Shown piece after piece: positions 1-64,000 of a DNA stretch of 64,000 nucleotides (position 1 is the first letter of the stretch; each line of letters starts with the position of its first letter). Both the position numbers and the translations under genes were made by a program. Under the pieces are notes generated by a model. It had not been told where the DNA came from, did not search any database, and saw only the letters and a program-made list of their open reading frames with translations. The stretch is from Octopus sinensis (Eukaryota): NCBI RefSeq assembly GCF_006345805.1, contig NC_043017.1, forward strand, positions 19,344,001-19,408,000, written 5' to 3'.

Positions 1-85
1 CGAACCGCTAAGTTACGGGGACATAAACACACCAGCATCAGTTGTCAAGTGATGTTGGGGGGGGGGGACAAACACAGTGACACAA

Positions 86-126
<41 letters not shown>

Positions 127-298
127 CATATATACGACGGGCTTCTTTCAGTTTCCGTCTACCGAATCCACTCACAAGGCTTTGGTCGGCCCGAGGCTAT
201 AGTAGAAGACATTTGCCCAAGGTGCCACACAGTGGGACTGAACCCGGAACCATGTGGTTGGTAAGCAAGCTACTTACCACACAGCCACTCTTGCGCCT
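1..298 (+). mobile_element. SINE family A, partial (runs off window start)
   Basis: Same body as 8874-9266 and 25461-25846 (gaaccgctaag...(CA)n(TA)n...ttcagtttccgtctacc...accacacagccact). Confidence 0.75.
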
Positions 299-2542
299 AT
301 ATGCTTATTTTGCTTAATGGTTAATCCAGTGCTGAACATGACAGAGTTAAACATAACACAGGCAGAATATTTTGGCTGGATATGGCTGTTTTAAAAGCTA
401 ATGAGTTAGAGTTTTTTTCTATGCATCATTGTTTTTTTTCTTCTTTTTTTTTCTGAGAGGGCAATTCCTAGTGGGGAAATACTCGTACTTGATGGTACTT
501 CAATAATAAATGAATCAATTATTTGGTTGTTGCTGTAGAACACATCTTCGTTCTTGAAAACAATTCAAAATATCATCGCTAGAATTACTTTAGTTTTCTC
601 TACAACAAATCAAAGTTGTACGTTTTTATTACCTCATGCAACCAAGGTTGTGTTTGTTCAGTGACAAGTGGCCCTGGTCGTAAGAGACAGATGTGAAACT
701 TCATCTTTAAACACAGGAAGAAACATTTCAAGTGGAGACAATCATTTGCTGCCTCACTTCAATAACTTATCATCTGTTTATATAGAAACTGCCACTCTGC
801 ACACAAATAACCTGTATATTAAGGGCTTAAATCACAGTTCAAATGGCCTTGTGGAGGTGTTTTCTATATTTCTTTATTATTTGTTCATTGTTTTCATTTC
901 AAGTGACTTATAGCTTTCTCTTTCTTTTTTTTATTTTTTTCTTTATTTTTCTTTTTTTTTTCTTTCTTTTTTTCACCTTCTGCTAGGCTTCTCTTAAATT
1001 ATTTTTCATTTTATTATTAGCATTATAGTGTTTTCCTCAACCCCCCTCACTCTCTCTACCACTATCTCTGACTCTGTCTGTCTCTCTGTCTCTCCACCCA
1101 TCCCCTAAAACAGTAATGATCTATTATGTGGCTGAAAATATCTGTTAAACGATATTTTGATGAAGAGCTTATCATCGTTTGCTGTTAATTTTCCTGCAAC
1201 TATTTATCATATAAGAACAGCTCATGTCTTTCCCAGCTGAACCAACACATTTATGCATACTGATATGTTCCATCATTATCGTTGTTGCTGTTGTTATTGT
1301 TGTTGTTTAGCCCTGGGTCAGTCATTATTGAGCATACCTGTAATCAAAGCTGTCATCATTTTGACTCTGTTTTCAGGTTGTCTACCCAGGACCACATTGT
1401 CTAATGTGTAATTTGTTATGTATTGTCATTGTTTAGCCCGGACCCTAATTCTATGTTCACCTGCGACCAAAGTCATTCCAATCGTGCCCATCCTGCCTTT
1501 TCAAGGCTATACTGGACCATGCCATCCAATGTGCCCATTTCTTTTCAAAAACGATAGGATTTAGGGGAAAAAATGAGAATGTCCCCTCAGAAAACTAAAA
1601 TTAAAAAAGGTTGTTTTCAATCTTTAAAATAAAACCAAAAACTTTTAATCCAGCAATCTTTTATCATTTACTTGTTTCATTCATGAGACTGTGGCCATGC
1701 TGGGGCTCCACCTCGAAAAATTTCTCGTCTAATAAATCAACCCCAGTACTTATTTTTTTAAAGCCTGGGACTTATTCCACCAGCCCGCTTTTGCTGAACC
1801 ACTAAGTTACAGAGATATGAGCATACCAGCACCATCCTGCTCCATACACATCCCCCGTTCTGTCCCCACACCCTTCTGCTCACCTTGAACCCATCATCAC
1901 CACTATTTTTTTTACCTCTTTTCACTTCTGCCCCAGTTACTTCCATTCTCTCTCTTCTGTAATCTGTGTCACCATGTAGCTCTTCCACAGCAATAACCCT
2001 GTTCTGTTTTGACTCCTCCTCACCTAATTTATGTTATGGGATGAAGGGGCCAGAACAAAACATGAGTTGGAGGTAGGCAGGGGAGAGTAGGAGATGACTG
2101 ACCATGCAGCCGATAAAAGTGAAGAGTATCAGAATAGTAATAATGAATGATACGGTAGACAGGGGAAAGATGTGAGAGGGGGAGAGAGAGAAATGTGGTG
2201 GGGGAGGACAAACACACACACACACACATGATGGGCTTCTTTCAGTTTCTGTCTACCAAATCCACTCATGAGGCTTTGGTCAGTCTGATGCTATAGTAGA
2301 AAACACTAGCCTCAGGTAACAGACAGTCACTGAGACTGAACCCAGAACCATTTGGTTGTGAAACAAGCCTCTTACCACACAGCAATGCCTTAAAACTCAT
2401 TCCTGAAACTTTTTCAAATGTTGACCTTCATATTCTTTTTTATGAAGTGTTGTGGTGATCTCAGCCATATATATATATATATATATATATGAAAAAACAA
2501 GTCAAGATAGAAAATGCTAAAATAATTTTATAAAGAACATTT

Positions 2543-2579
2543 CAGTACCGGTTTCAGTCATTTGAGACCTTTTCAACTG
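2543..2579 (-). ncRNA. Minimal type-I hammerhead-ribozyme-like motif (U3-A8 variant)
   Basis: Minus strand reads cag-UUGAAAA-ggtc tcaaat gact-GAAA-ccgg-U-A-ctg: stem I cag/ctg, 4-bp stem II, palindromic ACCGGU in place of helix III. Confidence 0.55.
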
Positions 2580-2740
2580 TAACGATTAAATAATTAAATT
2601 TAGAAAAATTAAAAGAAAAGTTTTTTTTTAAAAGAATATTTGTATAGTGTTCAAATATAAGTGGCATTTTCCTTGTTTCTGCCTTTCTCTGTTTCTCTTA
2701 TTTACACTTGAGAATGATGTGGATGTGGAGGTATATATAT

Positions 2741-2954
2741 ATATAACGGGAAGGTTTATGAAAATAAACAAAAGACGAAGGCAGGTGGAGTACAAACAAA
2801 CAATTGTATTAGTATGGCGCTCAGGAATATAAATAAAACAAGTCTTTTACGTTTCGAGCCTACGCTCTTCAACAGAAAGATACACAGAAAAGAAACACAG
2901 AGAGAAACAAGGAGAGAAAAAAAATGTGTGCAGAAGCTAGCGATTCAACATGGC
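2741..2954 (-). mobile_element. ~210-bp non-autonomous element carrying a hammerhead-like motif
   Basis: 13-bp direct repeat gaggtatatatat at 2728-2740 and 2955-2967 (TSD); second copy in opposite orientation at 60103-60290. Confidence 0.65.
2843..2880 (-). ncRNA. Minimal hammerhead-like motif (A6->U variant)
   Basis: Minus strand: tcttt-CUGUUGA-a-gagc gtag gctc-GAAA-cg-U-A-aaaga; 5-bp stem I, 4-bp stem II, palindromic ACGU. Confidence 0.5.
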
Positions 2955-3722
2955 GAGGTATATATATGTACCTCCACATCATTCTCTAATTAGCTCTCAT
3001 TCTCCCATACTCTCTTGCAACTGCTATCTCCAATCTCCCCACCATCACCATCCCGCTCCATACACATTCCCTGTTCTGTCATCACTCCCTTCTGCTCACC
3101 TTGAACCCTAGGGCTCCATCCTGATCCCTCATCACCACTATTTCTTTTTACCTCTTTTCACCCCTGCCCCAGTTACTTCCATTCCCTCTCTCTTCTGTAA
3201 TCTGTGTCACCATGTAGCTCTTCCACAGCAATAACCCTGTTCTGTTTTGACTCCTTCTCACCTAACTATTCACACACACAAATACACACTAACATGCATG
3301 TATGAATATAAATGTAGATATTATCATCATTAACATTTAATGCTTGTGTTCCATGCTAGCATAGGCTGGACAGTTTGACAGGATCTGACTGGTCCAAAGT
3401 CTGCATTGTGCTCCTATATCTGGCATAGATTCTGCAGTTGGATGCCCTTCCTAATGCCAACAACATTACAAAGTGTATGGGGTGCTTTTTTTCATGGCAC
3501 CAGCACTTGTGAGGTCACTATACAGCGATGAAAGCTAAAATATCCTTTGACTGAGTGGGGTTACAAGTTTTCTATTGGGTTTTAAGTCGAGGGAACAGGC
3601 AGGCCACTTCGTCTTCCGAGGTCTACAGAAGCTTAATTGTTGCAGACTTCTGTAGTTTTCTTTGCTGAGTGCAAGGGCTCATTATTGTGCATGAATATTA
3701 TGGTTGTCTTGAAGGTGAATGG

Positions 3723-4237
3723 TATGGGATGAAGGGGCCAAAACAAAACAGGTTTCTTACTGTAAAGGAGCTACATAGCTACACATTATAAAAGAGAGAG
3801 TGAGAGTGACCAGGATGAAGCTAGAAAGAGTTAAATAGTGGTAAAGAGGTGTTTAGGTGGACCCTCAAGATTTGGAGTGAGGGGGATACAGGAGAACAGG
3901 GAATGTTGATGGGTAGAGGTTGTGGGAGTATATGGGAGAATGAGAGATGTTTAGAAGGGGTTGAGGGGTGAATATAATAAATGATGAACAAGTATAGGGA
4001 AGGTTGGGAAGAGTAGATGACAACTGTAGAGATCAGGCTGGGTTGAAGGGTCGATGCAGTGAGTGGTGGACTGGGGTTTGGGGTGGCCTGTTATACATAC
4101 CAGTTGGAGGTAGGTAGGCAGGGGAGAGTAGGAGATGACTGACCAAAAGTGAAGAGTATCAGAATAGTAATAATGATATGGTGGGAGAGAGAGAGAGAGA
4201 GAGAAATGTGTGTGGTTGGGTAGGTTGGAGGAGTGGG

Positions 4238-4272
<35 letters not shown>

Positions 4273-6150
4273 TACACATATATACACATATACATACACA
4301 CACACACACATTTATAAGATATGATTACACACACACATATATATATACACATGCATACATTTGTGTGTGTGTGTGTGTGTGTGTGTGTTTTTAATAGAAA
4401 TAGAAAAAAACTTGGCACAGTTGTGTATATTTGAAAAGGTGAAGAAGAGTGATTTTTCTGTTGATTATTTCCTACTTAATGAGTTGGTGTTGACAAATTA
4501 TCAGATGTTTAAACAATTTGTAAACACCAAATCAATAAAGTGAAAAATAATTATAAGGAAAATCATTCTTCATTTTTAAAAAAATATCCTCCTCCTCCTC
4601 CTCATCATCATCATCTACTAACATCTAACATCTCTTTTTCCATACTGGCATGGGTTTCATAGTCCAAAACAGGCAGACAAGCCAGAGGGTTTCATTGACT
4701 ACTTCCAGTCTCTGAGGTTTTGTAAAACAACACAGAAACTATGGCCAATTGTCACCATTTCAAATTATTAGCGAGGTCTAATTAAAACTCATGTAAACTA
4801 GAAAATATCAATTTAATTGCTTGATGTACACAAAATGAAGACATACAGTCACAATCATGGAAGAAATTGAAATAAACAGCGTTTAAAAATAATTGGTGAG
4901 CTGGTTGATAAGGGGTATATGAGCCTTAGTTTTTGAAAAGGGTTACAGTAGAATGGCAGGTGGCTTTATGTTATGGGATGAAGTGGCCACAACAAAACAG
5001 GTTTCTTACTGAAAAGGAGCTACATAGCTACACACATTATAAAAGAGAGAGTGAGAGTGACCAGGATGAAGCTAGAAAGAGTTAAATAGTGGTAAAGAGG
5101 TGTTTAGGTGGACCCTCAAGATTTGGAGTGAGAGGGGTACAGGAGAACAGGGAATGTGGATGGGTAGAGGTTGTGGGAGTATATGGGAGAATGAGAGATG
5201 TTTAGAAGGGGTTGAGGGGTGAATATAATAAATGATGAACAAGTGTAGGGAAGGTTGGGAAGAGTAGATGACAACTGTAGAGATCAGGCTGGGTTGAAGG
5301 GTCGATGCAGTGAGTGGTGGACTGGAGGTTTGGGGTGGCTTGTTATACATACCAGTTGGAGGTAGGCAGGCAGGGGAGAGTAGGAGATGACTGACCATGC
5401 AGCCAATAAAAGTGAAGAGTATCAGAATAGTAATAATGATATGGTGGGAGAGAGAGAGAAATGTGTGTGGTTGGGTAGGTTGGAGGAGTGGGATATATCA
5501 ACGTCTGCTTTTCATACTAGCATGGGTTACACACACACACACACACATTTATAAGATATGATTACACATGCACATATATATATACACATGCATACGTTTG
5601 TGTGTGTGTGTTTTTAATAGAAATAGAAAAAACCTTGGCACAGTTGTGTATATTTGAAAAGGTGAAGAAGAGTGATTTTTCTGTTGATTATTTCCTACTT
5701 TAATGACTTGGTGTTGACAAATTATCAGATGTTTAAACAATTTGTAAACACCAAATCAATAAAGTGAAAAATAAGTATAAGGAAAATCATTCTTCATATT
5801 TTAAAAAATATCCTCCTCCTCCTCATCATCTACTAACATCTAACATCCCCTTTTACATACTGGCATGGGTTTCATAGTCCAAAACAGACAGACGAGCCAG
5901 AGGGTTTCATTGACTACTTCCAATCTCTGAGGTTTTGTAAAACAACACAGAAACTATGGCCAATTGTCACCGTTTCAAATTATTAGCGAGGTCTAATTAA
6001 AACTCATGTAAACAAGAAAATATCAATTTAATTGCTTGATGTACACGAAATGAAGACATACAGTCACAATCATGGAAGAAATTGAAATAAACAGCGTTAA
6101 AAAAAAATTGGTGAGCTGGTTGATAAGGGGTATATGTGCCTTAGTTTTAG
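3723..6150. repeat. Tandem segmental duplication, ~1.2-kb unit (~3723-4935 and ~4972-6150)
   Basis: Colinear sequence from tatgggatgaag...acaaaacaggtttcttac to ggggtatatg.gccttagttt, with scattered substitutions and microsatellite length differences. Confidence 0.85.
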
Positions 6151-6900
6151 AAATAAGTTGGAACATGCTAATTTCTGGATCTCCTCTGATGGTATACCAC
6201 GTAATACATCCACAACTGCCTGCCACAATTCATCCTTGCTCCTAAATTGGCATCTATTCTCATAAAATCATTGTTTAGAATACTCCACAAGTTTTCTCTT
6301 GGGTTTTAAGTCGAGGGAACAGGCAGGCCACTTCATCTCCTGAAGTCTACAGAAGCTTAACTGTTGCAGATTTCTGTAGTTTTCTTTGCTGAGTGTGATG
6401 GCTTCATTATTTTGCATGAATATTATGGTTGTCTTGAAGGTGATACTTAGCATTTTTAATTGTGTGAAAAAGGATTTTTACTGGTTATGAAAACTAAAAT
6501 AATAAACAAACTTCAGTTTGAAGGAAATGTAGTGAAAGACATGAATGGATCAGGTTTCACTTACTGTATATTTTACGAGAGTTCAACTACCATAAAGAGG
6601 AAGATGAATCTAGATTCCATAATATGGACACTAGTACTGTTAAAGGACAAAATTCTGCAAGCTGGATTTATTGATTAAATAAACTCTTTGCAGCAATGAT
6701 TGGAATGTCGTGTAAAGAACTTGTCAAAGAAGAGTTAAAGTTGCTCAGAATAACTTGTCGATCATGTGATCTCTGTGAGCAAATTTACTTTGGTGGATGA
6801 TTTACCTGCTTATTTTAATTATTATATGTTTCTTTTTTTATTATTAAAATAATAATAATTTTGGAAGAATACATTTCCAATGCTAAGTATGTTCAAAATA
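6130..6900 (-). pseudogene. Degenerate Tc1-family transposase remnant (boundaries approximate)
   Basis: ORF 6268-6453 contains FMQNNEA...WPACSLDLKP, matching Tc1 FQQDNAP and WPSxSPDLNPIE; a partial copy lies at ~3569-3719. Confidence 0.65.
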
Positions 6901-7046
6901 ATTTTAAAAGAAACCTAAAGTTGTAGATCACATGCCAAAGGAGCACCATGTAATGTATACTTTGTTGCACAATGTAATGTACTTTGTTGCATAACCACTC
7001 CATTTCATCAGGTGATATTCAGCCAACCTTATTACCTCTATTGCAG

Positions 7047-7271
7047 GAGCCTGGTCTCTCTGTCAGTTTCTATTGACTGAAGTGCTTGCCTTGGACTTGG
7101 GATCCTCTTACCATCTTGTCTGTATCACTGTGATCCGATACATTGCTGTTGTTCACCCATTAAAATACCACAACTATGTCAACGAGAAACGGATCCTGGT
7201 CTGCATTGTTTTCATATGGCTCTCCACTCAGACAACAATAATTCTCTTGTATACAATATACATACCAGAAG
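7047..7271 (+). CDS. Class A (rhodopsin-like) GPCR, exon encoding TM3-TM4
   Basis: ttgcag| acceptor, |gtaagt donor, phase 1-1; AWSLCQFLLTEVLALDLGSSYHLVCITVIRYIAVVHPLKY...IVFIWL has the TM3 Cys, a DRY-equivalent IRY, the HPLKY loop and the TM4 Trp. TM1-2 exons were not found in the window. Confidence 0.9.
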
Positions 7272-8313
7272 GTAAGTAAACATCTCTGCTCTTTCTCTTT
7301 CATAACCTGTTTTCCAGGTGGGAATGGTGCTGGTTGTTGTTTAGCCCCAGGTCAACCCAAATCAGGCAGAGCTATGATTTAAGACATTCCAGCCATGTGA
7401 GGGGGATCTTGGACCCTACTGTCTAATGCATCTTTTCCTTATTTTGGATAGTAGGGTGTGATTTGAGGAAAATTTAGCTGCTGTTTTAGCAGATCAAAGA
7501 GACTGTGCTGAAGCTCTGTCATTAGCTCATAATAGTTGATAGTGGTGGTGATAATGATGATAGTGATGATGATTATGACAATAATAGTGATAGTGTTGTT
7601 GTCAGTGGTTTTAAGCCCCAGGTCAGCTTGTCTGAGGAGAACTATGATAAAGGACATTCCATTTGTGACCATCCAATCCTTTTAGTACATCCAGGACAAC
7701 ATTGGAAAAAAATGTGTTCATTTTTCAAATAAAATAAGGTTCCATGTACTGATGTTTGTTACGTAGCTGTATGTTTTGTGTTTAAATCCAACCCAGTTCA
7801 ATTTGCTTTCATCTTCTATATATATATATATATAGAATAAGAAACGACGCGAGGCGTTCAGTCATATAATAACAATTTAATAAATAAAACATATGCATAC
7901 ATACATACATATATGTACATACCCACATCTCTATATATATATATGTGCATTGAGTCGAACCTGGGGCAGCTGATGAAGGGGAATATTCCTTGTATTGTTT
8001 GTCTTGTACTCTGTTTTTTCATTGTAAAAAAAAGTCTGTTTCCTTGTTTGATTTTATGTTTTTATTTATCGTTGTGTTCTACATTTATTTGTGGTGTCCT
8101 GTACTCATATATATATATATATATATCTGCATGTATATATACATGTAGATGTGGGTATGTACATATATGTATGTATGTAAGCATATGTTTTATTTATTAA
8201 ATTATATTATATGTATATGCATGTATTTTGGCAAATAAATTTTTGAAGATGATTAGTTCACAGAATGGATTAATTCAAATTAACATGAAAATATAATTCG
8301 TTTTATTTTTCAG

Positions 8314-8453
8314 GAGAATACGTAGGAGCATGTCGGTATGAGAACATATTCCGGTTTGCACATACCAATATACTGTTTATCATTCAACTATTCTTGCCAG
8401 TGACCATAATGACGTGCTTATACATTCCTCTGATACGAATTGCCCGGAAACAG
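8314..8453 (+). CDS. GPCR exon: ECL2-TM5
   Basis: ttttcag| acceptor, |gtaaat donor; in frame with the previous exon: GEYVGACRYENIFRFAHTNILFIIQLFLPVTIMTCLYIPLIRIARKQ (ECL2 Cys, TM5 Pro and Tyr). Confidence 0.9.
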
Positions 8454-8650
8454 GTAAATATGTCAGCGATGATATTATATGTCAAATCAATGTTGTTGCA
8501 ATAAATCTTGGTGTTTGTTATCTGAAGAGGAATCACAATGGTATCATCATTATTTTAATGTCCATTTTCCCAGGCTTATATATGGAATTTCATCACACAC
8601 AGTATATCAGGACAGTTTATAGGGTCAGCCTCCAGCCTTGAGGTGGTGTA

Positions 8651-8867
8651 CAAGGAGGTGCTGAAAAGTTTCTGGCTTTGGTAAAAAGAAAATACAGGAG
8701 AATCGGTTAATTACAATTTTATTCAACGTATTCCCATCTCAGATTCACACACTTATTGCAGCGGTCCTTCAGTTTTTCTAAGCCCTGTAAAAGAGCTCGG
8801 AAGGCTGAACCTCGAGCCAGGCCTTTTGCAATACCCTTAAAGCCAGAAACTTTTCAGCATCCCTTCA
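8651..8867 (-). mobile_element. mariner-derived MITE
   Basis: TA-flanked TIRs (gctgaaaagtttctggcttt / aaagccagaaacttttcagc); retains mariner C-terminal coding LQGLEKLKDRCNKCVNLRWEYVE*. Confidence 0.75.
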
Positions 8868-8873
8868 TATATA

Positions 8874-9060
8874 CTCTTTTACTTGTTTCAGTCATTTGAC
8901 TGCAACCATGCTGGAGCACCGCCTTTAGTCGAGCAAATCGACCCCGGGACTTATTCTTTGTAAGCCCAGTACTTATTCTATCGGTCTCTTTTGCCGAACT
9001 GCTAAGTGACGGGGACGTAAACACACCAGGATCGGTTGTCAAGCAATGCTAGGGGAACAA

Positions 9061-9093
<33 letters not shown>

Positions 9094-9266
9094 CATATAT
9101 ACGACAGGCTTCTTTCAGTTTCCATCTACCAAATCCACTCACAAGGCATTGGTCGGCCCGGGGCTATAGCAGAAGACACTTGCCCAAGATGCCATGCAGT
9201 GGGACTAAACCCGGAACCATGTGGTTGGTTAGCAAACTACTTACCACACAGCCACTCCTGCGCCTA
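8874..9266 (+). mobile_element. SINE family A, full length
   Basis: ctcttttacttgtttcagtcatttgactgc...accacacagccactcctgcgcc; multiple near-identical copies in the window. Confidence 0.8.
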
Positions 9267-9268
9267 TA

Positions 9269-9474
9269 CGAGGGGGTACTGAAGAAAGATCCTCGTTTTG
9301 GTAAAAGAAAATATAGGAGGATCGGTTAATTTTGTTTTTACTCATTATATTGACACACTTATTGTGACACTCCTTCAGTTTTTCTAAGCCCTGAAAAAAA
9401 AAATTAGGAAGTTTAGACCTCCAATCAGGCCTTTTGTGATAATCTTGTAGTCGGAATTTTTCAGCAACTCCTTG
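9269..9474 (-). mobile_element. mariner-derived MITE, second copy
   Basis: Homologous to 8651-8867; TA-flanked; FFQGLEKLKECHNKCVN remnant. Confidence 0.7.
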
Positions 9475-9656
9475 TATACGGGTGGTGAGGGAGGTAGAGT
9501 GTTTCCTGGAACTATTCGAGAAAACACTCAATCCATGCCAGCATGGAAAACAGATGTTAAATGATGATGGTGATTAGTGAAAGTGCTTGGAAGTACCACC
9601 AATGTAAACCCTGGTGGAGTTGGTCTGAGGGGTGACAGTACATTTATACACAATCT

Positions 9657-9687
<31 letters not shown>

Positions 9688-10577
9688 GGAAGTAGATCAC
9701 TCTGTCTATTTCCTGTTGCTGTGAATTACTCATTATAATCTTTCACAATGAGGTCTCCCTTTGAAATCATTTCTCTGATGTAATTTCCACGTGCAAGCAT
9801 AAGTTTTACATAACCTTCTCTCATTACCTAAAATCTTTATGATTCAATTGTAAAAACTGGCTGTCCACTAATTTTTAGTTTTAATTCTTGCCCTTAACAA
9901 CTAAAATAGCTATTCATGGTTGAGTTTCATTTTATGTAAGCCTCATCATGGCACACCAGTGATGAGGCTTTGTAGTTGTAGGCTGGCGATTCAGTTTGTC
10001 CCCAGTCTGATTCAGGCATGTGATGTTGATAAGCCACAAAAATGGTGAAGGCGGCAAGATAGCAGAAACGTTAGCACGCCGGGCAAATGCTTGTAAATAT
10101 ACTCAACCCTACTTGTGTATATCTGCCTTTACACATCTGTGTTGTGTGTTTATATCTATCTATCTATCTATATATATATATATATATAATACAAGAAGAT
10201 TTTATCACAAATCACACAGTTGTTTCTGTGCATTAATAAAAGCTGTTAGTTGCTGAGTTTCCCATATTATACATATTATTATATATGATCAGCTATAGCT
10301 TTGAAATACACATTATAAGGAAATTACCTACATGATATTACACACACACATTGATGTTTATTGATTGATGTAAATATCAATGAGAAAAATCCGACAAACC
10401 TGTGAATTCAAACAAAAATACCTTGTGATGCTTGTTCCGCCCAGATTGTACAGATGCTTCTTTGAGTGGACAGTGATTGGTTCATTATGACCAATAACCA
10501 ATGCCCAAGGTACCATGCAGTGAAACTGAACATGAAACCATGTGGTTGTAAATCTTATATTTTATTTATTTTGATAG

Positions 10578-10756
10578 GCCAAAGTGATTGCTATTCAGGA
10601 ATGTTCTGTGACTCGGTCAGCAATAACTAGCCAAGAGAGAAAGTCAACTTATATGGTTACATCGCTTCTTGGTTGCTTTGCCATCTTTTGGACCCCTACA
10701 GTCATTTATTTTTATGCCAGTATTGCTTTAAAAGGAAACATTAACCATTATATCAG
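10578..10756 (+). CDS. GPCR exon: ICL3-TM6-ECL3
   Basis: ttgatag| acceptor, |gtaagt donor, phase 0-2: AKVIAIQECSVTRSAITSQERKSTYMVTSLLGCFAIFWTPTVIYFYASIALKGNINHYI (FxxxWxP motif). Confidence 0.9.
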
Positions 10757-11066
10757 GTAAGTTCTTCAAGAAATTAATAATAATTATAATAAAGATTATC
10801 ATTTATGCAAGTATTGCTTTAAATGGAAATATTAACCACAATATCAGGTAAGTTCTTCAAGAAATTAATAATAATAATAATAATAAAAATTATCATTTAT
10901 GCAAGTATTGCTTTAAATGGAAATATTAACCACAATATCAGGTAAGTTCTTCAAGAAATTAATAATAATAATAATAATAAAGATTATCATTTATGCAAGT
11001 ATTGCTTTAAAAGGAAATATTAACCACTATATCAGGTAAGTTCTTCAAGAAGTTAATAATAATAAA
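10710..11066 (+). repeat. Four tandem 91-94-bp copies of the exon end plus splice donor
   Basis: tttatgc.agtattgctttaaa.ggaaa.attaacca..atatcag|gtaagttcttcaagaa repeated, with donors at 10757, 10848, 10942 and 11036. Confidence 0.9.
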
Positions 11067-11087
11067 AATTTCTAATATAGACCCAAA

Positions 11088-14000
11088 TTTTTGACTACCA
11101 TAAAAACCCATGTAATTTGTGCACCTGTGTAATTTACGGGGGTGATTTTCAGGATAAAAATTGATAAAAAAAAAAGCTTCTACTCATGTAAAATTTGCAC
11201 CCAAAAGTTTCCAGAATTGTCGATCTAGCCAGGGATAGGTTTTCAATTTAGTTGTATTTTTGACTACCATAAAAACCCATGTAATGTGTGCACCTGTGTA
11301 ATTTATGGGGGCAATTTTCAGGATAAAAATTGATAAGAAAAAAGCTTCTACTCATGTAAAATTTGCACCCAAAAGTTTCCAGAATTGCCGATCTAGCCAG
11401 GGATAGAAGGTTTTCAATTTAGTTGTATTTTTGACTACCATAAAAACCCATGTAATTTGTGCACCTCTGTAATTTATGGGGGTGATTCTCAGGATAAAAA
11501 TTGATAAAAAAAAAGCTTCTACTCGTGTAAAATTTGCACCCAAAAGTTTCCAGAATTGCCGATCTAGCCAGGGGTAGAAGGTTTTCAATTTAGTTGTATT
11601 TTTGATTAACATAAAAACCCATGTAATTTGTGCACCTGTGTAATTTATGGGGGTGATTTTCAGGATAAAAATTGATAAAAAAAAAGCCTCTACTCGTGTA
11701 AAATTTGCACACAAAAGTTTCCAGAATTGCCGATCTAGCCAGGGATAGAAGGTTTTCAATTAATTTGTTTTTTTGACTACCATAGAAATCCATGTAATTT
11801 GTGCACCTGTGTAATTTATGGGGGTGATTTTCAGGATAAAAATTGATAGAAAAAAGCTTCTCTCTGTGTAAAATTTGCACCCAAAAGTTTCCAGAACTAC
11901 CAATCTAGCCAGGGACAGAAGGTTTTCAATTTTTGTATTTTTGACTACTACCATAGAAATCCATGTAATTTGTGCACCTGTGTAATTTATGGGGGTGATT
12001 TTCAGGATAAAAATTGATAGAAAAAAGCTTCTACTCGTGTAAAATTTGCACCCAAAAGTTTCCAGAATTGCAGATCTAGCCAGGGATAGAAGGTTTTCAA
12101 TTCAGTTGTATTTTTGACTACCATAAAAACCCATGTAATTTGTGCACCTGTGTAATTTATGGGGGTGATTTTCAGGATAAAAATTGATAAGAAAAAAGCT
12201 TCTCGTGTAAAATTTGCACCCAAAAGTTTCCAGAATTGCTGATCTAGCCAGGGATAGAAGGTTCTCAATTTAGTTGTATTTTTGACTACCATAAAAACCC
12301 ACGTAATTTGTGCGCTTGTGTAATTTATGGGGGTGATTTTCAGGATAAAAATTGATAGAAAAAAGCTTCTACTCGTGTAAAATTTGCACCCAAAAGTTTC
12401 CAGAACTACCAATCTAGCCAGGGACAGAAGGTTTTCAATTAATTTGTATTTTTGACTACCATAGAAATCCATGTAATTTGTGCACCTGTGAAGTTTATGG
12501 GGGTGATTTTCAGGATAAAAATTGATAAAAAAAAAGCTTCTACTCGTGTAAAATTTGCACCCAAAAGTTTCCAGAATTGCCATCTAGCCAGGGATAGAAG
12601 GTTTTCAATTTAGTTGTATTTTTGATTAACATAAAAACCCATGTAATTTGTGCACCTGTGTAATTTATAGGGGTGATTTTCAGGATAAAAATTGATAAAA
12701 AAAAAGCCTCTACTCGTGTAAAATTTGCACCCAAAAGTTTCCAGAATTGCCAATCTAGCCAGGGATAGAAGGTTTTCAATTAATTTGTATTTTTGACTAC
12801 CATAGAAATCCATGTAATTTGTGCACCTGTGTAATTTATGGGGGTGAATTTCAGGATAAAAATTGATAGAAAAAAGCTTCTACTCGTGTAAAATTTGCAC
12901 CCAAAAGTTTCTAGAACTACCGATCTAGCCAGGGACAGAAGGTTTTCAATTAATTTGTATTTTTGACTACCATAGAAATCCATGTAATTTGTGCACCTGT
13001 GTAATTTATGGGGGTCATTTTCAGGATAAAAATTGATAACAAAAAAGCTTCTACTCGTGTAAAATTTGCACCCAAAAGTTTCCAGAATTGCTGATCTAGC
13101 CAGGGATAGAAGGTTCTCAATTTAGTTGTACTTTTGACTACCATAAAAACCCATGTAATTTGTGCACCTGTGTAATTTATGGGGGTGATTCTCAGGATAA
13201 AAATTGGTAACAAAAAAGCTTCTACTCGAGTAAAATTTGCACCCAAAAGTTTCCAGAATTGCCGATCTAGCCAGGGATAGAAGGTTTTCAATTAATTTGT
13301 ATTTTTGACTACCATAGAAATCCTTGTAATTTGTGCACCTGTGTAATTTATGGGGGTGATTTTCAGGATAAAAATTGATAGAAAAAAGCTTCTACTCGTG
13401 TAAAATTTGCACCCAAAAGTTTCCAGAACTACCAATCAAGCCAGGGACAGAAGGTTTTCAATTAATTTGTATTTTTGACTACCATAGAAATTCATGTAAT
13501 TTGCGCACCTGTGTAATTTATGGGGGTGATTTTCAGGGTAAAAATTGATAAAAAAAAAGCTTCTACTCGTGTAAAATTTGCACCCAAAAGTTTCCAGAAT
13601 TGCTGATCTAGCCAGGGATAGAAGGTTCTCAATTTAGTTGTATTTTTGACTACCATAAAAACCCATGTAATTTGTGCACCTGTGTAATTTATGGAGGTGA
13701 TTCTCAGGATAAAATTTGGTAACAAAAAAGCTTCTACTCGTGTAAAATTTGCACCCAAAAGTTTCCAGAATTGCCGATCTAGCCAGGGATAGGTTTTCAA
13801 TTTAGTTGTATTTTTGACTACCATAAAACCCATGTAATTTGTGCACCTGTGTAATTTATGGGGGTGATTTTCAGGGTAAAAATTGATACAAAAAAAGCTT
13901 CTACTCGTGTAAAATTTGCACCCAAAAGTTTCCAGAATTGCCGATCTAGCCAGGGATAGGTTTTCAATTTAGTTGTGTTTTGACTACCATAAAAACCCAT

Positions 14001-17000
14001 GTAATTTGTGCACCTGTGTAATTTATGGGGGTGATTTTCAGGATAAAAATTGATAAAAAAAAAGCCTCTACTCGTGTAAAATTTGCACCCAAAAGTTTCC
14101 AGAATTGCCAATCTAGCCAGGGATAGAAGGTTTTCAATAATTTGTATTTTTGACTACCATAGAAATCCATGTAATTTGTGCACCTGTGTAATTTATGGGG
14201 GTGATTTTCAGGATAAAAATTGATAGAAAAAAGCTTCTACTCGTGTAAAATTTGCACCCAAAAGTTTCCAGAATTGCCGATCTAGCCAGGGATAGAAGGT
14301 TTTCAATTAATTGTATTTTTGACTACCATAAAACCCATGTAATTGTGCACCTGTGTAATTTATGGGGGTGATTTTCAGGATAAAAATTGATAAAAAAAAG
14401 CTTCTACTCGTGTAAAATTTGCACCCAAAAGTTTCCAGAATTGCCGATCTAGCCAGGGATAGAAGGTTTTCAATTTAGTTGTATTTTTGACTACCATAAA
14501 AACCATGTAATTTGTGCACCTGTGTAATTTATGGGTGTGATTTCAGGATAAAAATTGATAACAAAAAAGCTTCTACTCGTGTAAAATTTGCACCAAAAGT
14601 TTCCAGAATTGCCGATCTAGCCAGGGATAGGTTTTCAATTTAGTTGTATTTTTGACTACCATAAAAACCCATGTAATTTGTGCACCTGTGTAATTTATGG
14701 GGGTGATTTTCAGGATAAAAATTGATAGAAAAAGCTTCTACTCGTGTAAATTTGCACCCAAAAGTTTCCAGAATACCGATCTAGCCAGGGACAGAAGGTT
14801 TTCAATTAATTTGTATTTTTGACTACCATAAAATCCATGTAATTTGTGCACCTGTGTAATTTATGGGGGTGATTTTCAGGATAAAAATTGATAAAAAAAA
14901 GCTTCTACTCGTGTAAAATTTGCACCCAAAAGTTTCCAGAATTGCCGATCTAGCCAGGGATAGAAGGTTTTCAATTTAGTTGTATTTTTGACTACCATAA
15001 AACCCATGTAATTTGTGCACCTGTGTAATTTATGGGGGTGATTTCAGGATAAAATTTGGTAACAAAAAAGCTTCTACTCGTGTAAAATTTGCACCCAAAA
15101 GTTTCCAGAATTGCCGATCTAGCCAGGGATAGGTTTTCAATTTAGTTGTATTTTTGACTACCATAAAACCCATGTAATTTGTGCACCTGTGTAATTTATG
15201 GGGGTGATTCTCAGGATAAAAATTGGTAACAAAAAAGCTTCTACTCGAGTAAAATTTGCACCCAAAAGTTTCCAGAATTGCCGATCTAGCCAGGGATAGG
15301 TTTTCAATTTAGTTGTATTTTTGACTACCATAAAACCCATGTAATTTGTGCACCTGTGTAATTTATGGGGGTGATTTTCAGGGTAAAAATTGATACCAAA
15401 AAAGCTTCTACTCGTGTAAAATTTGCACCCAAAATTTTCCAGAATTGCCGATCTAGCCAGGGATAGAAGGTTTTCAATTAATTTGTATTTTTGACTACCA
15501 TAGAAATCCATGTAATTTGTGCACCTGTGTAATTTATGGGGGTGATTTTCAGGATAAAAATTGATAGAAAAAAGCTTCTACTCGTGTAAAATTTGCACCC
15601 AAAAGTTTCCAGAACTTAGAATCAAGCCAGGGACAGAAGGTTTTCAATTAATTTGTATTTTTGACTACCATAGAAATCCATGTAATTTGTGCACCTGTGT
15701 AATTTATGGGGGTGATTTTCAGGGTAAAAATTGATACCAAAAAAGCTTCTACTCGTGTAAAATTTGCACCCAAAACTTTCCAGAATTGCTGATCTAGCCA
15801 GGGATAGGTTTTCAATTTAGTTGTATTTTTGACTACCATAAAACCCATGTAATTTGTGCACCTGTGTAATTTATGGGGGTGATTTTCAGGGTAAAAATTG
15901 ATAACAAAAAAGCTTCTACTCGTGTAAAATTTGCACCCAAAATTTTCCAGAATTGCCGATCTAGCCAGGGATAGGTTTTCAATTTAGTTGTGTTTGACTA
16001 CCATAAAAACCCATGTAATTTGTGCACCTGTGAAGTTTATGGGGGTGATTTTCAGGATAAAAATTGATAAGAAAAAAGCTTCTACTCGTGTAAAATTTGC
16101 ACCCAAAAGTTTCCAGAATTGCAGATCTAGCCAGGGATAGAAGGTTTTCAATTTAGTTGTGTTTTTGATTATCATAAAAACCCATGTAATTTGTGCACCT
16201 GTGTAATTTATGGGGGTGATTTTCAGGATAAAAATTGATAACAAAAAAGCCTCTACTCGTGTAAAATTTGCATCCAAAAGTTTCCAGAATTGCCAATCTA
16301 GCCAGGGATAGAAGGTTTTCAATTAATTTGTATTTTTGACTACCATAGAAATCCATGTAATTTGTGCACCTGTGTAATTTATGGGGGTGATTTTCAGGAT
16401 AAAAATTGATAGAAAAAAGCTTCTACTCGTGTAAAATTTGCACCCAAAAGTTTCTAGAACTAGAATCAAGCCAGGGACAGAAGGTTTTCAATTAATTTGT
16501 ATTTTTGACTACCATAGAAATCCATGTAATTTGTGCACCTGTGTAATTTATGGGGGTGATTTTCAGGGTAAAAATTGATACCAAAAAAGCTTCTACTCGT
16601 GTAAAATTTGCACCCAAAACTTTCCAGAATTGCTGATCTAGCCAGGGATAGGTTTTCAATTTAGTTGTATTTTTGACTACCATAAAAACCATGTAATTTG
16701 TGCACCTGTGTAATTTATGGGGGTGATTTTCAGGGTAAAAATTGATAACAAAAAAGCTTCTACTCGTGTAAAATTTGCACCCAAAAGTTTCCAGAATTGC
16801 CGATCTAGCCAGGGATAGGTTTTCAATTTAGTTGTGTTTTGACTACCATAAAAACATGTAATTTGTGCACCTGTGAAGTTGGGGGTGATTTTCAGGATAA
16901 AAATTGATAACAAAAAAGCTTCTATTGTAAAATTTGCACCCAAAAGTTTCCAGAATTGCAGATCTAGCCAGGGATAGAAGGTTTTCAATTTAGTTGTGTT

Positions 17001-19890
17001 TTTGATTATCATAAAAACCCATGTAATTTGTGCACCTGTGTATTTATGGGGGTGATTTTCAGGATAAAAATTGATAACAAAAAAGCCTCTACTCGTGTAA
17101 AATTTGCATCCAAAAGTTTCCAGAATTGCCAATCTAGCCAGGGATAGAAGGTTTTCAATTAATTTGTATTTTTGACTACCATAGAAATCCATTAATTTGT
17201 GCACCTGTGTAATTTATGGGGGTGATTTTCAGGATAAAAATTGATAGAAAAAAGCTTCTACTCGTGTAAAATTTGCACCCAAAAGTTTCTAGAACTACCG
17301 ATCTAGCCAGGGACAGAAGGTTTTCAATTAATTTGTATTTTTGACTACCATAGAAATCCATGTAATTTGTGCACCTGTGTAATTTATGGGGGTGATTCTC
17401 AGGATAAAAATTGATAAGAAAAAAGCTTCTACTCGTGTAAAATTTGCACCCAAAAGTTTCCAGAATTGCCGATCTAGCCAGGGATAGAAGGTTTTCAATT
17501 TAGTTGTATTTTTGACTACCATAGAAATCCATGTAATTGTGCACCTGTGTAATTTATGGGGGTGATTCTCAGGATAAAAATTGATAAAAAAAAAGCTTCT
17601 AGTCGTGTTAAAATTTGCACCAAAAGTTTCCAGAATTGCCGATCTAGCCAGGGATAGAAGGTTTTCAATTTAGTTGTATTTTTGATTAACATAAAAACCC
17701 ATGTAATTTGTGCACCTGTGTAATTTAAGGAGGTGATTCTCAGGATAAAATTTGGTAACAAAAAAGCTTCTACTCGTGTAAAATTTGCACCCAAAAGTTT
17801 CCAGAATTGCCGATCTAGCCAGGGATAGGTTTTCAATTTAGTTGTATTTTTGACTACCATAAAACCCATGTCATTTGTGCACCTGTGTAATTTATGGGGG
17901 TGATTTTCAGGGTAAAAATTGATAACAAAAAAGCTTCTACTCGTGTAAAATTTGCACCCAAAATTTTCCAGAATTGCCGATCTAGCCAGGGATAGGTTTT
18001 CAATTTAGTTGTATGTTTGACTACCATAAAAACCCATGTAATTTGTGCACCTGTGTAATTTATGGGGGTGATTTTCAGGATAAAAATTGATAACAAAAAA
18101 GCCTCTACTCGTGTAAAATTTGCACCCAAAAGTTTCCAGAATTGCCAATCTAGCCAGGGATAGAAGGTTTTCAATTAATTTGTATTTTTGACTACCATAG
18201 AAATCCATGTAATTTGTGCACCTGTGTAATTTATGGGGGTGATTTTCAGGATAAAAATTGATAAGAAAAAAGCTTCTACTCGTGTAAAATTTGCACCCAA
18301 AAGTTTCCAGAATTGCCGATCTAGCCAGGGATAGAAGGTTTTCAATTTAGTTGTATTTTTGACTAACATAAAAACCCATGTAATTTGTGCACCTGTGTAA
18401 TTTATGGGGGTGATTTTCGGGATAAAAATTGATAAGAAAAAAGCTTCTACTCGTGTAAAATTTGCACCCAAAAGTTTCCAGAATTGCCGATCTAGCCAGG
18501 GATAGAAGGTTTTCAATTTAGTTGTATTTTTGACTAACATAAAAACCCATGTAATTTGTGCACCTGTGTAATTTATGGGTGTGATTTTCAGGATAAAAAT
18601 TGATAACAAAAAAGCCTCTACTCGTGTAAAATTTGCACCCAAAAGTTTCCAGAATTGCCGATCTAGCCAGGGATAGGTTTTCAATTTAGTTGTATTTTTG
18701 ACTACCATAGAAATCCATGTAATTTGTGCACCTGTGTAATTTATGGGGGTGATTTTCAGGATAAAAATTGATAGAAGAAGCTTCTACTCGTGTAAAATTT
18801 GCACCCAAAAGTTTCTAGAACTACCAATCTAGCCAGGGACAGAAGGTTTTCAATTAATTTGTATTTTTGACTACCATAGAAATCCATGTAATTTGTGCAC
18901 CTGTGTAATTTATGGGGGTGATTTTCAGGATAAAAATTGATAGAAAAAAGCTTCTACTCATGTAAAATTTGCACCCAAAAGTTTCTAGAACTACCGATCT
19001 AGCCAGGAAGAGAAGGTTTTCAAGTTAGTTGTATTTTTGACTACCATAAAAACCCATGTAATTTGTGCACCTGTGTAATTTATGGGGGTGATTTTCAGGA
19101 TAAAAATTGATAAAGAAAAAGCTTCTACTTGTGTAAAATTTGCACCCCAAAGTTTCCAGAATTGCCGATCTAGCCAGGGATAGAAGGTTTTCAATTTAGT
19201 TGAATTTTTGATTAACATAAAAACCCATGTAATTTGTGCACCTGTGTAATTTATGGGGGTGATTTTCAGGATAAATATTGATAACAAAAAAGCTTCTACT
19301 CGTGTAAAATTTGCATGCAAAAGTTTCCAGAATTGCCGATCTAGCCAGGGATAGGTTTTCAATTTAGTTGTATTTTTGACTACCATAAAAACCCATGTAA
19401 TTTGTGCACCTGTGTAATTTATGGGGGTGATTTTCAGGATAAAAATTGATAACAAAAAAAGCTTCTACTCGTGTAAAATTTGCACCCAAAAGTTTCCAGA
19501 ATTACTGATCTAGCCAGGGTAGAAGGTTTTCAATTTAGTTGTACTTTTGACTACCATAAAAACCCATATAATTTGTGCACCTGTGTAAGTTATGGGGGTG
19601 ATTTTCAGGATAAAAATTGATAACAAAAAAGCTTCTACTCGTGTAAAATTTGCACCCACAAGTTTCCAGAATTACTGATCTAGCCAGGGATAGAAGGTTT
19701 TCAATTTAGTTGTATTTTTGACTACCATAAAAACCCATGTAATTTGTGCACCTGTGTAATTTATGGGGGTGATTTTCAGGATAAAAATTGATAAGAAAAA
19801 AGCTGCTACTCGTGTAAAATTTGCACCCAAAAGTTTCCAGAATTGCTGATCTAGCCAGGGATAAAAGGGTTTCAATTTTGTTGTATTTAG
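11088..19890. repeat. Tandem satellite, ~168-171-bp unit, about 52 copies, intronic
   Basis: Uninterrupted head-to-tail units tttttgactaccataaaaacccatgtaatttgtgcacc...ctagccagggatagaaggttttcaatttagttgta. Confidence 0.97.
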
Positions 19891-21202
19891 CATAATTTCA
19901 CTTATTTATGACTAGATTTTTTAAAATTTTTAATAAATAAAAATAATGTCTGTTTTACTGGTATCACAGTGAGAGCTATTAAATTACGAAGTGTATGTGT
20001 TGTTTATAATAGACTTGATTTGACATTTCTTGCCTACAAGAAATTATGACCAATACTCTCATACTCTCAAATCATGATCACAGGAAAAGTTATTGATAAT
20101 TCTCATCAGCAGAAACAAAGCTGATAAATATGCACAGGTGTTGCAAAATAAGTTTAATTACCAATAAACATCAGATTGGATGACACTTTACTCAACCGAC
20201 AGAGGAAGGTGATTGATCAAACTGATTATGTAAACAGAAGTTTGATTGGTCGAAAGTGCCTTGTCTCAAGCACTGCTTTTCTGCCTATTCTTGTCGGAAC
20301 CTTTGATACAGAGTATAGAAATTTTAATCAATTTCACTTATAAAATTTCAAGCAAACTTAAAATTTGTCATTACCATCTTAGCTGGGAGACTATACTGAT
20401 AGTTTGATAACCCGCTTAAATAAACATTAAAAATTGAAAGGAGAAAAGAAACAGTTTTGCAAATTTAACTCAGTGTTTATTGAACAAGAGAGGTGCGAAA
20501 TTTAAGAAGTAACTCCTCACATCTGTGAGAAGACAAACAAAAATAGCAAAAATCTACTATACCAAAAGAACTGGTAACACATACATTATAAGTGTTCTCT
20601 GAAGAGAACATAAGATTGCTGCATAATTCAACATAAATGTGAAATGACATTAAATATTGTATGAGGTAAATGAAGGTTTCTGTAGGAACGCTATGTGCAA
20701 GGATGAATTATGATATTGTCGTTGGCAGTGATGAATTTCATTGTCCGAATGCGGAGGAAGCGAGCAATTACTTCCTGGAGGTAAACGCAAGCTAGACTCC
20801 TTAAGCGGAGAAAAACTGATATATTTAAGGTAATTGCTGGGTTCCATAGCGATAGGTAGAAACCCCAAGCAATGTAAAATATGGCCCAGACCATGATTGC
20901 CAGCATGAATGTCAAACTTCAAAAAGTAGTTGACCATTTAATGGTTTTTGTAAATTTATACAGAAAATCTAAGTTTTATACTGTCCAGCATAAATAAAAG
21001 TCAACTTCATTATCTTTTTCTGTAAAAACCTATTCTGACATTAAATGAGTCAATTTCCCATACAAATTTTTACATCATTTTTCAACAAAGAAAATTTCTA
21101 AAAAAAATTCTGGAAACAGAATTACTTATGTAGTTTACGCACCCACTAAAATTTATTTTTGTTTTTGCGCAAAAAGTGCATAAATTACATGGATTTTTAT
21201 GG
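11098..21202 (+). mobile_element. Decayed pogo-like DNA transposon with its left end tandemly amplified
   Basis: 27-bp TIR: CCATAAAAACCCATGTAATTTGTGCAC at 11098 versus its reverse complement at 21176-21202 (2 mismatches), TA on both sides; remnant SVRRQTKIAK near 20522 resembles the end of the pogo CENP-B-type HTH. Confidence 0.7.
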
Positions 21203-23934
21203 TACATTATTTTAACTGATTACTTGACTATGATTTTTTGCTTATTAGCTTGACTATGGCCCCTCTTGCTAGCTTGAATATGTCCGCTCTTTCACTAAGA
21301 CCCTTTCAACAGCTGTTTGACGGTGACCCCTTGTCCACCAGTTTGACAACCCCTTGACCATCTGCTTAACTAGTGATCCTCAACTAGGATCTATATGGTC
21401 CTTGGAGTTCCATAGAAGATTTTGTTGTCAAGATTTATGTGCAATAAACTAGTCACATTTCTACAATACACAAAATATTCAAACATTTTTTTAAATACAA
21501 TTCCTAACAATATTCAATCATAAAAATATAATAGATTTTAGACATGAATTAGAGTCCCATATCCCGAGTTAAGATAGAACTCAAAGGAGTCCATACACAA
21601 AATATGATAGAGAACCACTGTGCTAGACTCAATTTTCTATTCTGCATTTTTGTTACCTTATTTTCAAAAGGTGGTTTAACACATCCAAGTCATCTCTTCT
21701 AAAACTTAGTGCTCCCAGTAGGTTTTACTGAAGCCTGTAAAGTTGTTGTGTCTGTATGTCTCAGAAATTCAGTCTTTAACAGTTGTTCTGAAATTTATGG
21801 TATGTTTATACTTGTTGTAGTTGATTCTTTAAAGGTGTTACATATTGTTCTTCTCTTGTAAATTTACATTTCTGGGTTAACGTTCAATGTTCATTAAGTA
21901 GCAACATTCCTTCTTAAACATTTTCTGGTTTATCCACATTGGATCTTTTCATTTTGAACAGCAGATGTCAACACAATTTCTAGTTAACTAAACACTTTTA
22001 AACTTCGTATACTGGTAGAATGTGTTTATAAAACATCATTTTTTCTTGGCTTTATTGAGAAAATTCTATATGTTATAACATATTTCCACTTTAAAATTGA
22101 GCATTTTGGCAATTTTAACCAATCGCTCACCTCCATTTGGGGTGAAAAGATTCTGTGCTGTATGAATATGTCCCTCGTTTAAGAAACAGATTGGGTTTAT
22201 TTACATTTGCGAAGGAAAAAAAAAAACCCTTTAAAGTAGGGAAAATGTGATGTCTCTGTAGAATTCAGTATTCATAATGACTATAGCATTTTTCTAATTT
22301 GCTTCTTTGGCCCTTTTCTTACTTGAATTTCGAAAATAAAGAATTTAGTATATTTGTTATCATTAATTAATCTGGTGTTTGCAACATGAATTACCATGAA
22401 ATTTTGATGAAAAGTTTTTATTTAGTTGTGTCTAGGTTTCCATTCCACTCCCTTGTGTGTGTTAATTATTTTAGCATAACGACTCTCTCCAAATACAACA
22501 AGATTTGTTTCAACATACGAATTCACATAAAGGATCTTGCAGATAAAGTTTTAATTTAGCTCATTTTAAAACTAGAGGCAGTTTCATGTCGGTTGGCATG
22601 AAAAGGATTAAACTGGCAAGTTGGTTGACAAGGAAACTGAGGTCTGGCTCAAATGTTTGCAATTCTGTAAAAGGTAGAGATGGATCAAATCAATAACTCC
22701 TATTTAACCCTTTTGTTTCAATAAATTTTTGAAAATAATGAAGAATTTAATGAAATAATTTTATTAATCTGATGTTTGGAACATAGATTAACATGATAGT
22801 TTGATGGAAAGTTTCAATTTTAATCACTAAAATAGGAAGTCTGTTTCTTGGAACCAAAAGCTGTCTCGTATAGGTTGGCATCAGAATAGTTTGATTACAA
22901 TGTTGATATTGTTTTTGAGTTCATAGCTAGTATCCCATTCCTTTCTACTGATGTGTTGGTTTTGGAACCTGGTTTATATTCACCATTCCATTATATGGGA
23001 AGGTTGATGTAATATCTACTTTGTTTAATGCTGAGTTCCTAGATTTTATTTGGTTACAATGGCTTATATTTCATACAAGAGATTCGTCTTTGTTTTCCTT
23101 GTCAAATAATTCTTCTGTCTGTTACTAGATATTTCATAATTGGTTATTGATCTGATGCTGTGATTGATTTTTAATATCCTGTTTTGTAGCTATTTTTGGT
23201 GTCCCTGAGAATAAAGACATTGTTGTCTGTCAATATATATATATATATACCTACACACATAAACTAAATGTGACTTCTTATATTTAGTTAATCCTCCTAA
23301 CCACTGAGGTGGTCCTAATAATAGTGTGCACTTATCTTTTGATTCTCTAGAGACCATGGCAAAAAAAAAAATGACATTATTCCATTCTGCTTCCCATTGT
23401 TTGGTCCCTTCACCGATGTATTAAAATTCTTCTCATGAGCACCCTTACCCTCAGTGCTACAATGTTGTGGTGAAAAATTAGCTAATTAAATCCATTTTCA
23501 TCATTAGTGATGTGATGCTTTAAATATCTTAAATATCCCTTTTTTGGGGATGCCTGGTAGTCTTGTCGATAAAGATTTAGGCAGTGAGTAGCAAAGAACA
23601 CACTGAATGTTCAGGGTTCAACACTGCCCTAGGTGTAAACTAAGATTTTTGGGTTCTTTCTTTCTGCTTCGCCAAAAGAAAATAAAAGTTACCTATCCCT
23701 TTGCCTACACATCCATCCCCACCCCCAATAGATCAATAATAAAAATAGGTTTAAATATCTCATAATTTACACACAAATTGCAACTGCTTTGGTAGTCTTG
23801 TGGGTTGAGGTGTTGATTACTACTAATTTAACACTTGGTAGAGGGTTTCAATCTCTTCCAGAATTTCCAAAGTACTTTTAATTTTTTTTTTCTACAGATT
23901 AAATTTAAAAAAAAAAAGCAAAAAGTTTCTCTTC

Positions 23935-24640
23935 TCTACGACAGTACTTGAACCCTGATGCAGGTGTTCAACACATTATGTGTCTACTACCTACACCGTT
24001 ACCCACCAGACCACTGGGTCCCCCCAATATATGTAGTTGGAAATGAGATACTTAAATCTATTTTATCAATAAGAAATAAAAAAAATAGATTTAAATATGT
24101 CATTTTCGACTACATCTATTGGGGGTACCCAGTGGTCTGGTGGGTAAAGGTGTAGGTATGAAGGCACATGGTGTGCTGGACACCTGTATCAGGGTTCAAG
24201 TACTGTCTGGAGTCTACAAAAGATTAATTTTTTTTTTTTAAATTTGTGTGTGTGTATGTGTGTTATTTAAAAAAAAAAAAAAAGAAGTCTCTCTCTCCTC
24301 TGGGCTCCCGGACGGTACTTGAACCCTGATACAGGTGTTCAACACATCATGTGTCTACTACCTACACCTTTACCCACCAGACCACCGGGTCCCCCCAATA
24401 TATGTAGTTAAAAATGAGATACTTAAATCTATTTTATCAATTATAGAAAAATAGATTTAAATATGTCATTTTCGACTACTTCTGTTGGGGGGACCTGGTG
24501 GTCTGGTGGGTAAAGGTGTAGGTAGTAGACACATGATGTGTTGAACACCTGTATCAGGGTTCAAGTACTGTCCAGGAGCCCAGAGAAGAGAGACTTTTTT
24601 ATTTTTTTTTTTAAATAACACACATACACACACACAAATT
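23935..24640. ncRNA. Cluster of tRNA-like Pol III-type units in alternating orientation (-,+,-,+)
   Basis: Units at ~23935-24025(-), 24121-24213(+), 24301-24396(-), 24487-24581(+): A-box-like tggtctggtgg, B-box-like ggttcaagtac, downstream T-run, conserved upstream tttaaata. Confidence 0.45.
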
Positions 24641-24941
24641 TCAAGAATAATCAAATTCGTTTAAGTATGTGATGATGCTTCATCAGATAGCCATATCTGC
24701 TTAAATATTTGATGAAAAATATCAATTGAAAATATTTTTAACTGCTAAGGCTTTACAAAAACGCTTTATAAGAGCAAGCTTAATCACAAATAAGTAAATA
24801 ATCTAACTGAAATTATGTAAATTCCTGAATTTAAATCTATAAATATTCCTTTCTATAACATTGGTATTGATGTAGGTAATATAAATCAATAAATTCTTTG
24901 GATATCTAATATCCCTTACCTGAATTTTACACCTAAATTGT

Positions 24942-24989
<48 letters not shown>

Positions 24990-25266
24990 CATGTGTGTGT
25001 GTGTATGTGTAAGGTGGTTGGTGTTAGGACGGGCATTCAGCTATAAAAACTGCCACAACAGATGGTGAAACTTGGTGCAGTCTTCTGTTTTCCAGACATT
25101 AAATAATGATGGTGATAATGTTCCTTTCTGCCTCTCTCCACCAAATTCACTTACAGGGCTTCAGTTTATCTCCTCAGTTGCTTACTAATTTTCTTGCCAA
25201 TTTGTTTTCCCATTAAAATTACCATTAGTATATCTAAACTTACGTCTTACGTTTTGTACCTTTCAG

Positions 25267-25417
25267 AGCCACCGTCCGCATTCTGCTTTTCATGAACAGT
25301 GCCATCAACGTATTTGTTTATGCTGGAAGAGATGGAGAATTTAGAAACATTTTGAAAAAAGACTTGAAGAAATTGTCTTCCTTCTGTAAATGCTGCCACA
25401 AATCGGATTTCCATTGA
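25267..25417 (+). CDS. GPCR terminal exon: TM7, helix 8, C-tail
   Basis: ctttcag| acceptor in phase 2 matching the previous exon: RATVRILLFMNSAINVFVYAGRDGEFRNILKKDLKKLSSFCKCCHKSDFH*; NSxxNxxxY, helix-8 FR, Cys cluster. Confidence 0.9.
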
Positions 25418-25460
25418 TTATATATATAATGTGTATGTGTGTGTGTATATATTACTCTCT

Positions 25461-25846
25461 ACTCTTTTACTTGTTTCAGTCATTTGACTGCAGCCATGCT
25501 GGAGCACCGCCTTTAGTCGAGCAAATCGACCCCGGGACTTATGCTTTGTAAGCCTAGTACTTATTCTATCAGTCTCTTTTGCCGAACCACTAAGTGACGG
25601 GGACGTAAACACATCAGCATCGGTTGTCAAGCAATGCTGGGGGGACAAACACAGACACACAAACACACACACATACATATACATATATACGACAGGATTC
25701 TTTCAGTTTCCGTCTACCAAATCCACTCACAAGGCATTGGTTGGCCCAGGGCTATAGCAGAAGACACTTGTCCAAGATGCCACGCAGTGGGACTGAACTC
25801 GGAACCATGTGGTTGGTTAGCAAGCTACTTACCACACAGCCACTCC
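25461..25846 (+). mobile_element. SINE family A in the GPCR 3' UTR (copy at 26609-26994)
   Basis: High identity to 8874-9266. Confidence 0.8.
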
Positions 25847-25877
<31 letters not shown>

Positions 25878-26080
25878 GTGTATACATAGTATTTGATGGT
25901 ATAAAAGATGCAGAGGCATATTAGATGCACCTCAATCTCAGCAGTGTACACTTTAAGGAAAAAGAGTGTCAGGGACAAAATTAGCTAATGAGAGGACCAA
26001 CTAGGCATATAGAGCCTGTGTAGATGTTTTGAGATATTCTTTTTTTTTATAAAGAGTGTCTTATATGACATCAAATATGG

Positions 26081-26140
<60 letters not shown>

Positions 26141-26414
26141 GTGTGTGTGTGTATGTGTAAGGTGGTTGGTGTTAGGACGGGCATTCAGCTATAAAAACTG
26201 CCACAACAGATGGTGAAACTTGGTGCAGTCTTCTGTTTTCCAGACATTAAATAATGATGGTGATAATGTTCCTTTCTGCCTCTCTCCACCAAATTCACTT
26301 ACAGGGCTTCAGTTTATCTCCTCAGTTGCTTACTAATTTTCTTGCCAATTTGTTTTCCCATTAAAATTACCATTAGTATATCTAAACTTACGTCTTACGT
26401 TTTGTACCTTTCAG

Positions 26415-26565
26415 AGCCACCGTCCGCATTCTGCTTTTCATGAACAGTGCCATCAACGTATTTGTTTATGCTGGAAGAGATGGAGAATTTAGAAACATTT
26501 TGAAAAAAGACTTGAAGAAATTGTCTTCCTTCTGTAAATGCTGCCACAAATCGGATTTCCATTGA
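26415..26565 (+). CDS. Duplicate of the GPCR terminal exon
   Basis: Same as 25267-25417 including acceptor and TGA; part of the 1148-bp duplication. Confidence 0.6.
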
Positions 26566-27220
26566 TTATATATATAATGTGTATGTGTGTGTGTATATAT
26601 TACTCTCTACTCTTTTACTTGTTTCAGTCATTTGACTGCAGCCATGCTGGAGCACCGCCTTTAGTCGAGCAAATCGACCCCGGGACTTATGCTTTGTAAG
26701 CCTAGTACTTATTCTATCAGTCTCTTTTGCCGAACCACTAAGTGACGGGGACGTAAACACATCAGCATCGGTTGTCAAGCAATGCTGGGGGGACAAACAC
26801 AGACACACAAACACACACACATACATATACATATATACGACAGGATTCTTTCAGTTTCCGTCTACCAAATCCACTCACAAGGCATTGGTTGGCCCAGGGC
26901 TATAGCAGAAGACACTTGTCCAAGATGCCACGCAGTGGGACTGAACTCGGAACCATGTGGTTGGTTAGCAAGCTACTTACCACACAGCCACTCCTATATA
27001 TATATATATATATACACATGTGTATACATAGTATTTGATGGTATAAAAGATGCAGAGGCATATTAGATGCACCTCAATCTCAGCAGTGTACACTTTAAGG
27101 AAAAAGAGTGTCAGGGACAAAATTAGCTAATGAGAGGACCAACTAGGCATATAGAGCCTGTGTAGATGTTTTGAGATATTCTTTTTTTTTATAAAGAGTG
27201 TCTTATATGACATCAAATAT

Positions 27221-27254
<34 letters not shown>

Positions 27255-27257
<3 letters not shown>

Positions 27258-28854
27258 TGGGGGGAAATAAATATTCGTACATGTCAAAATTCTTTATTTA
27301 ATTTCTAATACCAATACTATATTTGCATACGGATGCATAAACTAAGAATATGCAAATGAAACTAATAAATTATAGTAACTAAGGAATTTATATACAATCA
27401 TAAATATTTAGGGGTGAAAAAAGTATTCGTACAGAATAAATTTATGATTTTCTATGCCACAAAATACTATTAAAATATTTTTTTTTTTACCAGAACGTTC
27501 TTGTTTATTCCAATAATCTTATCAGTTGTCATTTTTAAGTGTCAAAACGCTAGCTTCTTCATTCAGCACTGAGACAACATTAAGTAGTATCGTAATAATG
27601 GCGAAAAGTAAAGAACTCACGAATACAGTGAAAAACTTAATTATTGAGCAGTAGAAAGCAGATAAAAGTTACAGGAAAATATCAGAGACCCTTTGTATTC
27701 CATTTTCTACCATATCTTCATTTATTCAAAGACATAACAAATCAGGAACTGTTGAAAACAGAATAAGATCCAGTGCACCATGCAAGATTTCCCCTAGATC
27801 TTTAAGAAAAATGAAGTGAAGAATTGAAAAAAAATGCAATGATCACCAGAAAGGAGTTGCAAGAAGATTTGTTAGTTTCAGGGACTAGTGTTGCACTATG
27901 AACAATCAGCAATGAACTGAAGTCACGCTCTCCCAGAAAAACTCCACTGTTGACTAAAAGGCATAGAGATGCCCATTTAAAATTTGTTTATGAACATAAA
28001 GATAAATCTGATACATTCTAGGAAAATGTTCTATGGACAGACGAGTCGAAAATTGAATTGTTTGGAAGAAATTTGTGTAGCCATATTCAGAAGGAAAGAT
28101 GGTACTGCCTATTCGCCGAAAAACACAATTCCTACCATAAAAGAAACACCCCCACATCATGATGTGGGGGTGTTTCTCTGCAAATGGTACTGGCAATTTA
28201 CATGTGATAGATGGTAGAATGAATGCAGAGATGTACCAAAATATTTTGAACAATAATTTATGGGACTCTGTAGAAAAGCTCCAGCTTTATAAAGGGTGGG
28301 TTTCACAACAGGATAAAGTAGTATCATAATAATGGCGAAAAGTAAAGCACACGGCAAAGTCTACCAAAAAATGGATTGTCGATCACAATATAAAATTATT
28401 AGAATGGCCAAGCCAGTTACCTGACTTGAACCCCATTGAAAATTTGTGGCGTTATTTGAAAATTAAAATTCATTCAGGAGCCCCAACGTGCATTCCAGAT
28501 TTGAAGAAAATTTGTCAAGAAGAATGGGAAAAAATTCCTAAAGAAACATGCGAATAATTGATTAAGAACTACAAGAAGAGATTGGTTGAACTGGAACTGA
28601 ATAATGGTTATGCTACAAAGTATTAAATCAGAATTATCAGTTATTTATGTTCTGTACGAATACTTTTTTCACCCCTAAATATTTATAATTGTATATAAAT
28701 TCCTTAGTAACTATAATTTATTAGTTTCTTTTGCATATTCTTAGTTTATGCATATGTATGCAAATATAGTATTGGTATATCCCATTTATGTTCATTAGAA
28801 ATTAGATAAATAGAGAATTTTGACATGTACGAATATTTATATTTATATGTACTG
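27255..28854 (+). mobile_element. Tc1-family transposon with long IR/DR-type TIRs, inserted in (TA)n
   Basis: TA|CAGT...ACTG|TA; ~200-bp inverted repeats (27255-27445 / 28645-28854), each containing two tattcgtaca direct repeats. Confidence 0.92.
27598..28626 (+). pseudogene. Tc1 DD34E transposase pseudogene
   Basis: MAKSKEL...SYRKIS (paired-like HTH), [34 protein letters not shown]; has in-frame stops and frameshifts. Confidence 0.92.
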
Positions 28855-28876
28855 TATATATATATATATATATGTA

Positions 28877-28924
<48 letters not shown>

Positions 28925-29201
28925 ACAGGGTTGGCCAAAAGTCTACTGACAGTAAATCAAATTCTCATAAATACTTAATATTCAATTTAATTTATTCATT
29001 CCAATTATGAAGGCTTAATAATTGAATGCTGAGAGTTAAAATTGCTGTTTTTTCCCCACATTTATTAGCGAAGTCTCATCTAAAATAAATTTTTGTTTTA
29101 ATCTTGGAATGAAATTGGTTTTGATACATTGTCAGATGATTTTAATTCTCAGCATTCAATTATTAAACCTTCACAATTGGAATGAATAAATTAAATTGAA
29201 T
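28925..29201. mobile_element. MITE-like fragment with a ~63-bp internal inverted repeat
   Basis: TA|cagggttggccaaaagt start; ~28980-29043 is complementary to ~29139-29201. Confidence 0.55.
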
Positions 29202-30194
29202 TGTCAGATAAATCCGTTTTTTTTTTTTTGTTTGTTTTGTCTTCTACTTTACACCCCGTTGTCATAGATCTGGGAAGAAGTAAAATTTATCCAAATTTCA
29301 GAAATGATAAGCAAAAGTTGTAGAGGAAGAATAGAGCTTACAAAAGAAAAAAAACCCCACAAAATACTACCATAAAAAATATTTTTCTTGCTAATTCAAA
29401 AAAAAAAAATAAATAAAAATAAAATGGAAAGGATTAAAATAAATGGAAGGAAATAAATTTATCTGACAACTGAATGTGTGTGGCCATGATGATCCCATCT
29501 TTTTATGCATCGAGGATTACATTGTTAGCAGAGATAATTCCTTGAACTTTTCCCAACCATAGTGAGGGACAAGGGTCTAGTGCAATAAGAAAATTAACAA
29601 TCCTTTTGCGATCAGATTTCTAATCAATTAAGGTTCAATACATTTAGAAAATAATGGAAGACCTTACAGGGGTTTAGTAAAAGTGGTTTTGCCTATGAAT
29701 CCCTTTTTATTCTTATTTCACTCTACTGGACCCTCAAAGCCCTTTGATGTTTAAAAACTATTATATTTTGATAATTAAATATTATTAGAAATTGTATAAA
29801 AAGAAATTTGTTCAAATATTTTGTGTTTTGTAGGAGAATAACCAATTAATTTATTGCTGATAAATGTTTTACAAAAAATCTATGGACCCCACCCAATCCA
29901 AGGGCTGAGAACCACTAATCTATTGCTTTGAAAAATCATCATCATCATCACCAACACTATTTAATATTTGTTTACCATGCTGGTATGGATTGCAGGGTTC
30001 AACAAGTAAGAGGAGTGCACCAAATTCCAATGTCGGCTTTCTCATGGTTTCTATAGCTGGATGCCTTTCCTGATTTCCAATGCCAACCACTTAACTGAGG
30101 GTGTTGGGTGCTTCTTATATAGCACCAGCACCAGTGAGGGTCACCTCTTACATTATATTATAGAAGGTGATCATTTTAAAAGCCTAAAATTGAA

Positions 30195-30500
30195 GTGTCT
30201 GTGTGGTAAGTAGCTTGCTTACCAACTCTATGGTTCCGGGTTCAGTCCCACTGTGTGACACCTTGGGCAAGTGTCTTCTGCTATAGCCTTGGGCCAACCA
30301 AAGCTTTGTGAGTGGATTTGGTAGATGGAAACTGAAAGAAGCCCATTGTGTATATATATATATGTGTGTGTGTATTTGTCCCCACCCCCATCGCTTGACA
30401 ACCAATGATTGATAGAATAAGTACCAGGCTTACAAAGATTTCTTTGACTAAAGGTGGTGCTGCAGCATGGCCACAGTCAAATGACTAAAACAAATAAAAG
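30195..30500 (-). mobile_element. SINE family A, internally deleted
   Basis: Reverse complement of parts of 8874-9266. Confidence 0.7.
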
Positions 30501-31350
30501 AAGTTCCAGGAATAGTTATGTTTCATAAAAAACAACTTATTTACCTAAGTTTTAACATCCTCTCCTTCAAAATACTCCTGGCAGGACATTGTGTCCTTGA
30601 ACAAGACACTTTATTTCATGTTACTCCAGTTCAGTCAGCTGGCAAAAATAAATTGTACCTGTAATTCAAAAGGGCCTGCTTTATCACATTCTGTGTCATA
30701 CTGAATCTCTATGAGAATTATGTGAAGAGTATGCCTGTCTGTGGAGTACTCGGCCACTTGCACAATAATTTCATAAGCAGGCTGTTCAGTTGATCATATA
30801 TTTATTTATGTGCGTGTGTGTGTGTGTGTCTGTTATTGTCCCCCCACAACCAATGTTGGTGTGTTTACATACCCACAGCTTTGCAGTTCAGCAAAAGAGA
30901 TCGAAAGGATAAGTACTAGGCTTACAAAGAATAAGACCTGGGGATGGTTTCTTCAGCACAAAAACAACCCTTCACCCCTTTTGATACCAACCTGGCTGAA
31001 ACCGCCTCTGGTTCTGTAGTATAAATGTCTTGTTTGCATAATTTTTGAATTAGAATCTTCCACCAAACCTTAGTCGCAATTTATGTTCCTAACACCAGCT
31101 TAATCATAACCAAGTTATTTTACTAAATTCTTTGTTATATTTAAAATTAATTGAAAAAAAAATACACAGAGCATCTCAAAATAAATAAGGTAACAAAAAG
31201 GTTAAGGTGGTGCTCCAGCATGGCAGCAATCAAATGAGTGAAACAAACAAAGAACAAAAAAAAAATTGATCCGAGATTCTGTAGTTAAGCCTGAGGTCAG
31301 TTCTGACTGAGCAAATCTTTAATCTCTTGAGCCTGATGTATTATTGAAGA

Positions 31351-32467
31351 CAATGGGTCTCAACCAGTGTCCATATAAGATGTTCTTGTTAAAATTTATC
31401 TTTCTATCTATCTATCCACTCAGTCGAAGTCGACTCTCGGTTACTTGATGGATCAGTGTCCTCCAGTCAGTTCTATCCTGGGCCACTTCTTTCAGATTGG
31501 CTATGTCCATTCCGGTATCACTCTTGATGGTATCAAGCCAGCGGGTTCTTGGTCGGCCTCTTCCTCTCTTGCCACTGACCATTCCGAGCATGATGTCCTT
31601 CTCCAGGGATTTTCTCCGCATAATATGACCAAAATATGCCAATCTATGCTTGGTGATCCTAGCTTCTCGCGACATTTTTGGCCTGATCTGCTTAAGAACT
31701 TCTCCATTGGTGAGCCTCGCTGTCCATGGAATCCGTAAAAGTCTTCTCCAACACCAAAGCTCGAATGCATTAATTCTCTTCTGGTCAGCTTTCTTTAGTG
31801 TCCAGGTCTCGCATCCATATGGGAAGACAATTGCATTCACCAATCTGCATTTGGTAGCGAGTCTGATGTCTCTACTCTTCCAGACCCTGCTCATATTGAC
31901 CATTGCCTCTCTGCCTAGTACTATCCACCGTCTTATTTCTGGAGTGCAATCACCATCTCAATTTATTTTGGAGCCAAGGAAGATGAAATCATCAACCACT
32001 TTGATCTCTTCATTATCGATCTTGATGCTGATGCTTGTTGTGGCTGCTGTTGACATGATCTTCGTTTTCTTAACATTGAGGTACAGCCCAAATTTCTCAC
32101 TCTCTTTCTTGACCAGCAGGACAAGATCCTCCAGATCCTTACCACTCTCTACCAGCAGGGTTGTATCATCTGCATAGCGAAGGTTATTAATATTTCTTCC
32201 TCCAATCCTCACTCCAATGCTGCTATCCTCCAGGCCTGCATTTCTCATGACCCCCATGTTAAAATTTATCCGCAATAAATTGGTTATTCTTCTACAATGC
32301 ACAAAATATTTTAACAGCCTGTTTTTTTACAATTCCTAATAATATTCAATCATAAAAATATAATAGAATTTTTAAAACATTGAATGGCTAGGGCGGGGGA
32401 GGTCCACCTGAATAGATTAAGAATCAAAAGGGTTCATAGGCAAAAAAAAAATGGTTGAGAACCACTG
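31351..32467. mobile_element. hAT-like MITE interrupted by an RTE LINE
   Basis: Ends caatgggtctcaacc / ggttgagaaccactg; related body at ~21380-21620. Confidence 0.55.
31401..32256 (-). mobile_element. 5'-truncated RTE-clade LINE (RT C-terminal half, frameshifted)
   Basis: NLRYADDT, FIFLGS, YGCETWT, AFELWCWRRLLRIPW, GRGRPRTRWLD; (GATA)n tail; 14-bp TSD tgttaaaatttatc at 31387-31400 and 32257-32270. Confidence 0.93.
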
Positions 32468-33184
32468 ATCCAATGAGTCCTGTTTTCAACAGTAAAGAAT
32501 GCAATATAGGAGTGATTTGCTTGTTATTTTTCCCTTATCTAATCCTTTAGTATTCAGATTATTCTGTCAAATGCAATGCTTCTTTATTCCCATTGATTTG
32601 ATTTAATCTTTGAGATTTCAATGACCTGATTGTTTATATGCAGAATGATATTGCAGGGCAGATGTGAGAGGCCAAATCTGGCTGGTTTGAACATAAAACA
32701 GGTAGAATATATTTTGGCTGGATATGGCCAGTTTAAATGCTAAAGGGTCAATGAAGTTATGTTGGCCCTTAACACATCATCAGTCCTGTTTCAGCTTACT
32801 GACAATAGAATGTTTGATTCATCTAATCTTGACCAAAAATTTTTTGAAAATGTTGTTTAAAGTATAAAATCTCTAACTGGTTTAACTCTTTTGTTATCAA
32901 ATTTCTATTGAAATATATTGCCATTTTCTTTTTTTCAGTTTATCAAAAATATAAAAAGAATTTATTAAGATAAGTTTGTCATTATTAATCTGATGACCGG
33001 AACATAACATGAAATTTGAATGGAAGATTATAATTTAGATCACTTAAAAACATGGAAATTTGTATCATAGAACCAGGCACAGTCTCAGCTGAGTTGGTAT
33101 CAGAAAGGTTAAAAATCTTGTAAGTTGGCAGGTAAGGAACCAAAATGTTTGGTTCAAATGTTTGCCATTCTGCAAAAGGCAGAA

Positions 33185-33395
33185 CGGCGGCAAGCTGGCA
33201 GAAACATTAGCATGCCAGGTGAAATGCTTAGCAGTATTTCATCTGTCTTTACGTTCTGAGTTCAAATTCCACCAAGGTCGACTTTGCCTTTCATCCTCTC
33301 AGAATTGATAAATTAAGTAACAGTTATGCACTGGTGTTGATCTAATCGACTGGCTCCTTCCCCAAAATTTTGGGCCTTGTGCCTAGAGTAGAAAA
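33185..33395 (+). mobile_element. tRNA-derived SINE family B
   Basis: ggcggcaagctggcagaa...gagttcaaattcc...gtcgactttgcctttcatcc; many minus-strand copies (~38200-38408, 41280-41495, 43700-43900, 52115-52330, 56730-57110, 63540-63900). Confidence 0.75.
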
Positions 33396-33834
33396 GATTC
33401 TGTGAAAGATAGAGAAAGATCTACTTAACCCTTTTGTTACCATATTTCTATTGAAGTTCACTGCCTTTATTTGAATTAATTTTAAAAATAATGAAGCATT
33501 TATTAAATAATTTTGTCATTTACCTGGTCTTTAAGGTGGTGAGCTGACAGAATCAATGAACTGATGTTGGGACAAAATTTCATTTGTCTTTACTTTCTGA
33601 GTGCCTATAGTAGAAAAGATAAATAATTTTTTCATTACTGTATTTCTGTTGAGATGCTCTGTATTTCTTTCAATTAATTTTAAATATAACAAAGAATTTA
33701 GTAAAATAACTTAGTTATCATTCAGCTAGTGTTAGGAACATAAATTGTGACTAAGGTTTTAATTCCAAACTTATGAAAACAAGACATTTGTACTCAGAGC
33801 TAGAGCCGGTTTCAGCCGGGTTGGTGTCAAAAGG

Positions 33835-34535
33835 GTTAACCCTTTCGTTACTATATTTATTTTGAGATGTTCTGTGTTTCTTTCAATTTCTTTAAATATA
33901 ACAAAGAATTTAGTAAAATTACTTAGTTGTAATTCAGCTAGTGTTAGGAACATAAATTGTGACTAAGGTTTGGTGGAAGATTTTAATTCAAAACTTTTGA
34001 AAACAAGGCATTTGTACTACAGAGCCAGAAGCAGTTTCAGCCGGGTTGGTATCAAAAGGGGTAAATGTTTTTTTTTTAGTTGAAGAAATCCCCAGGATTT
34101 ATTCTTTGTGAGCCTAGTACTTATCCTATCAGTCTCTTTTGCCAAACTGCTAAGCTATGGGTATGCAAACACACCAACATTGGTTGTCAAGGGATGGTGG
34201 GGGGACAATAACAGACACACACATACATATAAATATATACATATACACACACACACACACATATATATATCAAAAGGGTTAAGAATTGTTTCTCTATTAT
34301 GTATTTTAACCCTTTTGTTACCATATTTCTGTTGAGATGCTTAGTGTTTCTTTCAATTAATTTTAAATGTAACAAAGAACTTAGTAAAATAACTTAGTTA
34401 TCATTCAGCTAGTGTTAGGAACATAAATTGTGACTAAGGTTTGGTGGAAGATTTTAATTCAAAACTCATGAAAACAAGGCATTTGTACTGTAAAGCCAGA
34501 GGCGGTTTCAGCCAAGTTGGTAATGAAAGGGTTAA
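33835..34535. mobile_element. Clustered ~230-bp TTAA-flanked MITEs (ttaaccctt...aagggttaa)
   Basis: Copies at ~33835-34065 and ~34305-34535, also ~30975-31205; the termini resemble piggyBac-type ends. Confidence 0.6.
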
Positions 34536-35642
34536 TCTAGTGTTTGGAACATAAATTAACATGGAAGATTTTCATTTAGATTGCATTTCTGTACAAAAAC
34601 CAGGGGCAGTCTCAGGCAAGTTGGTATCAAAGGAGTTAGAGATTTCATTTCTAAGAAAACCCATGCTCTCCATCTAAACACACAACACCTTTTGTCCTCT
34701 GTGAGCTCAAAATACTCCTAGTGAGATTAAGAACCCCAGTTCTTAAGTGTCTTGCAACTTAAAAAAAAAAAAGAAAGAAATATTTCTTTAGCATGAAAAT
34801 GGTAAGTTAGCAGAATTGTTAGTCTCCAGAACAAAACAGTTGGTGGCATTTTGTACATCTTTACATTCTGAGTTCAAACTCTACTGAAGCTGAGTTTACC
34901 TTTTATCCTTTTCAGGGTCAATAAAATAAGTACCTGCTGAATACTGTGGATGGATGTAATTGACTTACTTCTCCCCTAAAATTGCTGGCCTTGTGCCAAA
35001 ATCTGAAACTATTATTATTATTATTATTATTATTATTATGATGATGACAAAATTAAGTAAGTGTTGAACAAATTGACTTCCCATATTTAATTAATCCTCT
35101 TAACATTCTAAGTTCATAATTGTAGTTGACTTAGCCACTCATCACTCTGGAGTCAATAAAATGGATACCAGTTAAATACTAAGGTTCAAGTGCCCTGCCA
35201 CAGGGGAGTGACTATTTGCCAATATGAAAAGCCTTTCTTTAATAAATGATGAAAAATGCATAGTCTAGTGGTTAGGGTATTGTACTCAGGGTCATTAAGC
35301 ACGTGGTTTCAATTCCCAGATTGGGCAGTGCTACTATGTTCATGAACTTCACTTCTCATTATTCCAGTCCATTCAGGTGTAAATGGATATCAGTAATAGC
35401 TGAGGATGTGATGGACTGGTGTCTCTTCCAGGGTTAGGAAAGAGCATTATACTCTCTTGACTGCTTATATGTCAAATTAGAAGTTTCTTTATCCTTTTGA
35501 TGCCAATCTACCTGAGACCATTCCTGGTTCTTTGATACAAACTTCCTGTTTTAAAACCTTCCACCAAAATTTCATGCTAATTTATATTCTGACACCAACT
35601 TAATATTGACTATGATATTTTACTAAATTCTTTATTGCTTAA

Positions 35643-37255
35643 ACCCCCCACCATTTGATAGATTGGTACCTACAATGCCTAGATTGGTCATCACTCGGGA
35701 GAAAGTTGAACGCGTTATTCAAGGCCTCAATGTCAACAAGGTTTCATGGCCCTGACAGCATACACCCACAGGTTATCAAAGCGTTGGCTCCGGTCATCTG
35801 CGATTTTTAAACACTTCTATTCAATATGTCATTGACGATGGGTGTTGTACCTGCGGACTGGAGAACAGCGATAATCTGCCCGATTTTCAAGAAAGGGAGC
35901 CGCGAAGACCCGCTTAACTACCGACCGGTTTCCCTTACTTCAATAATCAGTAAGATTTTCGAAACCATCATCAAGAAAAGTATGTTGCTTCACCTCCAAA
36001 ACACAGCCTCTATCTCTGATTCCCAACACGGCTTCGTGCCGAAGAGATCATGCTTGACCAACTTACTGGTAATAGAAGAATTGGTGACGCGTATCCTGGA
36101 TGATGGCGATGCTGTTGACATCGTTTTATTGGACTTTGCCAAAGCTTTTGACTCGGTTAACCACCGCCTATTACTTGTCAAGCTTCAAGCATATAGTTTC
36201 CATCCGGATATTGTACGATGGGTTGGTGCCTTCCTCTCAGATCGCTCCTTCCAAGTCCAAGTTAATGGTTCGCTGTCGGACGTCTCCAGTGCGAGCAGTG
36301 GCATGCCTCAAGGTTTAGTGCTTGGGCCGTTATTGTTTTTAGTCTTCATAAATGACTTGCCCAACGACCTCACGCAACACACCCTTGTATTTGCCGACGA
36401 TGTCAAACTGGTCACTTCTCGCAGTGATATAGATGATCTTCGTTGATGCCTCCACCAAGTTTGGAGATGGTCAAACGAATGGAACCTGTGTCTGAATGTG
36501 TCAAAGTGCTGTCATCTTCCTGTTGGCTCCTCTCCTTTCGAGCTGGGTCATCTGCTGCTGGGGAAGACTGACCAGGTAAAGGACCTGGGTATCTTGGTGG
36601 ATTCTTCCTTTTCGCCTTTGGCCCAATGCGTCCATGCTGCCAACAAAGCATGCGGAGTTCTGTTTTTGATTCGACGGTCATTTGGAATGCTCACAGCAGC
36701 CATATTCCTACCGCTCTATGTCACGCTGGTGAGACCCATATTGGAGTACGAGATTCAAGCCTCTTCTTATCTCCTCAAAGACATACATCATCAAGAAAGA
36801 GTCCAGAAGCTGGCTACCCGCATGGTTCTTGGTCTCAAACATTTGTCTTATGAAGAAAGACTGAAGACGCTCGACCTTTATTCTCTAGAAAAACGCTGCC
36901 GCCGTGGTGATCTCATTCTTGCTCACAACATTATAAGCGGAAAGTGTAACCTCTCGAAAGAGCTGTTCTTCACTCCTGCTCCAGAGCGTCGGCTGCTGAG
37001 TCACTCTGAAAAGCTCTATCTGCAACGATTTCATCTCAATCGAAGGAGAGGGGCTTTCTCCATCCAGGTTGTGGATCCGTGGAATAAGCTGCCGGATGAG
37101 ATAGTGAAGATGCTGACGACTGCTCGGTTCAAAGTCTCTCTTGACCAGAAATGGCCTGAACTCTTTGCATGAACACACTCCCTGTACATAACTCCATGTC
37201 CCCCTACATGGCCTTGCTTTTTGCTTTTTGAGCCAAAAAATTAACTTAACTTAAA
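35643..37255 (+). mobile_element. 5'-truncated CR1-type LINE, RT domain with a nonsense codon at 36444-36446
   Basis: PADWRTAIICPIFKKG, NYRPVSLTS, QHGF, LDFAKAFDSV, GMPQGLVLGPLLF, FADDVKL, LSYEERL...RGDLI; ORFs 35826-36446 and 36498-37172 are in the same frame; (taact)n tail. Confidence 0.92.
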
Positions 37256-38408
37256 CAAAATGTATTTCAACATAAATATGGTAACAAAAGAGTTAAAATT
37301 ATCTAAATTAAGACTTTCCATCAAAAATTCAAATTAATTTGTTTCAAACACTAGTTTAATAATGACTCATTTTTTTTTTTCAAAATTAATTGAAACAAAT
37401 CAGTGTATTTTAACAGAAATGTGGTAATAAAAGTGTTTAAAGATTCCATGGAGTATTTGTATGTAAAGTATGAAGTTCATTAACAAACTTGAGTTAGTTA
37501 GTTAATTAATTAGAAAAATGAACATTAATTAATTAAAAATAAACTTTGTTTAGTTATTTTCAACAATAAATTTTGTCATTATACATTGTTATGTTCAGAC
37601 TGTTGTTCTAATGGCGTTGGTTGTTATAGTCACAATGTTTCGGTTGTTATAGTCACAATATTTCAGCTGTTGTATTCTCCAGTCACCTTCAGGTACTTGT
37701 TTATTAGGTAAGATTCTCAGAGTTTTAAACCAATTCCTTTATTAAATTTCACCCAGGGTACATTGTCCTCATTTCATTATCTAAACTATAGATGTTCTCT
37801 AGTTATTTTTCTGCTTGTGATGCTCTGTGGTCATTTGGCTTGAACTGGTGTGTGTGTGTATTGTGTGATCAACCAGGCTATCAGATGTTATACATCGCTG
37901 GTTACAATGTGCTTTGCATCGTTTTAGCTTTTGAATGATGCTACCCAATTGGATAGGCAAGCAGGCCAACATTGCCCTTGATTGGAGGGCTAATCCGTTG
38001 CAGGGTTACCCATCTGTAGGTGCGTGGACTGGAACAATGTGAAATGAAGTGCTTTGCTCAAGTATACAACATGAAGACGGTCTGGGAACCAAAACCACAG
38101 TGGTGAGATTGAAAGTGCAACATGCCTAACCATTAACTAGGTCCTGTACCTTCACACATAAATGTATGTGTTGTATTATTATTATTATTGTCATAATCCT
38201 TTCTAGTATAGGCACAAGGCCTGGATTTTGTGAGGGGAACAGTCAATCACATCAACCCCAGTACTCAACTGGTACTTGATTTATTGACCCTGAAAAGGAT
38301 GAAGGGCAAAGATGACCTCAGTGGAATCTGAACTCAAAACATAGCAGCAGATGAAATACTGCTAAGCATTTTGCCCGGTGTGCTAACGATTCTGCCAGCT
38401 TACCACTT

Positions 38409-38451
<43 letters not shown>

Positions 38452-38661
38452 GAAGAAGAAGAAGAAGAACAACAACAACATGTATATACACATACACATA
38501 GCCATACATACTTGCACATCCTGGTTCAAGAGGAATGAGCAGAAGGCATTACAAATAAGAGAATATTCTTGGTATGAAATGAAAAAATCTACCTTGGTTG
38601 GGTCTAGTAAAGATAATAAAAGAATGGCTTAAGATTCTGAAAATTGGTACTAAATATGACA

Positions 38662-38707
38662 GGCACCTGAAGATGGCTGGAAAGTACAACAGCTGAAATA
38701 GTGTGAC
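38662..38707 (+). ncRNA. Degenerate hammerhead-like motif (Penelope-type end)
   Basis: ggcac-CUGAAGA-t-ggctg...cagct-GAAA-tagt-gtgac; cleavage triplet decayed; a related inverted copy lies at ~37640-37697. Confidence 0.35.
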
Positions 38708-38883
38708 TATATAACAAAGAAGAAGATGAGGACACCACTCCGAATAAATCAACGTACAACAAAGACAATAATTTCACATACCTGAGAAATCTGGAATGGA
38801 ATAAAACTTATGTTAATTTATGTTAATTAATTCATAAAGGAAAGAAATCAACAAAGACACAATTATGAACAAAAATAGAAATC

Positions 38884-38889
38884 TTTATT
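38884..38889 (-). promoter_or_regulatory. Candidate polyadenylation signal AATAAA of a minus-strand transcript
   Basis: tttatt on +; U/GU-rich downstream element on -; adjoins ~1.2 kb of TE-free UTR-like sequence. Confidence 0.35.
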
Positions 38890-41800
38890 ATGCAATACAC
38901 ATGATCTAATTAACATTTCATTGACTCAAAATATATGAAGTAAATATTCACAGTATTGCAACACGCTTAAAATTGACTAGTATGCAAAAAGTGAAAGGTG
39001 GGAGGAGAAGGAGGAGGAGGAGGAGGAGACAGTATTAGGTCTGTTATTAAGAGACATAATAGCAATTTTCGAATAAATTAATTTATGTACACACATTTTT
39101 ACGTTATTATTATTTTTTTGGTGTATTTTTTTTTTTTTGCTTTTTTGATGGGGAGATTAAATTTCTAATAATACTAGGCAGGAAAATGGGAAGGGAGGAG
39201 GAAAAGAGGAGATAGGTGAGGTGAGGTGAGGAGATGGGTTTTTTTTTGACAAGGGGGAGGTTAAATTTGTTAATGTTCTTGAAATTAAAATTGAATAAAT
39301 GAAGGTTACAGGCAGTTATAGATATATATATATATATATGTACAGCTAGAATTAGGAATTGGTTTGTTTGGCAAGTGAAGTACAAAGGAATTGAAAATTT
39401 CACCCCCAAAAGTAAAAAATAGCAAAGTCAATAGATAGATAGGTATAGATATATATATATAAAAAAATTAAAAATAAAAAAAGGGAAAAAAAAATAAACA
39501 GCAGGTTTGTGTCAGTCAATAAATAATGTTAATTTTTTTTTTTTTAATTCCAGTGTTAGTTAATATTTAAATTTAAAAGATAAAAAATATCTAAGAAGAT
39601 ATTTCAAAGTGTTACAAATAAATAAATTTGGAAAGAAAAAGAAAAAAGAAAAATGAAAAAAAAAAACCCTCAGAAAACTCAACAAAAACAAACCAAAAAA
39701 ACCCTCCCAACAAATGAAGAACTAAGTAAAAAAAAAAAGTGTTTGAAGGAAAAGAAACACAAAAATAAGAAACAGAAAAAAAAATATCCCCGCCCAGCCA
39801 GAAATATTTCTATAATACATACAACAAAGATTATTACACAGCAAAAAATCATGGATGATTGATGAGAATATATTGCAAAGGTACTTAGCAGTTTTCACCA
39901 AGTAGAATAGAACAGAAATAAAACATTGCACGAATACTTAGAGTTGCATTGGTACCGTCTGTCTGTTAATTAAAGGTATCTTACCAAAATGTCTCTTGTT
40001 AAGCTCGCAGTCGTTTAATTCTGTTTAATAAATTATATCTGTCGTAGAGTCACTTCTTCTACAACCGTTCTCTCAATCTCTTTATTGCTGTCTGATTCCC
40101 TCTCTCTCTCTCTCTAAATGATTCCAACATCAGAAAAGACAAAAACAAAATGTTGTGAATTAATTCATCAGTTCTGCTCAACTTGTTCTTGTTATTTTTT
40201 TTAACCCTAGGTCAACCCTGATCAAGCAGTTGTATGATCAAACGTTTTCCAGTCACGACCATCCAGTGTTTGTCCTTTGTACAAGAAATCAAGACACATT
40301 TTATCTAATACAGTGTTTCTTATAAAGGGATTTTTTATAAGGACTACGGAAGAATCAGGCAAATTTACCATATTTAACCCTTTAGTGTTCAGATTATTCT
40401 ATCAAACAATGCTTATTGATTCACATTGATTTGAATTAATCATGCATTATCTCATATCTTCAAGATCTTGATGGTGTAATTACTTAATGTAGAATAACAT
40501 TGTAGAGTAGGTGTGAGAGCCTGGATCTGGTCAGTTTGAACATAAAACAGATTAACTATTTTGGCCAGATATGGCCGGTTTAAATACTAAAGGGTTAACC
40601 ATTTTGATATCAATCTGCCTGAGACTGCTCCTGATTCTATGATATACAATATACAAGCCTCCATTTGAAGTCATATCAATGAAAACCTTTTCCCATCAAA
40701 ATTTTATGTTAATTTATGTCCCAAACACCAGATTATGACAAAGTTACTAAATTCTTCATTATTTTCCAAATTAATTGAAACTGAGTGTTTCAACAGAAAT
40801 ATTGAAACAGAAGAGTTAAGAAGTTGTTAAGAGGATACTTTTCTACCTTTCCGGTTCCCTGCCTGCTAACTTAGAAGCCTTTTGACCCTTTCAATACCAA
40901 TCTGCATGAAATTGCCCTGATTCTAGGATACAAACTTCCTGATTATAAAATTCAATTAGCCCTACACCATAATGAAAAATAAAGAAGACCTAGGTGGGGG
41001 CCAAAAATCTATTTTTATTTAGAGCAGAATTAGGAGCTAAAAATTTCACTCATTTCTTTTAAGTGCTGGTGGAGATGGGGATATTTGTTTGGAAACCAGA
41101 TTTCTTGATCTAAGACAGTGGATTGTGATTTGAGGAAGATTTGACTGCTTTTTCTGACTGGTTCAGCAACCACCAAGAAGCTCCTGTCAGCCACGACAGT
41201 GATCGTCTCAGTTGATCTGTTCAAAGGAACAGCCTGCTCATGAAATTAACATGAGCTCTCTCGAGACATGCATACCTATTTCTTTACTACCCACAAGGGG
41301 CTAAACACAGAGGGGACAAACGAGGATTGACAAACGGATTAAGTCGATTATATTGACCCCAGTGCGTAACTGGAACTTAATTTATCGACCCCGAAAGGAT
41401 GAAAGGCAAAGTCGACCTTGGCGGAATTTGAACTCACAACGTAATGGCAGATGAAATACCGCTAAGCATTTCGCCCGGCGTGCTAACGTTTCTGCCTAGA
41501 GACCTGCATACCCTTAACATAAGTCTCAGGGAGATTGAGTGTGACAAGGCTGGCCCCTTTTGAATTATAAGTACAACTCACTATTACCATCAGAGTGGCA
41601 TGGAGCAACATGAAATAAGTGTCTTTCTAAAGGGCACAACACATTGCTAGTGGGAATTGAACTCAGGACCCTAGGATCATGAACCACTAAGCTATGCATC
41701 TTCACAATGAAATTGATTGAACAAGTTACCATTCACTCACCATTCCAAACTCCAGCCATCACATCTTTATTGAGTCACGTTATTAATTTAAGGTGAAGAA

Positions 41801-44800
41801 TTAACCCTTTTCATACCAACTAACCAAGTTCTATGATACAAGTTTCCTGTTTTAAGCAAACACCCTGTTTTAAAATTATCTAAATTAAAATTTACCATTA
41901 AAATTTCATGTTAATTTCAAATAATGGATGAATAATGACAAACTTATTTCATACTAAATTCTTCGTTATTTTAAAAATTAATTGAAATAGATGAAGCGTA
42001 TTTTGACTGTAATGAAAAGATTAAATATAAACCCAAACAAATGCAGGGACCATCTTTCTGAAATGAATAACGGGTTTATTGATGGAGATTTGGCAGTTTT
42101 ATTGGGCTGAGTGAATGATGGTGATGATGTTGAAAACACTAATGATTCTGTTTGTAATAGGGATAACGGCAATAGTGAAAGATGGAACAAGATATTCTAC
42201 AAAGTTAGCATAAAGAAAAAAAAACAAAACTAACATTGGAAGATGCTGAGTGTGAATTAAAGTGGAAAGAAGAGAAAGATGAAATGATAATGGTGATCGA
42301 AGATATGACACAAAAGAGATCATAGTTTTATATTTCCGGAAGAATCTTTGAAGATAAACATAAATTTACAAAAAAAAAAAAAAAAAAAAAAAGAAAAGGA
42401 AATTTTCTCTTTGGATCTAAAAGTGTTTTAATGGCAATTATCTGAGGAAACTTAAACCATGGGTTCAATATTTATTCATTTGTTTCATAAAATATATTGA
42501 TTCCTTATTGATGTTTTAAAAGCAGAAGGCCATATAGGAGATAAAATGGAGAAAAGTTGTGTAATGTTTACGTTGTTCGCAAAGAACATTAGCGACACAA
42601 AAGTAAAGTGAGAAATCTGTAATAACTGGGAGTCAAATACTGAGCTGTGAGCCAAGTTCACTCTGGAAGTCACCTACCGCTTCTTGTGTCTGAAATTTAC
42701 TTATTTAGCTTCAAGTTCTTTAAGTCCTTACAACTGCCATCATCATCATCATCATTGTTTTAACATTCACTTTTCCATGTTTGCATGCATCAGATAGAGT
42801 TTATTGAGTCAGATTTTCTATGACTGGATGTTCTTCCTGTTGCCAACTATTACCTGTTTCCAAGCAAGCTAATATTTCCCAAGGGTTAAACAAGTTCTTG
42901 CAGGACATTGGAAACGACACTGCTTGTATGTCAGTGACACTCATTTACAATTATCATGAGATGTCAAGACAAGGAGTCAAAAATACACATGCTTACATGT
43001 GTATGTGTGATACTGTGTATATGTATATATATATATATATATACATATAAAAAGCATCCACTACACTCACGGAGTGGTTGGCGTTAGGAAGGGCATCCAG
43101 CCGTAGAAACACTGCCAGATTTGACTGGGCCTGATGAAGCCTTCTGGCTTAACAGACCCCAGTAGAACCGTCCAACCCATGCTAGCATGGAAAACGGACG
43201 CTAAACGATGATGATGATGATGATGACATATATATATATATATGTATATACACGATGGGATTCCTTCAGTTTCCATCTATCAAATCCATTCACAAGGTTT
43301 TGGCAGGCCTGGGGATATAACAGAAAATGCTCAACCAAGGTACAAGACAGTGGGACTGAACCTATAACCATGTGGTTGGGAAGCAATCTTCTTAACCATA
43401 CAGCAACACCTGCACCTATATGCTAAGATCTGAGGAATATTATGAACTTTAATTAACATTTAATATTCTATTGAATGTTTCTAAGTTGAAATTCCAGTCC
43501 TGCAATAATTCAGTAAAAGAACAGAATTGATAGACAGGATGAGAATGGCTCACTTCTTCCAGAATGAATGTTAACAAGGCTAGTATGATTTTTGTGATAT
43601 CATGTATTTCATGACCAGCTGACTGAAGGATATCCCTATGTGATACTGTGTCTTATACAAAATTATATTATCGAGTAATTTGAATTAATATTCTTTCTAA
43701 TTCTGGCACAAGGCCAGTAATTTTTGAGGGGAGGGAAAAGTCAATTACAGCAACCTCAGTATTTAACTGGTACTTTATTTTATCGATCCCAAAAGATGAA
43801 AAATAAAGTTGACCCCAGTGCAATTTGAACTCAGAATGTAAAACACTAGCAAGGAATGCTGCTCAGTATTTTGTCTGATACCATAACAATTCTGCTAGCT
43901 CAGGACACCAATTTTCAGGGAAAGGGTTAGTCAATGCCATCAACATCAGAACTTGACAGATGACATTTACAGACTCCAGCCCTTGATTTGTAGTTGATTA
44001 AATTGACTCCTACATGAGGTAGCTGTAGGTCAGCCTCACGAAGGACTGGAGTAGCACTCAGAGGCCAGTCTCATACACTAAGTTACCTTAATACCTGAGA
44101 AACCCCTAAATAAGCTCTCGTTCCTTGCGTCTGTAAGTCCTATACAAAGATTTTAGACTTTATTATTCACATACATCAATAATTAAACATAGAGACATGA
44201 AGATGGAAACACACAGACAATTCCTGTGGATGTGAAATTTACACTTTTCTGCTTTACACTATTCTAACTAGGTTGCTCTCAACTATGACTTTAACCGATC
44301 CTGTGTGTAGACATACAAGTCCATTCAACCAATATTTATTACATTGTAATAGATGTATTAGTATTTCAACAATACATTAATAATTGAGTTCTTAAATACT
44401 GTAGATATATTTTATCAATATACATCAACTAGTCAGTATGGGTTTATACATACACACACCGCATAGATGTGCTCAAGTTGAACCTATATTTTTTAAAAAT
44501 TTTATCTAGTTTCAGCTCACGAGCTGTGGCCATGCTGGGGCACCGCCATATGTATATTGTGAAATACTTTAACTGAGGAAAGCTTACATAATGGATACAT
44601 TTCCTAGTATATATTATGTAAACATACGTATTAAATAATTTCAAAATATCATTATTTGCTTTCACGTCATTAACATATATATATATATAACAAGATGGAA
44701 TGAATAAGCTTAATTATTACAGCCTGTTCATTCCATTTTCTTATTTTATAATTTTTATATGAATTCTGCATACACTAATGGATTTCCATATGTATATCCA

Positions 44801-44921
44801 GTATAAGGAGTACCCCAGCTGCATGATGGCATATGGTAGCCAATAGCAGTATAGGAGCTTTGACATGCACATTATGTGGTTATTACCCAGATGATATTAT
44901 ATAAATATATATATATATATA

Positions 44922-45125
44922 GGTGGCATGCTGTGCAGGTGGCACGTAAAAAGCACCCACTACACTCACGGAGTGGTTGGCGTTAGGAAGGGCATCCAGC
45001 TGTAGAAACATTGCCAGATAGGACTGGAGCCTGGTGCAGCCTTCTGGCTTCCCAGATCCCCGGTCGAACCGTCCAACCCATGCTAGCATGGAGAACGGAC
45101 GTTAAACGATGATGATGATGATGAT
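44922..45125 (+). mobile_element. SINE/LINE-tail family C ending in (GAT)n
   Basis: gagtggttggcgttaggaagggcatccagc...aacccatgctagcatgga...aaacgatgatg; copies at ~43060-43225, 57125-57290, 58040-58230 and 59675-60010(-). Confidence 0.7.
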
Positions 45126-45340
45126 ATATATATATGTATACATATGAAACTCATAAGAGTACAGTTATTATATGCTCTAATATTTGTTTGCAATTCCTAA
45201 AATACTTCGCTGAAAGTGAGAGATCTGCTTCAATGAACCGAATATTATTAATGAGTTATATAATTAAGTAGTATATAATTTTAATTTTGCACATTTTCAG
45301 CATTTTTAAAAATCAAATATCTGGAATATATAAGTAATAT

Positions 45341-45398
<58 letters not shown>

Positions 45399-45600
45399 AG
45401 GAATAAATAAGTAAATATAAATATACGGGGATTTAATTAATATTAATTAGAAATGTCAAAGAAGAAAAATGAATTTGTTGAGTGCTAATGCTTAGCTATA
45501 TTGACTGATTGATTAAAAATCAATATTTAGCTGTAATACAATTGAATATAATTCCAAAGTCATCTGTGTATATGTGTATGTCAGAAAGATATATTTATAT

Positions 45601-45649
<49 letters not shown>

Positions 45650-47095
45650 AAGCAAGAATGAGAGAGAGAAACAAAGAGACATGAAGAAAGATAGAAAGTT
45701 TGTACAGAATGTTTAATTGATAAAGCTAAGATTCAATTAGTTGATTAGAAAAAATCAATAGGTAAACTATTATGATTTGAAGTTTATAAACTGAAGATGT
45801 GACTATGTTAAATAAAAGTATGTTTGATTGATAGCACTAAGTTAGGAACTTAAGAATCAATCAATCGATTTGGAATCAATAATTAAGTATAGACAACTGA
45901 AGTTTATTAAAAAAAATATTCCAAACTAATGGGAATAAGGGGCAAAGTTCTAGTGATGTTGGTGGCAGTGGTAGGAGTGATGGTGATGATGATGATGATG
46001 ATGATGAAAGCTATGTCACATTTTGGTTTGGTCTAAGAAGACAGAAGGAAACATTTGTACCAATATACTTTAGCTTCCACATGCATATATGACCACATAA
46101 TTCATCTAGACTTTCTTGTATTATAAGGAATTTATGCAGCAAGATTTATTGCTAGCTACAACAGAAAATGTGTAAATAGTTTCAAAGCTATACACACTAT
46201 TTACATTTTAAATGAATCTTTTTTTGGCAGGGTGGATGGGGTGTCTGGCAATAAGATACAACATTATCAAACTTATCTATGATCCACTGCAAATCAAACA
46301 ATAACACAATGAACAAATCTACGGAACTTAACTGTTCTAATGTCAATCCACTTAAGACCACCACCCTATGATACAAGCTTCTAGTTTTAAAGTGATCTAA
46401 ATTAAAATTTCCATCAAAATTTCATGTTGATTCATGTCCCAAACACCAGATTGATAAGGACAAAAGATATTTTACTAAGTTCTTCCGTATTTTCAAAATT
46501 AATTGAAAATTAGGCAGTGTTTTTCAAGAGAAAAATGGTAACAAAAGAGTTAAGTCAGAGTTGTTAAGTGGAACCTTCTTTGCTTTCTTATAGAATAACA
46601 AACATTTGAACCAGACCTTCTAGTTCCATGCCAGCTAGCTTGGGAGCATTTTAACCCTTTTGATACCAACCCCTTTGAGACTGCTCCTGCTTCTATCATA
46701 CAAACTTGTTGCCATAAAGTGATCTAAATTAATATTTTTCCATCAAAATTTCGTGTTAATTTATATTCTAGACACCAGCTTAATGATGTACAAACATACA
46801 TATGTATGCATTCTAAAATGGGATTGGATGGCCAGGAAAAGAATGATGGTAGGTCTGTGTGCCTAGATGTACAGGTGAATGTATGTGTGTCTGAGCCATT
46901 CTTCAGCAGGGCTGAGAACTGTAAATGCATCCATAAACCAAAATAGGATGCTGAGTTAGTTATATAAGCTGAACAGCTAGGTTAACATTATACTTGGCAT
47001 ATATTATGCAGTATGTATATAAATTCAAATTTACATATATTTTAAATGCATGTGTACACACAAATGCACATATATTTATGTGCGTGTATGTGAAT

Positions 47096-47301
47096 CCCTG
47101 GAGAAAGACATCATGCTTGGAATGGTCAGTGGCAAGAGTGGAAGAGGCCGACCAAGAACCCGCTGGCTTGACACCATCAAGAGTGATACCGGAATGGACA
47201 TAGCCAATCTGAAAGAAGCGGCCCAGGATAGAACTGACTGGAGGACACTGATCCAACGAGTAACCGAGAGTCGACTTCGACTGAGCGGATAGATAGATAT
47301 A
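47096..47301 (+). mobile_element. RTE LINE 3' fragment, same family as 31401-32256
   Basis: LEKDIMLGMVSGKSGRGRPRTRWLD...RLRLSG*; (GATA)n tail; TSD gtatgtgaat at 47086-47095 and 47302-47311. Confidence 0.88.
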
Positions 47302-47656
47302 GTATGTGAATGAAAATATATACATATATATATACATATGTACACACATACATAATATACTATATTGAACTCAAATTATATCGACCAGACTGATGGATGT
47401 TGTTATACATCGCTGGTCACAATGCACTTTGCATTGTTTTTTAGCTTTTGGACAATGCCACTCCACTGGGTAGGCGAGCAGGTCAATGTTGACCCTGCTC
47501 GGAAGGTTAGTCCATTGCAAGGTTACCCATTCATAGCTGAGTGGACTGGAGCAAAGTGAAGGAAGACCTAGTGGTTAGGGTGTTGTGCTCATAGTTACTA
47601 CACCATGGGTTCAATTCCTGGACAAAGCAGCATATTGTGTTCTTGAGCAAAACATG

Positions 47657-47687
<31 letters not shown>

Positions 47688-47725
47688 TATACAGGTATGT
47701 TGTCGCAAGCAGGAAAAAATAGAAC

Positions 47726-47770
<45 letters not shown>

Positions 47771-48264
47771 AGAGAGAGAGAGAGAGAGAGATTGAAGCAT
47801 TTAGTCATCAGTGAGGTATCAAAATCAGGGTAATTTGTCATAAGTAACATCATGGGACTTATGATAAGACCTTGTTAATTTAATGTTTAATTATTATATA
47901 GCCAGATAACTAGAAAGAGAGAGAGAGAGAAAGGAAATAGGCAAACGTCTTTTGTCAGTATGATGTCAGCAATGTTTTAATTGATATAATTAATGTATTG
48001 AAGAGTACAAAATAGAAAAAGATGCAAAAAAAAAAAAAACAAGGAACGGAGATGGGGACGTGTATGTGTGTGTGGTATGTGTGTGTGGTATGTGAGTTGT
48101 GAAAAAGAAATGAGACCAATTTGTGTATGCATTTTCTTTACCCTCGGAACGGAGAATTACGACATCCTGTCAATCTGTTTGATTCAGGATTAATGATTGA
48201 TTAATATATACAAACAAAACCAACAAAAAACAAAAAAAAATAATTACATCAACCGTTGGAATAA

Positions 48265-48304
<40 letters not shown>

Positions 48305-48556
48305 CACACACATACATACATATGTATATATATGTTCTTCTGACAATAAAGTACAAAACTGTACTAGCAAAATGATGTGGTTGTGGGGTTGGAGTGAGAG
48401 ACAGGGAGAAGGGGAGCGTCGCCAGTTTTCTATTTTTTTTTGGTACAATATTACAATATTTTCACCCAAAACCACCACCAGTATTTATAATACAGGAAAG
48501 AAATTATTGGTTTAATTTTATGAAAAAAGGCTACCATTTATATATATATATGCATA

Positions 48557-48594
<38 letters not shown>

Positions 48595-48984
48595 TATAGA
48601 TATACACATACATATATATGTGTATGTGCATGTTTGTATGTTATAGTCCTGGAGGAGTGAGGTTCACTTAGAAAATAAGAACTCAAAAGTAAAAAGTTTG
48701 CGTATTGGCACCTTTAATCCGTAACAGCGAGTAGAACAAAATACATTTTGTTGGACTCATAATTATGGATTCAACACATATACATGTATATATATGTGCA
48801 CACACACACATATATATATATACATATGTATATATACATATGTGTATATATATATATACATATGTATATATACATATATATATATATACATATATATAAT
48901 ATATATACATATGTAATATATACATATATATATATATACATATGTATATATACATATATATATATATACATAATATATATATAC

Positions 48985-49021
<37 letters not shown>

Positions 49022-49054
49022 CATAATATATATACATATGTAAATATATATACA

Positions 49055-49177
49055 CTTTATTTAAAGCAGCAGAAAATTCAACAAAACCTGTTACTCTGAG
49101 TTTCACGTTCCCGTTCGTCAGGAACGTGAAACTCAGAGTAACAGGTTTTGTTGAATTTTCTGCTGCTTTAAATAAAG
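49055..49177. repeat. Perfect 57-bp inverted repeat with a 9-nt loop
   Basis: 49055-49111 is the reverse complement of 49121-49177. Confidence 0.92.
49087..49121 (-). ncRNA. Hammerhead core inside the palindrome
   Basis: Minus strand: CUGACGA-acg ggaa cgt-GAAA-ctcagag-U-A-acagg; canonical core, but the 5' strand of stem I is replaced by the foldback. Confidence 0.5.
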
Positions 49178-49248
49178 CATATTACTCTACCACTGGTATT
49201 TGAGTACTCTTTTTTCCACCTTGTTTCATATTTATGTGTTTACTCCGG

Positions 49249-49288
<40 letters not shown>

Positions 49289-49309
49289 TACATGTACATA
49301 TAGTCATAA

Positions 49310-49358
49310 CTTGCCTGAAGATTCTGTGCAGCCACCAAGTGAAACTCAGAGTAGCAAG
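49310..49358 (+). ncRNA. Type-I hammerhead-like motif
   Basis: cttgc-CUGAAGA-[imperfect stem II]-GAAA-ctcagag-U-A-gcaag; 5-bp stem I plus distal agtca/tgact pairing. Confidence 0.55.
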
Positions 49359-50016
49359 AGGCTGACTCGACCAAAATAGAATATATTATATTATCAATAT
49401 CTACTATGGTACTGTATACTCTTGTTTCCAACAGTCAACACTAAACAGACACACACACACATATATATATACACAAACAACTGTTTTTTTTTTATTTAAG
49501 CAACAGTATTGAGCAGTCTGACAGTTTCTGAGCCAGAGAATTCAATTTATTTTTTTAGAGTGGAGAGGGACATGGGGACAGGGGCAGATGGTGGTGGGTG
49601 AGAGGTGTGTGTTGGGGAGGAAGAAAGAGTTAGCAGCAACCCATAGCTTTCCCATTAAAGCCTTTATAAGTGACATTTGTTCACCTAGAAGTCACATTTA
49701 TACACAAAACGAGATTAATTTTTTGTAAATTTTTCTTTTTAGATAGATAGATAGATTATTTAACATGCTCTTTGTATTATTATTATTATTATTATTATTA
49801 GTTATCATTTTTTTGTTAGTGTTTTTTAGAGGTTGTTTTTTGATTATTTTTTTAACAGTTGTATATATATATATTTATTTATATTTATATATAATAAACT
49901 ATTTTAGTATGTTATTATCCAATGCAGAAATAACGAAAAAGAATCCACTCACCTGATAATTACTAAACATCATCACAAAGTTGGTAGTCAAAGACACTTT
50001 TCAGAATAAAATACAC

Positions 50017-50051
<35 letters not shown>

Positions 50052-52812
50052 CTATATATATATATATATATATTATTATATAAATAGATATATATAATAT
50101 ATAATAATATATATATAATATATATAATAATATATAATATATATATATATATATATAATATATAAAATTATATATATATATAATATATAAAATTATATAT
50201 ATTATATATATAATATATAAAATTATATATATATATATATAATATATATGTATATATATACACACACATTTATTTATTTATATAAATTAAAACAACAAAT
50301 TTTAATCCAACTATGAAAGTATTTTCATTCGCAGAAAACAATATAATGAACTTTACACTGTACAGTTAAATAATATTGCAGACAACTGTACAATCTTTAT
50401 TATTATAATTAATATCGTTATTATTATAGACAAATGTGTGGTTAATATTTCTTTTATAGTATTGATCAGTCATTCAATTTGAAAAAGTTAATCATTTATC
50501 ACCTAAATTCAACCAAACAGGAAGACACTATACATATTATATACATACACATATACATTTACTGATATATATATACATATACACACACACATTATATATA
50601 TATATAATGAGTATTGAAAGTAGTTTATCAGTGTTTTGTCCAATGGCAACGGCAGAGATGAAAATATGAAACTTCAGTTCATTCCCAATCTTTTTTTTTT
50701 CCTTCTGCTACTAAGATGGCTTGGCTAAAAACGCAAACCCGAACAATATACGAAAAACATCCTGACAATGCAATTTTCATTTTAACAAACGTAAGGGGTG
50801 TACAGATGGGAGTTTAAAAACCATTCTTGTTTGTGTCTTTTTCAGACTCGGTTTTAAGACTTTCTAAAAAAAAAAAAAAAAAAAATCATAGTAAAAAATG
50901 AAAATTTCCTGTTTTATGTCATTTATTTTATGTGTTTAATGGTGTAGAATTGGAACCCAAAATAAAGAAACAAGCATAATGCTAAACCTCTTCCTGCCAT
51001 ACAGTCCCAAATGGTCCTACACCAACATGAAAGTATTGTGCTCTACTTCTACATAACAAAGTACACAAACTGATCTTTTCCTTTTGCTATTTCACATGAT
51101 CTTGCAGAAAATCTATTAATGGCCTCTTTTAAACCAAAAGCTAATCTTAGCTAATTCCACAGCAAATATAACGTACTGTGCCATAAGCCCATAGCTCTTT
51201 GATGGGTTTCTTTTAGAGGTGCCACCATGACATATGGTGTGTCTTGAGCATATTTTTTGGACCTGGTTGAGTCTCTATCACTTCAGAACAGACCATAGTC
51301 CGTTTCTTCCAGGTGAGAACGAGAAAAAGAAAGTAAGAGAGAGAATAACTGACACCTGTACAGGTACTTTAATCATTGACTCTGGAAGGCTGATTCAAAC
51401 TTCACCTCAACAGAGGTTAGAAACCAGATCGTAAAGACCTGGAAGGAACACTGCATAGCATTTTGTTCAACTCTCAACATTTCTGCCAGCTTGCCATCTC
51501 GGTAATTTGTTCTGATTTTGGTCCAAGAGCCAAATTTCGAGGGGAGGGGAAAGTTGATTACTTTGACTCCCTACTTGATTAGCACTTTACTTTATTGACC
51601 CTGAAAGGCAAAGTTGACCTCAGTGGCATTTGAACTCAGAATGTAAAGAGCAGCAAAAAAATACTGCTAAGCATTTTGTCCAACATGCTAATAAACCTGT
51701 CAGCTCACCACCATAAAAAACAACAACAACATACACACACAAACGTGTAAGTGTGATTAATGTAGTTGCCATCTGAAAGTTGATTAAGGTCAATGATAAT
51801 CATTTAATACCTAAACACAATGGTTTACCAAACCACATGATCCACCCCCACCCCCATATCATTCACAAAACCTTCCAGGCAAGTTCCATGTGCATCATTT
51901 AACCCTTTCACATTAAAGCTCAATGTTGGCCCTCTTTGTTCAAAGAAGTAAACCTAGATGGGTTTCCTTGAGCCAGAGACAGTGCTAACTTCAAGCTTCG
52001 GTTGACTAACTCCTTAATGCCATCTCGTTAGGCAAAATTCTAATTATATCCTGCTTGAAGAAGTACCATTGCAAAGAAAAGATCTGAACAAGAAATAATA
52101 ATAATAATAATTGTTTCAAATTTTGGCACAAGGCCAGAAATTTTAAAAGGTGTGGGGGTAGTCAGTCAAGTGCATCGACTCCAATATTTGATCAGTACTT
52201 TGTTTTATCGACCCTGAGAGGACGTAAGGCAAAGTTGACCTCGGCAGTATTTGAGCTTAGAACATGAATTGCTGGAAGAAATACAGCAAAGCATTTTCTC
52301 CAACGGTTCTAACGATTCGGCCAGCTCATCACCCCATTAATAATAATCATAATAATAATAATAATAATAAAAATTTCACTTACAGACATCTGTGTTGTAT
52401 TCTGAAAGTGAAGAGTCTGAAAACTATACAACTACTACACAAGAATGGTTTCTACAGTAATCTAACGGATGATCTAGTCTAAAGTTAAGATGGACTGCAT
52501 ATCTTCCATTAAACTTAGTCTATATCCTCATGTATACCCCCAACGTTTGCAATCTGTTTTTAGCCAGGCAAATGACAGCAGTTGGAAAGCAGTGGTCAAT
52601 GAACATTCCTGTGGGAAAATAACATGTGTATGTCTCATGGCTAAAATTTTATGGATATATATATATATATAAATAAAATATATATCTGGATGCATGTATG
52701 TATGTATATATATATATATATATAATATATAATGGCTGCCCCCTCGTTATCGAGTATGGCCAATATATATATATATATTATATATATATATATACATACA
52801 TACATACACATA

Positions 52813-52855
<43 letters not shown>

Positions 52856-54219
52856 TCTGTATGCATGTATGTATATATATATATATATATTGGCCATACT
52901 CGATAATGAGGGGGCAGCCATTATATATATATATATACATACATACATACACATATATATGTATATATTATGACTTTTGTTTTGCATTGTGTGTAAGAAG
53001 GAACATAAAAGTGCATCAATACAAATTTATGTTGGAAGTCTTGTCTAAAATATGTTAATTTATGTGGTCTCAGATATCACACACAAATTAACATACATAA
53101 ACTATATATATATATACATATATACGTGTGTAAATGTGTGTGTGTGTATATATATATATGTGTGTGTGCGTGAGTGTATGTATATGTGTGTGTATATATA
53201 TATATAAATATATATGTATGTATATATATATGTATGTATATTTTAAGATAAGTCAAGGAATGAGATTGACTCCCTTGCTGAAAGTCTGTGAGAGAAAGAA
53301 ATTTGTTTTTTCTTTTTTTTTTGGTTTTTTTCCAAAGAGGCAGGTGGGTGTCTTCTTTAGAAATTATTAAATACATTACAAGGAAAAAATTACAACGTTA
53401 GGATGAATCATTAACTATAGAACAAGAGAATGTACAAAATTCTACAGAGACAGGTTGAATTGTCATTGTGCAATTTGTGTATATATGTTATAGTTTGGTT
53501 GTTGAGTTTGTCTTGCAAAATTTTTTTTCTTCTTTTTCTTACCAACTGACTTAGATCACATAGTTATTATTATAACATTTTTTTTTAAGAATCTAATTAA
53601 GTATTTATTAATTAATTGTTATTTTTTTTCATCCAGAATATCTCTTCAGCTTTTATTTTTATTATTGAAGTTCAGCATAAATATATGTCCGTTGATTTTA
53701 GTTTGATTTTGATGAAAAAGTATATATATTATTTATTCTTCTTTGAAATGATATATATTTCTTTTAAGTATTTCCTTTTTTTTCTGTTGGAAGTCATACA
53801 CTCGCAATTAAATATTTGTGTCTATTGGTAGGTCTGTTAATTGATGAATGAATGAATTAATTAATTATAATTATTAATATTTTTTTGAATCTTAAATAGT
53901 TTCAATTTGGACACAAACACTCACATGTAAGATAGCAGCAGCATCTCTGCCAAATATTAAGATCAATACCAATATCAAGTGTTGCTTTGCTCTTTACGAC
54001 GCCGTTATTTGAGGACAAGCTCCAAGGAAATTGTTTATATTTTTACACAGAAGAAAATGAACAAAAAACAAAAACCAAACGTTTTTGTTACAACAACAGA
54101 AAGGCCACCAAGTGGGTTCTTGTTTTCCATTTCAGCTGGATCCTTCATTTATAAGCGCAGATAGTATGTGTTTCACATATATACATACATGCATATATAA
54201 ATATATATATATATGTGTA

Positions 54220-54258
<39 letters not shown>

Positions 54259-54524
54259 ACATATATATACTTACATATATATGTATGTATATATGTATGT
54301 AAATGTATATATACATGTGGATATATATATATATATATAGATGTATATGTTTATATACATGTGGATATATATATATGTTTATTTTCTGTCAGCAATGAGA
54401 TAATGAATCAGTGTTTAATTAAAAAAAAGTGGATGGAGAAGTCAAAGCCTCATTTAATAATTAATGTTTTTAAGAAACTGCAGTTAATTAACTAGCAATT
54501 ACACCATCACTAATTATAAAACTG

Positions 54525-55170
54525 CATGATTATCACCTTTAGGGTTTGGTTGGTTAAGTACCATTGAGCTTCACAATCATCACCTGTTGATTTGGTTTGA
54601 TTAGTTAAATATCACCTGGGCTGAACGAGCCCCACCAGACGGTTTTAATATCACTTGAGTTTCCAAGATCTTCCCCCAGAAGGTTTAGGTTGAACTGAGT
54701 TACATGATCTGCACCAGATAATTAAATATCACTTGAGTTTCCTAATCTTCACCAGATGATTTATATTCCACTGAGCTGGCATGGTCAGCACCAGAAAGTT
54801 GAGTTTGAACTGAGCTGCATGATCAGCACCAGATAGTTGAGTTTGAACTGAGCTGCATGATCAGCACCAGATAGTTAAATATCACTTGAGCTTCGATCTT
54901 CCCCAGTTGTTTAGATTCAACTGAGCTTGCATGATCCACACCAGATGATTAAATATCACTTGAACTTCCATATCCTTCATATGATGATTTAGATTCAACT
55001 GAGCTGCACAAATCTGCATCAAATGATTAAATATCACTTGAGCTTCCATTATCTTTCTTTACCCCAGATGGTTTATATTCCACTGAGCTTGTGTGATCCT
55101 TCCTCACATGGCTAAATATCACTTGAGCTTCACAATCCGCACCCAATGGTTTAGATTCCATTGAACTTTA
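54525..55170. repeat. Diverged minisatellite, ~33-40-bp units of two alternating types
   Basis: caccagat.rttaaatatcacttgagctt and caccagatggtttagattcaactgagctgcatgatc units; one exact period of 38 bp (54789/54827). Confidence 0.8.
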
Positions 55171-56374
55171 AAGAAAAAAACAAACCAAAAACCAGAAATC
55201 ATCAATCATCATTTATACTCATCTGTTGAGTTTCATGATCATCTCTTTCTCTCTCTCTCTGCTTGTCTGAATTTATTTGATCAGTTGAGCTTCACCTGTC
55301 TCACCTGTTAGTTGATCCACCATTTATCTGAGCTTCAACAACAGACTGCAATTTGCTTTTTGCTTCTTCAGAAAAATTATTTGACTTTATTATTTGAATT
55401 TTATCACTCGAACGAGATGAAAATAGTTTTGTTTTTTTTTGTTCCTAGCTGTGCAAAACCTCAGGAAATGTTGAAAGTTAGACTTGCATTTCTGTTCACT
55501 ATAATTAAATATGATAGTGATGGTATTGGTTAATGGTGGTCGTGGGTGGAGTGAGGGGGTCAGTATTTGTTGCTCTTTGTTATACAACATCATATGAGTG
55601 GGAAATTCACAGCAGTGGTTAATAAATAATATGACCAAAAATGTCTGTCTGTTCGTCTGTTGGTTGTCTGAGACCAAAATATCATCGTCTTTATGTTTTT
55701 TTTTAAATATAATATGATGATGTTACTGAAATCTGAGCTTTTTCTTTCCTCGCCTCCATATATATAAAAGTAGAGCAATAAAAAGAGAGAGAGAGAGAGA
55801 GAGTATAAGCAAAAGAAATGAGAAAGTCCATTTCAAAGAAACCAGTTGGTCATTCCATTGCATTCTACAGAGAAAAGTCTCAAAGTTCAGTAATAGAGAC
55901 TTCTACTGCAGTGAATATTATACACCGACCATCATCAATGTTTTTATAATTATTATTATCATTATTATTCATATCATTATTTCTCGTAGATGCTTCTTGA
56001 GTTTTAGATGTGTATTTTTCAACAAAGGAAGGAGCAAAAATGAACAAGTTTCAATGATCCAACGTAAAGTTTGTGTATATATATATGCATGCCAAAGTAG
56101 GACATCAACAATGAATTCTCTTTCATTGTATCGTTTGTCTTTTAATTAACTAATTAATTAATTGTTTTTAATTTAAGTTTAAATTATTTTGTTTGGCTTT
56201 TTTTTTTAAATACCACTCACAGTTTGTTTGATTTATAGCTCTGGCATTGCATATTTTTTAAGAACGAATGAGAATATATATGTATATACATATATATATA
56301 TATACATATATATGTATATATGTATGTGTGTGTTTGTGTATGTTTGTGTATGTGTATTTTCATAGTCAAAGTAT

Positions 56375-56527
56375 TCATAACATCGATTCGACACTGCAGT
56401 TGGAATATTCTGGGGCATTGTTACTATAATTATCCTGGTTTGATGTGTCGTTTTCATTGTTTAAAATGGTGGGAATCTTTGACGATGTTGGACTTGTCGT
56501 TTCTTGAAACTTTGTCAATTTGTTTGT
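56375..56527 (-). CDS. Probable terminal coding exon of an unidentified gene (C-terminus ...SVESML*)
   Basis: Strong minus-strand acceptor (T-rich...ttttcag); 50 open codons TNKLTKFQETTSPTSSKIPTILNNENDTSNQDNYSNNAPEYSNCSVESML*. The frame is assumed (longest), and no upstream exon was identified. Confidence 0.55.
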   Translation of the reverse strand, partial: TNKLTKFQETTSPTSSKIPTILNNENDTSNQDNYSNNAPEYSNCSVESML

Positions 56528-59007
56528 CTGAAAAACAAAGCAAAAAAAAAAAAAAATGAATAAAAGTTGAAAAAAACAAAGCTCTAAAATGGAATAATTT
56601 TAATTTAACAGCTGTGGATTGATAATTTTATTTTTATAAATTTAGTTTTATTTCATCTTTTTATTTCTTTATCTTCAGAAATAGAAATATGGACATGTAA
56701 GAAATATGACATGATGTTTATAATATTGCTTTCAAATCTTGGCACAAGGCCAGCAATTTCAGAGAAAGTGGGTAAATCAATTTCATTGATCCTATTGCTT
56801 AACTGGCACTTGTGTCCCTCACAAAAAGGATGGAAGGCAAAGTCAACCTTGGTGGAATTTGAATTTAGAACATAAAGATGAACAAAATGCTGCTGAATGT
56901 GTTGCCCATTTTGCTAATGATTCTGCCAGCTCACTGCCTTAGGTGGTTCGTAATATTGCTTTCAAATTTTGACACAAGGCCAGCAATTTCAAGGGAGAGA
57001 GTCAAGTTGATTAAATCAACTCCAATGCACAACTGGTACTTATTTTATTGACCCCTAAATGGATGAACGACAAAGTCAACCTTGGTGGAATATAAAGTCA
57101 GGATGTAAAGACAAACAACTGCCCGTGCGGTGCCATGTAAAAGCACACAGCACATTCTGCAAAGTGGTTGGCATATTAGGAAGGGCATCCAGCCATAGAA
57201 ACCATGCCAAATCAGACTGGAATCTGCTGGTCAAACTGTCCAACCCATACCATTATGGAAAACAGACGTTTAATCATGATGATGATGATGAACAAAATAT
57301 CACTATACATTTTGTCCAGCATGCTAACAATTCTGTTAGTTTACTGTCTTAGGTTATTAAATCCTATATGGATAAGGATTATTGCTGCTAATCCACACAG
57401 AACGATTCAAAAGTCCCTTTAGCAATTAAATAAATCATTTATAAAATATATATTTTGCTGCAGTTTGTTTCTATCTATTTTTTTTATAATATCCCTATTA
57501 TTTCACCGTGAATATCTTTACTCACCTCATAAGTTGAGGATGCACCCCTCATCACCCCTATTTTGATATCTTCCCAGCACAACCCTGGCCATTCAACCCC
57601 TAAGTCTTAGTCCTTCCTGTTTCTAATGGACCACTGGGTGATGAGCTGGCTCCGCTGAGTGCAATCTGCTGCAGCCATTTTTGCATCAATCCAGGTGAAT
57701 TGCATTTCCCATGTCCTCTTGGACAGTTTTTGGGTGATTTTCATTTTCCCCCCGACTCCAAATAGACCACAATTGGGTCCCCGAGTTTCTTTCTCAGGGT
57801 TGAGTGTAGGGCTAGTAACCTCACTTCATATAAGAAACATCTGTTACAGATTCACAATAACTGTCACTCAGACCCAAGCTCCTATAATGTTTGGAGCCAT
57901 GTAGCTTGTCTACAGCAAGAAATCTGCTCCACGCCCCCCCCTTCTCTTAGACTTTAACTCCTCATCTCCCTGCATAAAGCTGCCTCTCTCTTTACTGCAG
58001 TCTTGTTCAGTTGAATGAGTTCAGTCTTGCAGGCTGCAAGGTAACCTCACTAGTGCTGGTGCCACACAAAAACACACACAGTACACTCTAATGTGGTTGG
58101 CATTAGAAAGGGCATCCAGCTGTAGAAACTAAACCTAAGAAAACACTAGAGTACAATGCAGTCTTATATCAGATCCAGTCAAACCGTGCAACCCATGCCA
58201 GCATGGAATATGGATGTTAAAAGATGATGATTTGTTATGTATATACTGTTTTGTAGTCATTATTAGTGATAGAAGCAGTTTTAGTTCAAAATAGCAATCT
58301 GTGCATCATACTTAAAGCAGATACATCATTGAAAGCGTATTAAATTGCTGTATTCATCTCAAGAAAGTATCTCTTGTAGATGTATAGAGTGAAAAACAAA
58401 AAACAAGAATATATCACCAGCAACAGATTTTGTCTTAACATGCATTTGTCAATGGATATTTGCTACTGACAAAGCCCAAAGAAGCATAAATACACAAGTA
58501 GCATCATCATGACTGCAACTGGATGGATTTTTTTTGGCTATTAATATATTTTCGTGTTTTTAATACATGTCAGTAAAAGATGCTTTCCTGAGACAAATAC
58601 CACAGCTTCCAGGTTTTCAACCATGTATCTGCTTTAAGCATGATACACAGATTGCTACAGCTTTATATATTTTAGAAATTGTCCTTATCAAAAGAATAAG
58701 AGAATATTCATTGTTTGAAAAGTGGTACAATAAAATGGTAATCCTGTGCAGTTGCCATGAGTGGCTTGGTCAGCTGGCAGAATAAATAAGAGGACAGTAG
58801 ACCAGCTATCTTGGAATCCCTGAGCCATGGCAGTCAGCTGGAAATCTGGAGTCAGGGGATGGTTAACCCTTTAGCATTTAAACCACCAATATTACACCCA
58901 AATAGTTTACCTATGTTACGGTCAAACTGGCCAGATACAGCCTCTCACACCTACCCTACAATGCTATACTATAAATAAGCAATCACATTGAAATCTCTCA
59001 AAGTGGC

Positions 59008-59128
59008 ACATCTTTCATTGGAATTGAACCGCATATCTGTTGTATACCAGACAACCATGTCTGATTACGAAATGAGATCCTGTACCAATTTTTTCCTGTC
59101 TTAAAGATACTTGTTAACGACATACACA
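59008..59128. repeat. ~120-bp dispersed repeat (second copy ~60897-61017)
   Basis: tctttcattggaattgaaccgcatatctgttgtataccagacaaccatgtctgattac is shared; B-box-like ggttcaattcc on minus. Confidence 0.7.
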
Positions 59129-59398
59129 TGCATGGTTAATCCAAAACAATGTGCCTAAAGAAAAAAATTACATTTGACAGAGTAATCTGAATGCTAAATG
59201 GTTGTTAATGGATGCCATGAAGAGAGGAAGAAGAAAAACTGTTCATTATGGACCCCCATTCATTATATGAGGATGAAATTAATGGCAAAAGGCCTCCGGA
59301 ATCATTGTGCAGATGATATAGTAACGAAGCAGGATTTAAAAGACTAAAACACTCATACATTGTCTTTGATGGGTGAGGCCATCACACATATATTTTTA

Positions 59399-59619
59399 CA
59401 GTAATTCCTCGCCATATTGCAGTTCACCTACCGTGGTTTATTATTTAAGGTTATGTCGATTCCTTTGTGGTGTTGTTTTGCATTTATCATAAAATAAATA
59501 CATACAAATTATAAAAATAAATAAAAAAATATACAGTACTGCTTCTACTTCGTATATTTTCACCTCTCGCGAAGGGAGGGGGTTGGAACGTAACGCCTGC
59601 GATAGTCAAGGGATTACTG
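59399..59619. mobile_element. Tigger/pogo-type MITE
   Basis: TIRs cagtaattcctcg / caagggattactg; TA on the left. Confidence 0.6.
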
Positions 59620-60102
59620 TGTATGTGTGTGTGTTTTTATGTATATATACTCTGTACTCTCTTTTAGAGAGTATCATCATCATCATCATCATCGTTTAAC
59701 GTCCGCTTTCCATGCTAGCATGGGTTAGACGATTTGACTGAGGACTGGCGAACCAGATGGCTGCACCAAGCTCCAATCTGATTTGGCAGAGTTTCTACAG
59801 TTGGATGCTCTTCCTAATGCCAACCACTCCGAGAGTGTGTGGGTGCTTTTACGTGCCAGTCAGGTGGTACTGGCAACAGCCACGCTCAAATGGTGTTTTT
59901 TTACGTGCCACCTGAACAGGAGCTAGTCCAGCGGCACTGGCAATGACCTCGCTTGAATGTTTTTTTTCACGTGCCACCGGCACAAGTGCCAGTAAGGCGA
60001 TGCTAGTAATATATATATATATATATGTATATAATGGATAATAAAACGAATGTTTTACACCTGGTAGTCTTTCATTTGCCATATATATATATATATATAT
60101 AT

Positions 60103-60290
60103 AACGCCATGTTGAATCGCTAGCTCCTGCACACATTGTTTTCTCTCCTTGTTTCTTTCTGTTGAAGAGCGTAGGCTCGAAACATAAAAGACTTGTTTTA
60201 TTTCTATTCCCGAGCGCCATACTAATACAATTGTTTGTTTGTACTCCACCTGCCTTTGTCTTTTGTTTATTTTCGTAAACCTTCCCGTTA
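60103..60290 (+). mobile_element. Second copy of the hammerhead-bearing short element, embedded in (TA)n
   Basis: Reverse complement of 2745-2954; motif tcttt-CUGUUGA-a-gagcgtaggctc-GAAA-ca-U-A-aaaga at 60154-60191. Confidence 0.65.
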
Positions 60291-60730
60291 TATATATATA
60301 TATATATATACATATACAGATGCATACATTAGTGCTGGAGTCACAATAAAATTAGATGTGCTATGTAGTGATGTGTATATATGTTATATTTGACATTTTA
60401 TGATAAACATCATATATAGTTTTAATAACTAGAGAAGAGAAAAACTGAAATTTCCTGAATGAATTAACTGGTTCCCTGTAAATGATGTGAAAATTTATTG
60501 AAATACATATATGTAAGTATACACTTGTATGTGTGTGTATATATAAATGTGTGTGTGTGCATATGCACATGCAGACACATGCACACACACACTATCATGT
60601 AAGCAGTAAACATTTTTCAAAGATAAATTATAAATTATATATATGGATATACATGTGTGTGCATATATAGATAGATTACTATATATTTTTATTGGCTAAA
60701 CTGGAAAAATGACCATTCCTAAATACAACA

Positions 60731-60762
<32 letters not shown>

Positions 60763-61137
60763 ATTCATATTTTTATACATACATGCATATGTATTAACTA
60801 TAATGTAAACAGTGACGATTTAAAAAAATACTATATATATATGTGTGTGTGTGTGTGACATTAACAAGCATTCCTAAAACAGAAAAAAGTGAAGGGGCAC
60901 ATCCTTTCATTGGAATTGAACCGCATATCTGTTGTATACCAGACAACCATGTCTGATTACCAAATGAAATCCTGTACCAATTTTTTCCTGCCTTAAAGGT
61001 ACTTGTAAACGACATACACACACACACACACTTTGTGTATGTATGTGTGTGTGTGTGTGTCTGTGTATGTATATATATATATATATGTATGTATATATAT
61101 ATATATATATATACATATACACATATATATATAATAT

Positions 61138-61252
<115 letters not shown>

Positions 61253-61260
61253 TATATATA

Positions 61261-61303
<43 letters not shown>

Positions 61304-61754
61304 CACACACACACATTGTTTATGTCATAAATTTTTCAAAACTTCAAGAGAACATGAAATAATTAGTTTTTAATAAATGATAGCATATAAATATTGGGCT
61401 AAACACCCTTTAGATAGAAAAAGTTGGAGCCCGTAGGCAATCATTGACATATTTTTATTCTAAGGATTTGTTAACCCAATATATACATGTTGTTATATTA
61501 TTATTATATACACACAGATACATGATACTTCAATAAGAAAATGAAAGAAAGAGTGCTCAAGACAGTAAAGGTGGATAGTAAATTTTTAAAATGAAATTTA
61601 GATTAGTAACTTAGTACCAATGGTGGTACAATCACTGTGTTGGCAAAATGCTGAATAACATGTCAGCATGAAACCACTGGGACTAGATTACTAATTTAAA
61701 TTCCATTAAAGAATATATTTATCTTGTTGTGTACTGGGAGGATCAGTACACCAG

Positions 61755-61845
61755 CAATAATACAGGCACAGGTTCGATATCACTTCTTTATTGTTAGTCA
61801 TAACATTAAAGAAGTGATATTGAACCAGTGCATGTGTTATTATTG
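61755..61845. other. Long near-perfect hairpin
   Basis: ggttcgatatcacttcttta t tgtta-gtca-taaca t taaagaagtgatattgaacc (26-bp core), extended by gcac/gtgc and caataata/ttattattg. Confidence 0.8.
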
Positions 61846-64000
61846 GCATAATGACCTTCCCAAGACAAAAAAGATTTATTTCAACACATGAAGTCACATC
61901 AAGAATCTTGCAAACCAAATACGGAAATGAAGTATATATTTACATGTCATTGTAAATTATTATAACTCACAACCATTACTAATTTGGACTTTAAATCCTT
62001 ACTCTTCTCCTTTTAACATACATTTTTTTGTGTGTGAAACTTTCAAAAGTGTCATTGTAAATACTTAAATGGAAAACTGGATAAATTAGCAGATACAAAA
62101 AAAATGAATAATTAAATAGCTGATGTTAATTAGCCAGAGATGACATAAGCAAGAAAAGTGGTAATTAAGTTAGTGTTAATGACCATCAATGAAATCTAAT
62201 TAGAAATATTTGTGCATTGAGGAAAAAGACAACATTAGCTGAATAACTTATTATTAATTGATTTTTGTGTGCAAGAAGTGGAGTTAATTCTGGACATGTT
62301 TAAGTCTTATTGGACCTCCTCAGCAAAACATAGACTTGAGATATTAAAGAGAGAATCACTGTGTAAATATTAGGATACTGTAGATGATTAGGTGTGAAAA
62401 ATTAGCATGTTGAGAAATGAATTAGTTACTCAGTAACACCATCTGTATGGAAAAACAATAGTTAAGTTAGTGGTAACATTCAAAATAAAAAAAAATTTTC
62501 TCTAATAATTATAATAATGCCAGAAGACAAATCCTATACCTGATACAATTATTGTTTAATATTTGTAAAGCAGCTGGTTGCAGAGTGGAGTGGGGGATGA
62601 GAATTGAGATAAGGCGGAATGGGAATGATAAAAAAAAAAAGAAAAAAAATTAAATAAAAACTTTAAATGTTAGATGAAAATATCAAAACTTAAATCCCTT
62701 AAATATCATTGGCCCCCTCATAATTTTTAGGAATTCATCCTCTATGAAAGAAAATTTTTTTAGCATAGTTCCAAAAGACCACCAATTGTTTGGGGGAAGG
62801 TGGGGGGTGGGTAGTCGGTCGATGCTAGTGCCCCCCCCCACCTCCCAGTAGTGGAACAGTACCATAATTTGTTGATACCCTGGAGAGAGAAAGGTAACTC
62901 CAACAGGATTTGAACTCAGAAGAGGAAAAACCAGAACAAATTCAAGACGTTTTTTCCCTCATCAAGGTAATGGTTCTGCCGATTTAACTCCCTTAATAAT
63001 GGTTTCAAATTTTGGCACTGGACCAGTCGGAAGGATGAATGGCAAAGTCAACCCCAACAGAATTGGAGTTCAAAACACAAAGACTGTGAAGGAATGCTGT
63101 GAAGCATTTTGTCCAATTCCTCAACAATTCTATCAGCTTGCCATCTTGGAACTTTTTAGCATCCAGATTATTCAGACAAATGTAATGGTTATCCCTCCAC
63201 ATTGGTCTGAATTAATCATGTATTATCTCACAGCTTTGAGATTTTGATGACGAGGCAGCTTACTTTCAGAATGACAATGTAGGGTAGGTGAGAGAGGCTT
63301 GATCTAGCTGGTTTCACCATAAAACAGGTAGAATATTTGGGCCACATATGGCTGGTTTAAATGTTAAAGTCAGGGGTGGACTGAGAGGCACGTGCCCTCC
63401 CACCCCGTGCAACTCAAGAAGTGCACCCTTCTAAATAATGTTATTACACCCTTTTCTCCTGGAATTGTATTCCCCTCTGACCTTGTGCCCTCCCTTTGGA
63501 AAATTCCTGGGACTGCACCTGAAAGGGTTAATAATCGTTTGAAATTTTGGCATAAGCCAGCAATTTCAGGACAGGGGTCGTCAATTAGATAGACCCCAGT
63601 GTCCAACTGGTACTTATTTTATCAACTGCTGAAAGGATGAAAGGCAAAGTTAACCGTGGTAGGATTTGAACTCAAGGACATAATACTAACTTTAATAATA
63701 ACTATTTCTAATCTGGCTCAAGGCCACCAATTTTTGAGGAAAGGAGGTCAGTCAATACTATTCAATTCAGTAATTGATTGATATTTTAATTTATTGTCCT
63801 GGAGAGACAAAAGGTAAAGTTGACCTCAGCAGGATTTGAACTCAGAGCATAATACACTTCAAGCTATTTTCCCGATGCTCAAACAATTCAACCAGTTTGC
63901 TGCCTTAATCCATTAGCATTCGGATTACTCTGTCAAATGTTAAGACCCCCTTTGGTCATGAATGACCATGGGATTGCCCCTGTCCAGGCAAGGTTGCTTA

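Follow-up and report, generated by a model that had tools for sequence, protein, structure and literature searches.

Short hammerhead-like motifs are scattered through a 64,000-nt stretch of Octopus sinensis DNA (contig NC_043017.1, positions 19,344,001 to 19,408,000; hereafter the window), many of them close to TA repeats. This raises the question of what the motifs belong to and how they came to lie there. A preliminary description, made from the letters alone, had read them as a radiation of non-autonomous ribozyme retroelements that target microsatellites. We conclude instead, with a probability of about 90%, that they are minimal type-I hammerheads carried in the 3' pseudo-LTRs (pLTRs) of four coding families of Penelope-like elements (PLEs) and of one related, older family, and that the window copies are 5'-truncated insertions, likely made by the element's own GIY-YIG endonuclease and RT. 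They extend a published class by further families, and PLE insertion accounts for their adjacency to TA repeats.

Hammerhead motifs in the window

The type-I hammerhead layout is found at all five of the principal coordinates noted previously, and each motif lies in a dispersed repeat family (A to E; loci elsewhere in the genome are numbered L). The features are as follows.

2491..2710, minus strand: 5'-truncated 3' end of family B, the second of two apparently Neptune-type PLEs, abutting (TA)n; 87% over 230 nt to L369
2543..2579, minus strand: intact minimal hammerhead of family B, with a U3-A8 core pair and a 4-nt palindromic helix III; cleavage predicted after 2546
2747..2956, minus strand: 5'-truncated 3' end (pLTR) of family A, an apparently Neptune-type PLE, abutting (TA)n; over 209 nt, identity with the pLTRs of the full-length element L151 is 92% (upstream) and 91% (downstream)
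2843..2880, minus strand: intact minimal hammerhead of family A, with a 5-bp stem I, U6 core, bulged A, 4-bp stem II and 2-nt palindromic helix III; cleavage predicted after 2848
37636..37697, minus strand: second decayed copy of family D, inverted with respect to that at 38660
38660..38735, plus strand: decayed hammerhead-bearing end of family D, an old, presumably Penelope/Poseidon-type PLE lineage, without TA tract; 79% over 73 nt to L093
45145..45164, plus strand: half-motif, single copy, its membership of a family unsupported
49055..49121, minus strand: short-ended arm of an inverted pair of family C (Hydra-type PLE); hammerhead core kept through the stem I 3' strand, stem I 5' strand gone
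49123..49248, plus strand: tail-bearing arm of the same pair, beginning within stem II, with (TA)n at its end; 97% identity with the pLTRs of the full-length element L195
49303..49445, plus strand: older element end of family E, akin to C and likely Hydra-type; hammerhead at 49310-49358 with damaged stem II
60105..60287, plus strand: second truncated 3' end of family A, with TA tracts on either side; hammerhead at 60154-60191 with G16.2 changed to A

Only two of the five principal motifs, 2843-2880(-) and 2543-2579(-), are intact and satisfy our complete hammerhead descriptor. The G16.2 to A change at 60154-60191 breaks a pair of the 2-nt helix III and recurs in 8 of 99 family A copies; at 49087-49121 the inversion junction removed the stem I 5' strand, and at 49310-49358 stem II is mutated. 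Where at least three unrelated families had been proposed we count five, two of which (C and E) are related. As to the decayed or half copies, 38662-38707 and 37640-37697 proved to be decayed members of family D, while the stretch at 45145-45330 was rejected as a family member, since a genome search returned only itself (1 candidate) and no copy was seen among the loci compared.

Rfam returned no hammerhead family among the 150 of 206 window matches listed, nor any hammerhead in seven further loci or in six family D loci. Minimal motifs escape the Rfam models, and these blanks are therefore not evidence against hammerheads.

Coding elements that carry the motifs

The expectation that the motifs would connect to Penelope-type RT and GIY-YIG ends was borne out for families A to D, in copies that were mostly best-scoring search matches rather than a random draw. 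Among the top 30 endonuclease loci of family A, one of them the query's own, 27 are followed on the same strand, after about 300-790 nt, by the motif-bearing end, and in 6 of 10 loci with a long ORF the motif flanks the frame on both sides, 4.3-4.5 kb apart. The B end lies downstream on the same strand in all 12 RT loci of that family (again including the query's own locus), and L369 contains a 784-aa frame with RT and GIY-YIG. In the frames of both families Pfam places RVT_1 above and GIY-YIG below the cut-off.

The two proteins are only 27% identical; both have a DKG motif and a CX2-5CxxC linker preceding GIY-YIG (DKG, YIDD and a CX4CxxC linker in family A). We regard A and B as probable Neptune-type elements; because Nematis shares the CX2-5CxxC linker (PMC8557442), this clade name depends on the motifs together with the TA bias.

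In family C, direct copies of the motif stand on both sides of the ORF in 10 of 10 fetched loci, which had been selected for a pLTR and an ORF start, the motif-ORF-motif unit measuring about 3.4 kb; in 28 of 30 loci the pLTR end lies about 1.05 kb downstream of the endonuclease. The ORF of about 705 aa matches the definition of Hydra in its RWK, DKT, YRDD, CxxC and CxH motifs and has no CCHH pair inside GIY-YIG. Pfam matched no family in this protein; the GIY-YIG domain was identified by its motifs, and a homologue search yielded 1080 relatives, nearly all unnamed, among which GIY-YIG-type labels occur. The CxCX5C linker was present in L192, L198 and L199 and in 1 of the 28 readable top endonuclease loci, 26 of which have Phe in place of the second Cys (CxF form), as did the query itself. 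At the 3' end of C and over its endonuclease, 30 of 30 bins are covered by assembled contigs of four runs, two of them RNA only by guess; such contigs reveal neither ends nor expression.

Family E is an older relative of C and likely Hydra-type; the two have an identical helix III, and at 8 of 19 E loci outside the window about 50 nt of the tail is 72-79% identical to that of C. When the A and C proteins were compared by tblastn with 20 E loci, no partner ORF of E appeared and only a fragment at L144/L145 was obtained; it resembles Hydra-1_Obim by eye, and other repeats intervene between it and E.

Upstream of the D end, broken Penelope/Poseidon-like frames with an RT end and GIY-YIG were found in L093, L364 and L368; no D frame was intact among the loci examined, and a Pfam search of the L364 piece produced no relevant match. 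Motif likeness places family D tentatively in the Penelope/Poseidon clade, whose elements join RT to GIY-YIG with no CxxC linker. Among the loci examined for B, D or E, none showed an element flanked on both sides by pLTRs in direct orientation.

Element ends and a model of insertion

Most of the motifs had been said to adjoin (TA)n. This is true of the element 3' ends of A, B and C rather than of the motif, whose predicted cleavage site lies 37-103 nt upstream of the junction. A (TA)n tract directly follows the element 3' end in 68 of 70 copies of A and 25 of 27 of B, but in 0 of 18 of D, against a background of 3.2%; at the C tail end the count is 45 of 76 (same background), and at least 21 of the remainder continue into the ORF. 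Insertion into TA repeats thus holds for A, B and C and not for D. In A and B, 3-4 of the TA units at this point are part of the element itself.

The short copies all stop at fixed 3' positions, whereas their 5' ends are ragged, some of the latter reaching the 3' UTR and endonuclease in A and B; this identifies the short copies as truncated insertions. An opposite-strand partner is present at 19 of 23 C loci, compared with 2 of 29 for A, 5 of 19 for B, 8 of 17 for E and 8 of 22 for D, and in such inverted partners the tail is on one side.

The likely mechanism begins with a nick in the target made by the GIY-YIG endonuclease of the element. RT would then start a short way downstream of the hammerhead, always at the same position, and halt early, leaving a 5'-truncated copy; in A and B, the TA units of the junction could pair briefly with the nicked (TA)n target. 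With the hammerhead only 37-103 nt from the RT start, nearly every truncated copy should retain it, and the outcome, if published PLE work is a guide, would look like a family of short ribozyme elements. The ribozyme itself probably cleaves weakly, either as a dimer through the palindromic helix III or aided by the element protein. Its role may lie in trimming tandem or read-through transcripts, and it is probably dispensable for insertion.

A tRNA-like head in family D

The 3' UTR of family D contains, about 140-260 nt upstream of the core, a tRNA-like head in which A- and B-box-like motifs stand, by eye, at tRNA spacing. It is possible, if somewhat short of even odds, that in this family only a tRNA-like segment captured in a PLE 3' UTR became a Pol III promoter, from which a tRNA-headed hammerhead SINE of about 300-400 nt would be transcribed alone and copied by the PLE protein. 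Consistent with this, the head query found 2063 first-look candidates in the genome, and 29 of 39 head-bearing copies start within 6 nt of tRNA +1, although 21 of the 39 came from a head-biased search. The others comprise 4 truncated within the head, 2 that are longer by 21-22 nt and 4 that reach further towards the endonuclease, three of these last having come from an endonuclease-side search.

However, ARAGORN detected no tRNA in 10 loci, Rfam did not recognise the head as a tRNA, its predicted fold is not a cloverleaf, and neither D copy of the window matches it. Moreover, +1 coincides with part of a small palindrome, and in many copies an inverted junction falls at this point; a site at which RT stalls or folds back would explain the same clustering.

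We put forward, as tentatively, a joint reading in which a Penelope/Poseidon-type element gained a tRNA-derived Pol III promoter, giving rise to a PLE-mobilised hammerhead SINE alongside its parent, while a U6 core accompanied the spread of the most abundant Neptune-type family. A PLE-driven SINE is described in no title or abstract of the literature searched, most subscription journals being outside its coverage, and the tRNA-headed subfamily would be of greater importance if it truly is one.

Cores of the hammerheads and their fitness for cleavage

The copies of the families carry a C3-G8 (or U3-A8) pair, GAAA, UH, stems I and II and a palindromic helix III. U3-A8 is common to 38 of 40 copies of family B, and position 6 separates family A from the rest: U was found there in 89 of 99 copies, full-length ones included, and in all 12 pLTRs of six double-ended elements, while families B, C, D and E have A at this position. 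C4 occurs in part of families C and F, and stem II of C is very short. Both A6C and U4C are reported to reduce hammerhead activity (PMC3088659); U6 in A and C4 in part of C and F are, by analogy, changes of the same activity-lowering kind, and several families may not cleave at all. Free-energy folding of monomers and dimers gave no clean double-hammerhead structures, and we claim no support from it, as a predicted fold does not demonstrate catalysis. A literature search on the A6U change produced nothing beyond a paper on twister. The dimeric PLE hammerhead variants of Lunse et al. (2017), summarised in PMC6765202, may already cover U6 or C4 cores.

The motifs could therefore be relics which no longer cleave and are kept as a structure for protein binding or RT positioning, or simply as passengers. 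In addition to the prevalence of U6, the predicted monomer fold of A, in which U4-U7 pairs with the GAAAC strand, is an inactive shape. Furthermore, in the only PLE tested in vitro, hammerhead mutants left insertion unaffected and none of the reads stopped at the cleavage site (PMC11167929). We nevertheless hold loss of cleavage across the set to be less likely than not, since many unrelated families have kept helix III self-complementary, together with GAAA, the UH triplet and the C3-G8 or U3-A8 pair, which suggests past or present selection for cleavage. Relic motifs would in any case be compatible with our main explanation, which concerns the identity of the elements.

Retrozymes and chance matches

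The short copies might alternatively be independent, non-autonomous retrozymes, in which the hammerhead cuts out unit-length RNAs that are circularised and re-inserted in trans. Such an origin is suggested by L071, where a 246-bp head-to-tail tandem of the C end has the motif in each unit; the unit matches the size of animal non-LTR retrozymes (PMC7229834), and a preprint (10.64898/2026.07.22.740005) argues that such repeats derive from pLTRs. The complete unit was nevertheless found at that locus only (4 of 43 matches, all there, the others running on into the ORF), and we reject it as a general retrozyme family. The window has no head-to-tail monomers of 150-450 nt with a hammerhead each and no ORF, as define non-LTR retrozymes, one such tandem (L071) existing elsewhere; its copies are single, truncated or inverted and never tandem. 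Together with the ragged 5' ends of A and B, this makes an origin as retrozymes improbable.

The truncated-insertion reading thus replaces the proposed non-autonomous radiation, as four of the five families are 3' ends of elements coding for RT and GIY-YIG. A non-autonomous offshoot is possible for the tRNA-headed D copies and for the C tandem at L071.

Tallies of base pairs among the matches to our descriptor are circular, the inner palindrome alone excepted: among inserts of at least 4 nt, helix III was fully self-complementary in 7 of 9 motif clusters, the descriptor having required only the outer pair. Chance matches in AT-rich, repeat-rich DNA, to which the single-copy half-motif at 45145 and some 0.2 descriptor hits per Mb of shuffled sequence could be ascribed, are virtually dismissed as an explanation and refuted for families A-E by the fixed position of the motifs beside RT and endonuclease frames, by 14 matches in a systematic 1-Mb genome sample against 1, 0, 0, 0 and 0 in five shuffles (parity with shuffled sequence having been named beforehand among the grounds for refutation), and by 2 window matches against 0 in each of twenty local dinucleotide shuffles, with a descriptor composed after the window motifs had been inspected.

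Relation to published elements

Published work already covers the minimal hammerheads of PLEs, their scattering as single copies and the targeting of TA (PMC4209133, PMC8557442), as well as an octopus Hydra family with a hammerhead and a (TA)n preference (PMC8557442). The preliminary description was right to recognise minimal type-I hammerheads with palindromic helix III, tied to PLEs and divided among many families; what may be uncatalogued is at most individual families and not the kind. The min-HHRs described in PLE pLTRs by Cervera and de la Pena in 2014 (PMC4209133) have the same type-I layout with a short helix I and a palindromic or absent helix III, a bulged base after A9 as in A and D, and a U3-A8 variant as in B. 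They likewise form many heterogeneous families per genome, mostly as single copies from truncated PLEs, with inverted pairs. Their consensus keeps CUGANGA; the departures here are U6 in A, C4 in part of C and F, and the very short stem II of C. Mollusc min-HHRs are listed in the supplement of that paper, in one searched file of which Octopus was not found.

The modest value of the present set is that one genome offers a panel of young elements from different PLE clades, with canonical, U3-A8, C4 and U6 cores, mapped 3' ends and some long open frames, in which the role of PLE hammerheads is directly testable. If true, the spread of the most abundant Neptune-type family with U6 would be a natural test of whether cleavage matters for the spread of PLEs.

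Families A and B share with the Neptune-clade EN+ PLEs (Arkhipova 2006, as summarised in PMC8557442) a DKG RT, a C-terminal GIY-YIG with the CX2-5CxxC linker, the (TA)n bias and a hammerhead in the pLTRs. Family C agrees with the Hydra clade, which includes Hydra-1_Obim of Octopus bimaculoides (PMC8557442), in its ~705-aa ORF, RWK, DKT, CxxC and CxH motifs, pLTR hammerhead, (TA)n insertion and odd-length helix III palindrome, and its stem I and helix III are, by eye, nearly those of the published Hydra consensus. It is nevertheless a different family from Hydra-1_Obim, as the supplement of PMC8557442 contains neither the protein nor the hammerhead words of C and the published motif differs; in addition, the second Cys of CxCX5C appears to be lost in the young C subfamily, and the C unit of about 3.4 kb compares with under 3 kb.

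With regard to possible offshoots, L071 resembles the tandems of animal non-LTR retrozymes (PMC7229834), unlike the window copies. The tRNA-headed D copies are akin, in joining a promoter to a hammerhead, to the Schistosoma alpha SINE-like hammerhead repeats mentioned in PMC6765202, although the D head sits within a PLE 3' UTR.

The Poseidon element PAc of Anolis (Frangieh et al. 2024, PMC11167929) also has AT-rich targets, a hammerhead near the RT start and two fixed 3' ends separated by a tail, an arrangement which is clear in C and which in A and B takes the form of an optional extension of about 30 nt. The C tail, at about 66 nt, is longer than the 30-40 nt described for PAc, and whereas RT in PAc starts without target homology, A and B bear short TA runs at the junction.

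Hammerhead motifs in the window

The type-I hammerhead layout was present at all five main positions for which the preliminary description had proposed it, although three of these motifs (60154, 49087 and 49310) are damaged and cannot be called intact. The two decayed copies described at 38662 and 37640 proved to be real members of a repeat family, whereas a genome search with the half-motif at 45145 returned only itself, with no second copy, and this element was dropped. The window motifs and the repeat families (A-E) that carry them are:

2543: family B
2843: family A
49087 and 49310: families C and E; the first without the stem I 5′ strand, lost at an inversion junction, the second with a mutated stem II
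60154: family A, helix III pair broken
38662 and 37640: family D, decayed
45145: half-motif, single copy

A descriptor which accepts C3-G8 or U3-A8 plus one core deviation, composed after the window motifs were known, gave two passes in the window versus none in each of 20 shuffles; across 100 regularly spaced stretches of 10 kb it gave 14, versus 1, 0, 0, 0 and 0 in five shuffles. Rough extrapolation from the latter sample gives ~38,000 matches in the 2.72 Gb assembly. For the giant squid, PMC6962438 reports 235 hammerhead matches. The motifs are real and are explained as parts of Penelope-like elements (PLEs), forming new families within a known kind.

Among all fetched loci (L-numbers; 1.98 Mb, a non-random sample), 116 descriptor matches fell into 16 clusters, 11 with C3-G8 and five with U3-A8. 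Pair tallies over descriptor matches are circular, except for the inner palindrome of helix III: the descriptor required the outer pair only, and of the nine clusters whose helix III carries an insert of at least 4 nt, seven were fully self-complementary. Further hammerhead families lie outside the window (L256:7047-7230, L316, L319, L320, L260, L069, L013), including family F, related to A, with a C4 core and TA-ended, and family G, with a U3-A8 core and not TA-ended, as well as several singletons with a longer palindromic helix III.

Families A and B

Across thirty loci, family A copies have a common 3′ end and ragged 5′ ends, and the longest reach, on their upstream side, a GIY-YIG domain that has a CX4CxxC linker. 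A query with this domain gave 17,746 first-look candidates, and in 27 of the 30 top endonuclease loci the motif end followed on the same strand, ~300-790 nt downstream. Six of ten long-frame loci had the motif end on both sides, 4.3-4.5 kb apart, enclosing a reverse transcriptase (RT) plus endonuclease frame. Judged by its sequence motifs, family A is a Neptune-type PLE. Its core carries U6 in 89/99 copies (a count that takes in a few copies of family F) and in all 12 pseudo-LTRs (pLTRs) of six double-ended elements; A6C and U4C changes are reported to lower hammerhead activity (PMC3088659). Tandem repeats coding for C2H2 zinc fingers are found directly upstream of one family A insertion (L009:1-300).

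Family B copies are 97-99% alike, and their end lies downstream of RT in 12/12 RT loci. Upstream of the end, L049 and L159 contain RT and endonuclease, and they also show a tailed copy in the opposite orientation; the 784-aa frame of L369 has 27% identity to family A. The U3-A8 core, found in 38/40 copies, is a variant already described (PMC4209133). Despite the 27% protein identity, the optional tails of A (L152:2165-2200) and B (L369 end) terminate in a similar 8-nt pyrimidine-rich word, possibly a common RT start signal. The rearranged 5′ part of L369 also contains a 173-aa frame (568-1086, minus strand), which may be a piece of an upstream ORF1.

Families C and E

Family C ends run on into an ORF of ~705 aa, flanked by direct pLTR copies ~3.4 kb apart in 10/10 loci chosen for pLTR and ORF start, and the motif lies downstream in 28/30 endonuclease loci. 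The RWK, DKT, CxxC and CxH motifs of the protein match the Hydra definition, and few copies keep an intact CxCX5C linker (1/28 endonuclease loci, plus three fetched loci). The PMC8557442 supplement lists an octopus Hydra family with a hammerhead and (TA)n preference which differs from family C; another Hydra consensus printed there is almost identical to family C in stem I and helix III. In the window, family C takes its typical form, an inverted pair in which one arm bears a tail; an inverted partner was found in 19/23 loci. Family E has the helix III of family C and some of its tail, and no ORF belonging to E was found. At L071:1370-2113, three head-to-tail 246-bp units of family C pLTR and ORF start, with an inverted fourth, form a retrozyme-like local tandem.

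Family D and its tRNA-like head

Family D is old and has a canonical core (CUGAUGA or CUGAAGA in 49/59 copies). Upstream of its end, L093, L364 and L368 contain broken RT-end and GIY-YIG frames that resemble Penelope/Poseidon. A tRNA-like segment, in which A- and B-box-like motifs can be read, separates endonuclease from hammerhead; neither ARAGORN nor Rfam recognised it, and no match to it was seen in the two window copies. Examples occur at L039:1946-2030(-), L344-L363, L198 and L368, in the order head, (AAT)n tract, hammerhead, within the 3′ UTR. Head-bearing copies begin at most 6 nt from head +1 in 29/39 cases (21/39 from a head-biased search). This clustering could reflect Pol III transcription from the head, or RT fold-back at a palindrome which overlaps the same site. 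The tRNA-headed copies may represent a PLE-mobilised SINE, and this subfamily and the U6 core of family A are the leads worth keeping.

TA tracts and a possible mechanism

A TA run of at least 6 nt, found at 3.2% of random positions, followed the 3′ junction in 68/70 family A and 25/27 family B copies. Three to four TA units belong to the element itself in both families; runs of at least 10 nt were still present in 53/70 and 18/27. In family C the run followed 43/88 short ends, with at least 38 others continuing into the tail, and 45/76 tail ends, with at least 21 others continuing into the ORF. Family D had none (0/18), and in a random megabase TA followed 4/4 family A and 0/4 family D ends. 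Neptune, Naiad and Hydra have a published TA bias (PMC8557442).

These families were observed to be linked to RT/endonuclease frames and to have fixed 3′ ends, truncated and inverted copies, tails and TA tracts. On the model of PMC11167929, the endonuclease would nick AT-rich DNA and RT would begin just downstream of the hammerhead, at either of two internal sites; even short products would then retain the motif. Weak cleavage, dimeric or protein-assisted, might trim tandem transcripts; cleavage was dispensable for insertion in the system of PMC11167929. For Octopus vulgaris, 336 recently active Penelope-like insertions are reported, with ribozymes unmentioned in the passages of PMC13282606 consulted.

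Other repeats in the window

The window has ~35% GC and abundant TA microsatellites. Sequence flanking the nested A and B insertions (2706-2735) recurs inverted, over ~22 nt, at 2966-2990, as if the B insertion had copied its own target backwards and A had then landed in the TA tract. Other repeats are:

3781-4895 and 5032-6110: direct local duplication, ~1.2 kb, 88-98% identity
11087-19888: ~52-copy satellite array, 171-bp unit, 93% matches, higher-order period 341 bp
23987-24159 and 24326-24557: two short related elements with long terminal inverted repeats, MITE-like hairpins
54676-55057: degenerate 38-39-bp tandem repeat, periods 78 and 115 bp, possibly coding
90-301, 2220-2390 and 9057-9268: abundant tRNA-like SINE copies, often adjoined by microsatellites
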